In this document: piece by piece, positions 1 to 64,000 of the stretch
How positions within the stretch are numbered: position 1 is the stretch's first letter
Layout: each line of letters starts with the position of its first letter
Assembly (NCBI GenBank): GCA_003169845.1
Contig: PNAG01000028.1
Coordinates: 19,490 to 83,489, forward strand
Direction: 5' to 3'
DNA from: Candidatus Dormiibacterota bacterium
Lineage (GTDB): Bacteria; Chloroflexota; Dormibacteria; Dormibacterales; Dormibacteraceae
Length of the DNA: 64,000 nucleotides
Program-made: the position numbers and the translations under genes
The notes under the pieces: model-generated
Told to the model about the DNA's origin: nothing
The model's input: the letters and a program-made list of their open reading frames with translations, nothing else
The model's database searches: none

Positions 1-54
1 GCCCGAGGTACTCGATCCAGTGAAGCGCCGCGAGGACGAGATCCGGACTGCCGC

Positions 55-1098
55 TCACGATGCGGCGGCGATGATCCCCCCGCCGAGGACGCGGCTGCCC
101 GAGTACAGAACCGCGGCCTGGCCAGGCGCCGCGCCGAGGAACGGCTCGTCCAGCGACAACCGTCCGGCCCGGTACTCGCCTGGAATTGCCGCCGCGTGGT
201 AGCGAAGCCTCGCCTCGCACCTCACGGCTTCGGGAACCGACCCGTCGACGAAGGTCATGTCCCTCAACTCGATCTCGCGGACGCCAAGGTCCTCTTTGCG
301 GCCGACGACAAGCCGGTTGGCGGGCGCGTCGACTCGCAACACGTACCAGGGCCCGGCTTCGGTGAGGTCTCCGAAGCCGCTCCGCTGACCGACCGTGTAG
401 AGCGGCGTCCCGCGGTGAGTACCGAGCTCGCGCCCGCTCGAATCCACGACCGCGCCCGCGTGGACGGGAAGACGGTCGGCGAGGTAGCGGGCCGTCTGGC
501 CGCGAGGTACGAAGCAGATCTCCTGGCTCTCGGCCTTGTCCGCGACCGGCAGACCAAACTCGCGAGCGTGCTCGCGCACCTCAGGCTTGGTCATTCCGCC
601 GAGCGGGAAGAGGATGTGCCCGAGGCGTTCGCGGTCGAGGTGATAGAGCATGTAGGACTGGTCCTTGGCCGCATCCACCGCGGTGTGCAGCTCGGTCCCG
701 TTGACGATTCGCGCGTAGTGGCCGGTGGCCAGGCGGTCGAACCCGAGCGCGAGCACGCGGCCGAGCATCAGATCGAAACGCACGAAGGCGTTGCAGCGCA
801 CGCACGGGTTGGGGGTGCGACCCTCGAGGTAGTCGCGATGAAACGGTTCGATGACCCGCTCGCCGAACTCCTTCTCGAGGTTCCAGCAGTAATAAGGAAT
901 GCCAAGGAGCGAGGCGACCCGCCGCGCGTCCTCGACGGCGTTGAGCGAGCAGCACCCACCGTGTCGCGAAGCCTCCTCTGAATCGTCGCGCGGCCACTGC
1001 TGCAGCGTGACGCCGATCACCTCGTGGCCCTGCGCCTGAAGCAACGCGGCCGCAAGCGACGAGTCCACGCCACCCGACATCGCCACGGCGACTCTCAT
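55..1098 (-). CDS. mnmA: tRNA-specific 2-thiouridylase MnmA
   Basis: 347 aa ORF with an N-terminal PP-loop (AMSGGVDSS) and a conserved MnmA core. ATGA stop/start overlap with the upstream gene. Confidence 0.9.
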
Positions 1099-2312
1099 CG
1101 GCGGCCCTCAACGACGTGCCGGGCGACCACCTCGGCGTCCTCGCCTACGCCATAGAGGATCGACGACTTGTTCTTCCGCATCCAGTGCACGCCCATGAAG
1201 TACAAGCCTGGCACGGTCGAGCAGCCATCGGTCTGCACCGGGAAACCCATCTCGTCGAAGACCGGGAAGCGCACCCAACCGTAGTCCGGCCGGTAGCCGC
1301 TCGTCCAGATCACGGTTCCGATGCCATCCCGCGCAATGTCCAGCTCGGTGCGGGTCTTGATCCGGAGCGGAGGCGGCATCTCCAGCGCCGGCGGTTTGGT
1401 TCCGCTGGCCGCGCACGAGGCCTCGATGAACTTCATGAGATCCGCCAGCCTCGCATCCCCGAAATCGACGCTGGCGGCAAGGTCGTCGGCGAAATGGAGC
1501 GTCGAGCCCTCAGCGCCGGCATACCTCCCAAGCAGCTCAACACCCATCGCGTTCAGCACGCGGAAATTCAGGTCCCGCCCGCCGTCATGCCCGGTGGCCT
1601 GCGGGTTGCCAAGGAGCCTCGCCATCGGCGAGGGAAGCTTGTCCGGTGTGCGGTCCATGTAGCCCGACTCCGCCATCCACCACAGAATGTCGTGACACTC
1701 CAGCCGGCGCGGCACCCACACGCAGCGGCCGCAAGCGAGGAACACCTTGCGGCCGGAATGGTGAAGCTCTTCCGCCAGCTGGCACCCGGTCTGGCCGCTT
1801 CCGACGACGAGGACCGCACCTGCAGGCAGGGCGGCGGGATTGGCGTATTCCTCAGCGAAGAGCTGCACCACTCCGCTGGAAACTGATTCCGCGCCCGCGG
1901 GCCGGTGCGGGCGCTGGTAGGCGCCACTCGCCACCACTACATTGCGAGCCTTGATCTTGCCGGAGGCAAGCGAGAGGAGAAACCCACCGCCGTCCGCCTC
2001 CAGCTTCGTGACAGCGCTGTTTTCTTCCACAGGCGCGTTGAAAGAGTCCGCCCATGACTGGAAGTAATCGACGAGCTCGGCCAAGGACATGAACCCCTCA
2101 GGATCGGGCCCGGCGTACATCGCGCCGGGCACCTGGACCGTCCAGTTGGGGGTGACCAGGCAGAAGGAGTCCCAGCGCCGCGAGCGCCAGGTCTCGGCGA
2201 CGCGGCCGGAGTCGAGCACAACGTGGTCGATCTTGGCCTGGGTTAGGTACCAGCTGGTAGCGAGCCCGGCCTGCCCGGCACCAATGATCGCGACGTCGAC
2301 GCTGCTTTTCAT
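1095..2312 (-). CDS. FAD/NAD(P)-binding oxidoreductase (flavin monooxygenase/CzcO-like)
   Basis: Two dinucleotide-binding motifs ([11 protein letters not shown] and VVGSGQTG). Start placed at MKSS (2312); the longest ORF runs to 2381. Confidence 0.7.
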
Positions 2313-2408
2313 GCCGGCGGCAATCGTAATGGGAGCCAAGCTCCCAGCCAGTGAAGCTGAGCGACGTCCAGGCCGGCGCACGCCTCCACATAAGACGGCG
2401 TTAGAGCG

Positions 2409-2648
2409 CTATTCGACCAGGTCGCCCTCGGCCGGCTCCACCTTCACCCCTCGCGACTCGAGGTAGGCCACACCACGATCGAGCTCCTCGGCCTCGCCCG
2501 TGATCTCGAGCAGCACCCAGCCCTGGTCGCGTGTGACATCGGCGCGCCGGATGTTGGTCACCAGCGCGAACTGCTTGCCGAGCTGGTAAATGACCGGTTC
2601 CTTGACCATGGCGGAACCAAAGATCAGCTTCAAACGCCTCCGCCCCAT
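2409..2648 (-). CDS. NIL-domain protein (MetN C-terminal-like small ligand-binding domain)
   Basis: 79 aa. The pattern EPVIYQLGKQFALVTNIRRADV..GWVLLEITG..LDRGVAYLESRGVKVE matches stand-alone NIL/ferredoxin-like folds. Confidence 0.6.
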   Translation of the reverse strand: MGRRRLKLIFGSAMVKEPVIYQLGKQFALVTNIRRADVTRDQGWVLLEITGEAEELDRGVAYLESRGVKVEPAEGDLVE

Positions 2649-2658
2649 AAAGCGGAGT

Positions 2659-2940
2659 CTAAGCCCGGCGACCCCCGGCCACTGCCGGCACGATCGAGAT
2701 CTCGTCCTTCTCGTGAACCTTCACCGCCAGGCCCGCACCGAGCCGCACGTCCTCGTCGTTCAGGTACACGTTGACAAACTGACGCAGCTCGCCATTTTCA
2801 TCGAGCAGGCGGTCCTTGAAGCCCGGGTAGCGGGCGTCGAGTGCGTCGATGGCGTTGGCAAGGTCGGTCGCTTCGACATCGACCGTGGTCTGGCCATCCG
2901 ACAGACGGCGCAGCGGACCAGGGATTCGAAATTGCGGCAT
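2659..2940 (-). CDS. MoaD/ThiS-family sulfur-carrier protein with a C-terminal GG followed by RRA
   Basis: 93 aa beta-grasp pattern (..VNVYLNDEDV....EKDEISIVPAVAGG-RRA). The start abuts the thrC-like stop (TAAATG). Confidence 0.7.
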   Translation of the reverse strand: MPQFRIPGPLRRLSDGQTTVDVEATDLANAIDALDARYPGFKDRLLDENGELRQFVNVYLNDEDVRLGAGLAVKVHEKDEISIVPAVAGGRRA

Positions 2941-4179
2941 TTAGATTTTCACCACTTCGCGAAACGACTTTAACGTGGGTTCTATTTCCACGCGGCGCGA
3001 ATGACCGTTGGCCGTGGCGAGCACATCTGCCGTCTTCAGGCCGTGCCCGGTGACATAGGCGACCACGACCTCGTCGCCATTCCAGCGTCCCGCCCTGGCC
3101 AGCTTGGCCAGCACACTGATGGTCACCCCGCCGGCGGTCTCCGTGAAGATTCCCTCGGTGCGGGCGAGCAGCCGGATGCCCGCGACGATCTCCTCCTCGG
3201 TGACCGCCTCGACCACGCCACCCGTCTCCAGGGCGATCCGGTTCACGTACATGCCGTCAGACGGGTTGCCGATCGCGATCGAGCGGGCGATGGTGTTCGG
3301 CTTGACCGGCAGCACCCGCTCGGGCGTGTCGGACTTGAACGCGTTGTAGACCGGGGCGCAGCCAAGCGCCTGGGCGCCGGTGAACTTTGGAACACGGTCT
3401 TCGCGGACCAGCCCGTACTCCACCAACTCCCTCGCGGCCTGGCGGTGCCGCACGAACTGGCAGCCGCTGGCGATCGGAATGATGATCTCGTCCGGCAGCT
3501 TCCACCCGAGCTGCTCCGCGGTCTCGAACGTCAGGGTCTTGGAGCCTTCGGCGTAGAAGGGCCTGATGTTGATGTTGCAGAACGCCCAGGGAGTCGACTC
3601 GACGAGCTGGCTGCACAACCGGTTGACCTCGTCGTAGTTGCCCCGCACCGCGACCACGTTGGGGTCGAAGACGCCAATGCTCACGACTTTCGCCGGCTCG
3701 AGGTCCACCGGGATGAACACAAAGCATTCGAGCCCTGCGCGCGCCGCATAAGCCGCGACCGCGTTGGCGAGGTTTCCAGTGGACGCGCACGCGATCGTCT
3801 CGAAGCCATGGGCGCGAGCCCAGCTGATGGCGACCGAGACCACCCGGTCCTTGAAGGAGTTGGTCGGGTTCATGCTGTCGTTTTTCAGGTAGAGGTTTCG
3901 CAGGCCGAGCTCGGCGCCCAGCCGCTCCGCCTTGACCAGAGGCGTCATGCCCTCGCCAAGCGTCACCACCGGCACCGAATCCTCGACGGGAAGCAGGTCA
4001 CGGTATCGCCACATCGACTTGGGCCCTTTCTCGATCCGGTCCCGGCTGACGACCTTCTTCAGCGCCGCCTGGTCGTAAACGACGTCAAGCGGCCCAAAGC
4101 ACATCTCGCAGACATGCGTCGCCTGCAACTCATATTCGGCGCCGCACTCGCGGCAACGCATCCCGAGAAGTTTGGACAC
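2941..4179 (-). CDS. thrC: Threonine synthase family PLP enzyme with N-terminal Cys4 zinc ribbon
   Basis: 412 aa with CRECG..CEMC ribbon, PLP-lysine motif NPTNSFKDR, and fold-type II PLP core. Confidence 0.85.
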   Translation of the reverse strand: MSKLLGMRCRECGAEYELQATHVCEMCFGPLDVVYDQAALKKVVSRDRIEKGPKSMWRYRDLLPVEDSVPVVTLGEGMTPLVKAERLGAELGLRNLYLKNDSMNPTNSFKDRVVSVAISWARAHGFETIACASTGNLANAVAAYAARAGLECFVFIPVDLEPAKVVSIGVFDPNVVAVRGNYDEVNRLCSQLVESTPWAFCNINIRPFYAEGSKTLTFETAEQLGWKLPDEIIIPIASGCQFVRHRQAARELVEYGLVREDRVPKFTGAQALGCAPVYNAFKSDTPERVLPVKPNTIARSIAIGNPSDGMYVNRIALETGGVVEAVTEEEIVAGIRLLARTEGIFTETAGGVTISVLAKLARAGRWNGDEVVVAYVTGHGLKTADVLATANGHSRRVEIEPTLKSFREVVKI

Positions 4180-4211
4180 GAGCCTCAGTTTAGGACGGGG
4201 GCTCTTGGTAG

Positions 4212-5369
4212 TTAGTCCGGTCCGCGAGCCACCGCTCCGAATGTGACCATCGGCGGGATGGTCAGCATGCGGCCGTCATCGGCACGAACGATCTGCCAGT
4301 TGCCCTCGTGCACCATCCAGTGATGCCGGTAGCAAAGCAAAGTCAGGTTGGGCGGTTCATTGGTTCCGCCATGGATCCAGTGCCGGATGTGGTGTCCCGA
4401 GGCCCAGCTCGCCGGGCGCTCACAGCCCGGCCAGGTACAGCCCCGGTCACGGACATTGAGCGCCTTGCGCGCCGGTCCCGAGATCGTCCGCTTGGCCCGC
4501 CCGACATCGATCACCACCGACCTGGAGTCGAGAATGATGCGAGTGACCGAGGCGTCGCAGGCCAGCCGCTCCACGGTCTTGGAGGAGACAGGCATAGAGG
4601 AGAACTCCATGTCCGCCGCCGGCGCGCCAGGGAGTCCGAGCAGAGTCTCGAGGGAGGCGGTGACCTGGAGATGAGTGCGCTGCGATCCCTGCTGTGGGAT
4701 CAGCCCGGAGTCAAGTGCGTGCAGGGAGAGATCGACCAGGGCATCTGCCATCCGCTTCTCCCGACACCGATCGTCGTGCTTACCTGAGCGGCGCACCAGC
4801 GGCTCCAGCGCGGTCCGGATCGAAGCCCCGCCGACGGGATCGAAAACGCCATTGATCCAGACCGCCCCATCCTCGCCGGTGCTGATCCAGAGCTTGCGGT
4901 TCTCCACCAGGTCCGCCTGCTCGGCCTCGTAACCCTTGCGGTCGGCGGAGTGCCGGTAGTGGTTGCAGAGGTAATAGAACTTGCCCGGCGAGTTCTCCCG
5001 CGCCTTGGCGAGCAGCAAAGCCTCATCGAATTTGCTCCCCACGGCTCTCGCCGTCCTGGCCACCGCCTTCAGATGAGCAAAGCCGATCTCGCCACTGGAA
5101 ACCGCCTGGGTGCTTTCCGGCACCCGCTCCAGGCTTTCACCGACCGCGATCAGGTCGGCGGCGGCAGTGCTGGTCTGGTGGCAGTTGAAGCGAATCCAGT
5201 CGATCGGGCTGGCGTAGCCCCATTTGTCGTACTCATCGGTGGCGGCAAAGCGAGCCGCCACGCGGGAAGCGCGGATGAGCAACAGATCCACCTGATGAAG
5301 CAGCTGCTCGAGCTCTTCACCGGCCTCCGCACCGGGCGTTCGAGGCTGCACGTCTTGCGTCGCGAGCAT
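4212..5369 (-). CDS. DUF222-type HNH endonuclease (13E12-repeat-like family), paralog 1
   Basis: 385 aa. C-terminal HNH/Zn motif CTWPGCERP..HHIRHW..GG.T...NLTLLCYRHHWMVHEG; N-terminal DUF222-like helical region. Confidence 0.8.
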   Translation of the reverse strand: MLATQDVQPRTPGAEAGEELEQLLHQVDLLLIRASRVAARFAATDEYDKWGYASPIDWIRFNCHQTSTAAADLIAVGESLERVPESTQAVSSGEIGFAHLKAVARTARAVGSKFDEALLLAKARENSPGKFYYLCNHYRHSADRKGYEAEQADLVENRKLWISTGEDGAVWINGVFDPVGGASIRTALEPLVRRSGKHDDRCREKRMADALVDLSLHALDSGLIPQQGSQRTHLQVTASLETLLGLPGAPAADMEFSSMPVSSKTVERLACDASVTRIILDSRSVVIDVGRAKRTISGPARKALNVRDRGCTWPGCERPASWASGHHIRHWIHGGTNEPPNLTLLCYRHHWMVHEGNWQIVRADDGRMLTIPPMVTFGAVARGPD

Positions 5370-5375
5370 GAAGAC

Positions 5376-5404
5376 AGACTACCAAACAAACGTTCGATAG
5401 TCAA
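5376..5404 (-). promoter_or_regulatory. Putative promoter with embedded SOS-box-like site for HNH paralog 1
   Basis: Minus strand reads TTGACT-17 nt-TAGTCT-6 nt-ATG. The spacer contains CGAACGTTTGTTTGG (GAAC-N4-GTTT at 5384-5395). Confidence 0.5.
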
Positions 5405-5511
5405 TAGATTTGATCGTAAAAATGGCAAAAACGCACCCCTTTCTCCGACCAACCTCCCACCCTCCTGACCACCGCCCCCGAAACCCCTTTTCCGAGTCCC
5501 TTTCTAGCCCC

Positions 5512-6255
5512 CTAACGCCGCCCGTCCCGAACCTCCACCCACCACTCCAACCTCTCCCCCGCCCCAAGCAGCGGCGCCGGCTCCGAAGAATCCGGCCGGT
5601 CACCCCCGCCCGTCGCCGGCTCGACCGCCACCTGCTGGTACCCGCCCAGGTCCCCGTTGCACACCCACACCCCGACGTACGGAGTCACCGAAGCGTCCCA
5701 CGCGAACTCGATCGCGGCTCCCGACCGCCAGCTCAGCCGCACCCGATCAATCGAGCCGGGCGGCAGAAAAACCTTCGTGCTCGTCCCGTCCGCCAGCTGC
5801 GCGAGCGCGACACCGCCCGGCACCCCGATCTCCATCCCACTCTCGAACCTGAAAAGCGGATGGGCGCACCAATACGCATGAAGCGGCTGATGACCCCGGT
5901 TCGTGTAGACGTACGAGACCCGGACACGGTCTTCAAAAAGCTCGAGACGCCGCGACAGCTCCCATGGCACGAGCCGTCCCGCGCAGCTCATCACGACCGA
6001 GCTCGAGGTCGCAGCCCCCACCGCCCACGGCGCCCTCCACGCCTCCCCGTGATCGGGAAGCGATTCCGTCGCATCGACGGTCGGAACCATCTCGTCCCAT
6101 CCCCACGCCCCACCCTCGACGAACCCAACAGCCTGCGGATCGTCGACCCCAATCCCCTGCTCGAGCAGCTCCTCGCCGGCCAATCGCAACGAGGTGATCC
6201 GCCCACCCCGCTCGGGCCGGACCTCGAGCTCCCAGGAACCTCCGAGCAACTTCAA
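5512..6255 (-). CDS. Aldose 1-epimerase/galactose mutarotase-like protein
   Basis: The pattern GGRITSL..GEELL...WGWDEMVPTVD...HGE.W and HAYWCAHPLF resembles the mutarotase-like fold. Start is uncertain: TTG at 6255 was chosen to avoid overlap with the divergent gene, and the longest ORF runs to 6363. Confidence 0.5.
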   Translation of the reverse strand: MKLLGGSWELEVRPERGGRITSLRLAGEELLEQGIGVDDPQAVGFVEGGAWGWDEMVPTVDATESLPDHGEAWRAPWAVGAATSSSVVMSCAGRLVPWELSRRLELFEDRVRVSYVYTNRGHQPLHAYWCAHPLFRFESGMEIGVPGGVALAQLADGTSTKVFLPPGSIDRVRLSWRSGAAIEFAWDASVTPYVGVWVCNGDLGGYQQVAVEPATGGGDRPDSSEPAPLLGAGERLEWWVEVRDGRR

Positions 6256-6282
6256 GGCGCGTGGATCGTAGGCTCTGAGAGG

Positions 6283-7194
6283 ATGCGGTTGGTTGCCCTC
6301 GTCATGTCCGCTTGCCTTCTCGCCGCCTGCGCGCCCAAGGCCACGGCCCAAGCACCGAACCACACCCCCAGCCCGAGCCCGCTTCCCACCCCGATCGCCA
6401 GCCCCACTCCCGACCCATCACCGGCCGCGACGCCCGCCCACGTCTTCCTGATCATCATGGAGAACCGCAGCTACAGCCAGGCCATCTCCAGCGGCTACGT
6501 GTCCCAGCTGGCTGCCCAGTACGCGATCGCCACCGACTACCACGGCGTCTCTCATCCGAGCCTGCCCAACTACCTGGCCCTCACCTCGGGCACGACCTGG
6601 GGCATCGCCGATGACCTCTTTCACGCACTGCCCGCCGGCGGCCTCGGCGCGCAGCTGACCACCGCCGGAATCGATTGGCGCGCCTACATGGAGGGCATGA
6701 CCAAGGGGTGCTTCAACAGCCCGTACCCCTACGCGTTGAAGCACAACCCGTTCGCGTACTACGGAAGCGCCTGCCCGTCGCAGATCGTCCCCTTCACGCG
6801 GTTCGCGACCGACATGGCAGGCACCGCGCCGCAGTTCGCGTGGATCACGCCGGACCTCTGTCATGACGGCCACGACTGCTCGAGCACCATCGCCGACGCG
6901 TGGCTTTCCCAGACTGTGCCGACCATCCTCAACTCCACCGCATGGCAGGACAACGGGATGCTGGTCATCACCTGGGACGAAGGCGAGGACAGCGCCAATT
7001 CCGTCCTCACCCTGATCATCCGTCCCAACCCCATCGTGCACCGCAGCTCCAAGCCCTACGACCACTACTCGCTGCTCGCGACGATCGAGGACCAGCTGGG
7101 GGTCGCGAGGCTCGGCCAGGCGGCGCAAGCCACCCCGATGACCGACCTGATGGCAACCCAGGCGCCGGCGCCCCTCCGAAGCAAGAGTTCCTAA
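6283..7194 (+). CDS. Secreted phosphoesterase-family lipoprotein (acid phosphatase/phospholipase C-like)
   Basis: Start at MRLVALVMSACLLAAC (lipobox), followed by a Pro/Ser/Thr linker, then IIMENRSY and HPSLPNYLAL motifs. The upstream 291 codons of ORF 5410..7194 look non-coding. Confidence 0.7.
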   Translation: MRLVALVMSACLLAACAPKATAQAPNHTPSPSPLPTPIASPTPDPSPAATPAHVFLIIMENRSYSQAISSGYVSQLAAQYAIATDYHGVSHPSLPNYLALTSGTTWGIADDLFHALPAGGLGAQLTTAGIDWRAYMEGMTKGCFNSPYPYALKHNPFAYYGSACPSQIVPFTRFATDMAGTAPQFAWITPDLCHDGHDCSSTIADAWLSQTVPTILNSTAWQDNGMLVITWDEGEDSANSVLTLIIRPNPIVHRSSKPYDHYSLLATIEDQLGVARLGQAAQATPMTDLMATQAPAPLRSKSS

Positions 7195-8294
7195 GCGGTG
7201 ACCGTCTGCTTCCAGTGCGTGATCGAGTCGAGGAACTCGAGGTCGACCTCGACGCCAAGCCCTGGTCCGGCCGGCACGTCCAACCGGCCCTCGCGAAGGA
7301 CAAAAGCCGCGGTGATGTCGCGGTGGTAGTAGCGGTCAGACGCCGAGGTGTCGCCGGGTAGGGTGAAGTTCGGCATCGCGGCCATCGCCACGTTGCCGGC
7401 GCGGCCGATCCCCGTCTCCAGCATCCCGCCCATCCACACGGGCAACCCGTACTCGGCGCAGAGATCGTGGATCCGGCGAGCCTCCAGGTAGCCCCCGACG
7501 CGGCCCGGTTTGATGTTGATGATCCGGCACGCCCCGAGCTGGATCGCGTCCGCCGCCGCCTGCGCCGAGGTGATCGACTCGTCGAGGCAGATCGGCGTCC
7601 GCACCAGGGTCGCCAGCTCAGCATGAGCGAGCACTTGCTCCTCGGGGAGCGGCTGTTCGATCAGCAGCAGGTCGAACGGGTCCAGCTCCGCGAGATGGGC
7701 GGCGTCCGACAGCGAGTAAGCCGTGTTGGCGTCCACCTGCAGGGGCACGCTGCCGAACCGCTCGCGCACCGCCCGCACCGGCTCCACGTCCCAGCCCGGC
7801 TTGATCTTCAGCTTGATCCGCCGGTAGCCCTGTTCGACGTAGTCGCCCACCGTCTCCAGCAGCTCCGGGATCGACTTGTGGATGCCGACCGAGACGCCAG
7901 AGTCGACGGCGGGGCGCACCGCGCCGAAGTACGCGGCGAACGATTCGCCTCGGGCGCGCAGCTGCGCGTCGAGGATCGCCATCTCGATCGCGGACTTCGC
8001 CATCTGGTGCCCGTGCACCGGCCGCAGCAGCCGCCCCACGTCCTCGGCCTCGATGCGCGCTTGGTCCATCAGCCGCGGGAGCAGGTGATGGACCAGGACG
8101 TGCTGGCAGCCGTCCACGTACTCCGACGAGTAGGTCGGTTCTTCGCCCGCCACGCACTCACCCCAACCCTCGCCGCCAGTGGTGATCGCCTTCAACAACA
8201 GGATGTCGCGCTCGGTCTGCACGCCGAACGAGGTCTCGAAAGGCGCGACCAGCGACAGGTGGATGCGGCGCATCTCGACCGCGCGAAGCTTCAT
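7191..8294 (-). CDS. Enolase-superfamily o-succinylbenzoate synthase / N-succinylamino-acid racemase
   Basis: 367 aa with a KLKIKPGWD (KxK) motif and the metal-ligand D/E/D spacing typical of the MenC/NSAR subgroup. ATGA overlap with the upstream gene. Confidence 0.8.
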   Translation of the reverse strand: MKLRAVEMRRIHLSLVAPFETSFGVQTERDILLLKAITTGGEGWGECVAGEEPTYSSEYVDGCQHVLVHHLLPRLMDQARIEAEDVGRLLRPVHGHQMAKSAIEMAILDAQLRARGESFAAYFGAVRPAVDSGVSVGIHKSIPELLETVGDYVEQGYRRIKLKIKPGWDVEPVRAVRERFGSVPLQVDANTAYSLSDAAHLAELDPFDLLLIEQPLPEEQVLAHAELATLVRTPICLDESITSAQAAADAIQLGACRIINIKPGRVGGYLEARRIHDLCAEYGLPVWMGGMLETGIGRAGNVAMAAMPNFTLPGDTSASDRYYHRDITAAFVLREGRLDVPAGPGLGVEVDLEFLDSITHWKQTVTA

Positions 8295-9190
8295 GCGCTG
8301 AGGCTGTCCAGCCGCGCTGACTCTTCTTCCGACAGCGCGATATCAGCCGCTGCGGCGTTCTCCTCCAGCTGTCGCACGCTCGACGCGCCCGGGATAGCCA
8401 CTACGTTCGGCTTGCGGATCAGCCACGCCAGGGACACTTGCGCCGGCGTCGCACCATGCCGCGCGCCGATCTCCCGAAGGGCGGCGATCAGCGGCGCAAG
8501 ACGAGCTCGGTTTGCGGCGCTGAAGCTGCCGCGCCTGCGCCTCACCAGGTTGCTCGGCGCCGAATCCTGATACTTGCCCGAAAGCAATCCCTGCCCAAGC
8601 GGGCTGTACGCGATGATCACCCTTCCGTTCTGCTGCGCCCACGGCAGCAGCTCACGCTCCGGCCCGCGATGGACCAGGTTAAAGAGAACCTGGTTGGAGA
8701 GGACCGGACGCCCCAACGCCTCCTCCGCCTTCTTCCACGCGCCCAGGTCGTGATTGCTGACGCCCACGTGCGCGACCATCCCCCGTTCGATGAGACGTCT
8801 CATGCGGGGCATGGTGGCGCGCGGCGGGAACAGCGGACTCGGCCAGTGAAGCTGGTAGAGGTCGATGAGCTCGACGCCGAGCCGCCGCGCACTCCGGCGT
8901 GCGCGCCACTCCGTCATGAACGGAAGGCCGACCGGAAAGATCTTGGTGGCGATGAACACCTCCGACCGGTGGCCTAGGATCGCTTCGCCGACGATGCGCT
9001 CCGAGCGTCCGAACCCGTAGAACTCGGCGGTATCGACCAGGTTTATGCCCAGCTCGAGGGCGCGCCGCACGATATTGCCGGCCTCGGTGCGGTTGTACTC
9101 GGCCCCGTAACCCCATTCGGTCGAACCGAACTGCCAGGTGCCAACCCCGATCGCGGAGAGCCTGACACCACCGACCTCAACGTACTTCAT
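8291..9190 (-). CDS. Aldo/keto reductase
   Basis: AKR pattern (GVGTWQFG, DTAEFYG, hydrophobic IATK, LYQLHWP). Start at MKYVEV gives an ATGA overlap with the upstream gene. Confidence 0.85.
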   Translation of the reverse strand: MKYVEVGGVRLSAIGVGTWQFGSTEWGYGAEYNRTEAGNIVRRALELGINLVDTAEFYGFGRSERIVGEAILGHRSEVFIATKIFPVGLPFMTEWRARRSARRLGVELIDLYQLHWPSPLFPPRATMPRMRRLIERGMVAHVGVSNHDLGAWKKAEEALGRPVLSNQVLFNLVHRGPERELLPWAQQNGRVIIAYSPLGQGLLSGKYQDSAPSNLVRRRRGSFSAANRARLAPLIAALREIGARHGATPAQVSLAWLIRKPNVVAIPGASSVRQLEENAAAADIALSEEESARLDSLSA

Positions 9191-9777
9191 GAGGTGAGCC
9201 GGTCGAACACCATTTGCGACCACGACTCCATCTCGAGGTAATGGATCCGCATCTCATCCAGGGTCATGAGCTCGCCGGCCAGCTTCGTGGTCTCGCGAAT
9301 GGCGATGTTGGGCGAGTCCCCGTCGACGAGAAAAACCACGCCGAGGTGCACCTTCGACACGGGCGCCGACTCGTCGTTCAAGAGCCCGATCAGCTCGGCC
9401 TCGAACCGGCCGTCATAGACCACCTCCTCCGCCCATTCACGCTTGAGGCCGTCGAGGATGGGGTCGCCGGCGTCGAGGTCACCCGGGTTGATGTGGCCGC
9501 CGATGCCAAGCGAGTACTGCTTGCGCAGCCGCTTCTCAGACGAGGCGCGGAGGCGATGCGTGAGGAAGTAGCGGTCAGCGTGCCGGAACACGACATACGG
9601 GATTATCTGCTGGAAGTTGGGGTCGTCTTCGACCTCCGAGCGCGGCTTGAAGAAGTGGCGCTCGCGGATCACCGCCTGGTGGCGCTCGAGGTCCTGGCTC
9701 ACGAAGCCGTGCCACGCGCCATCAGGAAATATGTCCTCACGCTTCACGCAGAGCACCTGCTCGGAGGCGTTGCTCAA
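9187..9777 (-). CDS. NUDIX/MutT-like predicted phosphoesterase
   Basis: NUDIX-box-like segment GIGGHINPGD...LKREWAEEV. TTG start at 9777 with AGGTGG 7 nt upstream and a TTGA overlap with the upstream stop. The long N-terminal part of ORF 9187..9939 overlaps the neighbouring gene. Confidence 0.55.
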   Translation of the reverse strand: MSNASEQVLCVKREDIFPDGAWHGFVSQDLERHQAVIRERHFFKPRSEVEDDPNFQQIIPYVVFRHADRYFLTHRLRASSEKRLRKQYSLGIGGHINPGDLDAGDPILDGLKREWAEEVVYDGRFEAELIGLLNDESAPVSKVHLGVVFLVDGDSPNIAIRETTKLAGELMTLDEMRIHYLEMESWSQMVFDRLTS

Positions 9778-10385
9778 ACGGTCGCCACCTTCCGGATCAG
9801 GCCGCGCCCGAACACCGCGATCAGCTCCGCCGTGCGGTCGATGTCGTCGTCCTGGATCGGCAGGAAGTAGATCCAGGCAGCGCGCTCGGTCTCGGTCGTG
9901 ATCATGGTGCGCGCCGAGTCCGCGCTCGGGTTGCCGCACGGTCCCTCCGCGTCGGCGACGCAGATGCGTCCCGCCACGTTGACATGCTCCTTCCCGATCC
10001 CTGTGTAACCCTCACCTGCGGCGCCGAGGCGGATCACGAGCTCATCTCCCTTCACCTTGTCGAGGTCATACAGGCCGACCGGCACCTGCAGCTGCACCGA
10101 CAGCGCGTTGGCGACGTCCACCAGCGAGTTTATGCGCGGCAGCGGCTCGCCTTTCTTGAGGCGCCGGAGGAGGGCTTCGGACGATGGGCGGACACGTGTC
10201 GGATCCAGGCCGAAACGCCGGTAGAGCTCGCGGGCTCGATCCACAGCGCCAACCTCGCCGGATTTCGCGACCTGCATAGTCCGTGCCACCTCGAGCTCGA
10301 AGTCATCGCGCGGGGCTGTGACCTCGAGCTCGTACAGCTCGAGCACGTCCGGCTCGATGTTGATCTCGCAACGGACCTTCAACAC
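9774..10385 (-). CDS. Stand-alone B3/B4 (PheRS-beta editing-like) domain protein
   Basis: The pattern INSLVDVANALSVQLQVPVGLYDLDKV.GDELVIR....GE matches the B3_4 domain. GTG start overlaps the aroA stop (GTGTTGA). Confidence 0.65.
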   Translation of the reverse strand: MLKVRCEINIEPDVLELYELEVTAPRDDFELEVARTMQVAKSGEVGAVDRARELYRRFGLDPTRVRPSSEALLRRLKKGEPLPRINSLVDVANALSVQLQVPVGLYDLDKVKGDELVIRLGAAGEGYTGIGKEHVNVAGRICVADAEGPCGNPSADSARTMITTETERAAWIYFLPIQDDDIDRTAELIAVFGRGLIRKVATV

Positions 10386-11647
10386 AGGTATTCGAGGTGG
10401 TCGAAGAAATCCGGGTAGGAGATCTCCACGCATTCCGCGCCGTCGATCTCGGTCCTTCCGTCCGCGATGAGACCCGCGACCGCGAGCGCCATCGCCACAC
10501 GGTGATCGCCATGCGCGCTGACCTTTGCGCCTTCCAGGTATCGGGGCCCGTTGATGACCCAACCGTCTTCGACCGCGGTGATGTCCGCGCCCATCGCGGT
10601 AAGGCCCTCTTCCATCGCCTCGATGCGGTTCGACTCCTTGACACGCAGCTCGGCAGCGCCCGAAATCACGGTTCGCCCTGCAATCTGCGTCGCCACGACC
10701 GCCAGCACAGGGAGCTCGTCGATCATCTCGGCCGCCTGGTCCCCGCTGACTTGAAGTGCGCGCAAGGCGACAGCCGATGTCACGTCGAGGTCTGCGACCG
10801 GCTCGCCACCCGCGAAGCGCGAGTTGGAGAACTTGATCTGGAAACCACAGCCCAGCAGCAGGTCGATGAATGCGGTCCTGGTCGGATTCACGCCCACGCC
10901 CTCCAGCCGCACGCGCGAACCCGGCATCAGCCCGGCCGCCACCAGCCAGAAAGCCGCGGCGCTCAGGTCGCCAGGGATGTCCAGGTCAAGTGGCTCGAGC
11001 CGGCTAGCGGGTGTGAGCTGGACTCGCACTCCTTCGACCTCGACAGCCGCGCCCATCGCTCGCAGCATCAGCTCCGTGTGATCCCTCGTCCTCACGGGTT
11101 CGACCACCGATGTCGCGCCGTCGGCGAACAGGGCGGCGATGAGGATCGCGGACTTCACCTGCGCGCTCGGCTTTGCCATCGTGTGGCTGAAACCATGCAG
11201 CGGAGTCTGGCCTCCGACTCGAAGGGGCGGCCAGCTCGCGCGCGCGCCCATCTCGGAAAGAGGCGACACCACCCGGTCCATCGGGCGGCGCGACAGCGAC
11301 TCGTCGCCGACGAGCTCGCTCTCGAAGTCCTGCGCCGCGAGCAGGCCGGCGAGCAGGCGCATCGTCGTCCCGGAGTTCCCGCAGTCGAGCGGACCTCCGG
11401 CACGACGAAGGCCGTTCATTCCGCACCCGTCGAGCACGGAGCCGTTGAACTGCGCGCCGAGCTCCTCCACACAGCGCGACGTCGACTGCACGTCCGCGCC
11501 GGGCGACAGGCCCCGCAGGTGGCTCCGGCCCGAGGCGATGGATCCGAGGATCAGCGCCCGGTGCGAGATCGACTTGTCGCCCGGCACGCGAATCGCACCA
11601 TCAAGCCGGCGCGCTGGTCGAACCGTCGCGATCATCGCTTGGTCCAC
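10379..11647 (-). CDS. aroA: 3-phosphoshikimate 1-carboxyvinyltransferase (EPSP synthase)
   Basis: 422 aa with motifs PGDKSISHR, GNSGTTMRLL, KESNR. Confidence 0.95.
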   Translation of the reverse strand: MDQAMIATVRPARRLDGAIRVPGDKSISHRALILGSIASGRSHLRGLSPGADVQSTSRCVEELGAQFNGSVLDGCGMNGLRRAGGPLDCGNSGTTMRLLAGLLAAQDFESELVGDESLSRRPMDRVVSPLSEMGARASWPPLRVGGQTPLHGFSHTMAKPSAQVKSAILIAALFADGATSVVEPVRTRDHTELMLRAMGAAVEVEGVRVQLTPASRLEPLDLDIPGDLSAAAFWLVAAGLMPGSRVRLEGVGVNPTRTAFIDLLLGCGFQIKFSNSRFAGGEPVADLDVTSAVALRALQVSGDQAAEMIDELPVLAVVATQIAGRTVISGAAELRVKESNRIEAMEEGLTAMGADITAVEDGWVINGPRYLEGAKVSAHGDHRVAMALAVAGLIADGRTEIDGAECVEISYPDFFDHLEYLC

Positions 11648-12474
11648 CGCTCGCGCACGGCATGCGCCTCCTCGAACAGCTCCACGAGGCGCGCGTCGTC
11701 CGCCTCAAGGTGCCGGCGCAGCCGTGCCAGCTCGGCCGTGATGGCGTCGAGCTGCTCCACGAGGTTCACCCGGTTCGTACGCGCGACACTCGCATAGAGC
11801 TCAGGGTCGCCCGATGCAAGGCGGCTCATGTCGCGGAACCCGCCCGCCGCCAGCCGCGACGCCTCGGGCCAGTCGGAGCGCCGAGAGAGGGCGAGCACGT
11901 ACCCGACCGAGAGGAGGAACGCGGCGTGGCTCACCCCGGCGACCAGCCGGTCATGCGTTTCAGCATCCATCACGAGCGGGTGCGCGCCCACCGCCTCGAT
12001 CAGGTCGATCAGCACCGGCTCGCTGCGGGTCAGCACCCACGGCGCGTCCTTGAACACCGACGCGTCCGCGGCGTCGATGCCGGAGGTCTCTTTGCCGCAC
12101 ATCGGGTGACCGCCGACCAGGTCGATGCCCGCCGCCGCCGCCCACTCCATCACGCCGGCCTTGGTGCTGGCCATGTCGGTCACCACCTTTCCATGCGTCC
12201 TGCCGGACAGCTGGGCGAAAACGTCGCGCATGGCCCGGATCGGCGCACCGATGACGATGACCTCGGCCATTTCGACGACGCTCGCGTCGGCGCTCGCGCT
12301 GGCGACGATGCCGCGATCCAGCGCCTTGCGCAGCGTCATGGAATCCGTGTCGCTCCCGACGATCACGGTCTCGGGCCGCGCCTCCTTGAGCGCGAGAGCG
12401 AATGACGCGCCCATCAGGCCGAGCCCCACGACGGCGACCGTCGACACTCTAGGCGAGCTGCTTGGCCATCGCAA
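11632..12474 (-). CDS. tyrA: Prephenate dehydrogenase
   Basis: Rossmann motif VAVVGLGLMG and GGHPMCG motif. An alternative GTG start at 12447 lies just after the upstream stop. Confidence 0.85.
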   Translation of the reverse strand: MRWPSSSPRVSTVAVVGLGLMGASFALALKEARPETVIVGSDTDSMTLRKALDRGIVASASADASVVEMAEVIVIGAPIRAMRDVFAQLSGRTHGKVVTDMASTKAGVMEWAAAAGIDLVGGHPMCGKETSGIDAADASVFKDAPWVLTRSEPVLIDLIEAVGAHPLVMDAETHDRLVAGVSHAAFLLSVGYVLALSRRSDWPEASRLAAGGFRDMSRLASGDPELYASVARTNRVNLVEQLDAITAELARLRRHLEADDARLVELFEEAHAVRERWTKR

Positions 12475-13465
12475 CCAACATGCGCCGCAGGTCCGACATC
12501 AGCAGGTCGAAGGCCGCGAAGTCGAGCGACTGGGCGCCGTCCGACAGCGCCTGGTTGGGCGTCGGGTGCACCTCCACGATCAGGCCGTGAGCGCCCGCCG
12601 CCACCGCCGCCAGCGACATCGGCCGCACCAGCGACCAGCGCCCGGTCGCCTGCGACGGATCTACGACGATCGGTAGGTGCGACAGCTCGCGGGCGAGCGG
12701 AATCGCGTTGAGGTCCAGCGTGAAGCGCGTCGCCGTCTCGAACGTGCGGATGCCCCGCTCGCAGAGGATCACGTCCCGGTTGCCCTGGGACAGGATGTAC
12801 TCCGCGGCCAGGAGCCATTCCTCGATCGTCGAGGACATGCCCCGCTTGAGGAGCACCGGCTTGCCAGACCGTCCAGCCTCCTGCAGCAGGGCGTAGTTCT
12901 GCATGTTGCGCGTGCCGAGTTGAAGGATGTCCGCGTACCGAGCCACGAGCTCGACGTCGCCCGGCGCCACGACCTCGGTCACGACCTTCAACCCCGTCTC
13001 GTCGCGCGCGGTCGCCATCATCTTCAGAGCCGCCTCGCCAAGGCCCTGGAACGAGTACGGCGATGTCCGCGGCTTGAACGCGCCTCCGCGCAGGATGCGC
13101 GCGCCTTGTTTCGCAACGTGGCGTGCCGTTTCGAGGAGCATCTCCTCACCTTCGACCGAGCATGGGCCGGCCATCATCACAACCTCGTCGCCTCCGATCT
13201 TGACCCCTCCCACGTCGACCACCGTGTTGACCGGGCGGAACTCGCGACTCGCGAGCTTGAAGGGCTTGGTGATCGGGATGATTTCGTGGATGCCTCCGAG
13301 GTGCGAGAACGCCTCCTTGTAGGCGTAGGCGTTCCCGCCGATCACCCCGACCAGCGTCCGCTCCTCGCCCTTCGACAGCTCGGTCTTGAGACCGATCTCG
13401 TGGACGCGGTCGACCACGGCATCTACCTCTCCCTTGGTCGCTCCGTGCGACATGACGATGATCAC
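12449..13465 (-). CDS. aroF: 3-deoxy-7-phosphoheptulonate (DAHP) synthase, type I-beta with N-terminal ferredoxin-like regulatory domain
   Basis: 338 aa when started at the GTG that overlaps the aroH stop (GTGA). Motifs AGPCSVE and LRGGAFKPRTSPYSFQG. Confidence 0.9.
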   Translation of the reverse strand: MIIVMSHGATKGEVDAVVDRVHEIGLKTELSKGEERTLVGVIGGNAYAYKEAFSHLGGIHEIIPITKPFKLASREFRPVNTVVDVGGVKIGGDEVVMMAGPCSVEGEEMLLETARHVAKQGARILRGGAFKPRTSPYSFQGLGEAALKMMATARDETGLKVVTEVVAPGDVELVARYADILQLGTRNMQNYALLQEAGRSGKPVLLKRGMSSTIEEWLLAAEYILSQGNRDVILCERGIRTFETATRFTLDLNAIPLARELSHLPIVVDPSQATGRWSLVRPMSLAAVAAGAHGLIVEVHPTPNQALSDGAQSLDFAAFDLLMSDLRRMLVAMAKQLA

Positions 13466-13857
13466 TGGATGAGCGTCCCCCGCAGATGCTCGAGGTCGGC
13501 CTTGATCGCCTGCGCACCGCGCAGATAGGCGAAGCGCATCGCCGATTGGGGCAGGGGCGTGTTGTACAGGAGCAGGGCCCGCACGCACATCTGCACCCCG
13601 CGCGGATTTGGCAGCTGAACGTCCATGTCATGACCGCACAGAAGTGGCACGTCGGTCCAGCCAATCCGGCGCGCGGCGAACGCCGGGAACTCGGCCGTCA
13701 GGTCGTGCGTGGTCGTCAAGTACGCGAAGCAGATCTCGGCGGTGTCGAGGTCGTTGAGGCGCACCAGCTCGCGCAGCAGCTCCTCCGTGGCCTCCGTGAT
13801 CGACTCCGCCGTGTTCGCCGTGGCGGTCGTCGCCCCCCTGATTCCTCTTACCGGCAA
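13462..13857 (-). CDS. aroH: Chorismate mutase, AroH class
   Basis: 131 aa. [10 protein letters not shown]...LTTTHDLTAEFPA aligns with the B. subtilis AroH N-terminus. TTG start with AAGGAG 11 nt upstream. The 400 aa ORF 13462..14664 is mostly overlap with trpA. Confidence 0.8.
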   Translation of the reverse strand: MPVRGIRGATTATANTAESITEATEELLRELVRLNDLDTAEICFAYLTTTHDLTAEFPAFAARRIGWTDVPLLCGHDMDVQLPNPRGVQMCVRALLLYNTPLPQSAMRFAYLRGAQAIKADLEHLRGTLIQ

Positions 13858-14621
13858 CCCTTCAGCAACTCCTTGATCAGTGCGACCGGGTCGCCGCCAC
13901 GGTCGATCTCGTCGACGACCGCGCTGCCCACCACCGCCGCATCCGCGACCCCGCGCAGGGCCTTCATGTGCTCGGGCCGGGAGATGCCGAAGCCCGCTGC
14001 GATCGGCAGCTGCGTATGCCGTCGAACCTGTCCGAAGAGCTCTTTCATTCCAGGCGGCAGGTCTTTTCGCACCCCGGTGATTCCGGTCACGGTGACGCAG
14101 TAGACAAAACCGCTCGAGTGCTCGCAGATCGACGCGAGCCTGTCCTCGGTGGTGGTCGGCGCCACCATGAACACCGTGTCGAGCGACGCGGCTCGCAGCC
14201 AGCCGGCCACCGGCTCGGACTCCTCGACCGGGAGGTCCGGGACGATCACGCCCGCGACGCCGGCCTGCGCCGCCTCGGCGGCGAACCGCCTGGGGTCGTG
14301 CGCCAGCACCGGGTTGATGTAGGTCATGAGGACGACCGGGACGCCCTCGGTCGCGATCGCGGCAGCCACCTCGAGCGCGCCCGCCACGTTCATGCCGTGT
14401 TCGAGCGCGATCTGTCCGGCGCGCTGGATCACGGGACCGTCGGCGAGCGGGTCGGAGAACGGGATCCCGATCTCGAGCGCGGCAATGCCCGAGCCGGCGA
14501 GCCTCTTCCCCGCCTCGATCGATCGCTTCTTGTCGGGATGCCCGGCCATCATGTAGGCGACGAGCTTCAGGTCGCCGGTGGCGCGCAGCGCCTGCTCCAA
14601 CGACTTGGTATCCGTCTTCAT
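13848..14621 (-). CDS. trpA: Tryptophan synthase alpha chain
   Basis: 257 aa from MKTDTK. Motif [21 protein letters not shown] overlap with trpB. Confidence 0.95.
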
Positions 14622-15817
14622 TGATCGCCCTGCTCTTCGACCGAGTCCATGTCCTTGTCGCCACGCCCCGACAGGCACACGAGGATCCGGCCGCCCGGCC
14701 CCATCTCGCGCGCCATCACGCCCGCGTGGTGCAGCGCGTGAGCCGGCTCGAGCGCCGGCATGATGCCCTCCAGCCGCGTGCACAGCTTGAATGCGGCGAG
14801 AGCGTCCTTGTCCGTAACGGCGACGTACTCGACCCGCTCGATGTCCCGCAGGAAGGAGTGTTCCGGACCCACGCCGGGATAGTCGAGCCCGGCGGAGATG
14901 GAGTGAGTGGGCAGCACCTGCCCATCGCCGTCCTGCAGTAGGTAGGAGTAGCTGCCATGCAGGACGCCTGGGCGCCCGCCGACGAGTGAGGCCGCGTGCT
15001 GTCCTGTCTTGACGCCTTTTCCGGCGGCCTCGACTCCAACCAGCATCACGTCCTTGTCATCGAGGAAGGCGGTGAAGATTCCGATCGCGTTGGACCCGCC
15101 TCCGACGCACGCGACCACCACGTCGGGCAGCTTGCCGTCGACCGAAAGGTACTGGTCTCGGGCCTCGTCGCCGATCACGCGCTGCAGGTCGCGCACCATC
15201 TCCGGGTAGGGGTGCGGCCCGACCACCGAACCGATGATGTAGTGAGTCGTGCGCACGTTGGTGACCCAGTCGCGGATCGCCTCGGACGTCGCGTCCTTCA
15301 ATGTCTTGGTGCCGCTCGTCACCTCGACGACCTCGGCTCCCAGGAGCTTCATGCGCCGCACGTTCATCGACTGCCTGCGCATGTCCTCGGTGCCCATGTA
15401 GACGGTGCACTCGAGCCCGAACCTCGCGCTGACTGTCGCGGCGGCCACCCCGTGCTGGCCGGCTCCCGTCTCGGCGATGACCCGCTTCTTGCCCATCCGC
15501 AGCGCCAGCAGCGCCTGGCCGACGGCGTTGTTGAGCTTGTGCGCGCCCGTGTGGCACAGGTCCTCTCGCTTCAGGTGGATGTGGGCGCCGCCGAAGTGCT
15601 CGCCCAGCCGGGTCGCGGCGTAGAGCGGAGTCGGCCGCCCGACAAAGGCGTGGCGGTGGCCGGCCAGCTCGAGCTGGAACTGAGGGTCGGCCTTGGCCTC
15701 GTGCCAGATGTCCTCGAGCTCTTGCAGCGCGCTCATCAGCGTCTCCGGCACGTAGCGGCCGCCGTAGGCGCCGTAGCGTCCGTCGACCGGGTGGGTCGGA
15801 GCGTTGCGCGCCATCAC
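14618..15817 (-). CDS. trpB: Tryptophan synthase beta chain
   Basis: 399 aa with motifs [28 protein letters not shown]. Confidence 0.97.
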
Positions 15818-16422
15818 ATCAAGGCCTCGGCCAGGCGGACGGCGTGCACGAAAGCGCGCACCTTGTCCGGGTCCTTGACCCGTACCGATGACTCGACACC
15901 GCTTGAAACGTCGACCCCATAGGGCCTGAATCCGCTCACGACCTTGCCCACGTTACCCGGTTCAAGACCACCGGCGATGAACACCTTGCGCGTGGCCAGC
16001 AGCGGGCGGGCGAGCTCCCAGTCCCAGGCCAGCCCCGTACCGCCCCGCTGGTCGGCCGACCACGAGTCGAGCATCACGGGGTCGGGCCAGGCGTCGGCGT
16101 CGGGTATCTCGCCGTCCTTCACTTTCAATACTTTCATCACCGGCCGGCCCGCTTCGAAGCCCGGCGGCTCAGAGCCGTGAAGCTGCAGCAGGTCCAGGCC
16201 CGCGAACTCGGCAATCTGCCGGACCTCTTCCTGCTCCTGGTCGATGAACACGCCGACGATCTGCGGCCGCAGCGCCAGGGCGTCGATGATCGCCTTCGCC
16301 TCCTCGGGCGTGATGCGGCGCTGCGACGAGCAGAAATGGAACCCGATGAGGTCGGCGCCCGCCTCGACGGCCGCCGCCGCACCCGCGGCGTCGCAGATGC
16401 CGCAGATCTTCACCTGGACCAC
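15814..16422 (-). CDS. trpF: Phosphoribosylanthranilate isomerase
   Basis: 202 aa with the typical N-terminus MVQVKICGI. Confidence 0.9.
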
Positions 16423-17225
16423 GCGGTCAGCTCCCTGATCCGCAGCTCGGGCTTCTCGGCGCGCATGAGCGCCTCCCCGACCAGGATCGCATTTGCACCG
16501 CCCTCGTACACCCGACGCGCGTCCTCCGCGTCGTGTATGCCGCTCTCGGCCACGACCAGCACGCTGGACGGGATCAGCTTGCGCAGGCGTTCGGTCAGGC
16601 CGAGGTCGACCTCAAATGTGCGCAGGTCGCGATGGTTCACGCCGATCAGCACGGCGCCCGCCTCGAGGGCGATCGCGGTCTCCGCCTCGTCATGCACCTC
16701 CACCAGGGCACCCATCCCACGGCTCTTGACCACGGCGAGCATCTCGACCAGATGAGGCCTGTCCAGGGCCGCCACGATGAGCAACACTGCGTCGGCCCCC
16801 GCGGCCCTCGCCTCGGCGATCTCCCATGGGTCGGTCACGAAGTCCTTACGCAGGATTGGCAGGCTGGTGGCCGCGCGCGCCGCCATGACGTGCTCGGGCC
16901 GCCCGCCGAATCCGGCCATGTGCGTCAGCACCGAGATCGCCGCGGCTCCGCCATCCGTGTAGGCATGTGCGAGGTCGGCGGGCCGGTAGTCCTCGACCAG
17001 CACGCCCATGCTCGGCGTTCGCTGCTTCATTTCGGCGATCACTGACAGGCCGGGTCCGCGCAGCGCGCCGGCGAAGTCCTTTGGGGTGTAGGCGGCCACT
17101 GCGCGCTCGAACTGGTCCTGCGCGATCAACGCCCGGCGCCGCTGAAGATCCTGCCTCGCCTCCACGACCAGGCGCGACAGGAGGTCCTTTTGCTCCTGGC
17201 TCACTCCTGGGAGATTTTCGCCCAC
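16410..17225 (-). CDS. trpC: Indole-3-glycerol phosphate synthase
   Basis: 271 aa with motifs VIAEMKQRTPS, ISVLT, LLIVA, GVNHRDL. Confidence 0.93.
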   Translation of the reverse strand: MGENLPGVSQEQKDLLSRLVVEARQDLQRRRALIAQDQFERAVAAYTPKDFAGALRGPGLSVIAEMKQRTPSMGVLVEDYRPADLAHAYTDGGAAAISVLTHMAGFGGRPEHVMAARAATSLPILRKDFVTDPWEIAEARAAGADAVLLIVAALDRPHLVEMLAVVKSRGMGALVEVHDEAETAIALEAGAVLIGVNHRDLRTFEVDLGLTERLRKLIPSSVLVVAESGIHDAEDARRVYEGGANAILVGEALMRAEKPELRIRELTAWSR

Positions 17226-18198
17226 CGCGATAGGACATCGCCCGCGCGGCCGGAGTCGATCGCCTGCGCGGCGAGGCCAAGTCCGTCTTTCCAGCTGTCC
17301 GCCAAACCCGCCGCCCGAAGGGCCGCGGCAGAGTTCAGCAGCACCACGTCCCGCCGCGGCCCTTTAGCTCCCTGAAGCACCTCGCGAGCGATGCGGGCGT
17401 TCTCTTCCGGCCCGCCGCCGCGCATCGACTCGACCGGCGCCTTGGCCAGGCCGAGCTCGGCCGGGTCCAGTTCGTATTCCTTGCGATCGCCGTCGATCTC
17501 GATCACGAAGGACGGTGAGCTCACCGACAGCTCGTCCATGCCGTCGCCCGCATGGAACACGATCGCGCGCTCGACGCCCAGGCGCACCAGCACGTCGGCC
17601 ATCTTGCCCGCCATCGCTCCATCGGCCACGCCCAGCGCCTGGTACTTCGCGCCCGCCGGGTTGCACAAGGGCCCGAGCACGTTGAAAACGGTGCGCAGGC
17701 CGAGCTCGCGTCGGGGCACTCCGGCGAAGCGAAATGACGGATGGAAGACGGGCGCGAAGAGAAAGCCGATGCCGCCCTCGTCGATGCAGCGCGCCACGCC
17801 TTCCGGGCCAAGGTCGATCTTCACTCCCAGCTGCTCCAGCACGTCGGCCGACCCGCACATCGAAGACGCCGCGCGGTTGCCATGCTTGGCGACCTTTGCC
17901 CCGGATGCCGCGGCGACGATGGCCGAAAGGGTCGAGATGTTGAAGGTCGCGAGGCCGTCCCCGCCGGTCCCACACGTGTCGAGCAGCGCGCCCTCCACCT
18001 CGATCGGCGTCGCCATCGCACGAGCGGTGCGCGCGAAACCAGCGATCTCTTCCGGGCTCTCGCCCTTCATGCGCAGCGCGACGAGAAAGCCGGCGATCTG
18101 GATGGGCGTGGCGTCCCCTCGCATGATCTCCTCGAAGGTGGACGCCGCCTCGTCCTCCGTCAGAGACTCACATCGAACCAACTTTGCGATGGCTTCGA

Positions 18199-18202
<4 letters not shown>
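17201..18202 (-). CDS. trpD: Anthranilate phosphoribosyltransferase
   Basis: 333 aa from the TTG that overlaps the trpG stop (TTGA), with GGAG 8 nt upstream. Motif DTCGTGGDG. Confidence 0.93.
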
Positions 18203-18768
<566 letters not shown>

Positions 18769-20178
18769 CTACATTTCCTCGGCCATCTCGATGGCCTTGA
18801 ACATCGGGGCCGCCTTCTCCTGCGTCTCCTCGAACTCGCGCTCGGGCCGCGAGTCGGCAACGATGCCCGCGCCCACCTGCACGTAAGCAATTCCCTCCGC
18901 GACCACAACGGTGCGGAGCGTGATCGCCATGTCGAGGTTGCCACCGAACCCGACGTAGCCCAGCGAGCCCGCGTACACGCCGCGCTGGTCCGGTTCCAGC
19001 TCCGCGATCACCTCCATGGCCCGAATCTTCGGCGCGCCGGAGACGGTGCCTGCCGGGAACGCCGCGCGCAGCGCATCGATCGAGGTGCATCCATCACGCA
19101 GCTGGCCGCTGACGGTCGATGAGATGTGCATCACGTGCGAGTAGCGCTCGACCTCCATCAGCCGATCCACGCTCACCGTGCCCGGCCGCGCGACCCGGCC
19201 CACGTCGTTGCGGCCGAGGTCGACCAGCATCACGTGCTCGGCCCGCTCCTTCAGGTCGCTGAGCAGCTCCCGCTCGAGGCTTGCGTCTTCGATGGGATCG
19301 GCGCCCCTCCGGCGCGTGCCCGCGAGAGGCCGCGTCTCGACGCGCTTGCCTTCGACCTGGATGAGCTTCTCGGGGGAGGTGCCGACGACGTGGCGATCGC
19401 CCCCCAACGACAGGTAGAACATGTAAGGCGAGGGGTTGATCGCGCGCAGGCAGCGATAGACGTCGAACGGGCTGGCCTCGAGCGGCTTGCGGTAGCGGTG
19501 CGACACGACGATCTGGAAAGCGTCGCCGGCGAGGATGTGCTCCCGCGCCGCGTCGACCATCGCCTCGTACTGACCCCTGGTGACGTTGGACTCCCAGCGC
19601 GTCCCGTCCGCGCCGCGGGGATAAGGCGCCGGCTGGTCCGACGAGAGGCGCCGCTCCATCTCGTCGATGCGGCCCACCGCGGCCTCATAGTCCTCACGGT
19701 CGGGCCGGAGGATGGTGAGCAGCTTCAGCCGACGCGTCACGTGGTCGAAGACGGCCAGGTCGTCCGCACGCAGGAAAGCGCTCTCGGGCATGGGCGGCGA
19801 CGCGCCTTGGGCGACGGGCAAGCGTTCGAAGTGTCGGGCGGTCTCGTAACCGAGATAACCCACCGCCCCACCATGGAATCGCGGAACGCCTTTGACCGGT
19901 GCGGTGACCTCGGCCGCCACAGCGCGCAGCGCGGCCAGCGGATCGTCGCTGGACAGTTCGAGCTCCTTGGGTTCGAAACCGATGAAGGAGTACCGGGCCA
20001 GCCGCTCGCCTCCCTCGACGCTCTCGAGCAGGAAACCTGGAGTTCCCGGCGGGCACAGCAGCGTGTAAGCGCGAACCGGGGTCAGCATGTCGGCCAGCAC
20101 CTCCCGGTACACCGGGATCAGCGCATGGTCTTTGGCGAGCGCCCGGGCTTCCTCCGGGCCAGGTATGCAGTCTCTCAA
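18769..20178 (-). CDS. trpE: Anthranilate synthase component I
   Basis: 469 aa chorismate-binding enzyme core (GAVGYLGYE, GTRRRG, RGVYAGSLGY). TTG start preceded by GAGGAGA. Confidence 0.95.
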   Translation of the reverse strand: MRDCIPGPEEARALAKDHALIPVYREVLADMLTPVRAYTLLCPPGTPGFLLESVEGGERLARYSFIGFEPKELELSSDDPLAALRAVAAEVTAPVKGVPRFHGGAVGYLGYETARHFERLPVAQGASPPMPESAFLRADDLAVFDHVTRRLKLLTILRPDREDYEAAVGRIDEMERRLSSDQPAPYPRGADGTRWESNVTRGQYEAMVDAAREHILAGDAFQIVVSHRYRKPLEASPFDVYRCLRAINPSPYMFYLSLGGDRHVVGTSPEKLIQVEGKRVETRPLAGTRRRGADPIEDASLERELLSDLKERAEHVMLVDLGRNDVGRVARPGTVSVDRLMEVERYSHVMHISSTVSGQLRDGCTSIDALRAAFPAGTVSGAPKIRAMEVIAELEPDQRGVYAGSLGYVGFGGNLDMAITLRTVVVAEGIAYVQVGAGIVADSRPEREFEETQEKAAPMFKAIEMAEEM

Positions 20179-20268
20179 TCTCGTCTCCTCTAGTGCGCCC
20201 GGCGCCTTGTTCTGTGCTGTCCGCGCGACTCACTACGGCCGCGCCGGATGCCAAACAGTATCAGATAA

Positions 20269-20823
20269 CTATTTCGTGTTTGCCTTTGCTTTTGCTTTCA
20301 TATCGCGCTTGATCTCCCGCGCGTGCGCCATCGATTCGACCGAGTCCACGTCGGCGACCGTGTGCCACGTCGCCGCGTGCTTCTCCCAGCCGCGCGGCTT
20401 GACCCCGAACTTCTTGGCCAGCACGGCGACCAGGATCTTGACCTTCATGTCCCCAAAGCCCGGCAGCTTCTTGATCCGCGCCGCGAGGTCATCGCCGTCG
20501 CGGGCTTCCGTCCATACCGACCCCGCATCGCCGGCATAGTCGGCCTCGATCACCTGGCACAACGCCTGCGTGCGCTTGGCCATGCTGCCGGGGAATCGGT
20601 GAAGGGCGGGGCGCTCGCGAAAAACCGCCACGAGCTTGTCAGGATCCATCGCCGCGATCTTGCGCACTTCGAGGTGGCCGAGCCGATGCTTCAGCTCGAG
20701 GGGGCCGCCAAACGCCTTCTCCATCTTGACCTGCTGGTCGAGCACGAGCCCTATGAGCAGCGCTAGAGGGTCGGTCTCGAGGAGACGGTTGGCCTCCGGG
20801 TCGCCGGTCCATACGATTGGCAC
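20269..20823 (-). CDS. HhH-GPD-type base-excision DNA repair family protein
   Basis: 184 aa. The pattern LLIGLVLDQQV.MEKAF...PALHRFPGSMA...LPGFGDMK resembles that family. Confidence 0.7.
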   Translation of the reverse strand: MPIVWTGDPEANRLLETDPLALLIGLVLDQQVKMEKAFGGPLELKHRLGHLEVRKIAAMDPDKLVAVFRERPALHRFPGSMAKRTQALCQVIEADYAGDAGSVWTEARDGDDLAARIKKLPGFGDMKVKILVAVLAKKFGVKPRGWEKHAATWHTVADVDSVESMAHAREIKRDMKAKAKANTK

Positions 20824-20895
20824 CCCAGAACTCTATAGCTCTGGGGCACAAACGGCGGCCCGCCGGGCTTAGTACCCTTCGCCGTTATAGCCAGT

Positions 20896-21498
20896 GTGCA
20901 AGCGTCGCCTGACCGGGGGCAGGAGACCTACCAGCCGGGCTCGCGAGAGGACTTCGATCGCCTCTACCGGAGCGCGTATCCGCGCGTCTACCGGACCCTG
21001 ATCGTCATCCTGGGCGACCCGGCGGAAGCCGAGGACTGCGCCCAGGACTCGTTCGTCAAGGCCTTCCACGCGTGGAAGCGCTGGCGGCCGGATGCGCCGG
21101 CGGAGGCCTGGGTCCACAGGATCGCCGTCAACCGGGCGATCTCCTACCGGCGCAGCGCCCGCCTGCGGTCGGCCGGCGAGCTCCTGCGCCGGCTCGGGCG
21201 GCCGGGCGGATCAGCCGATCCCGCCCATGTCGCGACCAGGCCCGACCTGCTGACCGCGCTTCGGTCGATTCCGCCGAAGCTCGCGGCGGCCATCGTCCTC
21301 CGCCACTACCACGGCTACAACAACCGCGAGATCGCGGCTGCGCTGGGGGTCTCGGAGCGCACGATCGGCACTCGCTTGAACCAGGCGGCCGCGCGGTTGC
21401 GTCCACTGCTTGAAGAATCTCGAAGTTCTGCCTTCTCACTTGATGCTGCGGCAGCGTTGTCTTCAGAACAGGAAGTGAGTCCGCATGCCGAGCACTGA
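20896..21498 (+). CDS. ECF-type RNA polymerase sigma-70 factor
   Basis: Region 2 (DAEDCAQDSFVKAF..W) and region 4 HTH (NREIAAALGVSERTIGTRL). Confidence 0.85.
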   Translation: MQASPDRGQETYQPGSREDFDRLYRSAYPRVYRTLIVILGDPAEAEDCAQDSFVKAFHAWKRWRPDAPAEAWVHRIAVNRAISYRRSARLRSAGELLRRLGRPGGSADPAHVATRPDLLTALRSIPPKLAAAIVLRHYHGYNNREIAAALGVSERTIGTRLNQAAARLRPLLEESRSSAFSLDAAAALSSEQEVSPHAEH

Positions 21499-22003
21499 GC
21501 ACAATCGATTGGACCCGGGTTTCGAATGGCGGCTGAAATCCGCCCTGGACCGGATCACTCCACCGGCGTCCTTTCCGCGCTACGCCTCGATGCCGGCAGG
21601 CGGCTTCACACCGTGGCGTATCGCACCCGTCATGCTCGCCGCCGCGACTGCCGTCCTCCTTGCGCTGGCGGCCACGGCCACCACCGGCAGCCCCAACCCG
21701 GCCGTCTGGACCCGCCAGGCCGGCTCGACCATCAGCTCGGTCGAGCATGCAGCCGAAGCGAGCCCCAGCCCGCAGCCCAGCCCGGCGCCACCGCCGTCGG
21801 CTTCACGGAAGGTCGTGGCCCCCGCCGCTCCGCACCAGCCCGAGCACAGCGCCGCGCCGAGGCCTCAACCTTCGGAACACCCCGAGGAGTCGCCGCGACC
21901 TCAGCCGAGCACCTCTCCGAGCCCATCCGAAGATCATTCAGGCTCGAAATCGGCCAACCCCAGCCCCTCGCCAAGTCCATCTCCGGAGTCTGGCGACCAC
22001 TAG
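21485..22003 (+). CDS. Putative anti-sigma factor: single-pass membrane protein with Pro/Ser-rich C-terminal tail
   Basis: Overlaps the sigma gene by 14 nt. One TM segment (IAPVMLAAATAVLLALAATA), followed by a low-complexity SPSP/PQPS region. Confidence 0.45.
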   Translation: MPSTEHNRLDPGFEWRLKSALDRITPPASFPRYASMPAGGFTPWRIAPVMLAAATAVLLALAATATTGSPNPAVWTRQAGSTISSVEHAAEASPSPQPSPAPPPSASRKVVAPAAPHQPEHSAAPRPQPSEHPEESPRPQPSTSPSPSEDHSGSKSANPSPSPSPSPESGDH

Positions 22004-22073
22004 CTCGAACCTTCCGACTTTCCGGATGCCGGGCGTTACTAGGCATTCACATAGGTCAACAAGGAGGACAAAC

Positions 22074-22514
22074 GTGCCCAGAAAGACGATGTTCAAGATC
22101 GGAGTTGCCACGGCCGCGGCCGCGGTAGCCGCGATCCTGGCGATCACCTCGGCATTCGCTCACGGGACCCCGACGACAACCGGACGCTCGATTGTCGCCA
22201 CCATCGTGAACACGGCCGCCGGGGCGGGCCTGACATCCAACGACTCGACCGCGTCGACGACGCTCACCGACGAGCAGACCGCGGACGCGGAGGAGGCTGC
22301 CGAGCTCGCGGCCAAGATCGCAGCCGAGCAGCAGCAGGAAGCGGCCGCGCTGGCTGCAAAGCAAGCCGCGCTGGCGGCGGAGCAGGCCGCGGAAGCCGCC
22401 AAGGCAACGGATACCGATAAGGACGCCTCGGAGGTCGAGCAAGCAGACACCGACCAGGAGTCGGCTCAGAAGACCGAGACCGACAGCTCAGGCGGCGACC
22501 ACCAGGGCGACTGA
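22074..22514 (+). CDS. Hypothetical secreted Ala/Glu/Gln-rich acidic protein
   Basis: GTG start 6 nt after AAGGAGG. Signal-peptide-like KIGVATAAAAVAAILAITSAFA, followed by AEQQQEAAALAAKQAALAAEQAAEAAKA. Confidence 0.45.
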   Translation: MPRKTMFKIGVATAAAAVAAILAITSAFAHGTPTTTGRSIVATIVNTAAGAGLTSNDSTASTTLTDEQTADAEEAAELAAKIAAEQQQEAAALAAKQAALAAEQAAEAAKATDTDKDASEVEQADTDQESAQKTETDSSGGDHQGD

Positions 22515-22528
22515 CCCAAACCGATCGC

Positions 22529-22593
22529 TTTCCCTCCCCCGCCAGGGGGAGGGAAGGGGTGGGGGGCGACCTGAGCCCGCTACCCCCTCCGCC
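22529..22593 (+). repeat. G/C-rich palindromic repeat, copy A
   Basis: Perfect 10 bp arms TCCCTCCCCC-GCCA-GGGGGAGGGA, followed by AGGGGTGGGGGGCGACCTGAGC. Lies between convergent genes and supplies the last codons of the FeS subunit. Confidence 0.75.
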
Positions 22594-23449
22594 TTTGCAC
22601 GAACTCGAACCCGAATCGTCCTTTCACGCACAGGTGTCCCTCGGTGACGCTGTGGTCGAGCGGCGAGGTCACTTTCACGATCGAGTTGTCCTGCACGTGA
22701 AGCTCGAGCATGCAGCCGACCCCGCAGTAAGGGCACACCGTCTCGGTCACCGTCTGCTGTGACTCGTCCCAGGTGCCGGCCTGGCGCATGTCGTACTCGC
22801 TCTTGAACATCAGCGCGCCGGTCGGACACACGCCGATGCAGTTTCCGCAGTAGACGCAGGCGGATTCGGGCAGCGGCGCGGTGAACTCCGTCGCGATGTG
22901 AGCGTCGAAGCCGCGGCCCGCCACACCGATCGCGAAAGTGTTCTGAGCATCTGCGCCACACGCCTCGACGCACTTGTAGCAGAGGATGCAGCGCGAGTAG
23001 TCGCGGACATAGAGGTCGTTGTCAATCTTCACCGGCTGCGCAACCGTCGCGACGTTTTCGCCAAAGCGCTCCGGGGTAGCTCCGTACCGCCGCATCCATC
23101 CATGGACCTGCGGCGAGCACAGCGACATGTCAACCGATGACGCGAGGAGCTCGAGCACGAGGCGCCGGCTGTGACGCACCCGCTCCGAGTCGGTCTGGAT
23201 CTTCATGCCCGCCTCGACCGTGCGCGAGCAGGCCGGGACCAGCACGCGCGACCCCTCCACCTCGACCACGCAAACACGGCAGACGTTGACCGGCGTCAGC
23301 GTCTCGAGCTGGCACAGAGTCGGCGTGTCGATGCGAAGCTGCCGGCACGCGTCGAGGATGGTCGCGCCCTCGAGCACGTCCATCTCCTGGCCGTCGATGC
23401 TCACCTTGACCAACCGCTTCGGCAGACCGACGAATACTCGCTCAGCCAT
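22580..23449 (-). CDS. Formate dehydrogenase Fe-S subunit (N-terminal NuoG-like part of FdhA)
   Basis: 289 aa carrying a 2Fe-2S ferredoxin domain, two 4Fe-4S motifs and the molybdopterin-type 4Fe-4S domain. Motifs: CRVC.., CILCYKCVEAC, CVYCGNCIGVCP, then CPYCGVGC...LCVKGRFGFEF. The ORF stops where the catalytic domain normally begins. Confidence 0.8.
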   Translation of the reverse strand: MAERVFVGLPKRLVKVSIDGQEMDVLEGATILDACRQLRIDTPTLCQLETLTPVNVCRVCVVEVEGSRVLVPACSRTVEAGMKIQTDSERVRHSRRLVLELLASSVDMSLCSPQVHGWMRRYGATPERFGENVATVAQPVKIDNDLYVRDYSRCILCYKCVEACGADAQNTFAIGVAGRGFDAHIATEFTAPLPESACVYCGNCIGVCPTGALMFKSEYDMRQAGTWDESQQTVTETVCPYCGVGCMLELHVQDNSIVKVTSPLDHSVTEGHLCVKGRFGFEFVQRRRG

Positions 23450-25232
23450 TGATCACCTTGAGCTGTGTGAGTCCCGACGCGATCGCGTTCGCCGCCGTCT
23501 GGCCCAGCCCACAGATCGACGCATCGCGCATCGCCTGCGCGATGTCGCTCAGAAGGCTCATGTCGGAGTCGCGTGCCTCTCCGTTGCGATCGCTGAGCAG
23601 CCGGTGCAGGACCTCTTCCTGCCGCACCGTGCCGACGCGACAGGGCACGCACTGCCCGCACGACTCATCGCGGAAAAACCGCGCGATGCGAAGCAGGATC
23701 TGCTTCACGTCGGCGGAGTCGTCGAGAACGATCACGGCGCCGGATCCAAGGGTCGCCCCGATCGCGCGCGTCCCCTCGAAGCTGAGCGGGACGTCGAGCT
23801 GCCGCTCGGTGACGAACGAACCGGCCGCTCCGCCGAGCAGCACCGCTTGCAGGCTGTGGCCGTCGCGCAGGCCGCCGGCGAGGTCGATCAGCGCCCGCAG
23901 CGTCGTGCCCATGGGGACCTCGTAGAGGCCAGGTTCGCGTACGTGGCCCGAGAGGCAGAAAAGCCGCGTCCCGGTGGAGTCGGGAGTGCCGGTCGCCGCA
24001 AAAGCGGCTCCTCCCTCGACGACGATGTCCAGCACGTTGACCAGCGTCTCCACGTTGTTGACGAGCGTCGGCTTGCCAAAGAGACCCGCCTGCACCGGGA
24101 ACGGCGGCTTGTTGCGCGGCTCGCCGCGCTTTCCCTCGATCGAGTTGAAAAGCGCAGTCTCCTCGCCGCATATGTAGGCTCCCGCGCCCCGGCGGACCTC
24201 GATGTCGCAATCTAGAAATCCACGCGCGCGAGCCTGGTCGATAGCGTTTTCGATCCGACGCCTCGCCAGCGGATACTCACCTCGGACGTACAGGTAGCCC
24301 TTCTCACACCCGGTGGCAAACGCGGCGATAGTCATCCCCTCGATCACAGCGAATGGATCACGCTCCATCAGCTCGCGGTCCTTGAAGGTTCCGGGTTCGG
24401 ACTCGTCCGCGTTGCACACGATGTAGTGAGGGCGGACCGGGGCTTTCGACACGGAATCCCACTTGCGCCCGGTTGGGAACGCCGCACCTCCTCGGCCGAG
24501 CAGCTTCGCTTCCGTCACCTGGCGGATGACGCCTTCAGGACCGAGCTCGATCGCCCGCCGCAGCGCGGCGTAGCCGCCATGCTCGCGGTAGCTGTCGATG
24601 CTCTCGGGATCGACGACACCAATCCGCCGCAAGAGCTTGCGTGGACGGTCAGGCAGCGCGGGGACTTCTGCTTGAGGCCAATCGCTTCCACGCAGGATGT
24701 CCTGCGCCACGTCGATGGTGAGGGGCGCCACCTGGCGCTCGTCGTGAGCTGCTCCCGCACGCTCCACCAGAGCCGCCGGTGCTCGGTCGCACAGGCCGAG
24801 ACAGGGGCTGCGATGCCACGTCTTGCCCGCCGGACCGGCGGTCTTTTCGAGCGCCTCGCACAGGGCGTCGGCGCCCGCGCACTTGCAGGCGATGTCATCG
24901 CAGACGTGAAGCACGAGGGGCGGCCTTTCGTCGAGCGCAAAGCGTCCGTAGAAGCTCACGACTCCGTAGGCCTCTGCCGGGGGGATCGACAACCTGCGGC
25001 ATGCGTACTCCAGTCCGCCACGGCTGACCCAGCCGACTCTGTCCTGGATCGCGTGAAGCACCGGGAGCAGCAGCGGGCGCCGAGACCGCGCGGCGGCGCC
25101 GCCGAAGCCGACGTGGTCGTCCTCCGGCCGGCGCGTCCCACCCTCCCAGAGCGAAGCGGGGTCGCCGAGCAAGCCGTCGACCGCCGCGATCTCCTCGGCC
25201 GTCGGTGGCCCCCCGGTGGTCCGGATGTCCAC
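23442..25232 (-). CDS. NAD-linked formate dehydrogenase diaphorase subunit (NuoE-like + NuoF-like fusion)
   Basis: 596 aa with an N-terminal thioredoxin-like 2Fe-2S part (VCDDIACKC...CLGLCD). The NuoF FMN/NADH core follows (GRGGAAFPTGRKW, ESCGQCVPCR). Confidence 0.85.
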   Translation of the reverse strand: MDIRTTGGPPTAEEIAAVDGLLGDPASLWEGGTRRPEDDHVGFGGAAARSRRPLLLPVLHAIQDRVGWVSRGGLEYACRRLSIPPAEAYGVVSFYGRFALDERPPLVLHVCDDIACKCAGADALCEALEKTAGPAGKTWHRSPCLGLCDRAPAALVERAGAAHDERQVAPLTIDVAQDILRGSDWPQAEVPALPDRPRKLLRRIGVVDPESIDSYREHGGYAALRRAIELGPEGVIRQVTEAKLLGRGGAAFPTGRKWDSVSKAPVRPHYIVCNADESEPGTFKDRELMERDPFAVIEGMTIAAFATGCEKGYLYVRGEYPLARRRIENAIDQARARGFLDCDIEVRRGAGAYICGEETALFNSIEGKRGEPRNKPPFPVQAGLFGKPTLVNNVETLVNVLDIVVEGGAAFAATGTPDSTGTRLFCLSGHVREPGLYEVPMGTTLRALIDLAGGLRDGHSLQAVLLGGAAGSFVTERQLDVPLSFEGTRAIGATLGSGAVIVLDDSADVKQILLRIARFFRDESCGQCVPCRVGTVRQEEVLHRLLSDRNGEARDSDMSLLSDIAQAMRDASICGLGQTAANAIASGLTQLKVING

Positions 25233-27166
25233 TAGGTTCTGATGCCTGCGGGCAGCTTCTCGATCCTGATCGCGCTGGCTTTGAACTCGGCCGTGCCTGA
25301 CTTGGGATCGGTCGCGTCGATGGTGAGGACGTTGGTGGCCACCTGGTCGGGAAAGTGAAGCGTGAGGAACGCCAGGCCCGGCCGCAGCGATTCGTCAAAC
25401 CGGATCGGCACCTCGACCGACCCTCGGCGCGAGCTGGCAAGGACCCGCTCGCCGTCATGGATGCCGAGCCGCTCGCCGTCCGCCGGCGAGATCAGGAGCG
25501 CCTCCCTCTTGCGCAGCGGCGAGCTGTATTGGTTGCTCTGCACGCCGGTGTTGAACGAGTCGAGCCGCCGGCCGGTGGTGAGCCGGATTGGAAAGTCCTT
25601 CGTCAGGCGGTCGACTGGCGGGTCGTGCTCCACGGCGTGAAACGGTGCCGGCATCCCTTCGACAGGGTCCTTCCACAATCGCGCGTGCAGGAACTGAGTG
25701 CCTGGGTGCGACTCGTCTGGGCAGGGCCACTGGATTCCGCCAAGCTCGTCGAGCCGCGCGTACGACATCCCGGCGTGCATCGGCGAAAGCTCGCGGCACT
25801 CATCCCACACCTGCTCGGCGGTCGGGCGACCCCAGTCGCACCCGAGCCGGCGAGCGAGCTCGCCGATGATCTCGAGATCGTCACGGGCCCCGACCGGCGG
25901 CTCCAGCGCACGGCGAACGCGCTGCACGCGCCGCTCGCTGTTGGTGACCGTGCCGTCGGACTCCGCCCAGCCGGCCGTCGCGGGCAGCACGACGTGAGCC
26001 AGCTCCGCCGTTTGGGTCAGGAAGATGTCCTGCACGACCAGGTGCTCGAGGCCGCCGAGCAGTCGAACCGCGCGAGTTTGGTCCGCCTCGCTGCGCGCCG
26101 GGTTCTCGCCCACGATGTAGGCCGCTGTCAGCTCGCCATGCTCCATAGCGTCGAACATCTCGCTGAGGTGGTAGCCCTTCTTGTCGGGAAACTGAGCGCC
26201 GCCCCACGCGCGTGAGAACTTGGCGTGGATGTCAGGTTCCTGGAGGTCCTGGAACCCGGGCAGCCGGGCGGGGATGGCGCCCATGTCACCGCCTCCCTGG
26301 ACGTTGTTCTGGCCGCGCAGCGGATTCAGGCCGCAGCCGTAGCGGCCGACCTTGCCGGTGAGCAGCGCGAGGTTGATCAGCGCCAGCACGTTGTCGGTGG
26401 CGTTGTGATGCTCGGTGATGCCAAGCGTCCAGCAGATCATCGCCCGTTCGGCGCGCGCGTATTCGAGCGCGACGTCCCTGATCGCGTCTGCAGGCACCCC
26501 GGTTTCTTTCTCAGCAACCTCGAGCGTGTAAGCCTCGACGCAGCGGGCGAACTCCTCATAGCCCGTCGTGGCCCGCTCGATAAACTCCTTGTTCGCCAGG
26601 CCCGCGTGGATGATCACGCGCGCCATTGCGTTGGCCAGCGCGATGTCGCTGCCAACATCGATGCCCAGCCACACGTCGGCCCACTGCGCGGAGCTGGTGC
26701 GCCGCGGATCCACCGCCACCAGGCGTGCTCCGTTACGGACGCCGCGGAGCAGGTGATGGAAGAAGATCGGGTGCGTCTCGCGCGCGTTGGAGCCCCACAG
26801 GATCACGAGGTTCGTTTCCTCAGCCTCGCGATACGAGCTGGTTCCTCCTCCGGCTCCGAACACTGTCGCCAGACCGGCGACGCTTGGAGCGTGTCAAGTC
26901 CGGTTGCAGCTGTCGATGTTGTTGCTGTGCATCACGGCGCGAGTGAACTTCTGCGCGATGTAGTTCATCTCGTTGCTCTGCTTGGAGCAGCTGAACATCC
27001 CGAAAGCGTTCGGCCCTCGGGTCCTGGCCGTCGCGAAGCCGGCCGCGGCCAGCTCGAGCGCCTCCTCCCAGGAAGCGGGGCGCAGCCGCCCACCTTCTCT
27101 GACGAGAGGCTCGGCCAGACGGACGAGCCCGTCATCCATGAGAAGGACAATATAGGAGCGTGCCAC
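25232..27166 (-). CDS. fdhA: Formate dehydrogenase catalytic (Mo/W-bis-PGD) subunit, selenocysteine at in-frame TGA 26894-26896
   Basis: ORFs 26894..27166 and 25232..26863 share one frame. Read-through gives NNIDSCNRT-U-HAPSVAGLATVFGAGGG, and a SECIS-like hairpin follows. The start may be ATG at 27139. Confidence 0.8.
26865..26881 (-). promoter_or_regulatory. SECIS-like stem-loop (GUCGCC-GGUCU-GGCGAC) 12 nt downstream of the UGA
   Basis: Perfect 6 bp stem. The GGUCU loop sits at codon +7 after the UGA, the same offset I recall for the E. coli fdhF SECIS. Confidence 0.65.
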
Positions 27167-27176
27167 GCTGTGAGCT

Positions 27177-27716
27177 ATGAGCGACGAACATAATCGGCCG
27201 CTAGCCGAAACTGTCGTTCTGGTTCCAGCGCTCGACGTAGGTCAGTTGGTGCACGAGCTTCGGATGCAGCACGACCCAAGTGCTGCCGCTGGAATACCTC
27301 CCCACGTCACCCTGATGTTTCCATTCATGCCTCCATCAGATCTAAATGCACCTGCAATTGACACGCTTGACAGAGTTATCAGCAGCGCGGGAGCTTTCCA
27401 GTTTTCTCTAACGGGGGTGAACCAATTCGAACAGGGTGTCGTCTACCTAGAGCCAGAACCTGTCGAGCCCTTTGCCCGCCTGACGAGAGAGATCAGTCGG
27501 CAGTTCGGCATTCTGCCTTTCGACGGTGATTTCGGGGACGAGCCAGTGGTTCATCTAACCGTCGCAGTAGTTGAGTCAGCCTCAATACGTCAGCAGCTAG
27601 CAACCCAGCTAGGCGGCGTAGTCCCGATTGTCATCAAAGCTGAAGAAGCGTGGCTCATGGTTGGCACCAATGCCAGCACATGGAACATCGTTCGAAAGAT
27701 GCGGTTTCGCAGCTGA
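27177..27716 (+). CDS. 2H-phosphoesterase / 2'-5' RNA ligase (LigT-like) family protein
   Basis: 179 aa with two H-x-T-x motifs (PHVTLMF and VHLTVAV). Visibly lower GC than the flanking sequence. Confidence 0.65.
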   Translation: MSDEHNRPLAETVVLVPALDVGQLVHELRMQHDPSAAAGIPPHVTLMFPFMPPSDLNAPAIDTLDRVISSAGAFQFSLTGVNQFEQGVVYLEPEPVEPFARLTREISRQFGILPFDGDFGDEPVVHLTVAVVESASIRQQLATQLGGVVPIVIKAEEAWLMVGTNASTWNIVRKMRFRS

Positions 27717-27729
27717 ATCCCGCGCGACG

Positions 27730-29013
27730 CTAGCTGTTGGGTGCGGCCCGCGCCTCAGCAAAAGCGCACGCATCCGCGATCAGGCTAACCGCGTAGCTGA
27801 ACTGCATCGCCTCGCCGCCCCACAGCGACAAAGGCGTGCTCGGACCGATGTCCGGATGCCTGTGCGCGCTCACCGGATCTCGAGCCGGTGGCTGGATCAC
27901 ATGTCCGTCGTCTGTCTCGAATGAAAATCCGCCCACTATTTTGCGGATGCGATACGCACCCGAGTGGTGACGCCGGTGATGAAACCCGCACAAAAGCAGG
28001 AGGTTGTCCAGGTTGGTTTCGCCACCGAGCGCCCAATGCTCATGGTGATGAGCTTCTGTACGGTACGCCGGCACGCCACAACCAGGAAACCGGCAGAAGC
28101 GATCTCTCACGTGGACCGCCAGGCGCAGCCGGTCCGGCACCATGCGCTGCTTGCGGCCGACATCGATCGGCAATCCATCCCTTTCGGTCACACCGATCAC
28201 CTCGGCCTCGCAGCCGATTCGCCGCGCCGCGCCGGCCGACAGCGCTGAACCGCCTTCGACAAAACACCGTCCTGCGCTCTCCCCGGTGAGCACCCCAACG
28301 TCGACATGCACCACGACCTGGCGTGCTGCAGTCGACGTGACCAGGTTCTCCGCCCCACCCGCGACCACGTGCTCGCACATCGCCACCAAGGCATCAACTT
28401 TGCGCGCCGCCCAGCGGTCGTCGGCCGGCTCCGGCACCGGCCGCGATCCGGTGATCGACTCCAGCGCAGCCTGCACCACGGCGGCATCTTCGGGCGTGAG
28501 CCTGGCCACGAGCTCGAGCATGCCGTGCTCGTCCCAGTGCATCCAGATCCCTCGCCGCGAGAGATGGTCTTCGGCTTGCTCGGGAGCATCGGCCTCGGCG
28601 ATCCGTCGCAGCGAACGGCAGATCCTCGCCAGCTGGGCGCCAGATGCGCCTTGCGCAATCTCGAGCAGAAACTCATCCGTCGCGGGAGTCGCCACCGTCG
28701 TGATCTGCCGGACCTTGTCGAACGACAGCTGCCCGGCCTCGAACGCCGCGGCTATCTTTGGTAGCAACCTCATCGCCTGACCAACTCGCAGCAACTCGGC
28801 GCCGGTGTGCATATCGAACCCGGTCTTGATCGTCAGCCAGTGTGGGAAGGACCGGATTCCACCACCGCTCCAGCCACCGATCGCATCGAACTCGACGCTC
28901 GCTTTGGCGACCTGTGCCAGCGCCACGTGGGCGTAGGCCGAGACCTCGCCGATCCGGTCGTCAAGAGCCTTTGCGAGGTCCTGATTCTCTGGGCTGGTCG
29001 ACGCGTACTCCAC
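27730..29013 (-). CDS. DUF222-type HNH endonuclease (13E12-repeat-like family), paralog 2
   Basis: 427 aa. HNH/Zn motif CRFPGCGVP..HHHEHW..GGETNLDNLLLLCGFHHRRHH; N-terminal DUF222-like region. Confidence 0.8.
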   Translation of the reverse strand: MEYASTSPENQDLAKALDDRIGEVSAYAHVALAQVAKASVEFDAIGGWSGGGIRSFPHWLTIKTGFDMHTGAELLRVGQAMRLLPKIAAAFEAGQLSFDKVRQITTVATPATDEFLLEIAQGASGAQLARICRSLRRIAEADAPEQAEDHLSRRGIWMHWDEHGMLELVARLTPEDAAVVQAALESITGSRPVPEPADDRWAARKVDALVAMCEHVVAGGAENLVTSTAARQVVVHVDVGVLTGESAGRCFVEGGSALSAGAARRIGCEAEVIGVTERDGLPIDVGRKQRMVPDRLRLAVHVRDRFCRFPGCGVPAYRTEAHHHEHWALGGETNLDNLLLLCGFHHRRHHSGAYRIRKIVGGFSFETDDGHVIQPPARDPVSAHRHPDIGPSTPLSLWGGEAMQFSYAVSLIADACAFAEARAAPNS

Positions 29014-29020
29014 ACATCAA

Positions 29021-29041
29021 ACTATACCAAACAGACGTTCG
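29021..29041 (-). promoter_or_regulatory. SOS-box-like site plus -10 element for HNH paralog 2
   Basis: Minus strand reads CGAACGTCTGTTTGG-TATAGT-7 nt-GTG. GAAC-N4-GTTT lies at 29029-29040, nearly identical to the site at 5384-5395. Confidence 0.5.
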
Positions 29042-37728: not shown

Positions 37729-38652
37729 TTAGGCGGAGCGGCGCGCTCGTTTGGGCGGAGTGGTGGGCGCGCGCGAGTCGGCCAGCTCCTGCAGCCGTCG
37801 CAGGCGGTGGTTCACCGCTGATTTGGACAGCTTCATGCGCCCCGCCAGCTCACCCAGGTTGAGCTCGGGATGCTCGGTGCGCCAGCGAGCCATCTCGCGA
37901 AGCGCCGGCGAGAGGCGCTCCATCCTCCCGTTCGCTTCCAGCCGCCCGATCGCAGCCGCCTGACGAAGGCCGGACCCGATAGTCTTGCCGATGTTGGCCG
38001 TCTCGAAGTTGAGGCGCCGGTTCACCTCGCCGCTGACCTCGCGCATGACCCGCACGTTCTCGAACTCCATGACCGCGCGGCTGGCGCCCATCAGTGATAG
38101 CAGGCGCACGATCGCATCACCCTCCTTGAGGTACACGACGTGCTGCCCGCCGCGCTCCATGATCCCGACCTTCGCGTCGGCCGAACCGGCCAGGTCGGCG
38201 ACGGCGGTCGCCCACGTGCTGGTCGGGACCACGAACTCGAGGTGGTAGCGCGAGCTCGGCACGTTGACCGAACCGCAGCCCAGGAAAAGGCCGCGCAGCA
38301 TCGCCTTCCGGTCGCACGCGGCGTCGGGCACGGCGCTCTTCGCGGACTGGGTAAAGGCGCGTGCGAGGCCTGGCGGCAGCGCCAGCTCGATGAAGAACGA
38401 CATGCGCTTGCGCGTCCTCACGGCCTGGTACTTGGCGTCCATGTGCCCAACGGCGCGCCCGAGCCGTACGACCTTTCGCGCTACCGCGTTTCGCAGCAGC
38501 GAAAAGTAAGCGGCCTGGCCGGGCTCACCCGGGCGCTTGATCAACCTCGCACGCGAGCCGAAATAGATCCCCAGCAGCTCGCTCAGCTGACAGCAGGGCC
38601 GCGCGGGCATAAGCCCGGCCATCTCGTTCTTGACATCAGCGGAGAACGAAAT
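37729..38652 (-). CDS. whiA: DNA-binding sporulation/cell-division regulator WhiA
   Basis: LAGLIDADG-like core and C-terminal HTH (LGELAGRMKLSKSAVNHRLRRL). The conserved N-terminus SFSADVKNE lies upstream of the first ATG, so the start is ATT at 38652 or CTG at 38655, just after GGAGG. Confidence 0.85.
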   Translation of the reverse strand: MSFSADVKNEMAGLMPARPCCQLSELLGIYFGSRARLIKRPGEPGQAAYFSLLRNAVARKVVRLGRAVGHMDAKYQAVRTRKRMSFFIELALPPGLARAFTQSAKSAVPDAACDRKAMLRGLFLGCGSVNVPSSRYHLEFVVPTSTWATAVADLAGSADAKVGIMERGGQHVVYLKEGDAIVRLLSLMGASRAVMEFENVRVMREVSGEVNRRLNFETANIGKTIGSGLRQAAAIGRLEANGRMERLSPALREMARWRTEHPELNLGELAGRMKLSKSAVNHRLRRLQELADSRAPTTPPKRARRSA

Positions 38653-38706
38653 CAGGTGTACCTCCAGGACCGTACTGAAGCCCCGGCCCCAGATCGCAGT
38701 CTATGC

Positions 38707-38795
38707 CTCCCTCCCCCGCCAGGGGCGGGGTCGGGTAAGGGGCCGACGGCCCGCAGAACCTCTCCCTCCTCCGCCAGGGTGGGGGCCGGGGACCC
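38707..38795 (+). repeat. G/C-rich palindromic repeat, copy C (two tandem modules)
   Basis: CCTCCCTCCCCCGCCAGGGGCGGGGTCGGGTAAGGGG and CTCTCCCTCCTCCGCCAGGGTGGGGGCCGGGGACC, in the whiA / E1-beta divergent intergenic region. Confidence 0.7.
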
Positions 38796-38828
38796 CAGAA
38801 TCAGCCCGGGGGCTGGACAATATGCTCC

Positions 38829-39812
38829 ATGCCTGAGATGAGGATGATCGAGGCCGTGCGCGCCGCCATCGGCGAGGAGATGGAGCGCGACGAGCGGGTG
38901 TTGATAATGGGCGAGGACGTCGGCCGGAAGGGCGGCGTGTTCGGAGCGACCGATGGCCTGTATCAGCGCTTCGGCGAGGCTCGCGTGCTCGATACTCCCC
39001 TCGCGGAGTCGGCCATCGTGGGTGTCGCGATCGGCGCGGCTCTGAACGGCCTCATCCCGATCGCCGAGATCCAGTTCGCGGACTTCATCCATCCCGCGTT
39101 CGACCAGATCGTCAGCGAAGCTGCACGCACCCGATACCGGTCGAATGGAGACTGGTCCGTGCCGATCGTCATCCGCACGCCGTTTGGCGGCGGAGTGCAC
39201 GGCGGGCTCTACCACTCGCAGTCGATCGAAGCCTTCTACGCCCACGTCCCCGGGCTCAAGGTCGTCGTGCCGAGCATGCCGGCTGACGCGCACGGCCTGC
39301 TCAAGTCGGCCATCCGCGACCCGGACCCTGTGCTCTTCCTGGAGCACAAGAGGGTCTACCGGCTGGTGGCCGAAGAGGTGCCGGGCGGCGACCACCTCGT
39401 TCCGATCGGTCCCGCCAGGGTGCGCCGCGAGGGCACGAACCTCAGCTGCTTTGCGTGGGGGCTGATGACTCATTACTGCCTCGAGGCGGCGGCCCAGCTG
39501 GCGACAGAGGGCATCAGTGTCGAGGTCGTCGACCTGCGGACACTGGCGCCGCTCGACAGGGACGCGATTCTCGAGTCGGTCCGCAAGACGGGCAAGGGCA
39601 TGGTGGTGCACGAGGACAACCTGACCGGGGGATTCGGCGCCGAGGTCGCGGCGATCATCTCGGAGCATGCCTTCGGCGACCTTGACGGGCCGGTGGTCCG
39701 CGTCGCGGCCCCGGACATCCCTGCCATGCCTTTCAACACCCCGCAGGAGGAGTTCTTCATGCCGAACCCGCACAAGATTGCAGAGGCGATGAGAAAGCTT
39801 GCCGCGTACTGA
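38829..39812 (+). CDS. 2-oxoacid dehydrogenase E1 component, beta subunit
   Basis: 327 aa transketolase-like Pyr and C-terminal domains (GEDVG..GGVF, DTPLAESAIVG, IQFADF). Confidence 0.85.
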   Translation: MPEMRMIEAVRAAIGEEMERDERVLIMGEDVGRKGGVFGATDGLYQRFGEARVLDTPLAESAIVGVAIGAALNGLIPIAEIQFADFIHPAFDQIVSEAARTRYRSNGDWSVPIVIRTPFGGGVHGGLYHSQSIEAFYAHVPGLKVVVPSMPADAHGLLKSAIRDPDPVLFLEHKRVYRLVAEEVPGGDHLVPIGPARVRREGTNLSCFAWGLMTHYCLEAAAQLATEGISVEVVDLRTLAPLDRDAILESVRKTGKGMVVHEDNLTGGFGAEVAAIISEHAFGDLDGPVVRVAAPDIPAMPFNTPQEEFFMPNPHKIAEAMRKLAAY

Positions 39813-41046
39813 GCGCTCTAGCAAGGGAAACCGCCCCCCAGCCCAGCCCTCCCCCTCGCGGGTGAGGGAGACATACCCAACTATCTCCCCAGCCGAATAC
39901 GCGATCCGGCGCCAGGCCGTGGCCGCGGGGATGGAGGCGGCCGGGCTCGACGCGATCTGCGTCTTCTACCCGGCGCGGGTCGCCTACCTGACCGGCTTCC
40001 ACCACATTCCCACGGAGCGCCCCATCGTGCTGGTGCTCGGTCCGAAGACATCCGCCATCCTGGTGGTGCCTGCGGTCGAAAAGGAGCACGCCGAGTCCTC
40101 CACGTCCCTGGACCGGGTCGACGTCTATTTCGAGTACCCGGGCGCCCAGCACCCGATGGAGCACGTGTCCGCGATCCTCGGCGAAATCGGCGCCAGGTCC
40201 GCCCGCACGGGTGCGGACCACGACGGCTACATCCCTTATTGGGGCTACCGGGGTCCGCCCCTCAGCGAACTGCTCGGTCAGCGACTCTTCGATGCCGAGC
40301 CGATCATCGAATCGCTGCGCCGCGTGAAGTCACCAACCGAGATCGCCTGCATACAGCTGAGCTGCGACTGGGCGGTGCGCGCCCACCGTCGCATGCAGGC
40401 CGCAATCGAGACCGGCAAGACGGAGATGGAGATCTATGCGCCGGTGGTCACCGCGACACTTGCGGAGATGCTGCACGAAATGCCGGGCTGGCGGCCGCGC
40501 TCATTCGCGGGCAATGGCCTGGAGGCGATGTTCGTGGGCGGCCGCTCTACGGCGATGCCGCACGGTTTCGTGCGCGGGCACGGCGTGCAGCAAGGCGACG
40601 TGCTGGTGAGCGGGGCGAGCGCGGACATCGACGGGTACCTGAGCGAGCTAGAGCGGACGATGATCGTGGGTGAACCCACACCAGACCAGGTGCGCGGTTT
40701 CGAAGCCATGCTCGCTCTGCAGACGCTGGCGATCGAGACTATGGCGCCAGGCGTGCCGGCGGGCGAGGTCGAGCTGGCCACCGTCCGCCTGGCCGAAGAG
40801 CTCGGCGTCGCGGACAAGCTGCGGCACCACGTCGGGCACTCGATCGGGCTCGAGGGCCACGAAGCCCCCTTTCTCGACCGAGGCGAGGAAACCGTGCTCG
40901 AAGCCGGGATGGTTTTCACTGTCGAACCCGGCGTCTACATGAAGGATGTCGGCGGCTTCCGGCACTCCGACACGGTCGTCATCACCGAAGACGGCTGCCG
41001 TGTCATGACCGACTACCCGCGGGCGCTGAAAGACCTCGTGATTTAA
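39799..41046 (+). CDS. M24-family metallopeptidase (Xaa-Pro dipeptidase/creatinase-like)
   Basis: Creatinase-like N-terminal domain and pita-bread metal ligands (HGVQQGD..SGASADIDGY, HSIGLEGHE, TVEPG). The first ~25 codons of the TTG-started ORF are repeat copy D, so the true start is probably downstream (e.g. GTG 39919 or a non-canonical codon). Confidence 0.8.
   Translation: MPRTERSSKGNRPPAQPSPSRVRETYPTISPAEYAIRRQAVAAGMEAAGLDAICVFYPARVAYLTGFHHIPTERPIVLVLGPKTSAILVVPAVEKEHAESSTSLDRVDVYFEYPGAQHPMEHVSAILGEIGARSARTGADHDGYIPYWGYRGPPLSELLGQRLFDAEPIIESLRRVKSPTEIACIQLSCDWAVRAHRRMQAAIETGKTEMEIYAPVVTATLAEMLHEMPGWRPRSFAGNGLEAMFVGGRSTAMPHGFVRGHGVQQGDVLVSGASADIDGYLSELERTMIVGEPTPDQVRGFEAMLALQTLAIETMAPGVPAGEVELATVRLAEELGVADKLRHHVGHSIGLEGHEAPFLDRGEETVLEAGMVFTVEPGVYMKDVGGFRHSDTVVITEDGCRVMTDYPRALKDLVI
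39831..39871 (-). repeat. G/C-rich palindromic repeat, copy D (inverted orientation)
   Basis: The reverse complement reads GTCTCCCTCACCCGCGAGGGGGAGGGCTGGGCTGGGGGGCGG. Located between the E1-beta stop and the conserved part of the M24 peptidase. Confidence 0.65.
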
Positions 41047-42908
41047 GCAGTTACTGCTTCCGGCACCCGCCCGAGCTTGCTCGTATACATGTGAAGCACC
41101 GTGGTGCCGTCGGTCGTGTGCCGGCGAACGCGGTCGACAGCCATCGGAGGCAGCATCCCCTGGTCCTCCGCGGTCACCACCGTCTCCTTGGGCGCCACCG
41201 TCCGCCATACCTGACCGACCATCTCCCGCGGCAGGTTGCCGGGCACGTAGACGTACCGGCGGTTCGGGACGTGCCCGCGTGCGAGCATCTCCGCCCTCGA
41301 GAACGCATCGTGAGCCGCGTAATCCTTGAGGTAAGGATCGCTCACCTCGAGCAGCTCGTGATGCTGGTGCGGGTACCGATTGCCCCGGTAAAGGAACACC
41401 ACCCCACGACCTGCAGCGGCCCGCGACGCCTCAGCAATGACAGCTTCCGCCGCCATCTGCTCGTGTGGCAGGATGACGAGGACCTCGCCGGCAGATGGGC
41501 GTCTGCCGAGAGCGCTCACGATGGATTCTGCGGCGCGCTGCGGCCGGAACGGAACAGGGAACACAGCCGGACGGCGGCTGCGGTAAAAGCGGTAGGTCGC
41601 GAAGCCGGCGATCAACCCGATCAAGGTCAACCCACCTCCGAACCCGGTTGCGTACGGCTTGGCGAAGAGATTGACCAGCCAAGCCACCACGACGAGCATC
41701 GTGGTCAGAACGCCAACAGAAAAGAAGGCGATGAGACCGGGAGTCCAGCGCCTGTATTCACGCCAGCGCACAACGTCCAGGCTGACGCAGGTCAGCACGA
41801 ACGTGCCGAGCAGCCCGAATGCGTAGAGATCGCCGAGCAACGAGACGCTGCCCCTCGACGCGATGATGATGACGACAGGCAGAGCAACGGCGGCAAGGAC
41901 GGCCCAGTGCGGGGTCCGGCGAATGCGATTGCGATGCTCCAGGACGCGGGGCAAGAAACCCATTCGCGCCAGTGCGATGAAAACGTGGTAGGCCCCGATG
42001 ATCGCCGTGTTGCTCGCGAAGACGAGCAGCATCGCACCGGAGACCGCGACGTAATCCCCGAGCACGCGGCCCGCGACATGGGCGCCGAGCAGCGAGATGA
42101 ACTGGTTTGGATCCGAGTTCGCATTCAGAAGGGTGGTCGACCACAGCGTGAGCAGCGGGCTCGTGATCGCCATCGTCAGCACCACGGCTCCCATCGCGCG
42201 ATAGGCGACCGAACGGCGGGGCTCACGCATCGCCGGCGCCAGCTGCGCGATGCTCTCGAGACCGGAGAAGGCGAGGAAGGCGGCGCCGTAGCCAGTGAGC
42301 AGGAGAATCGGCGTCAGTGGCCGCCCCAGGGTGATCGCGCTGAAGCTGTGAAGAACGCCGGCCGGGCCGAGATAAATCGCGGTCGCGACCACCACGGCGA
42401 GCTGGCCGGCCCCCGCGAGGCACACGAAGATCGCGGTCGTGCGCGCACTTTCCTTGATGCCTAGAAGGTTCAGCAACCCCAGGGCGATGAGGGCACCAAC
42501 CGTGGCATGCACCGCCCACGGCGCCAGAGAGGGCATCACAACCGCGAGGTACAGGGCGCCCGACAACGCGCTGAGCGCCGCCGTCAGGTAGTAGTCGACC
42601 AGGATGAACAGCCCGCCGACCAGTCCGGCAAACGGGTGCAGCGCCTGCGACGACACGTTGACGACCCCGCCGCCCTCCGGATAGCGCCAGGTGACCTCGG
42701 CGTACTTGACACACAGAAGAATGAAGACGAACAGCGTCATCAGGACGAACAACGCCGAGCGTGAACGGAACGGGCCGTACAGGATTCCCGGCACGTAATA
42801 GATGGACGTACCGATGTCGGCGAAGACGACCGCCCAACACAGAAACGCCCCGAGACTCCCGCCGTGATACTTGATCCGGCGGCGGGCCCGGGTCAGGTCG
42901 CCGCTCAC
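41043..42908 (-). CDS. APC-superfamily permease with ~170 aa cytoplasmic C-terminal domain
   Basis: 621 aa from the GTG that overlaps the stop of the small upstream ORF (GTGA). About 12 TM helices. Motifs IGTSIYYVPG and YPEGGGVVNV..LVDYYLTAALSALSG. Confidence 0.75.
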   Translation of the reverse strand: MSGDLTRARRRIKYHGGSLGAFLCWAVVFADIGTSIYYVPGILYGPFRSRSALFVLMTLFVFILLCVKYAEVTWRYPEGGGVVNVSSQALHPFAGLVGGLFILVDYYLTAALSALSGALYLAVVMPSLAPWAVHATVGALIALGLLNLLGIKESARTTAIFVCLAGAGQLAVVVATAIYLGPAGVLHSFSAITLGRPLTPILLLTGYGAAFLAFSGLESIAQLAPAMREPRRSVAYRAMGAVVLTMAITSPLLTLWSTTLLNANSDPNQFISLLGAHVAGRVLGDYVAVSGAMLLVFASNTAIIGAYHVFIALARMGFLPRVLEHRNRIRRTPHWAVLAAVALPVVIIIASRGSVSLLGDLYAFGLLGTFVLTCVSLDVVRWREYRRWTPGLIAFFSVGVLTTMLVVVAWLVNLFAKPYATGFGGGLTLIGLIAGFATYRFYRSRRPAVFPVPFRPQRAAESIVSALGRRPSAGEVLVILPHEQMAAEAVIAEASRAAAGRGVVFLYRGNRYPHQHHELLEVSDPYLKDYAAHDAFSRAEMLARGHVPNRRYVYVPGNLPREMVGQVWRTVAPKETVVTAEDQGMLPPMAVDRVRRHTTDGTTVLHMYTSKLGRVPEAVTA

Positions 42909-43132
42909 TCGATGACCTGGTTCCGCCGCTCGCCGATATGCCGCTTGAGGCTTTCGAGGTCCGTGCGCAGCTGATTGAGAGCCCTCTGGGCCTCTCTGTC
43001 TCCGAGCTCCATGTAAGCGACGGCGGCGAGATAGAGCTCGGCGCGCTCGAGCTGGCGGACCGCGGTGCGCAGCACCTGACGCCGCTCCCTGGCGGTCCTC
43101 GCTTCGGGGAGCTGAAGGATGGCGCTGCGCAT
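42905..43132 (-). CDS. Hypothetical 75 aa helical protein translationally coupled to the APC permease
   Basis: High third-position GC, heptad-like Arg/Glu/Leu-rich sequence, and a GTGA overlap with the permease. No obvious SD. Confidence 0.35.
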   Translation of the reverse strand: MRSAILQLPEARTARERRQVLRTAVRQLERAELYLAAVAYMELGDREAQRALNQLRTDLESLKRHIGERRNQVIE

Positions 43133-43235
43133 GTCTCAAAGCTAGGACTGGAGGTGTGAGGGCTCCGTTTGGGCACGGCCTCCAACCGTATGGACCTTGT
43201 ATGGATGCCGACGCGATCCTTTAACCTCGCGTGAG

Positions 43236-45089
43236 ATGGGTCCCGACGCCGTCGCTCGCCGTGGCCGCCGCCCCGGCGACCTGCGTGTCGTGGTCCGCCG
43301 CGCCGCCAAGCTGCCCCGCACCCTGGGAGCTCCGTCCCTTTTCGCCGCCAGCTACGGGAACGTCGGGTCGAGCATCTACTACGCCCTGGGCGTCACGGCC
43401 GCCTTCGCCCTCGGGCTCACACCGCTGGCCCTGATCCTGGCGGGGCTCATCTTCGTGAGCACCGCCCTCAACTACGCCGAAGGCTCAGCGGCCTTACCAC
43501 ATGCCGGCGGAAGCTCCCAGTTCGCCCGTCGTGCCTTCAACGCGCCGATCGGATTCCTGGTCGGATGGGTCCAGCTGCTCAACTACACGGCGACCGTCTC
43601 GATCTCCGCCTATTTCGCGATCAGCTACCTGGGCGTGTTCGAAAAGTACTTCTGGCTTTTCAGCCTCGTCAGACACAACGAGCTCTGGCATGTGGGCGCC
43701 ACCGTCGCGCTGATTACCATCCTGCTCGTCGTCAACGTCATTGGCATCCAGGAATCGAGCGCGATCAACCTGGTCCTGGCCATGACGGACCTCGTTACGC
43801 AATTTGCGCTGGTCATCCTCGGGCTGATCTTCCTGCTCAACATCCATAAGGTCATCAACAACGTCCACTTCGGCGTGGCGCCGACCTGGGGCAACTTCCT
43901 GGCCAGCATCTCGATCGCGATGGTCACCTATACAGGTATAGAGACGATCTCCAACATGTCCGAAGAGGTCAAGAACCCCGGTCGCAGCGTGCCTCGAGCC
44001 ACGTTCGCGGTGATCGTCGCTGTGCTGTTCGTGTCGGCTTTCCTTCCAACGATCGGAATGAGCGTTTTTCCCGTCCACCTCGATCCCGCCGGGCACTACA
44101 CGACCGCGCTCGCCACCGTCTACAAGAACGACCCGGTCGCCGGCATCGTCACGGGCTTCAACAGCGTCTCGACGACGCTTGGCTTCTGGGCGGGTATCTG
44201 GGTCGGCTTCCTCGCCTTCACGATCCTGGTGATCGCGACCAACGCGGGCTTGATCGGAATCTCGAGGCTGAGCTACTCGCTCGCCGGCGCGGACCTGCTT
44301 CCCCACAGGTTCGCCCGCTTGCACCCGAAATTCAAAACGCCGTATGTCTCGATCATCGTCTTCGGCATCGCCGCAGCCGTGCTCGTCTTACCTGGAATCT
44401 TCGTCCACGGCCAGGAAATCGACCTCTTGGGCGCGGTCTACGCCCTGGCGGCGACGTTCGCGTTCTGCTCCGCGCATCTCTCAGTCATGCGCCTCAGGTT
44501 CATCGAACCGAACCTCTACCGTCCGTATCGGATGCCCGGCAACATCAAGTTCGGCCGCGACAGCATCCCGGTGATATCACTCGTCGGTGCCCTCGCCATC
44601 GGCACGGTGTTCACGCAGTTGATGTCGCAGAACATCTCCAACTCCACTTATATCTATCTCGGCTGGCTCGTGCTCGGCGGGATCACATTTGTGATCTATC
44701 GCCGCTATCGCAAGCAGCCGCTCTGGGAGCCCCTCGAGGTGCCTCCTCCCCCGGACCGCGAGATCGATCGCCTGCCGGCGGCCCCGCTGCCAAGCTCAGC
44801 TCGCTACAAGCATGGGCGGCGCGTCGCCGCGCACGCCGCCGCCGTGCCGGAGCACCGGGCCCGCCACCGTCCCAGCTGGCGGTTGGAGCTGGACCTGTTT
44901 TTCGCCCGCCACGGCGCGGTGCGAGGCGTGTTGATCGTGCTCGTGTTCGCCGCCACGAGCGGGCTTGCAATCTTTGTTGACCTTTCGAGCTACGACCCGT
45001 TCGGTCCCGGACTCGGCTGGTCGCCAGGCATCGTGCTCGTGGCCCTGATCGCCGCGTACCTGCTCAACCGCAGCCACTCCGAGCAATGA
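43236..45089 (+). CDS. APC-superfamily amino acid/cation permease with C-terminal extension
   Basis: Motifs YGNVGSSIYYALG and PHAGGSSQFARRAF, multiple TM helices, and an extra C-terminal region with additional TM segments. Start placed at MGPDAV (the longest ORF starts at 43197). Confidence 0.75.
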   Translation: MGPDAVARRGRRPGDLRVVVRRAAKLPRTLGAPSLFAASYGNVGSSIYYALGVTAAFALGLTPLALILAGLIFVSTALNYAEGSAALPHAGGSSQFARRAFNAPIGFLVGWVQLLNYTATVSISAYFAISYLGVFEKYFWLFSLVRHNELWHVGATVALITILLVVNVIGIQESSAINLVLAMTDLVTQFALVILGLIFLLNIHKVINNVHFGVAPTWGNFLASISIAMVTYTGIETISNMSEEVKNPGRSVPRATFAVIVAVLFVSAFLPTIGMSVFPVHLDPAGHYTTALATVYKNDPVAGIVTGFNSVSTTLGFWAGIWVGFLAFTILVIATNAGLIGISRLSYSLAGADLLPHRFARLHPKFKTPYVSIIVFGIAAAVLVLPGIFVHGQEIDLLGAVYALAATFAFCSAHLSVMRLRFIEPNLYRPYRMPGNIKFGRDSIPVISLVGALAIGTVFTQLMSQNISNSTYIYLGWLVLGGITFVIYRRYRKQPLWEPLEVPPPPDREIDRLPAAPLPSSARYKHGRRVAAHAAAVPEHRARHRPSWRLELDLFFARHGAVRGVLIVLVFAATSGLAIFVDLSSYDPFGPGLGWSPGIVLVALIAAYLLNRSHSEQ

Positions 45090-45136
45090 CTTCCTCCTCC
45101 GTCGGGGTGGGGGTGTTGGAACCCAACGGGTGGAGC
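45090..45136 (+). repeat. G/C-rich palindromic repeat, copy E
   Basis: CTTCCTCCTCCGTCGGGGTGGGGGTGTTGGAACCCAACGGGTGGAGCC, between the convergent APC permease and response regulator genes. Confidence 0.55.
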
Positions 45137-45140
45137 CGGA

Positions 45141-45821
45141 TCAGCCCTCCAGCCGGTATCCCACCCCTGGCTCGTTGACTATGTACCGCGGGTTCGCCGG
45201 GTCGTCACCCAGCTTCTTGCGGATCTGCGCGACGACGTAGCGAGTGTTGTACTTGTCGCCGATCGCGTAGTCACCCCAGACCTGGCGGAGCAGGGTCGTG
45301 TGCGTCACCGGCTTGCCGGCGTGGAGGGCGAGGTAGCGCAGCAGCTCGTACTCGGTGGGCGTCAGACGGACCACGCGGCCGCCGACCGTGACGGTTCGCC
45401 GGCCGATGTCGATCTCGAGGTCACCCGCCCGGATGACCGGCTCGCCCGCGGTCACGTCGGCCTGGCGGCGCAGCACCGCACGGATCCGCGCGACCAGCTC
45501 CTCCGTGCCAAACGGTTTCACCAGGTAGTCGTCGGCGCCCGCGTCAAGGGCGCGCACCTTGTCCTTCTCGTCAGGCATGACGCTGACGACGATCACAGCC
45601 GCGCGCTCCGCGGGCCTCAGCGCCTTCAGAGTCGCAAGTCCGTCCATGCCCGGCAGGCCGAGGTCGAGCAGGATGACGTCTGGGCGCCAGGCCGCCGCCT
45701 CGCGCACGGCCTCTTCCCCGCTCCCCACGGCGCGGACGTCGAAGTCGTAGTAGCTCAGGCCGGTGCGCAATGCCCTCTGCATCTCGACCTCGTCGTCGAC
45801 TACCAATACGCGGCCGCTCAC
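45141..45821 (-). CDS. OmpR/KdpE-family response regulator
   Basis: 226 aa from a GTG that overlaps the kinase stop (GTGA). Receiver motifs VLVVDDE and LLDLGLPGMDG, KdpE-like ALDAGADDYLVKPF, and a winged-helix C-terminus. Confidence 0.9.
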   Translation of the reverse strand: MSGRVLVVDDEVEMQRALRTGLSYYDFDVRAVGSGEEAVREAAAWRPDVILLDLGLPGMDGLATLKALRPAERAAVIVVSVMPDEKDKVRALDAGADDYLVKPFGTEELVARIRAVLRRQADVTAGEPVIRAGDLEIDIGRRTVTVGGRVVRLTPTEYELLRYLALHAGKPVTHTTLLRQVWGDYAIGDKYNTRYVVAQIRKKLGDDPANPRYIVNEPGVGYRLEG

Positions 45822-47341
45822 GTGGCGGCGCTCCGCGGTGCCGGGACCGCAGCGAGTGGCAGGGTGAACGTGAACCGCGGACCCCGGCGCCGGTTCTCGG
45901 CGCGAATGGTGCCGCCGTGCGCCTCCACGACACGCTTGCAGATGGCCAGGCCCAGGCCGCTCCCCCTGGCGCGGCGCGTCCATAACGTGTCGAAGACGCG
46001 ATCCAGGTCGGCAGTCGCTATCGGTGGTCCCTCGTTCTCGATCCAGGCTTCGAGCATGCCCGATCGCTGCGCGGCACCGACCTCGATCACCCCGCCGGGA
46101 GGCGCCCACTCGTGTGCGTTCTCGAGCAGGTTGGCGAGCAGCCGCCCGGCCTGCACCTCGTCGACGTCCACCGGAGGCAGGTCGTCCGGCAGCTCGACCT
46201 CGAGCCTGTTGCTCGCGAGCTCGACGCGCAGCTGGCGGGTCGCGTTGCCGACTATGTCGGCAAAGCTGTGGGCCTCCCTTTCGAGCTGTAGACCCGCCTC
46301 GAGGCGTGACAGCGCGAGCAGGTCGCCGACCATCCGGTCGAGCCGGGTCGCCTGCCGGTCGAGGTCGACCAGCAGCTCTCGCTGTTCGGGCTGAAGCCCG
46401 GCACGGGGCGCGGCCAGCGCGGTGAGCCCAGTCCGCAGCGAAGCGATCGGGCTCTTCAGCTCGTGCGACAAGGACGACAGGATCGCTGTCTTGAGCCGGT
46501 CGGACGACTCGAGCCCGTGCGCTCTTTCCGACTCGAATGCGGCGCGCCGGCGGTCGAATAGCAGGTCGGCCAGCCCAATCAACGCCGCGAGCATACGGAG
46601 CTCATCCGGGTCAGCCTGCTCCCCATCGATGCCGATCACGGCGACACCGCTCGCCAGGGGCAGGTAGGCCGGCGCGGAATCCGCCGGATGTGTGTGCACC
46701 AGGACGACCGCGCCGTCGCGGATCGCGATGCCGATCGGCCGGCCGTTCTCATGAGACCACGCCGCCTGCTTGAGCTCTCCGGCGCTCAGCTCGTCGCCCG
46801 CCAGCAGGGTGGGCAGCCCAGAGTCCACGGCGACCAGCGCGAACCGGCTCACGGACGGCAGCTCATTCGCGCGGCGGCTGAGCATCGCGAGCGCGACCGT
46901 CACGTCTGGCGTACGAAGAGCGGCCGTCGCCAGCTCGTAGAGGGCACGCGAGTCCCGGGCCAGGGCTTCGGCGCTTGCTCGCGCGCGGCGTAGGGAAGCG
47001 GCGAGCTGGCTGGTCACGAGCGCGACCGCGAGCAGGACCACGAGCTCGACGAGCTGGGCGGTCCCGCTGACCGTGAAGGTGCCGACCGGCGGGACGAAGA
47101 AGTAGTCGTAGAGAAGGAAGGACGCGATGCTCCCGGCGACCGCAGGCCCCCTACCCCACCGCGCGCCCAGCCAGAGGACCAGGAGCAGGTAGATGGCGGA
47201 CAGGCCCTGCACCGAGGCGAGCGATGTGATCAGCTCGATGGCAGCCGTGACCGCGATCGCCCCGCCGATCGCAAGCCCGTAGGGCGCCAGCCGCGACTGG
47301 AGCTTCAGCCGGCCGGCCAGAATCTCACGCGGCGCCGGCAA
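45818..47341 (-). CDS. Sensor histidine kinase with KdpD-type membrane (DUF4118-like) domain, lacking the N-terminal KdpD/Usp sensor domains
   Basis: TTG start at 47341 with AGGAG 7 nt upstream. Membrane segment LLVLWLGARWGRGPA..LLYDYFFVPPVGTF, HisKA box (LSSLSHELKSP) and HATPase N/G boxes. Confidence 0.85.
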   Translation of the reverse strand: MPAPREILAGRLKLQSRLAPYGLAIGGAIAVTAAIELITSLASVQGLSAIYLLLVLWLGARWGRGPAVAGSIASFLLYDYFFVPPVGTFTVSGTAQLVELVVLLAVALVTSQLAASLRRARASAEALARDSRALYELATAALRTPDVTVALAMLSRRANELPSVSRFALVAVDSGLPTLLAGDELSAGELKQAAWSHENGRPIGIAIRDGAVVLVHTHPADSAPAYLPLASGVAVIGIDGEQADPDELRMLAALIGLADLLFDRRRAAFESERAHGLESSDRLKTAILSSLSHELKSPIASLRTGLTALAAPRAGLQPEQRELLVDLDRQATRLDRMVGDLLALSRLEAGLQLEREAHSFADIVGNATRQLRVELASNRLEVELPDDLPPVDVDEVQAGRLLANLLENAHEWAPPGGVIEVGAAQRSGMLEAWIENEGPPIATADLDRVFDTLWTRRARGSGLGLAICKRVVEAHGGTIRAENRRRGPRFTFTLPLAAVPAPRSAAT

Positions 47342-48266
47342 CCGCCAGCTCCTGCGCCCGGTTCGCGTAGCCGGGGTGCGACGGATGCGCAACCCGATAC
47401 CACGCCAGAGTCTCGGCCAGGGCGTCCTCGAGCGCGGAGGGCTCGAAGCCAAGCTCCTTTCGCGAGCGTTCCAGGACGTATCCGGCCGACCGTCGAGGGT
47501 CGGGTCCGTACGGGCTCGCCCCGTCGGGAAGCGATGCGAACGGCATCGGATGAATGCGGGCCGGCTTTCCGGTGGCGCGGGCGATGCCCTCGATGAGGCC
47601 TCGCAAGCTGACACCCTCGAAGGCGGCGTTGTACGCCTTGTGCGTCAGGTCTTTCCGCAGGTCGCACGCGAGCGCGCACGCATAGCCGATGTCCTTCACC
47701 CAGGCGAGCCCCGCCTGGCGCTCGTACGACTCGGCCGGCACCAGGAGCGGCCCTCCATCTTCCACCCGCTGCAGGTAGGCGGCGATGCGCAGCGTGTGAT
47801 CCGCCGGACCGAAGACCGCGGGCGGACGGATCACGGTCCAGGGAAGATCCAGGCTGCGTGCGAGGACCGTTTCGCACCAGCGCTTGCCATTCATGTAATC
47901 GAGCTCGGCCGGAGGGTCGCCCTCAAGCGGCACGAAATCCTCTTCGCGGGCAGGCCTGCCGTCCAGGTTCGGATAGACGCCCGTCGAGACGAAGACGTAC
48001 CGGGCGCCTTTGAAATGGCGGGCGACGGCATCCACCTCGCCGGGCTGGTAGCAGGCGAGGTCCAGGAGCACATCGGGCTCGACCTGTTCGAGCGCCCGCA
48101 CGAGCTGGCTTTCGTCGGTGCGGTCGAAGGCCACATAGCTGGTGAAGGTCCCGTAGGGTCGATCCTTCCTGCCCGCGGCCACCGTCTCCACGCCGCGGCG
48201 CATCAGCTCCTTACAGGTGGCAACCCCGATGAAGCCCGCTCCGCCCAGGACAAGGGCTCGGGTCAT
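47325..48266 (-). CDS. NAD-dependent epimerase/dehydratase family protein
   Basis: 313 aa extended-SDR with N-terminus LVLGGAGFIG. Confidence 0.8.
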   Translation of the reverse strand: MTRALVLGGAGFIGVATCKELMRRGVETVAAGRKDRPYGTFTSYVAFDRTDESQLVRALEQVEPDVLLDLACYQPGEVDAVARHFKGARYVFVSTGVYPNLDGRPAREEDFVPLEGDPPAELDYMNGKRWCETVLARSLDLPWTVIRPPAVFGPADHTLRIAAYLQRVEDGGPLLVPAESYERQAGLAWVKDIGYACALACDLRKDLTHKAYNAAFEGVSLRGLIEGIARATGKPARIHPMPFASLPDGASPYGPDPRRSAGYVLERSRKELGFEPSALEDALAETLAWYRVAHPSHPGYANRAQELAVAGAA

Positions 48267-48938
48267 TTAGAGATCGCGAGGGGTGAACTCGACGTCGATG
48301 CCCTCTACTTTTTGCAGGCGGTCGGCCATCTCACGCGCCATGGCCACCGATCGGTGGCGTCCACCGGTGCACCCGAAGGCGACCACCAGGTGCGAGCGGC
48401 CACGTTCGCGGTAGTGGGGAATCGCGGCCGTCAAAGTCTTTTCGAGATTGCCCAGCAGCTCCTGTGCCGCCGGCTGCTCGACCACGTAGTCGCGCACGCG
48501 CGGATCGCGGCCGTCGAGTGGACGCAGCTCCTCGACCCAGTAAGGGTTTTCGAGCAGCCTGACGTCGACCACCCATGAGGCGCCGTCGGGAATTGCGTTC
48601 TTGTAGCCGAAGGCGACGCAAGAGACGAGCAGACGCTCTCGAGAGCGCAGTTGTTGCGCGAGCTCGCGCAGCTGAGCGATGTCGACACGGTGGTGTGCGC
48701 GGTCGTGGCTTCCGCCGGCCCTTCCGTCGCCCGAGCCGACATGGACCAGCACGTACCTGATGTCCTGCGCGTCGGCGTCCTTCAAAAGCGACACGGCGTC
48801 GCCACGCAGCGGCAGTACCGCGTCGGCGTCGTCCCAGGCGGAGAGCCAGCGGGCAAGCTGAAAACCCGAATCCAGGAAGACGCCGACGGCCTCGTCGAGC
48901 TGTGGCTCGCTGGCGCCGCCCACGATCACCAGAGTCAT
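48267..48938 (-). CDS. RapZ/YvcJ-like protein with degenerate N-terminal P-loop
   Basis: The C-terminal RapZ signature is intact (FGYKNAIP..DVRLLENPYW..LRPLDGRD..V..YV, GCTGGRHRSV). The N-terminal Walker A position reads GGASEPQL, and the N-domain is only ~100 aa. Confidence 0.7.
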   Translation of the reverse strand: MTLVIVGGASEPQLDEAVGVFLDSGFQLARWLSAWDDADAVLPLRGDAVSLLKDADAQDIRYVLVHVGSGDGRAGGSHDRAHHRVDIAQLRELAQQLRSRERLLVSCVAFGYKNAIPDGASWVVDVRLLENPYWVEELRPLDGRDPRVRDYVVEQPAAQELLGNLEKTLTAAIPHYRERGRSHLVVAFGCTGGRHRSVAMAREMADRLQKVEGIDVEFTPRDL

Positions 48939-48966
48939 GGACGGGGTTCCGGCCGCGACCCTAGCG

Positions 48967-50838
48967 TCACAGGGATTCTTTCAGGCGTTTGGCGAGGCTC
49001 TCAGGCACGCCCAGCTTGACGATGTCCTCGACCGGAGCCTCACGGATCGCCTGCACCGAGCCGAAGTGTCGCAGGAGGATGCGCTTTCGCGCGGGACCGA
49101 TTCCCTCGACCGAATCCAGCGGCGAGGTCAGCGCCTTCCGCGACCTGACCTTGCGGTGGTGGGTGATCGCGAAACGATGGGCCTCATCGCGGATGCGCTG
49201 GACCAGGAACATGCCAGGCGAGTTGCGCTCCTGGACGATCGGCTCGGCGCGCCCGGGCGCGAAGATCTCCTCTCTTTCCTTGGCCAGCGCGAACGTGGGG
49301 ATGTCCGCGTAACCCGCGGATTCGAGCACCTCCAGCGCTGCGCTGAGCTGGCCGCGACCTCCGTCGATGAGGATGAGGTCCGGCCGGCTGGTGAACGAAC
49401 GGTCCCCGACGGCGTCGGCATCCTCACGGCGCTGCGCGGACTCGAGACGCTCGAGCCGTCGCCGGAGCACCTCCTGAAGCATCGCGAAGTCGTTTGGTCC
49501 AGGAACGAACTTGATCTTGAAGTGGCGGTAGTGATCGTTGCGCGGCCGCCCGTCCTCGAAGACGACCATCGCTCCGACCGCCGAGTCGCCCTGGAGGTTG
49601 GAGATGTCGTAGCACTCGATGCGCTTGGGCGGCGTCTCGAGGTCGAGGGCCTCAGCAAGCGCCGCCAGCATCGGCTCGGTGCGGCTGCGGTCATAGTCGG
49701 CCTGGATGCGCAGCTGCTCGAGCTCCTGGGCGGCAGTCTCGGCGAGCTGCTGGACGAGCGCTCGTTTGCGTCCACGCTGCGGGACCGCGATGGTCACCGG
49801 GCCCGCGCGCTTCTGGCTCAGCCAGCCCGCGAGCAGGTCCGGCTCGTCAACGGGCCCGGGCAGGATCACCTCGCGGGGCACGTGCGTGGCGCTCGCGTAG
49901 TACTGGAGCACGAATCCGCGCAGCAGCTCGGCCTCGGTCGCCTCGCCTGCCCCGTCAAGGGGGTGGCCGTCGTGGCCGATCATCTTGCCCTGCCTCACGT
50001 ACGCAACCTCGACAAACACCTCTCCGCCGTGGCGGGCGTAGGCGACCAGGTCCTGGTCGTCGCGACCGTGCGTGAGCACCTTCTGCCGGTCCGCGATGCG
50101 CTCGATCGATTGGAGCTGGTCGCGGTAGCGCGCCGCATTCTCGAAGTCGAGGCGGTTGGCGGAACCCTCCATGCGGTCTTTGAGCTCGCGGACGAGCAGG
50201 TCGGAGCGCCCCTCCATGAACAGCCCGACCTCGCTGATCCGAGCCCTGTAGTCCCCCGAGCTGATCCGCCGCTCGCACGGACCTGGGCAGCGCTTGATGT
50301 GAAAGTCCAGGCAGACCTTGCCCTGCTTGAAGATCTCGTCCGAGCAGGTCCTGAAAGGAAGCAGCTGGCGGATCGATTTGACAGTGCCGCGCAGCGACTG
50401 GGCGGAGGTGTAGGGGCCGAAGTACCGCGCGCCGTCGTTCTGCACCCGGCGCGAATAGTGGACACGCGGAAACTCCTCGTTGACGGGCAACTTCAGGTAG
50501 AGGTAGTTCTTGTCGTCCTTGAGCCGGATGTTGAAGCGCGGCCGGTAGTTCTTGATGAGGTTGCACTCGAGGACGAGGGCCTCGACCTCGTTGGCGGTCG
50601 TGACGAACTCGAAGTCCGTCGCCTTGCGGACCAGCTCGGCCACTCGGGCGGTCTGCGCGTAGCCTGGGTTGAAGTACTGGCGCAGCCGGTCGCGCAAGCG
50701 CAGCGCCTTGCCGACGTAGATGACCTGGCTCTTGTGGTCGCGAAACAGGTAGACGCCAGGCCCGTCGGGAACCGCCCGCAGGCGCCGCTTGACCGCATCT
50801 TCGAGTGAGACTGCCACCGAGATCGATTGTAGGAACAC
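48967..50838 (-). CDS. uvrC: Excinuclease ABC subunit C
   Basis: GIY-YIG N-terminus (PGVYLFRD...VIYVGKA), UVR domain, and a C-terminal RNase H-like domain plus (HhH)2. An alternative GTG start lies at 50817. Confidence 0.93.
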   Translation of the reverse strand: MFLQSISVAVSLEDAVKRRLRAVPDGPGVYLFRDHKSQVIYVGKALRLRDRLRQYFNPGYAQTARVAELVRKATDFEFVTTANEVEALVLECNLIKNYRPRFNIRLKDDKNYLYLKLPVNEEFPRVHYSRRVQNDGARYFGPYTSAQSLRGTVKSIRQLLPFRTCSDEIFKQGKVCLDFHIKRCPGPCERRISSGDYRARISEVGLFMEGRSDLLVRELKDRMEGSANRLDFENAARYRDQLQSIERIADRQKVLTHGRDDQDLVAYARHGGEVFVEVAYVRQGKMIGHDGHPLDGAGEATEAELLRGFVLQYYASATHVPREVILPGPVDEPDLLAGWLSQKRAGPVTIAVPQRGRKRALVQQLAETAAQELEQLRIQADYDRSRTEPMLAALAEALDLETPPKRIECYDISNLQGDSAVGAMVVFEDGRPRNDHYRHFKIKFVPGPNDFAMLQEVLRRRLERLESAQRREDADAVGDRSFTSRPDLILIDGGRGQLSAALEVLESAGYADIPTFALAKEREEIFAPGRAEPIVQERNSPGMFLVQRIRDEAHRFAITHHRKVRSRKALTSPLDSVEGIGPARKRILLRHFGSVQAIREAPVEDIVKLGVPESLAKRLKESL

Positions 50839-50853
50839 GCAAACTCTCGCCCC

Positions 50854-51135
50854 ATGAGCACGACTCCGCCGCCGCCGCCGTCAAGCAGCCCCACGGGCAT
50901 CGCGAGTCAGCAGCTGGAGCCGTCGAGCTCGGTGCCATTCGATCCCAGAACCACGATCTACACGCCCGCCGGCGGAACTCGAACTAACACACTGGCGATC
51001 GTCAGCCTCGTGACCGGGATCGGATCGTTTTTCGCTCACATCGTCCCGGGTGTGGACGCTAGCCCTGCGTGGTCGCATCGTCCCGCGCCGGCACGGCAAG
51101 GAGTGGAAACGCTGCCGCAGCGAGCGCCGCGATGA
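50854..51135 (+). CDS. Hypothetical Pro-rich small membrane protein (DUF4190-like N-terminus, possibly truncated)
   Basis: PPPPPSSSP region followed by TNTLAIVSLVTGIGSFFAHIV. The ORF then runs 77 nt into the convergent MFS gene without a second TM segment. Confidence 0.25.
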   Translation: MSTTPPPPPSSSPTGIASQQLEPSSSVPFDPRTTIYTPAGGTRTNTLAIVSLVTGIGSFFAHIVPGVDASPAWSHRPAPARQGVETLPQRAPR

Positions 51136-52284
51136 CCGCCGCCCAGAGAGCCACGTTCAAGGACCAGCCTATCAGCGGTCCGGCGAGTGCCGCACCGATT
51201 GGTTGGCCGATCCAGTTGACCGACATCGACACCGCGAATGCGCGCCCAAACCACGCCGGATCTGTCCTTCTCTGTCGGAGCGTGAACAGCCCGATGTCAA
51301 AGGGTCCGTTCGCAAGACCGAAGACGACGATGGCCACCAGGACGACCGGCAGCGCTGTCGCGAAGGGAAGCAACGCGATCGCCGCCGCGCTGACCAGGAT
51401 GGCGCCGAACATCAGCTGCCGTTCGCGCCCGCGCGAGGACATGCGGCCGGCGATCAATGCCGAGATCAGTCCGGCTCCGCCCATCGCGCCCCACAGGAAG
51501 CCGACCGTCGTAGGACCCTGTTTCAGGCGGTCGAGCACGAGCACCGGCACCGCGATCGAAAGGATGCCCCAGCTGAGGTTGAACGTGGCCAGCGTGAGTG
51601 CGAGACCTCGCAACGTCGCATTGCGGACCACGTATTGAAGGCCGCGCCATGCGTTGAGCCCAATCGACCCCTCGGCCGCGGTAATGGACGCCGGCTCGGG
51701 CAGCCGCAGCATCACAAACGCCGCGGCACCGAAAACGGCACCACATGACGCAAGCGCCCACTCCGGACCGAGCAAGCCGATGAGCAGCCCCGCCAGCGGA
51801 GCGCCCACCAGCTGAGCAAGGACGTGTCCGCTGCTGTCGAGTGCGTTAGCGCGCTCCCAGAGCGGCGGCGGGGTGATCAACGGGAACAGCGACCGCGCGC
51901 CGGTGTTGCTCAGTGGGTTGGTCAATGACCCGACGCCAACGATGGCAAGCAGCCATCCCGAGGGGAGCGAGTGGCGAGTGGATAGCACCGCGACAAGGGC
52001 CACCGTCAGCGCGGCAATCACGTAGTCGATGACCACGAGGCGAGCCCGGCCGTGCCGGTCCAGGAGGGCGCCGGCCAGCGGAGAGACAAGAAGGCCGGGA
52101 AAGATGCTGAAGAAGGCTGTGGCGCCGGCGAGCTGTGGTGAGTGGTAGCGCGCCAGCACAAAGAGGACCAGGGTGACGGTGACCATCGAGCCGCCAATCC
52201 GGCCGAGCAGGAGGCCGGCATACAGCCGCGCGAAACCGGGAACCCGCAGCAGGGCGCCGTACCCGGCCGCGATGGTTTGTTGTT

Positions 52285-52288
<4 letters not shown>
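51059..52288 (-). CDS. MFS transporter (EntS/MFS_3-like)
   Basis: The called ORF (to 52186) lacks TM1. The upstream in-frame sequence [33 protein letters not shown] is a typical MFS N-terminus. The only start available is CTG at 52288, overlapping the uvrA stop (CTGA), or ATC at 52273. Confidence 0.8.
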
Positions 52289-55191
<2,903 letters not shown>

Positions 55192-55203
55192 TGCAACCCC
55201 TAG

Positions 55204-55602
55204 CTATTCCTTTTCCCTGGTCACTGAAAACGTCCCGCTCGCGGTGGCGACAAGCTTTCCGCCCGGCCCCTCGATCCGGCACTCCGTCACAACCGTGCGG
55301 CGCCCGGCATGAACCACGTGTCCTGTCGCGCGCAGCGTCTCGCCAATCTTCGCGGCTGAGATGAAGTTGAGCTTCAGGTCGAAGCTCATCGCACGGACCA
55401 CTCCTGGCTTCACGGTTCGCACCGCGCGGCCCATTGCCGAGTCAGCCAGCGTGCTGATCATCCCACCGTGGACGAAACCAGAGTGATTCGCCATGTCTTC
55501 CGTCGTCGTCATTTCCACCGTTGCCGTACCGTCCCCGGTTTCCACCGTCTGCATCCCGAGCCACGCCCAGGCCGGCGATTGCGCCTCCACGGCGTTACTC
55601 AC
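55204..55602 (-). CDS. PaaI-family hotdog-fold thioesterase
   Basis: 132 aa from a GTG start. Motif [19 protein letters not shown]. Confidence 0.75.
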
Positions 55603-56020
55603 GGCCCTGTCCCTCGGGGACGGCCAGGCACGTCGATGATGCCCGCGCCACAAGCCTGTTCTGATCGTCCAGGACGTCAGCCTCGCTGAACATCAGCGTC
55701 TGCTTCATCTCCACGACTCGCCCGACAGCGCGCAGGCGCCCTGAGGTGACAGGCCGGATGAAATTGATCTTGAGCTCGATGGTCGTATTCCAGAGCCCAT
55801 CCTCCTGCAGGGTTGCTAGCGACATCCCCATCGCGGCGTCGGCGATCTGCGTGATGACCCCGCCCTGCACAACCCCGCCGCCGTGACGGTGCTGCGGGCC
55901 GGCCTCGAGCTCCAGCACAACCCTTCCCGGCCCAGACTCGGTGATCCGCGCCCCGAGCGTCTCCATCCAGCCCGCCGGCTCAGCCGCCAGCATCTCGGCG
56001 GCGCGCTTGTCATTCCTCAC
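55595..56020 (-). CDS. PaaI-family hotdog-fold thioesterase (tandem paralog)
   Basis: 141 aa with motif GGVVQGGVITQIADAAMG. Confidence 0.75.
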   Translation of the reverse strand: MRNDKRAAEMLAAEPAGWMETLGARITESGPGRVVLELEAGPQHRHGGGVVQGGVITQIADAAMGMSLATLQEDGLWNTTIELKINFIRPVTSGRLRAVGRVVEMKQTLMFSEADVLDDQNRLVARASSTCLAVPEGQGRE

Positions 56021-56035
56021 CGGGCTGCAGCTAAC

Positions 56036-56103
56036 TTGAACGTGTTCGATTTATCTTGACAGAGGCGCAAGTTCCTATTAGGATCGGAGTTGAACATGTT
56101 CAA
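56036..56103. promoter_or_regulatory. Two related palindromic operator candidates flanking a sigma70-like promoter
   Basis: TTGAACGTGTTCGA (56036-56049) and TTGAACATGTTCAA (56090-56103). On the + strand, TTGACA (56056-56061), a 17 nt spacer, then TAGGAT (56079-56084). Confidence 0.5.
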
Positions 56104-56172
56104 TAACACTTCTCCGCTTGATGGAGGAGTCCACCGGGCGCGGGGATCGGAAGTCTCCGCCATTGAACTGGG

Positions 56173-56568
56173 GTGATAGCAATGGACCTTCGGCTGATCG
56201 ACTACGTGGTCTACCTCGTCGCCAGTGTGCTGCTGACCGTGTGGGTCGGGAACACGCTCTTTCGCAACGGCCGGCCCTTCCTGGTGTCGGTGTTCCTGGA
56301 AGCCGGCCTGGCCGACTCGGTCAACCGCCTTCTCGTCGTGGGCTTCTACCTCGTCAACCTGGGCGCCGCCGCTTTGCTGATCAACGCCGGAGGAGCGCCT
56401 GCGACGGTGGGCGACATGGTCCAGGAGACGGTGACGCGAATCGGAGTCGTCCTTCTCGTGTTGGGCGGGATGCACTTCTCCAACATGTTCGTGTTCCACC
56501 TCATCCGCCGGCCCCTCAGGCAGCGCTCCGTGCCGCCTCCGCCCTACCAGCCGGCGCCCGGTGCCTGA
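56173..56568 (+). CDS. Hypothetical integral membrane protein
   Basis: 131 aa with 3-4 predicted TM helices and a Pro-rich tail. Lies directly upstream of the TetR gene. Confidence 0.5.
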   Translation: MIAMDLRLIDYVVYLVASVLLTVWVGNTLFRNGRPFLVSVFLEAGLADSVNRLLVVGFYLVNLGAAALLINAGGAPATVGDMVQETVTRIGVVLLVLGGMHFSNMFVFHLIRRPLRQRSVPPPPYQPAPGA

Positions 56569-56577
56569 GCCAGGCAG

Positions 56578-57273
56578 TTGAACACTGCTTCCGCGGTCGA
56601 ACCACACCGGAACAAACGCGGCGAAAGCTCGAGGGCGGCCATCTTCGGCGCCGCCCTCGACCTGTTCCAGGAACGCGGGTACGAAGCGACGACCATGCGC
56701 GCCATCGCGGTCCGGGCTGGGGTGTCGCTGGGAAGCTCCTACCACTACTTCCCGTCCAAGGAGCACCTCGTGCTCGAGTTCTACCGGCACACGCACGAGC
56801 TGCACCTTGCGGTGATCGCTCCGTTGCTGAGCCGCGAAAAAGACCTCGCGGCCAGGCTCCGGGGCGTGATCCGCGCCGTCATCGTCACGTGCGAGCCCTT
56901 CCACGGCGTGGCCGGCTCGATCTTCAGCTCCGTGGCAAACCCGGCGAGCGCTGTGAACCCGTTCGGTCCCACCTCCCGGGCGCTGCGCGATGAGGTCATC
57001 GCGATGTATGCCGAGGTGGTCAGCGGTTCGGACGCCAAGGTCCCCTCGGACCTGGCGGCCGAGCTCCCGCTTCTGCTGTGGCTGTACCAGATGGGAATCC
57101 TTTATTTCTGGATCTTCGACCGCTCCCAGGGACGCCTGCGCACGCTCGAGGTCATCGATCAGACCACAGACCTGATCGTTCGATTGATAAGCCTTGCCAA
57201 CCTGCCGGTCCTGCGCGGCTCGCGCCGCCGTGCGCTCGCGCTGGTCCGGAGCATCGCCGAAGGCTCTCACTGA
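56578..57273 (+). CDS. TetR/AcrR-family transcriptional regulator
   Basis: N-terminal HTH: AAIFGAALDLFQERGYEATTMRAIAVRAGVSLGSSYHYFPSKEHL. Confidence 0.85.
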   Translation: MNTASAVEPHRNKRGESSRAAIFGAALDLFQERGYEATTMRAIAVRAGVSLGSSYHYFPSKEHLVLEFYRHTHELHLAVIAPLLSREKDLAARLRGVIRAVIVTCEPFHGVAGSIFSSVANPASAVNPFGPTSRALRDEVIAMYAEVVSGSDAKVPSDLAAELPLLLWLYQMGILYFWIFDRSQGRLRTLEVIDQTTDLIVRLISLANLPVLRGSRRRALALVRSIAEGSH

Positions 57274-59357
57274 CGTTTGCGGCCCCCTCGCCAGTTTCCC
57301 CGGACCATCGTCTTCTGCTTGGGCGCCGCCGCTATCGCCATCGCCACCGCCCCATCCTCTTCGGAATCCTTGCCCGTCACCTCGCCGGAGAGTCGCTTGC
57401 GCAAGAGGATGATCCGGTCCCGCACCCGGGCGGCATCCTCGAACTGCAGCTCCTTCGACAGGCGGCGCATCTCCTTCTCCAGGTCGCGCACGATCGCCAG
57501 CAGGTCTTCTCGCGGGACGCCCGCGCCGGCCATGATCTCCACCGCATCCGCCTGGAGGTCGTTCGCGTTGATCTCCATCTGGTAGATCGCCTTCTTCACC
57601 GTCTCCGGCGTGATGCCCCGCTCGGCGTTGTAAGCGATCTGCTTGTTGCGCCGGCGCTCGGTTTCATCGAGGGCCTGGCGCATCGAGTCGGTGATCTTGT
57701 CCGCGTACATCACGACGTGCCCGTCGACGTTGCGCGCCGCGCGTCCGATGGTCTGAATGAACGAGCGGTAGGCGCGGAGGTAACCCTCCTTGTCGGCGTC
57801 GAGGATGCCGATGAACGCGACCTCCGGCAGGTCCAGGCCTTCGCGCAGCAGGTTGATGCCGACCACGACGTCCACCGCGCCCGTGCGCAGGTCCCGCAGC
57901 ACGTCGAGGCGCTCCATCGCGTCGAGCTCCGAGTGCAGGTAGCGCACCTTCACGCCGTACTCGCGCAGGTAGTCCGCAAGGTCTTCGGCGAAGCGCTTCG
58001 TGAGGGTGGTCACCAGCGAGCGGTGGCCAAGCTCAGCGCGCCTCTTCACCTCGGCCAGCAGGTCGTCGATCTGGCCTGCGGTGGGCCGCACCTCGACTGT
58101 CGGATCGACGAGGCCCGTCGGTCGCACCACCATCTCCACCGTGCGCTGCGAGCGACGGATCTCGTACGACCCTGGCGTAGCCGAGACATAGACGACGTCG
58201 TGCGCGCGCTCCTCCCATTCGTCGAAGCTCAAAGGACGGTTGTCGAATGCGCTCGGGAGGCGGAACCCGTACTCGACGAGGGCCGCCTTCCGCGAGCGGT
58301 CACCGCCCAGCATGCCGCCGATCTGAGGCACGGCGACATGCGACTCGTCGACGAAGATGATCGTGTCGTCCGGCAGGAAATCCATCAGCGTGTACGGCGC
58401 GTCCCCTGGGCTGCGTCGCGTGAGATGCATCGAGTAGTTCTCGATACCCGCGCACGTTCCGGTCTCGCGCATCATCTCGAGGTCGAAGTTGGTGCGCTGC
58501 CGCAGCCGCTGAGCCTCCAGCAGCCGGCCGTGCTCCTCGAACCACTTGCAGCGCTCCTCGAGCTCCGCCTCGATGTCGACCATCGCCAGGCGCAGCTTGT
58601 CCGCCGGCGTGACGTAGTGAGACGCGGGAAAGATCGTGAAATCGTTGCGCGTGCCGAGGATCTCGCCGGTGACCGCATCGAGCTCCTGGATCCGTTCGAT
58701 CTCGTCGCCGAAGAACTCGACCCGGTAGACCTTCTCCTCATTTGCCGGCACCAGGTCGACGACGTCACCGCGCACCCTGAAGCGAAGGCGCGCAAGGTCG
58801 TAATCGTTGCGCTCGTACAGCATCTCGGTGAGCTTGCGCAGGAACACCTCGCGGCGGATCGTCTGCCCTTTCTCGACGTGCAACGACTCGCCCATGTAAT
58901 CCTCGACCGAGCCGACGCCGTAGATGCAGCTGATGCTGGCCACGACCAGCACGTCGCGCCTTGTGAGCAGCGCTTGCGTCGTCGAGTGGCGCATGCGGTC
59001 GATCTCTTCGTTCCGGCTCGAATCCTTTTCGATGTACGTGTCGGAGCGGGCGATGTACGCCTCTGGCTGGTAGTAGTCGTAGTAGCTGACGAAGTACTCG
59101 ACCGCGTTGTCGGGCAGGAGGTGGCGGAACTCCGCGCACAGCTGTGCGGCCAGCGTCTTGTTGGGACTCAGCACGAGCACGGGTCGCTGCAGCTGCTCGA
59201 CGGCCCAGGCCATGACGTTGGTCTTGCCGCTTCCGGTGACCCCTGCCAGGACTTGCTGGGTCAGCCCGGAGCGCACGCCGTCAACCAGCTGCTCGATGGC
59301 TTGAGGCTGGTCCCCGGCCGGCTTGAAGGGTGCGTCGACACGAAAGCTGGAGGGCAT
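57267..59357 (-). CDS. uvrB: Excinuclease ABC subunit B
   Basis: 696 aa with helicase motifs (GVTGSGKT, DESH), beta-hairpin region, and a C-terminal UVR domain. Confidence 0.97.
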   Translation of the reverse strand: MPSSFRVDAPFKPAGDQPQAIEQLVDGVRSGLTQQVLAGVTGSGKTNVMAWAVEQLQRPVLVLSPNKTLAAQLCAEFRHLLPDNAVEYFVSYYDYYQPEAYIARSDTYIEKDSSRNEEIDRMRHSTTQALLTRRDVLVVASISCIYGVGSVEDYMGESLHVEKGQTIRREVFLRKLTEMLYERNDYDLARLRFRVRGDVVDLVPANEEKVYRVEFFGDEIERIQELDAVTGEILGTRNDFTIFPASHYVTPADKLRLAMVDIEAELEERCKWFEEHGRLLEAQRLRQRTNFDLEMMRETGTCAGIENYSMHLTRRSPGDAPYTLMDFLPDDTIIFVDESHVAVPQIGGMLGGDRSRKAALVEYGFRLPSAFDNRPLSFDEWEERAHDVVYVSATPGSYEIRRSQRTVEMVVRPTGLVDPTVEVRPTAGQIDDLLAEVKRRAELGHRSLVTTLTKRFAEDLADYLREYGVKVRYLHSELDAMERLDVLRDLRTGAVDVVVGINLLREGLDLPEVAFIGILDADKEGYLRAYRSFIQTIGRAARNVDGHVVMYADKITDSMRQALDETERRRNKQIAYNAERGITPETVKKAIYQMEINANDLQADAVEIMAGAGVPREDLLAIVRDLEKEMRRLSKELQFEDAARVRDRIILLRKRLSGEVTGKDSEEDGAVAMAIAAAPKQKTMVRGNWRGGRKRQ

Positions 59358-59378
59358 TGGAGAGAACTGATTCTAAGG

Positions 59379-59392
59379 CGAACGGACGTTCG
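59379..59392 (-). promoter_or_regulatory. LexA (Cheo-type) SOS box upstream of uvrB
   Basis: Perfect palindrome CGAAC-GGAC-GTTCG. On the minus strand it is followed by TAGAAT and then 12 nt to the ATG. Confidence 0.7.
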
Positions 59393-59416
59393 ACGAGAGG
59401 CCGCCACCAGCGTTGA

Positions 59417-60682
59417 TCAGGGTAGGGCGAGGATCATGGCCTCCACGATCGTCCCTTCCTTGATTCCTTGATCTCCTGGCGGGATGCGCACCAGCGCGTG
59501 TGCTCCCGCCAGCGACATGAGGCGCGACGAGGACTGGGAGCCGGTTGATACGCCGACCAGATCCCGACCTTCGCGTCGCAGGGTGACGCGCTGGTACTCG
59601 GTGCGGTCAGCTGTTGCTCGGGCGTCGTAGCCGAGGCGGACCGGCAGGGTGGGGCGTTGAAGCTGTGAGTAGCCCTGCATCTTTCGCAGCGCCGGCCGGA
59701 CGAAAACCTCGAAGGTGACGAGCGACGAAACGGGAAAACCGGGCAGACCGAACGCGACTTTTTCCCTCCCCCCATCGGGTGGAGGGCCAGGGTGAGGGGC
59801 TGAAACTCGCATCCGGGCGGGGATGGTCGCGAAAGTGAATGGCTTCCCCGGCTTCAGCTTGACCCGCCCGACGTGAACGTCGCCGAGGGACTCGAGCAGC
59901 GGCTTGATGAGATCGTGGGTGCCGACCGAGACACCGCCCGACGTGACCAGGACGTCCGCTCCCTCGAGTGCATCGACGACGAGGCGCCTCAGCGCTTCGG
60001 GCTCGTCCGGACCGATGCCGAGCAGTCGCACCTCTGCACCGGCGTCGCGCAGCGCCGCGAGGAGAGCCCACCGGTTGGAATCGGGGATCTGTCCGCGCGC
60101 AGGCTTCTTCCCCACCTCGACGAGCTCGTCGCCGGTGGACAGCAGCGCGACGCGTGGGCGGCGCCCGACCGGCAGGTCTGCCCGACCGAGCGCTGCCGCC
60201 AGCCCGATCTCCGCCGCGCCAAGCACCGTGCCGGCCCGGAGCACTTCCTCTCCGGCGCGCAGGTCGGCGCCGGGTGCGTGAAAGTTCTGTCCCGCCACGA
60301 GACCCGCCGGGATTTTGACGACCTCCCCGCTCAACTCGACGTCCTCGACCATCACGACACAATCCGTGCCGTCGGGCAGAACCCCTCCCGTCAGGATGCG
60401 GATCGCCGTGCCCGGCTGAACCTTGCTGTCGAACGGCCGACCGGCCGCCGACTCCCCGACCACCCGCAGCGACTTCCCACCGTCCACGGCCCGGACGGCA
60501 TACCCGTCGACAGCGCTCGAAGGAAAGGCGGGAAGCGGCGCCGAAGCCACGAGTTCCTCGGCCAGCACCCGGCCGGGACAGTCGCTAAGAGGAACCCGTT
60601 CCGCACCCAGGACAGGCGCGTGCGCGAGCACCAGCGCAGCGGCGGCGCCGGCATCGACCAGCGGGTAGGCGGAGGCCCTCAC
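59417..60682 (-). CDS. moeA: Molybdopterin molybdotransferase MoeA (with ~18 aa in-frame repeat-derived insertion)
   Basis: 421 aa with motifs SAVDGYAV, STGDELV, TSGGVSVG, KPGKP....GLPGFPVSS. Confidence 0.88.
   Translation of the reverse strand: MRASAYPLVDAGAAAALVLAHAPVLGAERVPLSDCPGRVLAEELVASAPLPAFPSSAVDGYAVRAVDGGKSLRVVGESAAGRPFDSKVQPGTAIRILTGGVLPDGTDCVVMVEDVELSGEVVKIPAGLVAGQNFHAPGADLRAGEEVLRAGTVLGAAEIGLAAALGRADLPVGRRPRVALLSTGDELVEVGKKPARGQIPDSNRWALLAALRDAGAEVRLLGIGPDEPEALRRLVVDALEGADVLVTSGGVSVGTHDLIKPLLESLGDVHVGRVKLKPGKPFTFATIPARMRVSAPHPGPPPDGGREKVAFGLPGFPVSSLVTFEVFVRPALRKMQGYSQLQRPTLPVRLGYDARATADRTEYQRVTLRREGRDLVGVSTGSQSSSRLMSLAGAHALVRIPPGDQGIKEGTIVEAMILALP
59759..59802 (+). repeat. G/C-rich palindromic repeat, copy F (inside moeA coding sequence)
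   Basis: TTTTTCCCTCCCCCCATCGGGTGGAGGGCCAGGGTGAGGGGCTG. It shares the TTTTTCCC(C)TCCCCC head with copy G, which lies 900 bp away. Confidence 0.65.
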
Positions 60683-60683
60683 T

Positions 60684-60741
60684 TTTTCCCCTCCCCCGCA
60701 AGGGAGAGAGTGGCCCGAAGGGCCGGGTGGGGAGACGACCC
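60684..60741 (+). repeat. G/C-rich palindromic repeat, copy G
   Basis: TTTTTCCCCTCCCCCGCAAGGGAGAGAGTGGCCCGAAGGGCCGGGTGGGGAGACGACCCCC, between the ABC transporter stop and the moeA start. Confidence 0.65.
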
Positions 60742-60742
60742 C

Positions 60743-63025
60743 CTATTCGTAGCGAAGGGCTCGAGCCGGGTCTTGTCTGGCGGCCCGCAACGCGGGAAGA
60801 AGTCCGCTGACCGTGCTGAGCACGACCGCCACCACCAGTCCCGCCGCCACAACCCAGAAGTCGGTCCTGAAAACGTCGAAACCGGTCCCCGCCACCGACT
60901 GCGTGAGCCGGTCGACGACAGCGTTGCCGAGCCGGCCCAGCCCGACCGCGATGAGAATCCCGACCAGGCCCCCCGCGAGCCCGATGAACGCGGCTTCCGC
61001 AACGAACATCTGCAGCACGTCACGCCGCCGCGCACCGAGGGCCTTCAGCACGCCGATCTCCTTAGTGCGTTCCAGGACCGCGGTGTACATCGTGTTCGCG
61101 ATGCCCAGACAGGCCAGCAGAAGAGCCACCAACGCAAGGCCCAGCAGCGCTACGCGCATCTTTCCGAGCAGGTCCTCGAAGCTGCGGAACTGGTCGCCGA
61201 ATGTCTGGGCCTGGAACCCGAGCGCCTCCACCCGCTGCTGCAGACTCCCGACCGCCAGGCCCGAATCGGCCAGGAGCGTGATGGTCGAAAACTCGCCGCC
61301 CTTCCAACCGTTTGCCCTGGCCAGTAGCGCCCAGTAGTCGCGCTCGGTGGCGTACGGCGCCATGCCACCCGGAGCTCCGGCCGGCATGGCATTGCCCGAC
61401 ACGATGCCCACGACGATCAGCTTCAGGTCGATCGGGCGAGTGACGGGATTACGCGTCACTCCGGGCACCATGAGCACGCCGGAGGCGGCGGTGTACACCA
61501 CCTGCGTGCCGATCGCGCCGCGTGCGGACAGGAATCCCAGCGCGGTCGCTTCGCTGTCGGTGAGCAGCACCTCGCCGGCAGAGTCGGATCGAGGCAGGCG
61601 GCCGGCACTCAGGACCGGCATCACGCTCGACGACTCGATCGGCGCAAGCGAGACGAGCGCGCCTGAAAGAGCGGGCGGCGGGGTGCCGGCCGATCCCGCG
61701 GGCGTTCCCGTGGTGAAGGTTCCACTCATCGACAGCTGGCCCCAGGCGGCGCTCACGTGGGGTTGCGCGGCGAGCGTTGTCAGGGTGGCGGCATCGAACG
61801 CGCCGGAACGCGAGTCGGCCGCCGGGTAGACCTCGACCTGGTGCACCTGGCTGGTGACGAGCGCGGGGGCGCTCAGAGCGCCCTGGAGCCCACCCGCGAG
61901 CGCGACGATCAGGCTCATCGCGGCGATGCCGATCGCGACCCCGGTCGTGGTCAGCGTGGTCCGCAGGGGCCGGCGTCCGGCGCTGCCAAGGCCAACCTTG
62001 AGCGTGTCGCGCCAATGCAGGCGCGCGGCCGGATCGACCGGCTCTTGCTTGCGCACAGTCGGGTTGCCGGCATCCAGCTCGATCGCCCGGCCGTCGATCA
62101 TCCTGACCACCCGGCGCGCGCGCCGAGCCACCTCAGGGTCGTGGGTGACCAGCACGACGGTCGCCCCCCGGCGGTTGAGGTCCTCGAGCAGGTTGAGAAC
62201 GCCTTCGCCCGCCGCCGAGTCCAGGCTTCCCGTGGGTTCGTCGGCGAGGATCAGGCCCGGCCGGTTGGCCAGTGCTCGAGCCACCGCAACCTTCTGCTGC
62301 TCGCCGCCTGATAGCAGGCGGGCGCGGGTGCGGGCGCGATGTTCGAGACCGACGAGCGCGAGCAGGTGCCGGGCACGCCGGCGCCTTTCTTGTAGCTCCA
62401 CCCCCGCCAGCGTGAGAGGCAGGGCGACGTTGTCCTCGACGGTCATGGAAGGGATCAGGTTGAAGGTCTGGAAGATCGTGCTCACGCGCTGGAGGCGGTA
62501 GTCGGCGAGGTCGTGCTCGGAGAGCTCTCCCAGAGGAAGCCCGGCGCCGTAGACGTGGCCGGAGGTCGGGCGGTCGAGGCCGCCCATCAGCGACAGCAAG
62601 GTCGTCTTGCCGCAGCCCGAAGGGCCGACGACCGAGACGAACTCGCACGGCCCAATCTCCAGGGACACGTTCCTCAGAGCGCTCACGTGCATCTCGTCGT
62701 TGCCACCGAACTCTCGCGAGACGGAGTCGAGACGGAGGCCCACCGCCTGGCCGAGAAGATCCTTGAAGTCGTCCGGGACGGCCACCGAGGGCGGGAGCAG
62801 GGTCGCGTGGCTCACCTCGGTCTCGAGCTCAGGCAGCACAGCCATACTGACCGCGTCGGACTCGGCGATCGGCGCCTGCGTCAGCTCGACGCCGCTGCCG
62901 TTCCCGTTCCCGCCGGCGGCATGCTCGAGGGCGGCGGCGGCTTCGCGGCGCGCCCGGCGGCGGCGGCGCTTTTTGGTGCCGCTGGAGTCGCCTGGATCCT
63001 CGGCTAGAGTTGCCACCCCGTCCAT
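60743..63025 (-). CDS. MacB-type fused ABC transporter (N-terminal ATPase + FtsX-like permease)
   Basis: Walker [10 protein letters not shown], signature LSGGEQQ, Walker B LILADEPT, and a C-terminal FtsX 4-TM module. The first ~80 aa are low complexity, so the true start may be internal. Confidence 0.85.
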
Positions 63026-63048
63026 GAGTCTAAGTGCTGACTTAACGC

Positions 63049-63393
63049 TTATCGGGCTTCTTGGGTTACTTGGTCTACGAGCCAGTTCAGATAGTCGGGC
63101 GACCCGCCCTCGACGCCGATCTGAAGGATCTCGGGCAGCTCGTAGTCATGATGAGTCCGGACATATTCCTGAACCGCGGCCGCCCTCGACTCGACAGTCT
63201 TCACGAGCAGCAATGCCTCATGTTCACGCTTCAGCTGGCCCTCCCAGTAATAAACGGAATGCACGGTCGAGATGACGGAGCAGCACCCGGCGAGATGCTC
63301 GACCACCAGGGCCTCCCCCAGCTTCTCGGCATCGTTCCGGCCACCGGTTGTCACCATGATCAATACGGCCCTGTCGCCCACGCCATCCTGCAC
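63049..63393 (-). CDS. cutA: Divalent-cation tolerance protein CutA
   Basis: 114 aa. The pattern LAGCCSVIS.V.SVYYWEG....E.E..LLVKT...........H.YE.PEI is typical of CutA1. Confidence 0.85.
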   Translation of the reverse strand: MQDGVGDRAVLIMVTTGGRNDAEKLGEALVVEHLAGCCSVISTVHSVYYWEGQLKREHEALLLVKTVESRAAAVQEYVRTHHDYELPEILQIGVEGGSPDYLNWLVDQVTQEAR

Positions 63394-63396
63394 GCC

Positions 63397-63996
63397 CTAA
63401 TTCTCGGCTTTTCTCGGCCGGTCCAGCCAGACCGTGGCCGCCACGAGAGCTATCCCGCCGAGCAGAAGGCCTCCGATCACGTCCGACTCCCAGTGGACGT
63501 CGAGGTACAGGCGGTCGAACGCGACGATGACGATGATCACGATCGCGACGGGGATGGCGAGCCACCTCACCACTGGCGAGGGTGCGAGGCGCCGGATGAC
63601 GAATGCGAGCAGGCCGTACGCCACCACCGTGCGCACCATGTGGCCGCTGGGAAAGCTGTTGCCGTGCCCGCTGCCCGGAAGCAGATCGGTCAGGCTCGGA
63701 CCGTCTGGATGCGAGAGCGAAAACGGCGGGCCCGGGTGGAAGAACAAGGACTTGTAGAGAATCTCGAGCACGACGGCGCCGGCGAACGCGCCGACGACCA
63801 GCGCGTCCGCGCCGAAGCCGCCGCGCCACAGATAGATGAAGAGGGCAAGCATGAGCATGGAGGTCAGCTCGAGGCCGCCCAGCTCCGCGATCAGCTGAAA
63901 CGGAACGTGCAGAGATTCCTGCCAGATGCTGTGCATCGCTTGCGCGACCTGGTGGTCGAGCGTCGTGAAAGCTCCAGCCGTGATCGCAATTGTCAT
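63397..63996 (-). CDS. PAP2-family (type 2 phosphatidic acid) phosphatase
   Basis: Motifs SFPSGH and DRLYLDVHWESDVIGG, with multiple TM helices. The start lies 4 nt from the window edge, so the N-terminus may be incomplete. Confidence 0.75.
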   Translation of the reverse strand: MTIAITAGAFTTLDHQVAQAMHSIWQESLHVPFQLIAELGGLELTSMLMLALFIYLWRGGFGADALVVGAFAGAVVLEILYKSLFFHPGPPFSLSHPDGPSLTDLLPGSGHGNSFPSGHMVRTVVAYGLLAFVIRRLAPSPVVRWLAIPVAIVIIVIVAFDRLYLDVHWESDVIGGLLLGGIALVAATVWLDRPRKAEN

Positions 63997-64000
63997 CGCG

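What the first reader, a model, noticed from the sequence alone, without database searches (positions are those of the whole stretch)
2409..4179. ThrC-like PLP enzyme + MoaD/ThiS-type sulfur carrier (GG-RRA tail) + NIL-domain protein: candidate protein-thiocarboxylate amino-acid pathway
- **Gene arrangement.** A zinc-ribbon threonine-synthase-family gene abuts (TAAATG) a 93 aa beta-grasp sulfur-carrier gene. A 79 aa stand-alone NIL domain follows 10 nt later, then a flavoprotein and mnmA.
- **Carrier tail.** The carrier ends ..PAVAGG-RRA. Its diglycine is therefore masked by three residues and would need JAMM/Mec-type trimming before adenylation and thiocarboxylation. No such protease or E1-like enzyme is present in the window.
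- **Known precedents.** Protein-thiocarboxylate sulfur donors are established for cysteine synthesis (CysO/CysM in M. tuberculosis) and homocysteine synthesis (HcyS/MetY in Wolinella). As I recall, a ThrC-paralog plus sulfur-carrier pair in Streptomyces has been linked to homocysteine formation from O-phosphohomoserine.
- **NIL link to methionine.** NIL domains occur in MetN and in methanogen homocysteine-synthesis proteins.
- **Implication.** The trio may be a methionine/homocysteine module rather than (or in addition to) threonine synthase.
Basis: partly seen in the sequence, partly recalled or inferred. Interest (0 to 1): 0.6.

Follow-up and report, generated by a model that had tools for sequence, protein, structure and literature searches.

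The report
MetM/MetO homocysteine genes with NIL partner
A peat-soil Dormibacteria genome labels as "threonine synthase" a gene that most likely makes the methionine precursor homocysteine with sulfur from a small carrier protein, a route published in 2024, and a small NIL protein of unproven role travels with it.

Summary
On the minus strand lie a Zn-ribbon ThrC-like gene (2941-4179), a ThiS/MoaD-type carrier ending AVAGG-RRA (2659-2940) and a 79-aa NIL protein (2409-2648).

- **Second paralogue.** The genome has a separate canonical hom-thrC-thrB operon.
- **Pathway gap.** No metX, metA or DUF39 was found in a 94% complete genome, but a full metH is present.
- **Accessory enzymes.** One JAMM peptidase (beside cysM) and one MoeB-like E1 lie elsewhere.
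- **Dedicated carrier.** MoaD and ThiS have their own loci.
- **Phylogeny.** The enzyme falls in a clade separate from canonical ThrC.
- **Clade properties.** Members are followed by this carrier in 71 of 80 loci across five phyla, and 8 of 25 tested loci carry a SAM riboswitch.

This matches the MetM/MetO route of Streptomyces albulus (Hasebe 2024).

The extra element is the cysteine-free NIL protein, a homologue of the methionine-binding MetN C2 domain.
- It sits beside MetM/MetO in Dormibacteria, other Chloroflexota and Nitrospirota.
- It is fused behind the carrier's Gly-Gly in some lineages.
- It is missing in one same-family genome.

Its role (methionine sensor or carrier partner) is inferred. 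This scan has noted the same module on other DNA more than 150 times.

The parts
2941..4179 (-). MetM-like homocysteine synthase candidate: ThrC-fold PLP enzyme with an N-terminal Cys4 zinc ribbon, 412 aa
   Evidence: PF00291 at 1.3e-64 and TIGR00260 at 264 bits. It is a second paralogue beside the canonical thrC on C5. It sits in the MetM-like clade (SH-aLRT 99), apart from canonical ThrC (100). 22 clade-diagnostic residues separate the two clades.
2659..2940 (-). MetO/CysO-type ubiquitin-like sulfur carrier, 93 aa, ending AVAGG-RRA (Gly-Gly masked by three residues)
   Evidence: PF02597 at 7.5e-14 and SAMP1 model at 61 bits. A homologous carrier lies directly downstream of the ThrC-like gene in 71 of 80 loci. 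Alignment A5 shows invariant P85, A86, G89 and G90. Relatives are fused to JAMM, E1-rhodanese, CysM or NIL.
2409..2648 (-). Stand-alone NIL-domain protein, 79 aa, no cysteine; homologue of the MetN C2 (ACT-like) domain
   Evidence: PF09383 at 3e-15. It is the only NIL gene in the genome. A profile search hits E. coli MetN C2 (3dhx) at E 5.6e-9. The AF2 model has pLDDT 90 and best matches 3dhw/3tui at TM 0.81-0.84. It is conserved beside MetM/MetO in three phyla and fused to the carrier in others.
1095..2381 (-). Flavin-dependent oxidoreductase (MSMEG_0569-like); a lineage-specific insertion between NIL and mnmA, not part of the conserved module
   Evidence: TIGR04046 at 378 bits, below its cut-off of 498. 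Among the 80 loci it is present only in the closest relative, L023. Deeper Dormibacteria run NIL-mnmA or carrier-mnmA directly.
55..1098 (-). mnmA (tRNA 2-thiouridine-34 synthase), the conserved downstream neighbour of carrier/NIL within Dormibacteria
   Evidence: NF001138 at 389 bits. It is adjacent in L023, L025, L026, G086, G095 and G053 only, all Dormibacteria.

Best explanation
**What it is.** The ThrC-like enzyme and the carrier are a MetM/MetO-type, protein-thiocarboxylate-dependent homocysteine synthase.

**Inferred pathway.**
1. Homoserine kinase, encoded in the canonical thr operon, makes O-phosphohomoserine.
2. The carrier is made with a masked tail (GG-RRA). The genome's single JAMM peptidase trims it.
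3. The single MoeB-like E1 adenylates the carrier.
4. Because that E1 has no rhodanese domain, a free-standing rhodanese or sulfide converts the carrier to the thiocarboxylate.
5. The ThrC-like enzyme replaces the phosphate of O-phosphohomoserine with this sulfur. Homocysteine is released, probably through a carrier-homocysteine adduct.
6. MetH methylates homocysteine to methionine.

**Possible second use of the carrier.** It is the only non-thiamine, non-molybdopterin carrier in the genome, and the JAMM gene sits beside cysM. The same carrier therefore probably also serves CysM for cysteine synthesis.

**The NIL protein.** It is a small ACT-like ligand-binding protein. It most likely senses methionine or a related metabolite and tunes the carrier/MetM step.

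**Shown versus inferred.**
- Shown here: gene content, paralogy, clade membership, synteny, SAM riboswitches in clade members, fusions and fold.
- Inferred: all chemistry, the shared use of the carrier, and the NIL function. I put about 0.85 on the homocysteine route and about 0.4 on NIL as a methionine or related-ligand sensor.
For: **Paralogy.**
- A canonical hom-thrC-thrB-ask operon lies on C5.
- All 12 other genomes examined also hold exactly two ThrC-family genes. One is a Zn-ribbon type scoring 476-910 bits to ours. The other is a short canonical type scoring 177-218 bits.

**Tree.** Canonical ThrCs form one clade (SH-aLRT 100). The window protein lies in the other (99), together with cyanobacterial, actinobacterial (including Micromonosporaceae P0246), Nitrospirota and Chloroflexota proteins.

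**Literature anchor.**
- A Microcystis member of this kind is 51.6% identical to S. albulus MetM, and its neighbour is 47% identical to MetO (PMC12172450). Our protein is 54-57% identical to cyanobacterial members.
- GapMind 2026 warns that MetM is often mis-annotated as threonine synthase.

**Methionine link.** SAM-I riboswitches (56-76 bits) lie directly upstream of the ThrC-like gene in 8 of 25 tested loci.

**Carrier linkage.** The carrier is adjacent in 71 of 80 loci.

**Pathway gap.** In a 94% complete genome there is no real metX (best hit 29.6 bits), no metA and no HcyBio/DUF39. There is a single PF01053 enzyme and a full metH at 1596 bits.

**Accessory enzymes.** JAMM lies beside cysM. 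The E1 is 283 aa and lacks a rhodanese domain. Free-standing rhodaneses are present.

**Carrier is not MoaD or ThiS**.

**Full cassette elsewhere.** Nitrospirota loci read CysM-E1-MetM-MetO-NIL-E1-JAMM.

**NIL.**
- It shows MetN C2 homology and fold.
- It has no cysteine.
- Carrier-GG-NIL fusions exist.
- It is adjacent to MetM in 22 of 56 MetM-positive genomes of the phylum sample.
Against: - **No biochemistry.** Nothing has been tested for this protein or any Dormibacteria homologue.
- **No direct comparison.** The S. albulus MetM and MetO sequences could not be fetched, so orthology to the characterised enzyme is indirect.
- **Database call.** The protein still passes NCBIfam's thrC equivalog cut-off (264 against 167 bits).
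- **No local riboswitch.** No SAM riboswitch or any Rfam hit lies upstream here.
- **Cyanobacterial homologue.** The one studied showed threonine-deaminase activity, and methionine levels did not rise despite high ThrC expression (PMC12172450).
- **Alternative route.** The lone PF01053 enzyme could in principle support a plant-like route from O-phosphohomoserine through cystathionine.
- **NIL is dispensable in some genomes.** It is absent from a same-family genome that keeps MetM-carrier-mnmA (G086). It was not found in any cyanobacterial locus.
- **NIL is not an alternative to the riboswitch.** It coexists with a SAM riboswitch in L099.
Confidence: 0.8

Rival explanations
1. NIL is not a metabolite sensor. 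It is a structural partner or cap of the sulfur carrier: made with it, and in some lineages fused to it behind the Gly-Gly. It would control or assist JAMM trimming, E1 activation or hand-over of the thiocarboxylate.
For: - **Fusions.** Carrier-GG-NIL fusion proteins recur (P0427-P0431 at 173 aa, and P0416). The NIL domain begins 3-5 residues after the Gly-Gly.
- **Company it keeps.** All other fusion partners of this carrier family act directly on the carrier: JAMM, E1-rhodanese and CysM.
- **Linkage.** In Dormibacteria NIL stays with the carrier when MetM is 6 kb away (G095).
- **Masked tails.** Carrier tails beyond Gly-Gly occur in 8 of 11 loci where NIL is next to the carrier, against 4 of 63 without (Fisher 4.6e-6, not corrected for kinship).
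- **Loss together.** The same-family genome that lacks NIL has a bare Gly-Gly carrier.
Against: - The domain is homologous over its whole length to a known methionine-binding regulatory domain. Sensing and binding the carrier are therefore not exclusive.
- The AF2 model of a natural fusion gives two well-folded domains but pTM 0.50 and a disordered junction. It predicts no fixed interface.
- In Chloroflexota loci NIL lies between MetM and the carrier (L074, L099).
Confidence: 0.3
2. The carrier (with NIL) mainly serves tRNA thiolation by the neighbouring MnmA, or cysteine synthesis by CysM. Its position next to the ThrC-like gene would then be secondary.
For: - Carrier/NIL-mnmA adjacency holds across Dormibacteria: L023, L025, L026, G086, G095 and G053.
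- In G095 the carrier-NIL-mnmA block is separated from MetM.
- The only JAMM lies beside cysM with no carrier of its own.
- Close carrier relatives are fused to CysM-type enzymes.
- From established knowledge: Thermus TtuB and M. tuberculosis CysO are precedents for such uses.
Against: - mnmA is a neighbour only in Dormibacteria, 3 of the 80 loci. The ThrC-like/carrier pair holds in 71 of 80 loci over five phyla.
- MnmA-family enzymes are known to take persulfide sulfur, not thiocarboxylate (established knowledge).
- Use by CysM is compatible with the main explanation and does not replace it.
Confidence: 0.1
3. The ThrC-like gene is simply a second threonine synthase, or a threonine-metabolising isozyme, and the neighbours are unrelated.
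For: - It passes the TIGR00260 equivalog cut-off and nearly reaches NF006050 (300 against 303 bits).
- The PLP lysine motif and many ThrC residues are shared.
- The Microcystis homologue showed threonine-related side activities (PMC12172450).
Against: - A canonical thrC in a thr operon already exists.
- The clade is separate and has 22 fixed differences, including around the PLP-lysine and STGN loops.
- SAM riboswitches control clade members.
- Linkage to a sulfur carrier is near-universal.
- No alternative homocysteine route was found in the genome.
Confidence: 0.05

Closest known systems
MetM/MetO (with Mec and MoeZ) O-phospho-L-homoserine route to homocysteine, Streptomyces albulus (Hasebe et al. 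2024, Appl Environ Microbiol 90:e01247-24; in GapMind 2026, PMC13759103)
   Same: - A ThrC-homologous PLP enzyme is encoded directly upstream of a ThiS/MoaD-type carrier.
- The carrier needs C-terminal maturation by a JAMM (Mec-type) peptidase and activation by an E1.
- The host lacks homoserine acyltransferases but has homoserine kinase.
- The enzyme is annotated 'threonine synthase'.
- Clade members sit behind SAM riboswitches.
   Different: - There is no SAM riboswitch in this window.
- The E1 lacks the rhodanese domain of MoeZ.
- A conserved stand-alone NIL gene follows the carrier. It is not listed among the pathway's steps in GapMind 2026, nor linked to the pathway in any paper my searches returned.
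- The host is Dormibacteria.
- Direct sequence comparison with the S. albulus proteins could not be run.
CysO-CysM-Mec (Mycobacterium tuberculosis) and HcyS-MetY-HcyD-HcyF (Wolinella succinogenes) protein-thiocarboxylate amino-acid synthesis (established knowledge)
   Same: - A ubiquitin-like carrier thiocarboxylate is the sulfur donor for a PLP enzyme.
- A JAMM peptidase is involved.
- HcyS carries a masked Gly-Gly tail.
- In this genome the JAMM gene sits beside cysM.
   Different: The PLP enzyme here has the ThrC fold, not a CysM or MetY type. The presumed substrate is O-phosphohomoserine rather than O-phosphoserine or O-acetylhomoserine.
C2 (NIL) domain of the methionine importer ATPase MetN (E. 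coli; PDB 3dhw, 3dhx, 3tui)
   Same: - Homology runs over the full length (E 5.6e-9).
- The beta-alpha-beta-beta-alpha-beta fold is the same (TM 0.81-0.84, rmsd 1.1-1.5 A).
- The Asn of the N-I-L motif is kept (N32). From memory, this aligns with MetN N295, which is needed for methionine trans-inhibition.
   Different: - It is stand-alone, or fused to a sulfur carrier, rather than attached to an ABC ATPase.
- It has an invariant RRAD...GW motif where MetN has ISAQ.
- The loop is four residues shorter.
- The ligand is unknown.
NIL-ferredoxin plus DUF39/COG1900 homocysteine synthesis of methanogens and Desulfovibrio (Rauch 2014; Price 2018, PMC5764234)
   Same: A NIL domain is associated with homocysteine biosynthesis.
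   Different: There is no ferredoxin domain and no cysteine at all. No DUF39 gene was found in the genome. The substrate would be O-phosphohomoserine, not aspartate semialdehyde.

Membership tests
MetM (MetO-thiocarboxylate-dependent homocysteine synthase) | ThrC-fold PLP enzyme with the PLP-lysine motif | tested here: met
   PF00291 at 1.3e-64. S108-F-K110-D-R is conserved in both clades.
MetM (MetO-thiocarboxylate-dependent homocysteine synthase) | A paralogue distinct from the housekeeping threonine synthase | tested here: met
   A canonical thrC sits in a hom-thrC-thrB-ask operon on C5. The tree splits the two clades at SH-aLRT 100 and 99. There are 22 fixed differences.
MetM (MetO-thiocarboxylate-dependent homocysteine synthase) | Gene directly followed by a MetO-type sulfur-carrier gene | tested here: met
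   TAAATG junction. The same pairing holds in 71 of 80 loci.
MetM (MetO-thiocarboxylate-dependent homocysteine synthase) | Sequence orthology to the characterised S. albulus MetM (UniProt A0A059WBP2) | not testable with these tools
   The sequence could not be fetched. The link is indirect: 54-57% identity to cyanobacterial members, one of which is reported as 51.6% identical to S. albulus MetM (PMC12172450). A Micromonosporaceae homologue sits in the same clade.
MetM (MetO-thiocarboxylate-dependent homocysteine synthase) | Control by SAM (riboswitch upstream, as in S. albulus) | tested here: not met
   No Rfam hit at E<=1 in window 1-9000. The riboswitch is present upstream of 8 of 25 tested clade members in Actinomycetota and Chloroflexota. 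This is a feature of some members, not a defining one.
MetM (MetO-thiocarboxylate-dependent homocysteine synthase) | Converts O-phosphohomoserine plus MetO-thiocarboxylate to homocysteine | not testable with these tools
   Needs an enzyme assay.
MetO/CysO-type sulfur carrier | Beta-grasp ThiS/MoaD fold with a C-terminal Gly-Gly (free or unmaskable), plus an E1 and a JAMM peptidase in the genome | tested here: met
   PF02597. The carrier ends AVAGG-RRA. One JAMM and one MoeB-like E1 are present. MoaD and ThiS are separate genes.
NIL domain (PF09383; MetN C2-like, ACT-like) | Sequence and fold match to the MetN C2 domain | tested here: met
   PF09383 at 56 bits. Profile against PDB gives 3dhx at E 5.6e-9. 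Foldseek gives 3dhw/3tui at TM 0.81-0.84.
NIL domain (PF09383; MetN C2-like, ACT-like) | Binds L-methionine | not testable with these tools
   N32 aligns with the Asn of MetN's N-I-I motif. The importance of that Asn is recalled from memory. The family-specific invariant RRAD/GW motif could mean a different ligand.
Canonical threonine synthase ThrC | Housekeeping enzyme of the thr operon, short N-terminus, ThrC-type active-site loops (SFKDRGM, STGNTSA) | tested here: not met
   The gene is not in the thr operon and has an extra 55-residue Zn-ribbon N-terminus. Its loops read SFKDRVV and STGNLAN. It nevertheless exceeds the TIGR00260 cut-off.

The most novel reading that the evidence does not exclude
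The NIL protein is a metabolite-sensing cap or partner of a ubiquitin-like sulfur carrier. In fused lineages it must be cut off at the Gly-Gly by the JAMM peptidase. In split lineages, such as this one with its vestigial GG-RRA tail, it acts in trans. Ligand binding to NIL would then gate carrier maturation or activation. That would place feedback control of methionine (and perhaps cysteine) synthesis at the level of the carrier protein rather than the enzyme or the mRNA.
Probability: 0.15. Interest if true: 0.75.

Novelty: new variant of a known kind. Interest (0 to 1): 0.5.

Why it matters
**Annotation.** In this Dormibacteria genome, which recurs in peat metagenomes, no homoserine acyltransferase or DUF39 gene was found. 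The module explains how it could still make methionine. Other genomes with the same gap may be explained the same way. It also shows that "threonine synthase" calls for this clade are probably wrong. Every one of the 13 genomes checked has one canonical and one MetM-like copy.

**Biology.** The NIL protein is a recurrent component. It is not listed among the pathway's steps in GapMind 2026, and no paper my searches returned links it to MetM/MetO. Its natural fusions behind the carrier's Gly-Gly give a concrete, testable handle on how protein-thiocarboxylate pathways are regulated.

**Possible shared carrier.** One carrier may serve both CysM and MetM, as the Nitrospirota cassette and this genome's gene inventory suggest. 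If so, cysteine and methionine sulfur supply would share one control point.

Tried and rejected
- **Complex prediction.** MetM, carrier and NIL (NIL as partner) scored 0.00 in both runs, so there is no verdict.
- **Model of a natural fusion.** The AF2 model of carrier-NIL fusion P0428 has good domains (pLDDT 87) but pTM 0.50 and a disordered GG junction. It gives no information on an interface.
- **NIL as a replacement for the SAM riboswitch.** Among the non-cyanobacterial loci tested, 7 of 8 NIL-adjacent loci lack the riboswitch, and 7 of 9 others have it (Fisher 0.015, kin not independent). L099 has both, and cyanobacteria have neither, so this is not a rule.
- **LarE-like PP-loop enzyme as sulfur loader.** It lies next to the E1 here and overlaps NIL in Acidimicrobiia. 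I set this aside because the genome has LarC and a LarA-like gene, so an ordinary nickel-pincer role is enough.
- **NIL neighbours where unlinked from MetM.** In family f13 they are a polysaccharide deacetylase, a sulfatase and recF. This was uninformative.
- **The 80-aa ORF between the PF01053 gene and cysM on C26.** It is a small membrane protein, not a CysO.
- **The Hasebe 2024 paper itself** is not held.
- **RNA evidence.** No RNA holder was listed for the locus.
- **Promoter and terminator scan.** Nothing above chance.
Full report
**1. Observation**

Three tightly packed ORFs lie on the minus strand.
- **ThrC-like protein.** 412 aa, 2941-4179. It has an N-terminal CxxC-x11-CxxC ribbon and a PALP domain (PF00291, 1.3e-64).
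- **Carrier.** 93 aa, 2659-2940, ThiS/MoaD family (PF02597). Its ATG directly follows the ThrC-like TAA. It ends ...SIVPAVAGGRRA.
- **NIL protein.** 79 aa, 2409-2648, PF09383 at 3e-15. It starts 10 nt after the carrier stop.
- **Downstream.** A flavin oxidoreductase (1095-2381) and mnmA (55-1098) follow.
- **Upstream.** A DUF222/HNH gene (4212-5369) lies 32 nt from the ThrC-like start.
- **Elsewhere.** No JAMM or E1 gene lies in the window.

**2. Organism and genome inventory**

Close homologues are labelled Candidatus Dormibacteraeota/Dormibacteria. Near-identical DNA occurs in peat metagenomes of several studies.

The 3.69-Mb assembly is 94% complete. It contains the following.
- A canonical hom-thrC-thrB-ask operon on C5. 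Its thrC is 378 aa and scores 305 bits to TIGR00260.
- No real metX (best hit 29.6 bits), no metA and no HcyBio/DUF39.
- One Cys/Met-metabolism PLP enzyme (PF01053) on C26.
- A full-length metH at 1596 bits.
- The only JAMM peptidase, which lies on C26 directly after a cysM-like gene. That cluster has no carrier gene: the 80-aa ORF there is a small membrane protein.
- One MoeB/UbaA-like E1 of 283 aa without a rhodanese domain, on C11.
- Several free-standing rhodaneses.
- Two other ThiS-family genes: a MoaD-MoaE fusion, and a ThiS next to thiE.

The window's carrier is therefore the only one left for amino-acid sulfur chemistry. The window's NIL gene is the only NIL gene in the genome.

**3. 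The enzyme belongs to a separate, methionine-linked ThrC clade**

- **Sampling.** A motif scan of one genome per GTDB species returned 80 loci at 53-97% identity. They come from Dormibacteria, Cyanobacteria, Acidimicrobiia and other Actinomycetota, Nitrospirota, Aquificaceae and Chloroflexota.
- **Carrier linkage.** In 71 of the 80, a homologous carrier gene lies directly downstream.
- **Two paralogues per genome.** In 12 of 12 genomes examined there are exactly two ThrC-family genes. One is a Zn-ribbon type scoring 476-910 bits to ours and aligning from residue 1-6. The other is a short canonical type scoring 177-218 bits and aligning from about residue 55.
- **Tree.** A maximum-likelihood tree puts the 13 canonical ThrCs in one clade (SH-aLRT 100). 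The window protein falls in the other (99), which also holds a Micromonosporaceae protein. Both clades roughly follow organismal phyla.
- **Diagnostic residues.** 22 positions are fixed differently in the two clades. Examples are SFKDRVV against SFKDRGM, STGNLAN against STGNTSA, and N204/R206/Y209 against S/N/R.
- **SAM control.** SAM-I riboswitches lie directly upstream of the ThrC-like gene in eight of 25 tested loci: six Actinomycetota and two Chloroflexota. This ties the clade to methionine rather than threonine.
- **Literature.**
  - MetM/MetO of S. albulus converts O-phosphohomoserine to homocysteine with MetO-thiocarboxylate, helped by Mec and MoeZ.
  - MetM is "often misannotated" as threonine synthase (GapMind 2026).
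  - A Microcystis homologue is 51.6% identical to S. albulus MetM and its neighbour 47% identical to MetO (PMC12172450).
  - I could not obtain the S. albulus sequences or the original paper. Orthology to the characterised enzyme is therefore indirect but well supported.

**4. The carrier tail**

Most carriers end in a bare Gly-Gly. Extensions occur in the window (RRA), its nearest relative (RRRA) and scattered others. A tail requires a peptidase, and the genome's single JAMM is the obvious candidate. GapMind lists Mec as needed for MetO maturation in Streptomyces too.

**5. The NIL protein**

- **Homology and fold.**
  - It has no cysteine, so it is neither a persulfide carrier nor an iron-sulfur protein.
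  - It is homologous over its whole length to the C2 domain of MetN (3dhx, E 5.6e-9).
  - An AF2 model (pLDDT 90) superposes on 3dhw/3tui at TM 0.81-0.84. ACT domains come next.
  - The family has an invariant RRAD...GW...E..G signature.
- **Gene context by phylum**.

| Lineage | Gene order |
|---|---|
| Dormibacteria | MetM-carrier-NIL-(flavoprotein)-mnmA |
| Nitrospirota | CysM-E1-MetM-carrier-NIL-E1-JAMM |
| Chloroflexota | MetM-NIL-carrier |
| Acidimicrobiia | NIL overlaps a LarE-like gene about 3.5 kb downstream of MetM-carrier |
| Cyanobacteria | no NIL found in the loci |

- **Phylum sample.** In an even sample of 151 genomes of the window's GTDB phylum, 56 have a MetM-like gene and 51 have a NIL hit. 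38 have both, and in 22 the two are within about 400 nt. These counts include the unpublished genome G050; without it the last figure is 21.
- **Within Dormibacteria.**
  - NIL follows the carrier even when MetM is 6 kb away (G095).
  - One same-family genome has MetM-carrier(bare GG)-mnmA with no NIL (G086).
- **Fusions.**
  - Natural carrier-GG-NIL fusions exist (P0427-P0431 and P0416). NIL starts 3-5 residues after the Gly-Gly.
  - The other fusion partners of this carrier family are JAMM, E1-rhodanese and CysM. All of them handle the carrier directly.
- **Masked tails track NIL.** Tails beyond Gly-Gly occur in 8 of 11 loci with NIL next to the carrier, against 4 of 63 without (kin are not independent).

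**6. Mechanism**

- **Core route.** The best-supported reading is a MetM/MetO-type homocysteine synthase fed by O-phosphohomoserine from the thr operon. JAMM, E1 and a rhodanese or sulfide are supplied in trans, and MetH completes methionine synthesis.
- **Shared carrier.** The carrier probably also serves the C26 CysM.
- **NIL.** It is most likely a small ligand-binding regulatory protein (methionine or a related metabolite) that acts on the carrier/MetM step. A direct role as carrier partner or cap is a serious alternative and is not exclusive.
- **Basis.** All chemistry is inferred. The complex prediction gave no verdict, and the fusion model shows no fixed interface.

**7. Comparison, novelty and earlier notes**

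- **What is known and what is new.**
  - The enzyme-carrier pair is a new member (Dormibacteria) of a pathway published in 2024.
  - The NIL partner and its fusion to the carrier are not listed among the pathway's steps in GapMind 2026. No paper my searches returned links NIL to this pathway.
  - I therefore class the module as a new variant of a known kind.
- **Earlier notes in this scan.**
  - The same MetM/MetO+NIL module has been recorded on other DNA more than 150 times, including the fusion and the LarE-NIL pairing.
  - I re-tested those points here and they held.
- **What this window adds.**
  - A whole-genome inventory.
  - The Nitrospirota full cassette.
  - The link between NIL and masked carrier tails.
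  - A same-family genome that has lost NIL.

Noticed in passing
window 4212-5369 (-): A DUF222 plus HNH endonuclease gene sits 32 nt upstream of the ThrC-like start on the same strand. In the deeper Dormibacteria locus L025 the upstream ORFs have different lengths. It therefore looks like a mobile insertion that may have displaced the native promoter region.
   Followed up: no
L007:1396-3859 and L011:1381-1908 (G000 contig C26): The cluster reads: PF01053 Cys/Met PLP enzyme, 80-aa membrane ORF, cysM-like gene, then the genome's only JAMM peptidase. It has no carrier gene of its own. This suggests the window's carrier is shared between cysteine and homocysteine synthesis.
   Followed up: partly
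L018:1249-2943 (G000 contig C11): The single MoeB/UbaA-like E1 (283 aa, no rhodanese domain) is followed 12 nt later by a LarE-family PP-loop sulfur transferase (TIGR00268, 299 bits). The genome also has LarC and a LarA-like gene, so an ordinary nickel-pincer role is possible.
   Followed up: partly
L065:9042-10216, also L044, L062, L091: In Acidimicrobiia a LarE-like gene overlaps the start of a stand-alone NIL gene by 4 nt. This lies about 3.5 kb downstream of a SAM-riboswitch-controlled MetM-carrier pair, after groEL and a chlorite-dismutase-like gene. In L061 a LarE-like gene follows the carrier directly.
   Followed up: partly
L081:3054-8148, also L092, L102: Nitrospirota carry a seven-gene cassette, CysM-E1-MetM-carrier-NIL-E1-JAMM, with two E1 paralogues flanking the core.
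   Followed up: partly
L017:1492-1749 (G000 contig C21): The thiamine-locus ThiS appears to end ...MVGGGAT. It too would carry residues beyond Gly-Gly.
   Followed up: no
L022 (G000:C13:207392-208405): A 347-aa ORF matches only the C-terminal half of cobalamin-independent methionine synthase MetE (101 bits). It may be one of the short MetE-like methionine synthases.
   Followed up: no
window 1095-2381 (-): An MSMEG_0569-like flavin oxidoreductase is inserted between NIL and mnmA. Among the loci examined it occurs only here and in the nearest relative (L023). Its stop overlaps the mnmA start by 4 nt.
   Followed up: partly

What the first reader, a model, noticed from the sequence alone, without database searches (positions are those of the whole stretch)
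22580..27166. FdhA is split after its 4Fe-4S domain and the halves are encoded in permuted order around a NuoE-NuoF fusion
- **Normal arrangement.** In NAD-linked formate dehydrogenases (FdsA type) a single polypeptide carries three parts in order. First is the NuoG-like Fe-S N-terminus, then the molybdopterin-type 4Fe-4S domain (CPYCGVGC...LCVKG), then the catalytic domain.
- **What is seen here.** The 289 aa ORF 22580..23449 ends at ..HLCVKGRFGFEFVQRRRG. The catalytic ORF (27166 or 27139 down to 25232) begins ..DDGLVRLAEPLVREGGRLRPASWEEAL. That is exactly the segment that normally follows ...CVKGRFGFxFV.
- **Gene order.** The order on the minus strand is catalytic half, then the NuoE/F fusion, then the Fe-S half. 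The junctions overlap (a 1 nt TAG/GTG overlap at 25232 and ATGGCTGA at 23442-23449).
- **Interpretation.** The two halves must reassemble non-covalently from a permuted operon. I do not recall this arrangement being described.
Basis: partly seen in the sequence, partly recalled or inferred. Interest (0 to 1): 0.7.

Follow-up and report, generated by a model that had tools for sequence, protein, structure and literature searches.

The report
Three-subunit split selenocysteine formate dehydrogenase operon
The split and reordered formate dehydrogenase genes are real, but they are the normal layout of an enzyme family found in many soil bacteria and already noted once in the literature (Actinomycetospora 'FDH3'), so this is a new member of a known kind.

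Summary
**Observation confirmed.** Three translationally coupled genes lie on the minus strand:
- a catalytic Mo/W-pterin subunit (27139..25232, with an in-frame UGA selenocysteine codon and a SECIS hairpin);
- a NuoE-NuoF fusion (25232..23442);
- a 289-aa Fe-S protein (23449..22580) that ends just after the molybdopterin-type 4Fe-4S ("FS0") domain.

The NCBIfam Fdh-alpha profile is divided cleanly. Positions 1-50 fall on the Fe-S protein and positions 53-672 on the catalytic protein.

**Not an artefact, not unique.** The same order occurs in 4 related metagenome contigs. It also occurs in 53 species-representative genomes labelled as about nine phyla, including cultured Streptomyces, Amycolatopsis and Nonomuraea. 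Relatives with only 38-49% identity keep the canonical order, NuoEF then a fused or adjacent FeS-catalytic gene.

**Already described.** Rohwerder et al. 2020 reported this three-subunit architecture as cytoplasmic "FDH3" of Actinomycetospora chiangmaiensis (640 aa with U80, 614 aa, 316 aa). All three proteins were detected by proteomics. An Actinomycetospora ortholog is 57-66% identical to the window proteins.

**Best explanation.** A soluble, probably NAD+-linked formate dehydrogenase that assembles non-covalently, with FS0 supplied by a separate subunit.

**Still undescribed, as far as I could find:** the exact break point after FS0, the reordering of the genes, and the breadth of distribution.

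The parts
25232..27139 (-). Catalytic subunit gene. It is about 635 aa with selenocysteine at residue 82 and holds the Molybdopterin and Molydop_binding domains. It has no FS0 4Fe-4S domain. The stop codon TAG is at 25234-25232.
   Evidence: - Pfam domains.
- TIGR01591 profile positions 53-672, 649 bits against a cutoff of 666.
- Best PDB matches start at residue 61-65 of FdhF-type enzymes and at residue 308 of FdsA.
- Homology to relatives starts at 27139.
26894..26896 (-). In-frame UGA codon for selenocysteine, in the motif CNRT-U-HAPS. This residue is the ligand of the Mo/W centre.
   Evidence: - Sequence read directly.
- TGA in every Sec-type member of the clade and TGC/TGT in Streptomyces, Amycolatopsis, Nonomuraea and Sphaerisporangium.
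26853..26890 (-). SECIS-like hairpin. The core is GUCGCC-GGUCU-GGCGAC, beginning 13 nt after the UGA.
   Evidence: - Predicted fold of -20.5 kcal/mol, not significant on its own (z = -1.1).
- The GGUCUG loop and the stem are kept in every TGA-bearing locus. Stem changes are compensatory in L013, L052, L058 and L069.
- Both are lost in every Cys locus.
23442..25232 (-). NuoE-NuoF fusion subunit (596 aa). It holds a 2Fe-2S cluster, the FMN/NAD(H) site and the N3-type 4Fe-4S cluster. Its GTG start overlaps the catalytic gene's stop by 1 nt.
   Evidence: - Pfam and NCBIfam matches.
- PDB matches to 9bov_B and to M. extorquens Fdh1B, 7e5z_B.
- Conserved C111, C116, C144, C148 and C525, C528, C531, C574.
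- Junction sequence.
22580..23449 (-). Fe-S subunit (289 aa). It is a NuoG/HoxU-like module with one 2Fe-2S and two 4Fe-4S clusters, followed by the FS0 domain. Its ATG overlaps the end of the NuoEF gene by 8 nt.
   Evidence: - Pfam domains.
- PDB alignment to Fdh1A residues 71-340 and FdsA residues 16-303.
- 16 conserved Cys in 45 clade members.
- The ORF stops 5-35 aa after CxKGRFG in all clade members.
22595..22753 (-). The segment coding for the molybdopterin-type 4Fe-4S (FS0) domain, residues 233-285 (C239, C242, C246, C274). In this family it sits on a different polypeptide from the pterin domains.
   Evidence: - PF04879, E=8e-20.
- TIGR01591 profile positions 1-50.
- The four Cys are invariant.

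Best explanation
The three genes encode a soluble, cytoplasmic formate dehydrogenase of the Mo/W-bis-pyranopterin type, with selenocysteine at the active site. It is built from three separate polypeptides instead of the usual FdsA/B/G or Fdh1A/B sets.

**Proposed mechanism**
1. Formate is oxidised at the Sec-His/Arg active site of the catalytic subunit.
2. Electrons leave through the FS0 [4Fe-4S] cluster. Its binding domain is the C-terminal 55 residues of the separate Fe-S subunit, and it must dock onto the catalytic subunit to complete 'domain I'.
3. Electrons pass along two ferredoxin-type [4Fe-4S] clusters of that subunit, which also carries a [2Fe-2S] cluster.
4. They reach the N3-type [4Fe-4S] cluster and the FMN of the NuoE-NuoF fusion, where NAD+ (or NADP+) is reduced.

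**What is shown**
- The domain content, the complementary break point and the conserved cluster ligands.
- Conserved gene order and co-variation of the three proteins.
- Overlapping stop and start codons.
- Presence of the UGA codon with a SECIS hairpin.
- Expression of all three proteins in an Actinomycetospora species (published).

**What is inferred**
- Physical assembly of the complex.
- NAD+ as the electron acceptor.
- The physiological direction (formate oxidation in an aerobic soil bacterium).

**Origin.** The arrangement is the ancestral state of a distinct clade. It is not a rearrangement peculiar to this genome.
For: - **Complementary halves.** Searches show that the two halves tile the Fdh-alpha profile and FdsA without overlap.
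- **Recurrence.** Searches give the same order in L001, L002 and L004 and in 53 genome-collection loci with FeS identity of 59% or more. These include complete chromosomes (OZ242259.1) and cultured strains (S. scabiei ATCC 49173, S. parvulus JCM 4068, A. azurea DSM 43854).
- **Same break point.** In every member the Fe-S ORF ends just after CxKGRFGxxxV, and the motif CNRT[U/C]HAPS is invariant.
- **One selected unit.** All cluster-ligand Cys are conserved. Pairwise identities of FeS, EF and CAT correlate within the clade (r = 0.74-0.82). Every within-clade identity (55% or more) exceeds the highest identity to canonical relatives (44% for CAT, 52% for FeS).
- **Coupled translation.** One search shows the overlaps here. 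EF/FeS overlaps also occur in Amycolatopsis and Actinomycetospora.
- **Selenocysteine.** The SECIS hairpin co-varies with the presence of TGA.
- **Published case.** In FDH3 of A. chiangmaiensis all three subunits were detected and rose 2-3 fold on a formate-yielding substrate, and formate removal depended on selenium.
- **Same family by sequence.** A. corticicola has U80 and the same order, with 66/57/64% identity to the window proteins.
- **No bifurcation-type domains.** EF ends with the NADH_4Fe-4S domain and has no extra ferredoxin domains.
Against: - No enzyme of this clade has been purified, so the complex, its stoichiometry and its acceptor (NAD+, NADP+, or something else) are untested.
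- In two loci with enough upstream sequence (L008, L027), no catalytic gene lies next to the EF-FeS pair. Linkage is therefore not absolute.
- I could not model the complex. A monomer AlphaFold model of the Fe-S subunit was poor (pLDDT 52).
- No fdhD or fdsD-like accessory gene was seen next to the operon in the loci I inspected.
Confidence: 0.85

Rival explanations
1. The enzyme is an electron-bifurcating or ferredoxin-coupled formate dehydrogenase of the HylABC-FdhF2 kind. It would use NAD+ together with ferredoxin, rather than being a simple NAD+-linked enzyme.
For: - The best PDB matches of the NuoEF protein include subunits of bifurcating or Stn-type complexes (9bov_B, 8oh5_B, 7q4v_B, 8a6t_B).
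- The catalytic half scores higher against FdhF-type enzymes than against FdsA (485 versus 404 bits).
Against: - EF has only the NuoE 2Fe-2S domain and the NuoF FMN and N3 domains, with no C-terminal ferredoxin-like clusters.
- From general knowledge, bifurcating HydB/HylB subunits carry such extra clusters.
- The next-best match is the non-bifurcating M. extorquens Fdh1B, itself a NuoE/F fusion.
- The hosts are mostly aerobic soil bacteria such as Streptomyces and Amycolatopsis.
Confidence: 0.07
2. The Fe-S and NuoEF proteins form an independent diaphorase module, like HoxFU, that serves another enzyme. The adjacent catalytic protein would then work with a different partner.
For: - The Fe-S protein resembles HoxU, HndD and NuoG N-termini.
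- In L008 and L027 the EF-FeS pair has no adjacent catalytic gene.
Against: - The Fe-S protein carries an FS0 domain that is only meaningful next to a pterin subunit, and the catalytic protein lacks exactly that domain.
- The genes are adjacent in 53 of 55 informative genome loci, and the proteins co-vary.
- Stop and start codons overlap.
Confidence: 0.05
3. The arrangement is an assembly artefact, or a recently disrupted fdhA pseudogene in this one genome.
For: - The window is from an uncultured organism.
- A 2-kb insertion sits immediately upstream of the operon.
Against: - The same arrangement occurs in more than 50 independent assemblies, including closed chromosomes and isolates.
- The ORFs are intact and all ligands are conserved.
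- More than 120 cluster representatives of about 289 aa show 85-91% identity.
Confidence: 0.01
4. The two halves are re-joined covalently, by protein trans-splicing or by some recoding event, to give a normal full-length FdhA.
For: None found. It was considered only because the halves abut so precisely.
Against: - The Fe-S C-terminal tail is 5-35 aa and unconserved.
- The catalytic N-terminus has only about 6 residues before the conserved RLxxPL. Neither end has room for split-intein halves.
- Pfam finds no intein domains.
- The NuoEF gene lies between the two halves.
Confidence: 0.01

Closest known systems
FDH3 (FdhA3/FdhB3/FdhC3) of Actinomycetospora chiangmaiensis DSM 45062 (Rohwerder et al. 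2020, Front Microbiol 11:691, PMC7176365)
   Same: - Three subunits of 640, 614 and 316 aa, against about 635, 596 and 289 aa here.
- Sec at U80, against U82 here.
- The alpha subunit is homologous only to the C-terminal pterin part of FdsA/Fdh1A.
- The beta subunit is a NuoE+NuoF fusion.
- A separate Fe-S protein replaces the alpha N-terminus.
- The listed order is A-B-C.
- The congeneric A. corticicola locus has the same order and U80, with 66/57/64% identity to the window proteins.
   Different: - Different phylum: Actinomycetota, against a probable Dormibacterota here (going by best-hit names).
- The A. chiangmaiensis sequences themselves were not available to me, so identity was tested only at genus level.
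- The paper does not state that the cut lies after FS0 or that the order is permuted.
FdsABG(D) of Rhodobacter capsulatus / Cupriavidus necator (PDB 6tg9/6tga)
   Same: - The same cofactor chain: Mo-bisPGD, FS0, 4Fe-4S and 2Fe-2S clusters, the NuoF FMN and N3 sites, and the NuoE 2Fe-2S cluster.
- The two halves align to FdsA residues 16-303 and 308-931.
   Different: - FdsA is one polypeptide.
- NuoE-like FdsG and NuoF-like FdsB are separate proteins.
- From general knowledge: the gene order is fdsGBACD, the metal ligand is Cys, and an FdsD subunit is present.
- Identity to the window proteins is only about 37-40%.
Tungsten Fdh1AB of Methylorubrum extorquens AM1 (PDB 7e5z/7vw6)
   Same: - The beta subunit is a NuoE/NuoF fusion.
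- Its alpha N-terminus is the best PDB match of the Fe-S protein. Like the window protein, it has no Cys in the segment aligned to window residues 100-125.
   Different: The alpha subunit is a single 989-aa chain that includes FS0 and the pterin domains.
FdhF-type selenoenzymes (E. coli FdhH 1aa6; T. kivui HDCR FdhF 7qv7_S)
   Same: - They are the closest solved relatives of the catalytic half (485 and 459 bits).
- They share the U-H and RGQ active-site motifs.
   Different: - They carry their own FS0 domain. The window protein's alignment starts at their residue 61-63.
- Their partner modules differ (hydrogenase or HycB-like proteins).
HoxU-like Fe-S protein plus FdhF with its own FS0, i.e. 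a split before FS0 (seen here in L076 and L083; HylA/FdhF2-like layouts)
   Same: The NuoG-like Fe-S module and the catalytic module are separate polypeptides next to NuoEF.
   Different: - The break lies at the domain boundary before FS0.
- The gene order is canonical (EF, FeS, CAT).
- Identity to the window proteins is only 40-50%.
FwdB/FwdD (FmdB/D) of formylmethanofuran dehydrogenase
   Same: It is a precedent for a Mo/W-bisPGD catalytic unit made of two polypeptides (general knowledge, not tested here).
   Different: The separated piece there is the C-terminal domain IV, not the N-terminal FS0 domain.

Membership tests
Mo/W-bisPGD formate dehydrogenase catalytic subunit (FdhF/FdsA class, 'C/U-H ... 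R-G-Q') | A Sec or Cys metal ligand followed by His | tested here: met
   CNRT-U-HAPS with a TGA codon. The motif is invariant across the clade as U or C plus H.
Mo/W-bisPGD formate dehydrogenase catalytic subunit (FdhF/FdsA class, 'C/U-H ... R-G-Q') | The conserved active-site Arg in the RGQ motif | tested here: met
   PLRGQNNVQG is present and aligns to the same motif of T. kivui FdhF and the Fdh chain 7bkb_D.
Mo/W-bisPGD formate dehydrogenase catalytic subunit (FdhF/FdsA class, 'C/U-H ... R-G-Q') | Molybdopterin and Molydop_binding domains, and an equivalog-level profile match | tested here: inconclusive
   Both Pfam domains are strong. TIGR01591 scores 648.8 bits, just under its 666.25 cutoff, because profile positions 1-52 are missing from this polypeptide.
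Mo/W-bisPGD formate dehydrogenase catalytic subunit (FdhF/FdsA class, 'C/U-H ... R-G-Q') | An N-terminal FS0 [4Fe-4S] domain on the same chain | tested here: not met
   PF04879 is absent from the catalytic protein. It is present at residues 233-285 of the separate Fe-S protein instead.
NAD+-linked soluble FDH (FdsABG / Fdh1AB type) | A NuoG-like Fe-S module, a NuoF-like FMN/NAD module and a NuoE-like 2Fe-2S module, all encoded with the catalytic unit | tested here: met
   All modules are present in one operon and all cluster-ligand Cys are conserved.
NAD+-linked soluble FDH (FdsABG / Fdh1AB type) | A single alpha polypeptide carrying the Fe-S N-terminus, FS0 and the pterin domains | tested here: not met
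   The chain is split between FdsA-equivalent residues 303 and 308. The stop codon falls after CxKGRFGxxxV in all clade members.
NAD+-linked soluble FDH (FdsABG / Fdh1AB type) | Formate:NAD+ oxidoreductase activity | not testable with these tools
   Only indirect published evidence exists: selenium-dependent formate removal and induction of FDH3 subunits in A. chiangmaiensis.
FDH3-type three-subunit FDH (Actinomycetospora, Rohwerder 2020) | An alpha subunit of about 640 aa lacking the Fe-S N-terminus, with Sec near residue 80 | tested here: met
   About 635 aa with U82 here. A. corticicola has 647 aa with U80, at 66% identity.
FDH3-type three-subunit FDH (Actinomycetospora, Rohwerder 2020) | A NuoE-NuoF fusion beta subunit of about 600 aa and a separate Fe-S subunit of about 300 aa, in gene order alpha-beta-FeS | tested here: met
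   596 aa and 289 aa here, in the same order. A. corticicola has 618 aa and 310 aa in the same order, at 57% and 64% identity.
Electron-bifurcating HylABC-FdhF2 type FDH | FdhF2 has its own FS0, NuoE-like HylC is a separate protein, and the NuoF-like subunit carries extra ferredoxin-type clusters | tested here: not met
   The catalytic protein lacks FS0, NuoE is fused to NuoF, and no ferredoxin domains lie beyond the NADH_4Fe-4S domain. The definition of the family is from general knowledge.

The most novel reading that the evidence does not exclude
A single gene fission placed the FS0 cluster domain on a different polypeptide from the pterin domains, and the catalytic gene moved ahead of nuoEF. 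These changes founded one clade, which then spread by horizontal transfer and switched repeatedly between Sec and Cys. It would now be a major, biochemically and structurally uncharacterised, soluble formate dehydrogenase of aerobic soil bacteria (Dormibacterota, Acidobacteriota, Actinomycetota, Chloroflexota, Planctomycetota, Gemmatimonadota and others). Supplying FS0 from a separate subunit might let the pterin subunit mature independently before it docks onto the electron-transfer module. Neither the break point nor the reordering nor this distribution appears in the literature I could search.
Probability: 0.4. Interest if true: 0.5.

Novelty: new member of a known kind. Interest (0 to 1): 0.3.

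Why it matters
- **Annotation.** Gene callers break the catalytic gene at the UGA codon. NCBIfam's Fdh-alpha model narrowly misses it because the first 52 profile positions sit on another protein. The Fe-S subunit is usually labelled only '2Fe-2S iron-sulfur cluster-binding protein', 'HndD' or 'YjgC'. Formate oxidation capacity in Dormibacterota and other soil lineages is therefore easy to overlook.
- **Enzymology.** This is a natural case of a Mo/W-bisPGD enzyme whose proximal FS0 cluster domain comes from a separate subunit. It could be a useful template for modular, oxygen-tolerant CO2/formate catalysts, and Cys-type versions exist in tractable Streptomyces and Amycolatopsis strains.
- **Limits.** It does not reveal a new kind of system. 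The cofactor chain and the chemistry are those of known NAD-linked formate dehydrogenases.

Tried and rejected
- **Rfam** scan of 22000-27800 at E<=1 found nothing. Support for the SECIS hairpin rests on comparative evidence instead.
- **tRNA scan** found no tRNA, and so no tRNA-Sec, in the window. I did not search for selA, selB or selD.
- **Promoter and terminator scan** of 22000-29200 was uninformative: no promoter-like sites, and terminator-like sites at the chance level.
- **Hairpin energy alone** is not significant (z = -1.1).
- **The 50%-cluster representative search** was dominated by fragments and frameshifted metagenome proteins. Only P0121 and P0122 were clean split forms. The many hits of 350-380 aa are most simply read as fused Sec-FDHs truncated at their UGA (shown for some).
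- **AlphaFold2 of the Fe-S subunit** with an 18-sequence alignment gave pLDDT 52 and pTM 0.46. That is too poor for a fold search, so none was run.
- **Complex modelling** was not possible. The tool takes single chains and only sequences from the window or from the homolog search, so a paired alignment could not be supplied.
- **Literature searches** for Dormibacterota FDH, Streptomyces FDH with NuoF, SCO6559-6561, 'NuoG-like split' and NuoE/NuoF fusion terms found nothing on the break point or the permutation. Papers on ForCE, the Amycolatopsis methanolica genome, mycobacterial Sec and the DMSOR superfamily deal with other FDH types.
- **Rejected explanations:** mis-assembly or pseudogene, intein-mediated re-ligation, and an independent HoxFU-like module (see rivals).


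Full report
**1. What is in the window**

Three genes lie head to tail on the minus strand between 27139 and 22580.

- **Catalytic gene (27139..25232).** It encodes a protein of about 635 aa with only the Molybdopterin and Molydop_binding domains.
  - Its frame contains a TGA at 26896-26894 inside CNRT-U-HAPSVAGL. This is the position of the Sec or Cys metal ligand in formate dehydrogenases.
  - The following His and the PLRGQNNVQG arginine motif are also present.
- **NuoE-NuoF fusion gene (25232..23442).** It encodes a 596-aa protein with 2Fe-2S_thioredx, Complex1_51K, SLBB and NADH_4Fe-4S domains.
- **Fe-S gene (23449..22580).** It encodes a 289-aa protein with Fer2_4, Fer4_Nqo3, two ferredoxin-type 4Fe-4S motifs and a C-terminal Molybdop_Fe4S4 (FS0) domain. 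It ends ...CVKGRFGFEFVQRRRG.

**2. The split is clean and complementary**

- NCBIfam's Fdh-alpha model (TIGR01591) matches the Fe-S protein with profile positions 1-50 and the catalytic protein with positions 53-672.
- Against R. capsulatus FdsA (6tg9_A) the Fe-S protein covers residues 16-303 and the catalytic protein covers 308-931.
- Against FdhF-type enzymes the catalytic protein starts aligning at their residue 61-65, just past their own FS0 domain.
- About four linker residues of a fused enzyme are therefore replaced by a 5-residue C-terminal tail and a 6-residue N-terminal leader.
- No second FDH-like gene exists in the window.

**3. It is not an artefact and not unique**

- The Fe-S protein has more than 120 cluster representatives at 85-91% identity, all about 289 aa. 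Those that carry names are labelled Candidatus Dormibacteraeota or 'Chloroflexi bacterium' MAGs.
- Four metagenome contigs carrying one such protein were read. Three (L001, L002, L004) show the same three-gene order; L003 starts at the end of the NuoEF gene. All have the same downstream neighbours, and L001 and L002 also share the upstream ones.
- I scanned one genome per GTDB species with an alignment of split forms, then ran tblastn with the three window proteins. This gave 53 loci with the order catalytic, NuoEF, FeS on one strand.
- Every locus whose Fe-S protein is 59% or more identical to the window's belongs to this group, unless a contig end removes the upstream region. The two exceptions are described below.
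- The record labels include:
  - cultured Streptomyces scabiei ATCC 49173, S. parvulus JCM 4068, Amycolatopsis azurea DSM 43854, A. eburnea and Nonomuraea;
  - closed Bryobacterales chromosomes;
  - MAGs of Acidobacteriota, Chloroflexota, Acidimicrobiia, Gaiellales, Planctomycetota, Gemmatimonadota, Verrucomicrobiota and Armatimonadota. MAG labels are the submitters' own and were not checked.
- In all of these loci the Fe-S ORF stops 5-35 residues after CxKGRFG(F/W/Y)xxV.
- Loci with only 38-49% identity (L068, L073-L084) have the canonical order: NuoEF, then a fused FeS-catalytic gene.
- L076 and L083 are split before the FS0 domain instead. L074 and L075 also show a gap between the NuoG-like part and FS0.

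**4. The three proteins behave as one selected unit**

I aligned 45 clade members.

- All 16 Cys of the Fe-S protein are conserved. They are four for the 2Fe-2S cluster, four plus four for the two ferredoxin-type clusters, and four for FS0.
- The NuoE ligands (C111, C116, C144, C148) and the NuoF N3 ligands (C525, C528, C531, C574) are also conserved.
- Pairwise identities of the three proteins correlate within the clade (r = 0.74-0.82).
- Within-clade identities have minima of 55-56% for FeS and CAT. These exceed every identity to canonical relatives (maxima 52% and 44%).
- This fits a single origin followed by vertical and horizontal spread. A rooted phylogeny was not made.
- **Exceptions.** In L008 and L027 the EF-FeS pair has unrelated genes upstream and no catalytic gene within the sequence held.

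**5. Selenocysteine**

- A hairpin, GUCGCC-GGUCU-GGCGAC, begins 13 nt after the UGA.
- Its folding energy alone is unremarkable. The comparison across loci is what counts:
  - Every TGA-bearing locus keeps the GGUCUG loop and the stem. The stem changes are compensatory (GUGGUC/GGCCAC in L058 and L069; GUCGUC/GACGAC in L013 and L052).
  - Every locus with TGC or TGT has lost both features. These are Streptomyces, Amycolatopsis, Nonomuraea and Sphaerisporangium.
- The catalytic subunit here is therefore a selenoprotein, and the clade has switched between Sec and Cys.

**6. What is already known**

- Rohwerder et al. 2020 (PMC7176365) list a cytoplasmic 'FDH3' for Actinomycetospora chiangmaiensis DSM 45062: FdhA3 of 640 aa, FdhB3 of 614 aa and FdhC3 of 316 aa.
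- All three were detected by proteomics and rose 2-3 fold on 2-hydroxyisobutyrate. Formate removal depended on selenium.
- Their Supplementary Figure S4 states three things:
  - FdhA3 (U80) is homologous only to the C-terminal metallopterin part of the AM1 and H16 alpha subunits.
  - A 'separate but homologous' FdhC3 replaces the N-terminal Fe-S domain.
  - FdhB3 combines NuoE-like and NuoF-like domains.
- Actinomycetospora species appear among the homologs of the clade.
- The A. corticicola locus has genes of 647 aa (U80), 618 aa and 310 aa in the same order. They are 66, 57 and 64% identical to the window proteins.
- Hundreds of actinomycete genomes annotate the Fe-S protein. Most use '2Fe-2S iron-sulfur cluster-binding protein', and some use 'NAD-dependent formate dehydrogenase iron-sulfur protein'.
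- In Amycolatopsis mediterranei the trio is called at 638, 581 and 285 aa.
- The three-subunit architecture is therefore known and expressed. In the searchable literature I did not find any statement that the cut lies after FS0 rather than before it, that the order is permuted relative to fdsGBA, or how widely the clade is distributed.

**7. Mechanism**

*Shown.* The domain complement, the complementary break, the conserved ligands, the overlapping stop and start codons, the co-variation, the UGA codon with its SECIS hairpin, and published co-expression of the three proteins.

*Inferred.*
- The FS0 domain at the C-terminus of the Fe-S subunit docks onto the catalytic subunit and completes its domain I.
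- Electrons from formate pass from Mo/W-Sec to FS0, then through the 4Fe-4S clusters of the Fe-S subunit, then to NuoF N3 and FMN, and finally to NAD(P)+.
- The NuoEF protein has no ferredoxin-type domains beyond N3, which argues against flavin-based bifurcation.
- Its structural matches include M. extorquens Fdh1B, a non-bifurcating enzyme that is also a NuoE/F fusion.
- Covalent re-joining is excluded in practice, because the new termini are too short and too variable to hold intein halves.

**8. Verdict**

- The arrangement is the normal, conserved layout of a widespread clade that has been described once. This operon is a new (probably Dormibacterota) member of a known kind.
- Residual interest lies in the lack of any biochemical or structural characterisation, the FS0 domain being supplied by a separate subunit, and the systematic mis-annotation of these genes.

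Noticed in passing
window 27140-29111: This roughly 2-kb segment carries a LigT/2'-5' RNA ligase-family gene (27177..27716, plus strand) and a DUF222/HNH endonuclease gene (27730..29013, minus strand). It is an insertion relative to the closest relatives L001 and L005, where the aminotransferase gene (window 29089..30276) ends 14-36 nt before the catalytic FDH gene. Only 37 nt are left between the FDH start and the divergent LigT-like start, so the operon's promoter must lie inside the inserted DNA.
   Followed up: partly
window 26853-26896 and loci L005-L072: The catalytic residue switches between Sec and Cys within one clade. TGA plus a conserved SECIS hairpin occurs in most phyla. TGC or TGT, with the hairpin degraded, occurs in Streptomyces, Amycolatopsis, Nonomuraea and Sphaerisporangium. 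A Pseudonocardiaceae MAG (L052) and Actinomycetospora keep Sec.
   Followed up: yes
L008 1-6045; L027 1-3665: Two clade members (a Chloroflexi MAG and a Planctomycetota MAG) have the NuoEF-FeS pair but no catalytic gene next to it. The upstream ORFs are large Ig-like or galactose-binding-domain proteins. The catalytic gene may be elsewhere in those genomes.
   Followed up: partly
L076 8560-8900; L083 6600-6960 (also L074, L075): These more distant relatives keep the canonical order but are split at a different place, before the FS0 domain. A HoxU-like protein ends ...CPTGALKSKRE..., and the next ORF starts M...CPYCGVGC. Fission of the NuoG-like module from the catalytic module has therefore happened at least twice, at different boundaries.
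   Followed up: partly
L010 5131-5976; L011 3507-4814; L072 3531-5941; L054 6357-8001: Some clade members carry extra ORFs inside the operon. L010 and L011 share a Cys-rich ORF of about 165 aa between the catalytic and NuoEF genes, and L072 has a membrane protein of about 396 aa there. L054 has a 467-aa ORF on the opposite strand between NuoEF and FeS. None was identified.
   Followed up: no
P0001 (392 aa, ENA metagenome contig): This close homolog of the Fe-S protein has an internal duplication of about 80 residues, spanning the second 4Fe-4S motif to the start of FS0. It could be an assembly artefact or a real duplication.
   Followed up: no
P0418, P0432, P0434, P0474, P0481, P0483 (Pseudonocardia and Actinomycetospora Fe-S proteins): Many are called at 380-408 aa instead of about 310 aa. 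Either the family has an extension in these genera or the start codons are called too far upstream in high-GC DNA. I did not check which.
   Followed up: no
L005, L006 (record titles): The two genome-collection loci closest to the window (85-87% identity, same synteny) are labelled 'Verrucomicrobiia bacterium' and 'Candidatus Micrarchaeaceae archaeon'. Protein-level names for the same family say Candidatus Dormibacteraeota. These MAG labels look unreliable.
   Followed up: no
L085 9980-13384: In Amycolatopsis mediterranei the FDH trio sits next to genes whose Pfam domains suggest glyoxylate metabolism: an AP_endonuc_2 (hydroxypyruvate isomerase-like) gene, an NAD_binding_11 reductase gene and a TPP enzyme (glyoxylate carboligase-like) gene. 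This hints at a link to C1/C2 acid catabolism in that host.
   Followed up: no

Follow-up and report, generated by a model that had tools for sequence, protein, structure and literature searches.

The window analyzed here is a 64-kb stretch of a metagenome contig from an uncultured soil Dormibacterota bacterium whose genome has a GC content of 67%. A small GC-rich hairpin repeat occurs in it eight times (copies A, B, C1, C2, D, E, F, and G; Table 1). In the repeat, a C-rich arm of 9 nt and a loop of 4 nt are followed by a G-rich arm and, after 2–3 nt, by a second G-run that mirrors the G-arm. The unit measures ~41–51 nt and its long form ~80 nt, and the consensus begins with TCTCCCTCCCCCGCCAGGGGGAGGG. 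The seven stretches that a preliminary description had listed read as it gave them, and the C stretch comprises two modules, which brings the number of copies to eight. Copy A is the perfect hairpin described there, with 10-bp arms and a 4-nt loop, but it ends near 22569 and not at 22593, the last ~24 nt of the earlier interval including the end of the neighboring gene. The G-rich strand was on the plus strand in every copy except D, as had been counted before; this bias was not significant (seven of eight, two-sided p ~0.07) and was not conserved in relatives.

Table 1. Copies of the hairpin repeat in the 64-kb window, with their matches to the covariance model R1.
Copy	Position	Strand	Form	R1 match
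A	22529..22569	+	canonical	65 bits (training sequence)
B	34581..34668	+	long form	partial, tail half (34618–34661), 19.4 bits, E = 0.05
C1	38706..38746	+		53 bits (training sequence)
C2	38761..38792	+	shortened, diverged second module	23.6 bits, E = 6e-3
D	39831..39871	-	canonical, inverted	58 bits (training sequence)
E	45090..45140	+	degenerate; insertion by comparison with relatives	none
F	59761..59814	+	inside moeA (59417–60682, -)	30.7 bits, E = 2e-4
G	60686..60738	+	degenerate	15.4 bits, E = 0.3

Copies A and E are located between convergent genes. Copy A, which is made up of TCCCTCCCCC-GCCA-GGGGGAGGGA-A-GGGGTGGGGGG-CGA, lies between the genes for a small signal-peptide protein (~22092–22514, +) and a NuoG/Fdh-like Fe-S protein (22580–23449, -). 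Copy E fills the gap between the genes for an amino-acid permease (stop at 45089) and a response regulator (stop at 45141), and contains a C-arm (CTTCCTCCTCC), a G-run (GGGGTGGGGG), a small inner hairpin (GTTGG-AAC-CCAAC), and then GGGTGGAG. Copy B is found between the tpiA stop codon (34674, -) and a His-phosphatase gene on the minus strand, the start of which is probably the GTG at 34571 (-). In this copy, the C-arm and loop are followed by a G-arm that is broken by a non-palindromic insert of ~36 nt (CAATCAGTAAGTCCCAT...GCGCGC), and then by the GGGGTGGGGGG tail. Its G-arm reads GGGGGAGGGAGAG on the minus strand, at the position required for the Shine-Dalgarno sequence of the downstream gene. 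Copy G, which carries an inner hairpin (GGCCC-GAA-GGGCC), separates the moeA start (GTG at 60682) from the stop codon, at 60743, of a gene for an ABC/FtsX transporter; its G-arm reads GGGGGAGGGGAAAAAGTG on the minus strand and would thus serve as the Shine-Dalgarno sequence of moeA. Copies C1 and C2 stand in tandem in the divergent region between whiA (37729–38622, -) and an E1-beta/transketolase-like gene (38829–39812, +), with C2 composed of CTCTCCCTCCTCC-GCCA-GGGTGGGGGCCGGGG. Copy D lies within the 5' coding region of an M24 peptidase gene and is read as ...NRPPAQPSPSRVRE... in the N-terminal tail of the protein; this gene has a TTG start at 39799 and overlaps with the stop codon of its upstream neighbor. 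Copy F is read in moeA as ...RVSAPHPGPPPDGGRE..., in the loop of the MoCF-binding domain that joins the KPGKP and FGLPG strands. Two copies, and not one as had been described, are inside genes.

The string CCCTCCCCC occurred seven times in the window against 1.3 expected, a number reached in none of 100 shuffles. Copy A matched C1 at 80% over 40 nt and copy D, inverted, at 87% over 38 nt. R1 (41 nt) was built from A, C1, and D together with 11 copies from other genomes, and was run over the whole window without filters. In addition to its three training sequences, it detected F and C2 independently, with E-values for these five copies that ranged from 1e-11 to 6e-3; the dispersed repeat family that had been described is confirmed as real. 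The matches to B and G were weak, copy E was missed, and no further good match was found elsewhere in the window. Copies E and G are weak members of the family; comparison with relatives backs the membership of B and E, but not that of G. The hairpin itself was conserved in relatives, with 97% of cells paired and one compensatory change from C-G to U-A. Near-identical 41-mers were found in other Dormibacterota genomes, and the same canonical sequence was present at non-orthologous places in the genomes of six Dormibacterota species. R1 gave 26 matches in 683 kb of relatives' DNA, a lower density than in the window.

An exact 18-mer scan of species genomes gave 114 stretches, most of these from other phyla; they were not accepted as one family, since such a call requires that their flanks be examined. 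No Rfam family reached the gathering threshold in the window, where only noise (E up to 10) appeared around C and D, and the plasmid collection yielded only Azospirillum look-alikes (82–88% identity over 30–45 nt). No tRNA genes were detected in the window, so that it holds nothing of this kind to anchor integration.

Eighty syntenic loci of relatives (L-numbered) were used for comparison. Sites B, C, D, E, and F were empty in many close relatives, and were occupied in other relatives by different variants, orientations, or 51-nt tandem arrays. The tpiA/hisP junction (site B) measured 4–22 nt in 32 of 38 relatives vs. 105 nt in the window. The region upstream of whiA measured 112–115 nt in the closest relatives vs. 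206 nt in the window, where C1 and C2 form a joint insertion of ~92 nt that is absent from these relatives and directly adjoins a conserved TAGACT; the same spot held other variants in L130, L132, L138, L142, L145, L146, L149, L151, and L191. The permease/response-regulator gap (site E) was 59 nt long in the window vs. 4–17 nt in L129, L132, L149, L164, L166, and L172, corresponding to an insertion of ~50 nt, and L139 contained a modular relative of the copy E element at the same place. Copy G is placed in the family by its weak R1 match and by two comparison loci only: its counterpart in L004 (85% MoeA identity) is degenerate, and the element is missing from L006 (85% over aligned residues, without the moeA insert), which retains only a C-rich remnant with no G-arm. 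The long form, a composite of 77–80 nt, recurred at three or four unrelated sites, with ~90% identity at three; its peptide is likewise present at the moeA site of the homolog P0042. Inverted doublets of the repeat occurred in L139 and L063. Filled and empty sites at moeA, tpiA/hisP, and whiA showed neither a target-site duplication nor a clear target motif. Insertions are thus polymorphic between close relatives, and a composite variant has spread to several unrelated sites, in agreement with the REP/MITE-like behavior of a dispersed family that had been proposed. The repeated occupation of the same sites would also fit an ancient presence followed by loss and divergence, in place of repeated insertion.

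Copies of the repeat were also read in frame within genes. Aligned with moeA of the window, L006 and L007 leave an exact gap of 51 columns at copy F, which is thus an in-frame insertion of 51 nt. The length of MoeA homologs that are 80–85% identical was bimodal, with 404–405 aa in the absence and 417–432 aa in the presence of an insert. The AlphaFold model of MoeA was poor overall (pLDDT of 52.7) and placed the insert in a loop with pLDDT below 50; the insert is predicted to be an unstructured loop. In the window and in 39 of 40 relatives (40 of 41 loci in total), the N-terminal stretch of the M24 peptidase at site D was an open frame with a length of 1 mod 3, and it carried varied in-frame inserts in both orientations as well as 51-nt tandem units. 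One peptidase-FHA protein of 1153 aa in L059 harbored four copies, all translated as GLDSPPTPTLPLAGEGE or a close variant, and the E1-alpha gene of more distant relatives carried one insert. This in-frame insertion into coding sequence is the strongest feature of the family. Genes tolerate it because the length of the unit is divisible by three and none of the six reading frames of the consensus contains a stop codon. Several other calls of copies inside ORFs, obtained with a stop-to-stop test, were dropped because they proved to be 5' leaders.

Since the C-arm pairs with the G-arm and the second G-run mirrors the G-arm, a single strand of the element can fold as a very stable hairpin (-21 to -31 kcal/mol). 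It could also form an intrastrand purine-motif triplex or a G-quadruplex. According to the ITxF criteria, a class II purine-motif triplex combines a pyrimidine stem with a Watson-Crick purine stem and a third stem that mirrors the latter, in this order and separated by two loops. Its triads are G.G-C, A.A-T, or T.A-T, and its stems measure at least 8–9 nt with at most one mismatch. Copies A (no mismatches) and D (1+1) conformed to this rule, and C1, C2, F, B, E, and G were too diverged; the three-stem motif was not found in any of 40 shuffled windows. Across relatives, the third stem matched the G-arm better as a mirror repeat 11 times and as a direct repeat 4 times, with 16 ties. This lean toward the mirror geometry is weak because the G-arm is nearly symmetric, and the test is only suggestive. 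A C-rich hairpin at 6040–6062, which is unrelated to the family, passed a loose hairpin filter, for which shuffles gave 1.7 such hairpins per window.

Literature searches with GGGGGAGGG and “palindromic,” or with Dormibacterota and “repeat,” retrieved nothing relevant; the strings GGGAGAGGG and boxC led to a description of the BoxC/PIT/TMECO elements (Holder et al., 2015, PMC4666352). These are known from E. coli and other Proteobacteria (Bergler, 1992; Hoyne et al., 2000; Holder et al., 2015), and their architecture has been published as an “intrastrand triplex motif.” They are abundant in bacteria, and their loci are hypervariable between E. coli strains; TMECO has been reported from Proteobacteria, and GC-rich triplex motifs have been noted in Cyanobacteria and Thermus (PMC4666352). 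TMECO oligonucleotides form a purine-motif triplex in vitro, as determined by CD and NMR, but the triplex was seen neither in duplex DNA nor by in vivo DMS footprinting in E. coli (PMC4666352). On the basis of their three-part architecture, the window repeats appear to belong to this already described type. Both are ~35–40 nt long and dispersed in many copies, sometimes as inverted pairs, at loci that differ between close strains, and both lack an associated transposon. Many dispersed copies at variable loci characterize BoxC/PIT/TMECO as a repeat family, and turnover was likewise found at five sites across the 80 syntenic loci.

The literal TMECO pattern, 5'-CCCTCNCCC N3-6 GGGNGAGGG N3 GGGNGAGGG-3', had no match in the window, as its copies have a third stem of GGG-T-GGGGG (T opposite A) in place of the GGGNGAGGG of TMECO. 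The pattern matched six times in the Dormibacterota loci L174 and L192, once in E. coli (L202), and many times in proteobacterial loci. The matches in L174 and L192 are at the same site as copy D of the window, and almost the same sequence as that of these two variants is found in E. coli between yihS and yihR. TMECO is reported to be always intergenic in E. coli MG1655 (PMC4666352), whereas copies D and F, the four copies of L059, and the E1-alpha insert are inside genes. The Dormibacterota repeat further differs from TMECO in its tandem arrays of 51-nt units and in its nested long form. We know of no earlier report of TMECO from Dormibacterota. Thirty years after the recognition of BoxC/PIT/TMECO elements in E. 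coli, local genome instability is, to our knowledge, the only established link for them.

Other classes of small repeats share part of these features. Rickettsia palindromic elements (RPEs) are found in frame in unrelated housekeeping genes, to which they add a tolerated peptide segment (PMC10969869). The window repeat resembles these in behavior only, being palindromic, without a transposase of its own, and in frame in unrelated protein-coding genes; RPEs, in contrast, are ~100–150 bp long, AT-rich, and restricted to Rickettsia, whereas the window unit is 41–51 nt long and GC-rich, and the sequences are unrelated. Similar to REP/REPIN sequences, the copies are short GC-rich imperfect palindromes that are dispersed mostly between genes and sometimes form inverted doublets. 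However, the consensus has no conserved GTAG-type head, copies also occur inside genes, and REPs have nothing that corresponds to the third G-run. When E. coli RayT served as the tblastn query against the window and 96 Dormibacterota loci (890 kb, a small sample of the genome from mostly one syntenic region), nothing below E = 7 was obtained, and no transposase or other mobilizing gene was found in the window and the sampled DNA of relatives. MITEs typically measure 100–400 bp and have terminal inverted repeats and a target-site duplication; in the shorter window unit, no duplication was visible and the only inverted repeat is the hairpin itself. MIRUs are confined to mycobacteria and are defined by small overlapping ORFs and not by C-arm/G-arm palindromes. 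The window repeat is similar to them in its ~50-nt units at operon junctions, often in tandem and arranged to preserve downstream translation.

The reading that we favor, with a probability of roughly 0.75, is that the copies represent a small non-coding, self-propagating palindromic repeat of the BoxC/PIT/TMECO type, which is or recently was mobile in this lineage. In this lineage of Dormibacterota, a limited number of tolerant sites would gain and lose copies, and copies there would be replaced, inverted, or amplified in tandem. These sites would include gaps between convergent genes, a promoter-proximal spot upstream of whiA, disordered protein loops and tails, and operon junctions, where the G-arm would double as the ribosome-binding site (RBS) of the next gene. 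The spread may proceed by active copy-and-paste, through an enzyme or a repair/recombination route that recognizes the folded single strand, and most copies are presumably neutral or mildly useful passengers and not dedicated regulators.

It is unlikely that the copies are instead host regulatory sites that are kept for their effects on expression, i.e., as 3'-end hairpins, terminators, elements that sequester or donate an RBS, or promoter-proximal structures, with dispersal as a by-product. The G-arms of B and G do stand 5–14 nt before the next start codon with no other Shine-Dalgarno sequence visible, but this donation seems to be what allows an insertion at an operon junction to survive, and not a purpose. 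The position of A and E between convergent genes, that of C next to TAGACT, and the stability of the hairpins would also suit regulation; however, close relatives have empty sites at the same junctions, copies occur within coding sequence in either orientation, and the flanking genes share no common function. The role as terminator that the preliminary description had considered was not borne out, as neither strand has a T-run after the hairpin (thus no U-tract) and two copies are intragenic. Furthermore, a terminator scan of the 22–42 kb stretch did not call A, B, C1, C2, or D and found sites there at the level of shuffles (E, F, and G lie outside this stretch). PIT/TMECO in E. coli showed neither promoter nor terminator activity, nor a link to gene function (PMC4666352). 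The idea that orientation follows transcription, so that the mRNA would always carry the C-tail, was rejected, because the M24 and moeA sites show both orientations in relatives.

Selection on the four G-runs and not on the hairpin, as G-quadruplex (or i-motif) motifs with a role in regulation or genome instability, is highly improbable. The canonical pattern (four runs of at least three G, with spacers of 1–7 nt) had been attributed to most copies. It was observed in A, C1, D, and F, i.e., in four of the seven stretches claimed, and was absent from B, C2, E, and G. These four copies account for half of the eight such motifs in the window, but this total is not above that of shuffles (8 vs. 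5.4). For the canonical G-rich strand, the quadruplex energies of ViennaRNA favor a three-layer quadruplex (-33 vs. -22.7 kcal/mol), whereas the diverged copies F and C1 are predicted to favor the hairpin. Moreover, the conserved C-arm is needless for a quadruplex and competes with it, and the tendency of the tail to mirror the G-arm fits the triplex observed by CD and NMR in the sister element. The G-quadruplex potential is real at the sequence level for canonical copies, but a quadruplex is not their best-supported structure. A resemblance by chance or composition, among GC-rich hairpins and GGAGG strings of the Shine-Dalgarno kind at a genomic GC content of 67%, was tested, is not supported, and is scarcely credible: the G-arm does contain the Shine-Dalgarno core, the loose filter also passes the unrelated hairpin and shuffled sequence, and E and G are individually not significant, but the R1 E-values, the absence of the three-stem motif from shuffles, the near-identical 41-mers in other Dormibacterota genomes, and insertions that are exact relative to empty sites argue against it.

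A broader reading, which is possible but doubtful, is that three-stem elements of the BoxC/TMECO type in Proteobacteria, Chloroflexota, and Dormibacterota constitute one ancient pan-bacterial mobile class, the mobility of which has gone unrecognized, with shared machinery that recognizes the folded single strand. If so, the Dormibacterota data would catch these elements in the act, through composite copy-and-paste, recurrent sites, and the remodeling of MoeA. In Dormibacterota, the same architecture as BoxC/PIT/TMECO occurs together with clean insertion polymorphism, marked composite spread, tandem amplification, and in-frame insertion into essential-type enzymes. As judged from sequence comparison, this is the clearest evidence assembled here that BoxC-type elements really move and can remodel proteins as RPEs do. 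In practical terms, the repeats will break MAG assemblies, create spurious Pro/Gly-rich ORFs, and shift start-codon calls, e.g., those of the M24 peptidase and His-phosphatase genes in the window. They also provide ready-made strain markers for Dormibacterota populations.

The repeat family of the window is real and well-defined. Direct reading of the window confirmed the seven stretches as first described, and the motif proved more frequent than base composition predicts: at a G+C content of 66.7%, CCCTCCCCC occurs seven times against 1.3 expected, a count reached in none of 100 shuffles. The copies belong to a significant family. An unbiased repeat search of the window aligned A with C1 at 80% identity over 40 nt and A with inverted D at 87% identity over 38 nt. 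A covariance model of the repeat (R1; 41 positions, 9-bp hairpin), trained on A, C1, D and 11 copies from other genomes, was run over the whole 64-kb window with filters off. Outside the training copies it detected F at 30.7 bits (E=2e-4) and C2 at 23.6 bits (E=6e-3), picked up B in the tail half only (E=0.05), matched G weakly (E=0.3) and left E undetected, with no further convincing matches in the window. Under a strict three-stem rule (9-nt C-stem, Watson-Crick G-stem and a third stem mirroring the G-stem, each with at most one mismatch), A and D passed and nothing was found in 40 shuffled windows. The first 22 kb contained no element copy. Given a GC skew that is negative throughout and a majority of genes on the - strand, + is probably the lagging-strand side. 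MoeA homologues, together with the encoding contig, assign the window to Candidatus Dormibacterota (Dormibacteraceae-like).

The hairpin core is self-complementary and therefore has the same reading on either strand; the sole marker of orientation is an extra G-run (a C-run on the opposite strand). This run contains GGG-T-GGGGG, which mirrors the G-arm (GGGGG-A-GGG) and sets T opposite A, and the third stem is predicted to be T.A-T-compatible. Base pairing in the hairpin reaches 97% across relatives, which show one compensatory change from C-G to U-A, and all six frames of the consensus are free of stop codons. Variants exist in which a small GC hairpin, GGCGC-NNN-GCGCC, separates the second stem from the third, and in the long form (a composite of about 80 nt, as in copy B) the G-arm is interrupted by a 36-nt non-palindromic insert.

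Repeats of this kind are already known and are BoxC/PIT/TMECO-like. The exact head 18-mer also matched many Proteobacteria, Chloroflexota and others, in which the extra tract is GGGAGAGGG. An E. coli copy between yihS and yihR, TCCCCTCGCCCCTTTGGGGAGAGGGTTAGGGAGAGGGG, is shared by about 994 of the 5426 complete genomes of that species and is a BoxC/PIT/TMECO element (5'-CCCTCNCCC N3-6 GGGNGAGGG N3 GGGNGAGGG); it is unannotated in RefSeq. Holder et al. (2015, PMC4666352) report 3610 copies of TMECO across 262 genomes of Proteobacteria. The element lacks promoter activity, terminator activity and any link to transposons, and its loci are unusually variable among strains (PMC4666352). Since the literal TMECO pattern has no match in the window and occurs at site D (the M24 peptidase gene) in Dormibacterota relatives, the window family is a sister variant of the same kind of element that differs in its third stem. 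Its behaviour also resembles that of REP. The novelty lies in the host phylum, the third-stem variant, the nested long form and, chiefly, the RPE-like in-frame insertions and rapid turnover.

Several readings of the folded element were compared. The third stem fitted mirror geometry better in 11 cases, worse in 4 and equally in 16, which leans weakly toward a triplex; in vitro, TMECO folds into a stable triplex of the class II purine-motif type, which was undetected in vivo (PMC4666352). A canonical G-quadruplex pattern had been proposed for most copies, and it holds for A, C1, D and F but not for the rest. These four make up half of the eight canonical quadruplex motifs in the window, a total with no excess over shuffles, and an energy model preferred the quadruplex for the canonical G-strand and the hairpin for diverged copies. 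The suggested terminator role is not supported: the copies lack a U-tract, a terminator scan of the 22-42 kb stretch picked up none of the copies there (A, B, C1, C2 and D), copies lie inside genes and published tests were negative.

Positions and gene settings of the repeat copies and associated features
Feature	Position	Setting
A		between convergent genes
B		between tpiA and His-phosphatase gene, gap-pgk-tpiA operon
C1, C2		divergent region whiA / E1-beta
D		within 5' coding part of M24 peptidase gene; TTG start overlaps upstream stop
E		between convergent genes: permease, response-regulator
F		within moeA
G		between ABC/FtsX transporter gene and moeA
TAGACTGC	38600-38700 (- strand sense)	insertion point of elements upstream of whiA
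Interval without E1-alpha gene	38623-38828	between E1-beta-like gene and whiA
Start region of M24 gene	39799-39906	apparent TTG start overlapping last codons of upstream E1-beta-like gene
Interval with 284-aa ORF	21500-22514	no Pfam match for the ORF; codon bias gives no confident gene
Last 140 residues of that ORF	from about 22092	resemble signal peptide, then acidic Ala/Glu-rich low-complexity protein
GC skew	1-64000	negative
yihS-yihR copy	L202 404-438	E. coli
TMECO cluster	L051 4597-5239	Alloalcanivorax mobilis

Placement at gene boundaries stands for A, B, C1/C2, E and G; two copies (D and F), rather than the single one first reported, are intragenic. The G-arms of B and G occupy the expected Shine-Dalgarno position of the next gene.

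A search of metagenome contigs with WhiA yielded 80 syntenic loci of relatives (WhiA identity of 77-90%), and, judged by comparison with relatives, the window copies at sites B to F are insertions. The tpiA/His-phosphatase junction measures 105 nt in the window; it spans 4-22 nt in 32 of the 38 relatives, the closest ones among them, and five relatives carry other modular versions of the element there. A different repeat with a unit of about 49 nt, ACTCAGAGGCTGCGCCGAGAGTTCGCGGGGGCCCCTAG, occupies the same junction in two loci (three times in L154, once in L190). The region upstream of whiA is 206 nt long in the window versus 112-115 nt in the closest relatives; the C1+C2 block of about 92 nt directly abuts a conserved TAGACT, beside which other relatives contain differing element variants. 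The insertion point is marked by TAGACTGC, which is kept in nearly all of the 72 relatives examined. This sequence precedes the start of the whiA coding region by about 75-80 nt, resembles a -10 box and is followed by conserved GGAGGT and ATTTCGTTCTC. The gap holding copy E is 59 nt long versus 4-17 nt in six relatives, and exactly 51 nt of moeA are missing at the site of copy F in two relatives. MoeA homologues of 80-85% identity form two length classes (404-405 and 417-432 aa) that differ solely in the insert loop. These comparisons show gain/loss polymorphism of the copies; no target-site duplication was seen at the insertion sites. In more distant relatives (L157-L200), the E1-beta-like gene and whiA are separated by a gene for E1-alpha (TPP-binding); this gene is missing in the window and close relatives, and their E1-beta-like gene therefore has no adjacent partner.

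Copies within genes preserve the reading frame. From the E1-beta stop to the conserved ...EEYA motif, the M24 stretch was open in 40 of 41 loci including the window, and its length of 58-151 nt was always 1 mod 3. The extra length consists of repeat elements in both orientations, as single copies, inverted pairs or 51-nt tandem units, the last (in L174 and L192) showing tandem amplification. The N-terminal tail of the peptidase is Lys/Pro-rich and highly variable, and gene callers are likely to place its start too far downstream. In a Dormibacteraceae species genome (L059), a peptidase-FHA protein of 1153 aa has four in-frame copies in its linker, each encoding GLDSPPTPTLPLAGEGE or a close variant. 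An E1-alpha gene of more distant relatives also has an in-frame insert. The 17-residue MoeA insert falls between two strands as an unstructured, low-confidence loop of an otherwise mediocre model. In contrast, all 23 TMECO copies of MG1655 (five inverted pairs, no strand bias) are intergenic (PMC4666352). Outside the window family, the best-known case of palindromic repeats inserted in frame is that of the Rickettsia RPEs (PMC10969869).

Long forms at the tpiA junction of the window and, in L130 and L132, both upstream of whiA and in the M24 tail share about 90% identity, and L061 contains an additional copy. Such a distinctive composite cannot have arisen repeatedly by chance, and its distribution shows spread of a marked variant, evidence of probable copy-and-paste. 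Its peptide, SPLRGAISKSHPDRARAQGQGEG, occurs at the moeA site of the homologue P0042, a site taken in the window by a canonical copy of opposite orientation. Canonical 41-mers near-identical to A were found at unrelated positions in six Dormibacterota species genomes.

We infer that the elements are selfish passengers, which would be moved by some enzyme, or by repair or recombination working on the folded single strand, and would persist solely at tolerant sites. At operon junctions, only the orientation placing the G-arm beside the start codon would survive because the G-arm there would supply the ribosome-binding site. No transposase was found, and a RayT search of a small, mostly syntenic DNA sample was negative. 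Different variants and orientations recurring at the same sites could reflect hot spots, a scarcity of sites that permit insertion, or the overwriting of copies already resident there via the self-complementary core.

Dormibacterota-type copies (39-60 bits with R1) were also present in genomes labelled as other phyla. Those on long contigs of a Moraxellaceae MAG (L047 and L049; 198 and 115 kb) and a Chloroflexota MAG (L060) may be genuine, and the short contigs binned as Verrucomicrobiia, Ramlibacter and Alcanivorax (L031, L063 and L119) may be binning errors. Around the 18-mer match in Geobacter relatives (Geobacteraceae and Desulfuromonadaceae; L008, L021, L024, L046 and L107), a longer palindrome, CTCTTGCAAAAGTC...GACTTTTGCAAGAG, is centred on the C-arm/G-arm hairpin, so that the core lies within a MITE-like element that has terminal inverted repeats of its own. 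Alloalcanivorax mobilis contained five literal TMECO motifs within 650 nt, four of them in tandem with a 154-nt period.

What the first reader, a model, noticed from the sequence alone, without database searches (positions are those of the whole stretch)
25232..27166. Selenocysteine formate dehydrogenase hidden behind an in-frame TGA with a SECIS-like hairpin
- **One frame, one TGA.** Minus-strand ORFs 26894..27166 and 25232..26863 are in the same frame. They are separated only by TGA (26894-26896) plus ten sense codons.
- **Active-site match.** Read-through gives ...MHSNNIDSCNRT-U-HAPSVAGLATVFGAGGGTSSY.... This is the Sec active-site context of Mo/W-bis-PGD formate dehydrogenases; as I recall, E. 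coli FdhF reads ..ARV-U-HGPSVAGL.
- **Hairpin.** Twelve nt after the UGA there is a perfect 6 bp stem GUCGCC/GGCGAC with loop GGUCU (26865-26881). The GGUCU loop begins at codon +7 after the UGA, the same offset as the GGUC-containing apical loop of the fdhF SECIS as I recall it.
- **Consequence.** An automatic annotation would call a pseudogene or two fragments.
Basis: partly seen in the sequence, partly recalled or inferred. Interest (0 to 1): 0.75.

Follow-up and report, generated by a model that had tools for sequence, protein, structure and literature searches.

The report
Selenocysteine formate dehydrogenase, split alpha subunit
The in-frame TGA is a genuine, deeply conserved selenocysteine codon with its insertion hairpin in a formate dehydrogenase gene, an ordinary kind of selenoprotein, but here the catalytic subunit has lost its iron-sulfur domain to a separate gene at the end of the operon.

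Summary

**The gene.** One minus-strand gene runs from ATG 27139 to TAG 25232 (635 codons). It carries UGA at codon 82 (26896-26894).

**The UGA is the catalytic codon.**
- It aligns with Sec140 of E. coli FdhH. The His and Arg partners are conserved.
- It aligns with the catalytic Cys of fused relatives at 46% identity.

**Comparative evidence.**
- All 77 related loci where the site can be read carry TGA at this codon. They come from MAGs labelled Dormibacterota, Chloroflexota, Actinomycetota, Acidobacteriota and others.
- dN/dS is about 0.05-0.25 on both sides of the codon.
- Synonymous sites are frozen only in codons +5 to +9, which form the 6-bp hairpin. Its GGUC loop bases sit at the same distance from UGA as in the fdhF SECIS.
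- 22 of 80 related loci carry selA, selB, selD and/or tRNA-Sec next to the gene.
- The window itself (64 kb) has none of these, so the machinery of this genome is untested.

- The protein lacks the proximal [4Fe-4S] domain.
- That domain ends a 289-aa HoxU-like protein encoded last in a translationally coupled operon: Moco subunit, NuoE-NuoF fusion, FeS subunit.
- This fission and gene order hold in nearly all related loci where the flank is long enough.

Sec-FdhA is the commonest bacterial selenoprotein, so interest is modest.

The parts
25232..27139 (-). Catalytic (Mo/W-bis-PGD) subunit of a formate dehydrogenase. 635 codons including Sec82. Starts ATG 27139-27137 and stops TAG 25234-25232. 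Lacks the proximal [4Fe-4S] domain.
   Evidence: - Pfam Molybdopterin + Molydop_binding, no Molybdop_Fe4S4.
- TIGR01591 matched at model positions 53-672 only: 648.7 bits against a cut-off of 666.25.
- 38% identical to E. coli FdhH residues 61-688.
- Aligns to R. capsulatus FdsA residues 308-931.
26894..26896 (-). UGA codon 82, read as selenocysteine (the Mo/W ligand).
   Evidence: - Aligns with U140 of FdhH and with Cys of fused relatives.
- TGA in 77 of 77 readable related loci.
- dN/dS is 0.08-0.25 over the 78 codons upstream and 0.05-0.19 over the 120 codons downstream.
26865..26881 (-). SECIS upper stem-loop GUCGCC-GGUCU-GGCGAC, nt 16-32 counted from the U of UGA. Loop bases are G22 G23 U24 C25 U26.
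   Evidence: - Predicted in the MFE and centroid folds.
- Paired in 61 of 61 distinct non-E. coli sequences. Changes are only C-G to U.G (16), U-A to U.G (8) and one U-A double change.
- Third-position entropy is 0.00 bits at codons +5, +6, +8 and +9, and 0.24 at +7. The gene-wide mean is 1.24.
- Loop GGUC sits at the same positions as in E. coli fdhF.
23442..25232 (-). NuoE-NuoF fusion (HoxF/Fdh1B-like diaphorase, 596 aa): predicted [2Fe-2S], FMN/NAD(H) site and [4Fe-4S]. Its GTG start shares one base with the TAG of the catalytic gene.
   Evidence: - Pfam 2Fe-2S_thioredx, Complex1_51K, SLBB and NADH_4Fe-4S.
- PDB hits include the FoDH1 beta subunit, FdsB and HoxF. The match ends at residue 589 of 596, so there is no extra C-terminal ferredoxin domain.
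- Cys motifs.
22580..23449 (-). HoxU/NuoG-N-terminal-like Fe-S subunit (289 aa). It ends with the Molybdop_Fe4S4 domain, which is the proximal cluster of the catalytic subunit supplied in trans. Its ATG overlaps the NuoEF stop by 8 nt.
   Evidence: - Pfam Fer2_4, Fer4 dicluster, and Molybdop_Fe4S4 at residues 233-285.
- Aligns to FdsA residues 16-303 and to TIGR01591 model positions 1-50.
- Cys46/57/60/74, 154/157/160/164, 198/201/204/208 and 239/242/246/274.

Best explanation
The region encodes the catalytic subunit of a cytoplasmic, probably NAD(P)+-linked, molybdenum or tungsten formate dehydrogenase whose metal ligand is selenocysteine.

**Decoding (inferred by analogy with E. coli fdhF).**
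- When the ribosome reaches UGA82, the hairpin 12 nt downstream recruits SelB-GTP-Sec-tRNA(Sec).
- The hairpin's loop presents G23 and U24.
- Sec is inserted instead of termination, giving a 635-residue protein.

**Electron path (inferred from domain homology).**
- Sec82, His83 and Arg275 form the formate-oxidising site on the bis-PGD cofactor.
- Electrons leave through a proximal [4Fe-4S] cluster. Unusually, this cluster is not part of the same polypeptide.
- It is carried by the C-terminal 55 residues of a separate HoxU-like Fe-S protein, which also carries one [2Fe-2S] and two [4Fe-4S] clusters.
- That protein passes electrons to a NuoE-NuoF fusion with FMN, where NAD(P)+ is reduced.

**Operon.** The three genes form one translationally coupled operon in the order Moco subunit, NuoEF, FeS subunit.

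**Shown versus inferred.**
- Shown: the sequence anatomy, homology, conservation of the TGA, the RNA-level constraint, and linkage to sel genes in relatives.
- Inferred: Sec insertion in this organism, complex formation, NAD(P)+ as acceptor, and the identity of the metal.
For: **Sec codon and catalytic site.**
- One frame with a single TGA.
- The catalytic triad aligns with FdhH. Fused relatives carry Cys-His at that position.
- TIGR01591 is the best family by far: 648.7 bits against 398.5 for the nitrate reductase NasC.

**Conservation.**
- TGA in 77 of 77 readable loci, in the context DSCNRT-U-HAPSV[AV]GL.
- dN/dS well below 1 on both sides, with synonymous differences at about 0.4-0.7 of sites.

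**RNA-level constraint.**
- Four-fold sites are invariant only in codons +5, +6, +8 and +9.
- The 5-codon window starting at +5 has the lowest third-position entropy in the gene: 0.048 bits against a mean of 1.24.
- The stem pairs in 61 of 61 sequences.
- The loop GGUC is in the same register as E. coli fdhF.

**Linkage to Sec machinery in relatives.**
- tRNA-Sec lies beside the orthologue in 12 loci. It accounts for 12 of the 17 tRNA predictions ARAGORN made in those loci, some of the other five lying inside coding sequence.
- selA, selB or selD lie within 6 kb in 22 loci. Pfam confirmed SelA and SelD for L027.

**Operon architecture.**
- Clean fission: FdsA residues 16-303 against 308-931, and TIGR01591 positions 1-50 against 53-672.
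- Conserved gene order and overlapping stop/start codons.
Against: - No selA, selB, selD or tRNA-Sec in the 64-kb window.
- None within 6-10 kb of the closest loci, labelled mostly Dormibacterota. The machinery of this genome is therefore unverified.
- No Rfam SECIS model reaches threshold: SECIS_3 scores 13.2 bits against a gathering score of 63.
- Covariation is minimal because the stem hardly varies: one double change. Shuffles are not exceeded.
- The predicted lower stem is not conserved.
- The bulged U17 of the E. coli element is paired here.
- No fdhD, fdsC, fdsD or cofactor genes were found among the roughly 45 window ORFs scanned.
- Activity, metal and acceptor are untested.
Confidence: 0.9

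Rival explanations
1. Pseudogene: a nonsense mutation or sequencing error has broken a former Cys-type formate dehydrogenase gene.
For: - Gene callers split it into two ORFs.
- No Sec machinery in the window.
Against: - The same TGA is present in 77 of 77 readable loci from independent assemblies and several phyla.
- Both flanks have dN/dS of 0.05-0.25 despite near-saturated synonymous change.
- The frame is never shifted.
- The hairpin's synonymous sites are frozen.
Confidence: 0.01
2. Two real genes: termination at TGA gives an 81-aa peptide, and the 543-aa protein is started independently at GTG 26863. The two pieces then assemble.
For: - A GTG lies 10 codons after the TGA in the window.
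- This enzyme family has clearly tolerated one fission elsewhere, between the FeS and Moco parts.
Against: - Codon +11 is GTG in only 48 of 75 distinct sequences. The rest are GTC, GTT or GTA, which cannot start translation.
- The ten codons between TGA and GTG are perfectly conserved as protein (HAPSV[AV]GLA[TA]) and include the catalytic His.
- The essential metal ligand would be missing.
- sel genes and tRNA-Sec flank the orthologues.
Confidence: 0.02
3. UGA is read through, but not as selenocysteine in this lineage. For example, it could be Cys or Trp by near-cognate or SelB-independent suppression, because the organism has lost the Sec pathway.
For: - Sec machinery was not found near the gene in the window or in the closest loci, labelled mostly Dormibacterota.
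- No paper in the searched library links Dormibacterota with selenocysteine.
Against: - The SECIS hairpin is held invariant at synonymous sites inside the subset of closest loci too (L001-L019). That makes sense only if SelB still binds it.
- The position is the Sec/Cys metal ligand, so a TGC/TGT mutation would be the easy escape. It is never seen.
Confidence: 0.05

Closest known systems
E. coli formate dehydrogenase H (FdhF, PDB 1AA6/1FDO) and its fdhF SECIS
   Same: - 38% identity over 632 aligned positions.
- Sec-His dyad and Arg333 equivalent.
- UGA followed by C.
- Hairpin whose loop GGUC occupies nt 22-25 after the U of UGA.
   Different: - FdhH carries its own N-terminal [4Fe-4S] domain (residues 1-60). 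The window protein starts at the equivalent of residue about 55-61.
- FdhH hands electrons to the hydrogenase-3 complex (my own knowledge), not to a NuoEF diaphorase.
- The E. coli hairpin has a 4-nt loop and a bulged U17. Here the loop is 5 nt and U17 is paired.
NAD+-dependent FdsABG(D) of Rhodobacter capsulatus / Cupriavidus necator (PDB 6TGA, 6TG9)
   Same: Same modules: a NuoE-like, a NuoF-like, a HoxU-like Fe-S part and an FdhF-like Moco part (PMC7171172).
   Different: - FdsA is one 958-aa chain with Cys386. Here it is split after the proximal-cluster domain (FdsA about residue 305), and the ligand is Sec.
- The gene order is Moco-NuoEF-FeS instead of fdsGBA.
- NuoE and NuoF are fused.
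- The motif for the His-ligated A4 cluster is absent.
- No fdsC or fdsD nearby.
Methylobacterium extorquens tungsten FDH1 / FoDH1 (PDB 7E5Z, 7VW6)
   Same: - The beta subunit is a NuoE-NuoF fusion.
- Its alpha N-terminal region is the best PDB match of the window's FeS subunit: 151 bits.
   Different: - The alpha subunit is fused (about 990 aa).
- It is Cys-type (my own knowledge).
HoxFU diaphorase of NAD+-reducing [NiFe] hydrogenases (PDB 5XF9)
   Same: - Two-protein diaphorase: HoxF is NuoE-like plus NuoF-like, and HoxU is a NuoG-N-terminal-like Fe-S protein.
- HoxF aligns to residues 52-585 of the fusion.
- The HoxU model NF005745 hits the FeS subunit at 140 bits.
   Different: - The partner is a Sec-Moco subunit, not HoxHY.
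- The HoxU-like protein carries an extra Molybdop_Fe4S4 domain.

Membership tests
Mo/W-bis-PGD formate dehydrogenase alpha subunit (FdhA/FdhF, TIGR01591) | Molybdopterin and Molydop_binding domains | tested here: met
   PF00384 at 233 bits and PF01568 at 85 bits.
Mo/W-bis-PGD formate dehydrogenase alpha subunit (FdhA/FdhF, TIGR01591) | Sec/Cys-His dyad and conserved Arg at the active site | tested here: met
   - U82-H83 and R275 align with U140-H141 and R333 of FdhH.
- Cys-His in fused relatives.
Mo/W-bis-PGD formate dehydrogenase alpha subunit (FdhA/FdhF, TIGR01591) | Proximal [4Fe-4S] (Molybdop_Fe4S4) domain on the same polypeptide as the cofactor | tested here: not met
   - No PF04879 in the Moco protein. 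The domain is at residues 233-285 of the separate 289-aa protein.
- TIGR01591 model positions 1-50 and 53-672 are split between the two proteins.
Mo/W-bis-PGD formate dehydrogenase alpha subunit (FdhA/FdhF, TIGR01591) | Score above NCBIfam's curated cut-off | tested here: not met
   648.7 bits against 666.25. The shortfall coincides with the unmatched first 52 model positions.
Mo/W-bis-PGD formate dehydrogenase alpha subunit (FdhA/FdhF, TIGR01591) | Formate oxidation / CO2 reduction activity | not testable with these tools
   Needs enzyme assays.
Bacterial SECIS element | In-frame UGA at a catalytic Sec/Cys position, conserved among orthologues | tested here: met
   77 of 77 readable loci.
Bacterial SECIS element | Stem-loop just downstream of UGA with G-U exposed in the apical loop, at fdhF-like spacing | tested here: met
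   - The stem starts 12 nt after UGA. Loop is G22 G23 U24 C25 U26.
- E. coli has GGUC at nt 22-25.
- The roles of G23 and U24 are from my knowledge of the E. coli literature.
Bacterial SECIS element | RNA-level selection beyond the coding constraint | tested here: met
   Synonymous-site entropy is about 0 only in codons +5 to +9, and this window is the lowest in the gene.
Bacterial SECIS element | Compensatory base-pair changes | tested here: inconclusive
   The stem is nearly invariant: one double change and 24 wobble changes. It is not above shuffles.
Bacterial SECIS element | Match to a curated SECIS covariance model | tested here: not met
   Rfam SECIS_3 scores 13.2 bits against a gathering score of 63, E = 4.5. 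From memory, untested here: Rfam's bacterial SECIS models cover narrow groups, which would make the miss weak evidence.
Bacterial SECIS element | selA, selB, selC and selD present in the same genome | not testable with these tools
   - Absent from the 64-kb window.
- Present beside orthologues in 22 of 80 other loci.
NAD+-dependent FdsABG-type formate dehydrogenase | NuoE/NuoF-like diaphorase with FMN/NADH site encoded with the catalytic subunit | tested here: met
   The genes overlap.
NAD+-dependent FdsABG-type formate dehydrogenase | Single FdsA chain joining the HoxU-like and FdhF-like parts | tested here: not met
   - Two genes separated by the NuoEF gene.
- They align to FdsA residues 16-303 and 308-931.
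NAD+-dependent FdsABG-type formate dehydrogenase | Cys ligand and fdsC/fdsD accessory genes in the operon | tested here: not met
   - Sec instead of Cys.
- The neighbours are LigT, DUF222-HNH, an ECF sigma factor and trp genes.

The most novel reading that the evidence does not exclude
This is an undescribed class of soluble formate dehydrogenase.

**Architecture.**
- The alpha subunit has undergone fission just after its proximal [4Fe-4S] domain, and the operon has been circularly permuted (Moco, NuoEF, FeS).
- The first electron-transfer step, from pterin to the proximal cluster, therefore crosses a subunit interface.

**Distribution.**
- The class appears to be obligately Sec-dependent. No Cys form was seen among the 77 readable loci or the 120 nearest proteins.
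- It has spread with a near-identical SECIS among MAGs labelled as at least four soil phyla, in Chloroflexota together with selABCD and tRNA-Sec.
- It would be the first evidence, within the searched library, for selenocysteine use in Candidatus Dormibacterota, if the window's organism belongs there as its nearest relatives' labels suggest.
Probability: 0.45. Interest if true: 0.5.

Novelty: new variant of a known kind. Interest (0 to 1): 0.38.

Why it matters
**Annotation.**
- Metagenome gene callers cut this gene at the UGA. All 120 nearest database entries are fragments of about 524-544 aa.
- Surveys may therefore undercount or mis-score formate oxidation capacity and selenium dependence in soil lineages such as Dormibacterota, Limnocylindria, Gaiellales and Acidobacteriota.

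**Enzymology.**
- A natural FDH whose proximal Fe-S cluster is supplied in trans is a ready-made test of how much the covalent link between cluster domain and cofactor domain matters.
- That link has been described as shared by all FDHs (PMC7171172).
- The split also suggests a modular route for engineering CO2-reducing enzymes.

**Limit.** The Sec/SECIS part itself adds nothing conceptually new.

Tried and rejected
- **Rfam.** Nothing at gathering threshold in the whole window. In a permissive scan, SECIS_3 reached only 13.2 bits.
- **Hairpin stability.** Not convincing against shuffles.
- **Covariation.** The stem is too invariant to exceed the controls. The extended lower stem from the MFE fold is not conserved: pair 9-42 is unpaired in 37 of 62 sequences. 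I dropped the lower stem from the element.
- **Sec machinery in the window.**
  - ARAGORN found no tRNA.
  - tblastn with E. coli SelA, SelB and SelD found nothing.
  - Pfam on about 45 ORFs showed only housekeeping genes.
- **Closest relatives.** A 10-kb flank around a syntenic relative (L087) also had no sel genes.
- **Other hidden selenoproteins.** A strict scan for coding-like ORF pairs joined by TGA flagged only 56566. That site is the boundary between a membrane-protein gene and a gene whose product reads (by eye) like a TetR-type regulator. With its cut-offs the scan did not flag the FDH TGA itself, so it is not sensitive.
- **Electron bifurcation (HydABC/Bfu type).** Considered and rejected. 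The match to Bfu-type NuoF homologues ends at residue 589 of 596, leaving no room for their extra C-terminal segment.
- **Literature.** No paper in the searched library combines Dormibacterota with selenocysteine, and none describes a split FdsA.
- **Not attempted.** I ran no further search on finding this genome's sel genes.


Full report
**1. The observation**

The minus strand of 25232-27166 translates in one frame with a single internal stop, TGA at 26896-26894. The two are separated by the TGA and ten sense codons.

Read-through gives ...NNIDSCNRT-U-HAPSVAGLATVFGAGGGTSSY... Twelve nt after the UGA lies the perfect hairpin GUCGCC-GGUCU-GGCGAC (26881-26865). It appears in the minimum-free-energy and centroid folds.

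That gene reads CCARV-U-HGPSVAGL, and its predicted apical loop is GGUC at nt 22-25 counted from the U of UGA. The window has the same four bases at the same positions.

The predicted annotation consequence is also real. JGI calls an 81-aa and a 543-aa gene on the source contig, which is metagenome 3300037155, Ga0395911_000003, 1.2 Mb. The 120 nearest proteins in the 5.8-billion-protein collection are all fragments of about 524-544 aa, nearly all 543, covering only the part after the TGA.

One correction concerns the start. It is most likely ATG 27139 (MDDGL...), 81 codons before the UGA, for two reasons:
- Two orthologues have a stop at codon -82.
- Two independent annotations use this start.

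**2. Is it more than chance?**

The hairpin's stability alone is not persuasive. The z-score is -1.55 for 48 nt and -2.5 for 23 nt. No Rfam model reaches threshold. The comparative data decide the matter.

A scan of one genome per GTDB species with the 543-aa part returned 80 loci at 70-91% protein identity. That query is blind to the codon in question.
- The closest loci are labelled mostly Candidatus Dormibacterota.
- Others are labelled Chloroflexota (many on contigs of 0.2-2.5 Mb), Thermoleophilia/Gaiellales, Acidobacteriota, Rokubacteria and Planctomycetota.
- In all 77 loci where the site can be read, the codon is TGA, in the context DSCNRT-U-HAPSV[AV]GL.

Against the closest loci, dN/dS is 0.08-0.25 for the 78 codons upstream of the TGA and 0.05-0.19 for the 120 codons downstream. 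Synonymous differences are at 0.4-0.7 of sites. Both halves are therefore kept as one coding sequence.

Third-position entropy was measured across 76 orthologues.
- It averages 1.24 bits at 294 conserved four-fold-type codons. Only 1.4% of them fall below 0.1 bits.
- Codons +5, +6, +8 and +9 after the UGA are at 0.00 bits, and codon +7 is at 0.24.
- Codons +2 to +4 and +10 to +20 vary freely (1.1-2.0 bits, apart from the two-fold Phe codon at +12).
- The five-codon window starting at +5 is the lowest in the whole gene, at 0.048 bits.

These frozen codons are exactly the hairpin. The six stem pairs form in 61 of 61 distinct non-E. coli sequences. The only changes keep pairing: C-G to U.G (16 sequences), U-A to U.G (8), and U-A in L024. 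Formal covariation is therefore uninformative, because the stem is too invariant. The longer lower stem of the MFE fold is not conserved.

**3. What the gene is**

Family and structure searches:
- Pfam finds Molybdopterin and Molydop_binding domains.
- NCBIfam's best model is TIGR01591, formate dehydrogenase alpha, at 648.7 bits. The next best, the nitrate reductase NasC, scores 398.5.
- BLASTP against E. coli FdhH gives 38% identity over 632 aligned positions. U82, H83 and R275 align with U140, H141 and R333.
- The best solved relatives are the FdhF of the T. kivui HDCR, a formate dehydrogenase chain in PDB 7BKB, FdhH, and FdsA of R. capsulatus.

An exhaustive search of 1.84 billion cluster representatives shows where the clade sits.
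- The clade itself is represented only by proteins that begin just after the TGA position.
- The nearest intact relatives are fused proteins of about 900 aa at 46% identity or less.
- These carry Cys-His at the homologous position, for example ...NCARLCHAPTVAGL...

The TGA therefore sits where Cys-type enzymes have their metal ligand.

**4. Sec machinery**

The window has no tRNA at all and no SelA, SelB or SelD homologue. Pfam on about 45 ORFs shows a core chromosomal region: uvrA/B/C, gap-pgk-tpi, whiA, sodA, secG, and trp and aro genes. The closest loci, and a syntenic relative examined with 10-kb flanks (L087, GCA_037025585.1), also lack sel genes nearby.

In 22 of the 80 loci, however, selA, selB, selD and/or tRNA-Sec lie within 6 kb upstream of the orthologous gene. 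These are mainly Chloroflexota/Limnocylindria, plus two bins with other labels.
- tRNA-Sec accounts for 12 of the 17 tRNA predictions ARAGORN made in those loci, some of the other five lying inside coding sequence.
- SelA (374 bits) and SelD were confirmed by Pfam in L027.

This is the arrangement described for Sec-FdhA in general (PMC1794560). For the window's own genome the machinery remains untested. The invariant hairpin within the subset of closest loci argues that SelB still reads it.

**5.

The catalytic protein has no N-terminal Fe-S part.
- Its alignment to FdhH starts at FdhH residue 61.
- Its alignment to TIGR01591 starts at model position 53.
- Its alignment to R. capsulatus FdsA starts at residue 308.

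The missing piece is encoded two genes downstream.
- After a NuoE-NuoF fusion (25232-23442, 596 aa) comes a 289-aa protein (23449-22580).
- This protein has a [2Fe-2S] motif, two ferredoxin-type [4Fe-4S] motifs and, at its very end, the Molybdop_Fe4S4 domain (C239, C242, C246, C274).
- It aligns to FdsA residues 16-303 and to TIGR01591 positions 1-50.

The FdsA-type alpha subunit has thus been split cleanly. The cut is not at the HoxU/FdhF module junction (about residue 250 of FdsA; PMC7171172). It falls about 55 residues later, so the proximal cluster travels with the HoxU-like protein.

The three genes overlap: TAG/GTG share one base, and ATG...TGA overlap by 8 nt. The order Moco, NuoEF, FeS is kept in nearly all related loci with enough flank, sometimes with inserted genes.

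The NuoEF fusion resembles HoxF and the beta subunit of M. extorquens FDH1. Its match to Bfu-type homologues ends at residue 589 of 596, leaving no room for their extra C-terminal segment.

A plausible but untested origin is tandem duplication of an ancestral nuoEF-fdhA operon followed by loss of the outer parts.

**6. Mechanism**

Shown:
- Anatomy, homology and the conserved UGA.
- RNA-level constraint on the hairpin.
- Operon coupling.
- sel linkage in relatives.

Inferred:
- SelB-GTP-Sec-tRNA(Sec) binds the hairpin loop (G23/U24) while the ribosome is at UGA82 and inserts Sec.
- Sec82 ligates Mo or W.
- Electrons from formate pass to the in-trans proximal cluster, then through the HoxU-like clusters to the NuoF [4Fe-4S] and FMN, and finally to NAD(P)+.
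- There is no signal peptide or twin-arginine motif at the N-terminus (sequence), so the enzyme should be cytoplasmic.

**7. Rivals**

- Pseudogene or sequencing error is excluded.
- Two separately translated genes is excluded for three reasons:
  - The supposed restart codon is GTG in only 48 of 75 distinct sequences.
  - The ten intervening codons, including the catalytic His, are conserved as protein.
  - The ligand would be lost.
- Read-through with another amino acid cannot be excluded for this genome without its sel genes. It does not explain the frozen hairpin.

**8. Comparison and novelty**

A Sec-containing FdhA with a downstream SECIS is textbook. FdhA is the most widespread bacterial selenoprotein (PMC1794560). 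On that count the finding is correct but ordinary.

Two things lie outside the descriptions I could find.
- The fission that puts the proximal [4Fe-4S] on another polypeptide, with the permuted operon. A review-level statement holds that all FDHs share a bis-MGD subunit that also binds the proximal cluster (PMC7171172).
- Selenocysteine use in Dormibacterota. No paper in the searched library combines the two terms.

The literature search covers only open-access papers and preprints, so absence of prior description is not proven. I rate the finding a new variant of a known kind, with modest interest.

Noticed in passing
window 27140-29100: A segment of about 1.96 kb holds a DUF222-HNH endonuclease gene (27730-29013, minus strand) and a LigT-like 2'-5' RNA ligase gene (27177-27716, plus strand). 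It sits between the aminotransferase gene and the FDH operon. In the syntenic relative L087 (GCA_037025585.1) those two are only about 34 nt apart. This looks like an insertion directly upstream of the FDH start, so the operon's promoter region differs from the relative's.
   Followed up: partly
window 4212-5378 and 27730-29013 (both minus strand): There are two DUF222-HNH genes in the window. They are only 26% identical as proteins and share no DNA similarity, so they are distant paralogues rather than copies of one recent mobile element.
   Followed up: yes
window 56167-57273 (+): A second pair of coding-like ORFs is joined in frame by TGA (56566). It is the boundary between a gene for a hydrophobic, probably membrane, protein with no Pfam hit and a gene whose product reads (by eye) like a TetR-type regulator. 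It is not a selenoprotein.
   Followed up: yes
window 22529-22556 (minus strand): A G+C-rich inverted repeat CUUCCCUCCCCC-UGGC-GGGGGAGGGAAG lies about 25 nt after the stop of the FeS-subunit gene. It could be the operon's terminator, but it has no T-run and was not picked up by the terminator scan.
   Followed up: partly
L027, L028, L047, L053, L062, L063, L066 (0-6 kb upstream of the FDH gene): In these loci, labelled Chloroflexota or Candidatus Limnocylindrales, a compact cluster lies next to the FDH gene: selB-selA-tRNA-Sec on one strand and selD on the other. The tRNA-Sec genes are 97-99 nt. In some loci, genes with no Pfam hit (for example L027 7.5-10.1 kb) are inserted between the Moco and NuoEF genes.
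   Followed up: partly
L001, L008, L010, L012, L013 (record titles): Some contigs have an FDH 84-91% identical to the loci labelled Dormibacterota, yet are labelled Eisenbacteria, Verrucomicrobiia, Acidoferrum, Micrarchaeaceae archaeon or Limnocylindrales. These labels probably reflect mis-binning, so phylum counts from MAG titles should rest on the long contigs only.
   Followed up: no
window 22580-23449 (FeS subunit residues 90-120): The HxxxCxxCxxxxxC motif of the His-ligated [4Fe-4S] cluster (A4 of R. capsulatus FdsA, N5 of complex I) is absent. It is also absent from the aligned M. extorquens FDH1 alpha sequence.
   Followed up: no
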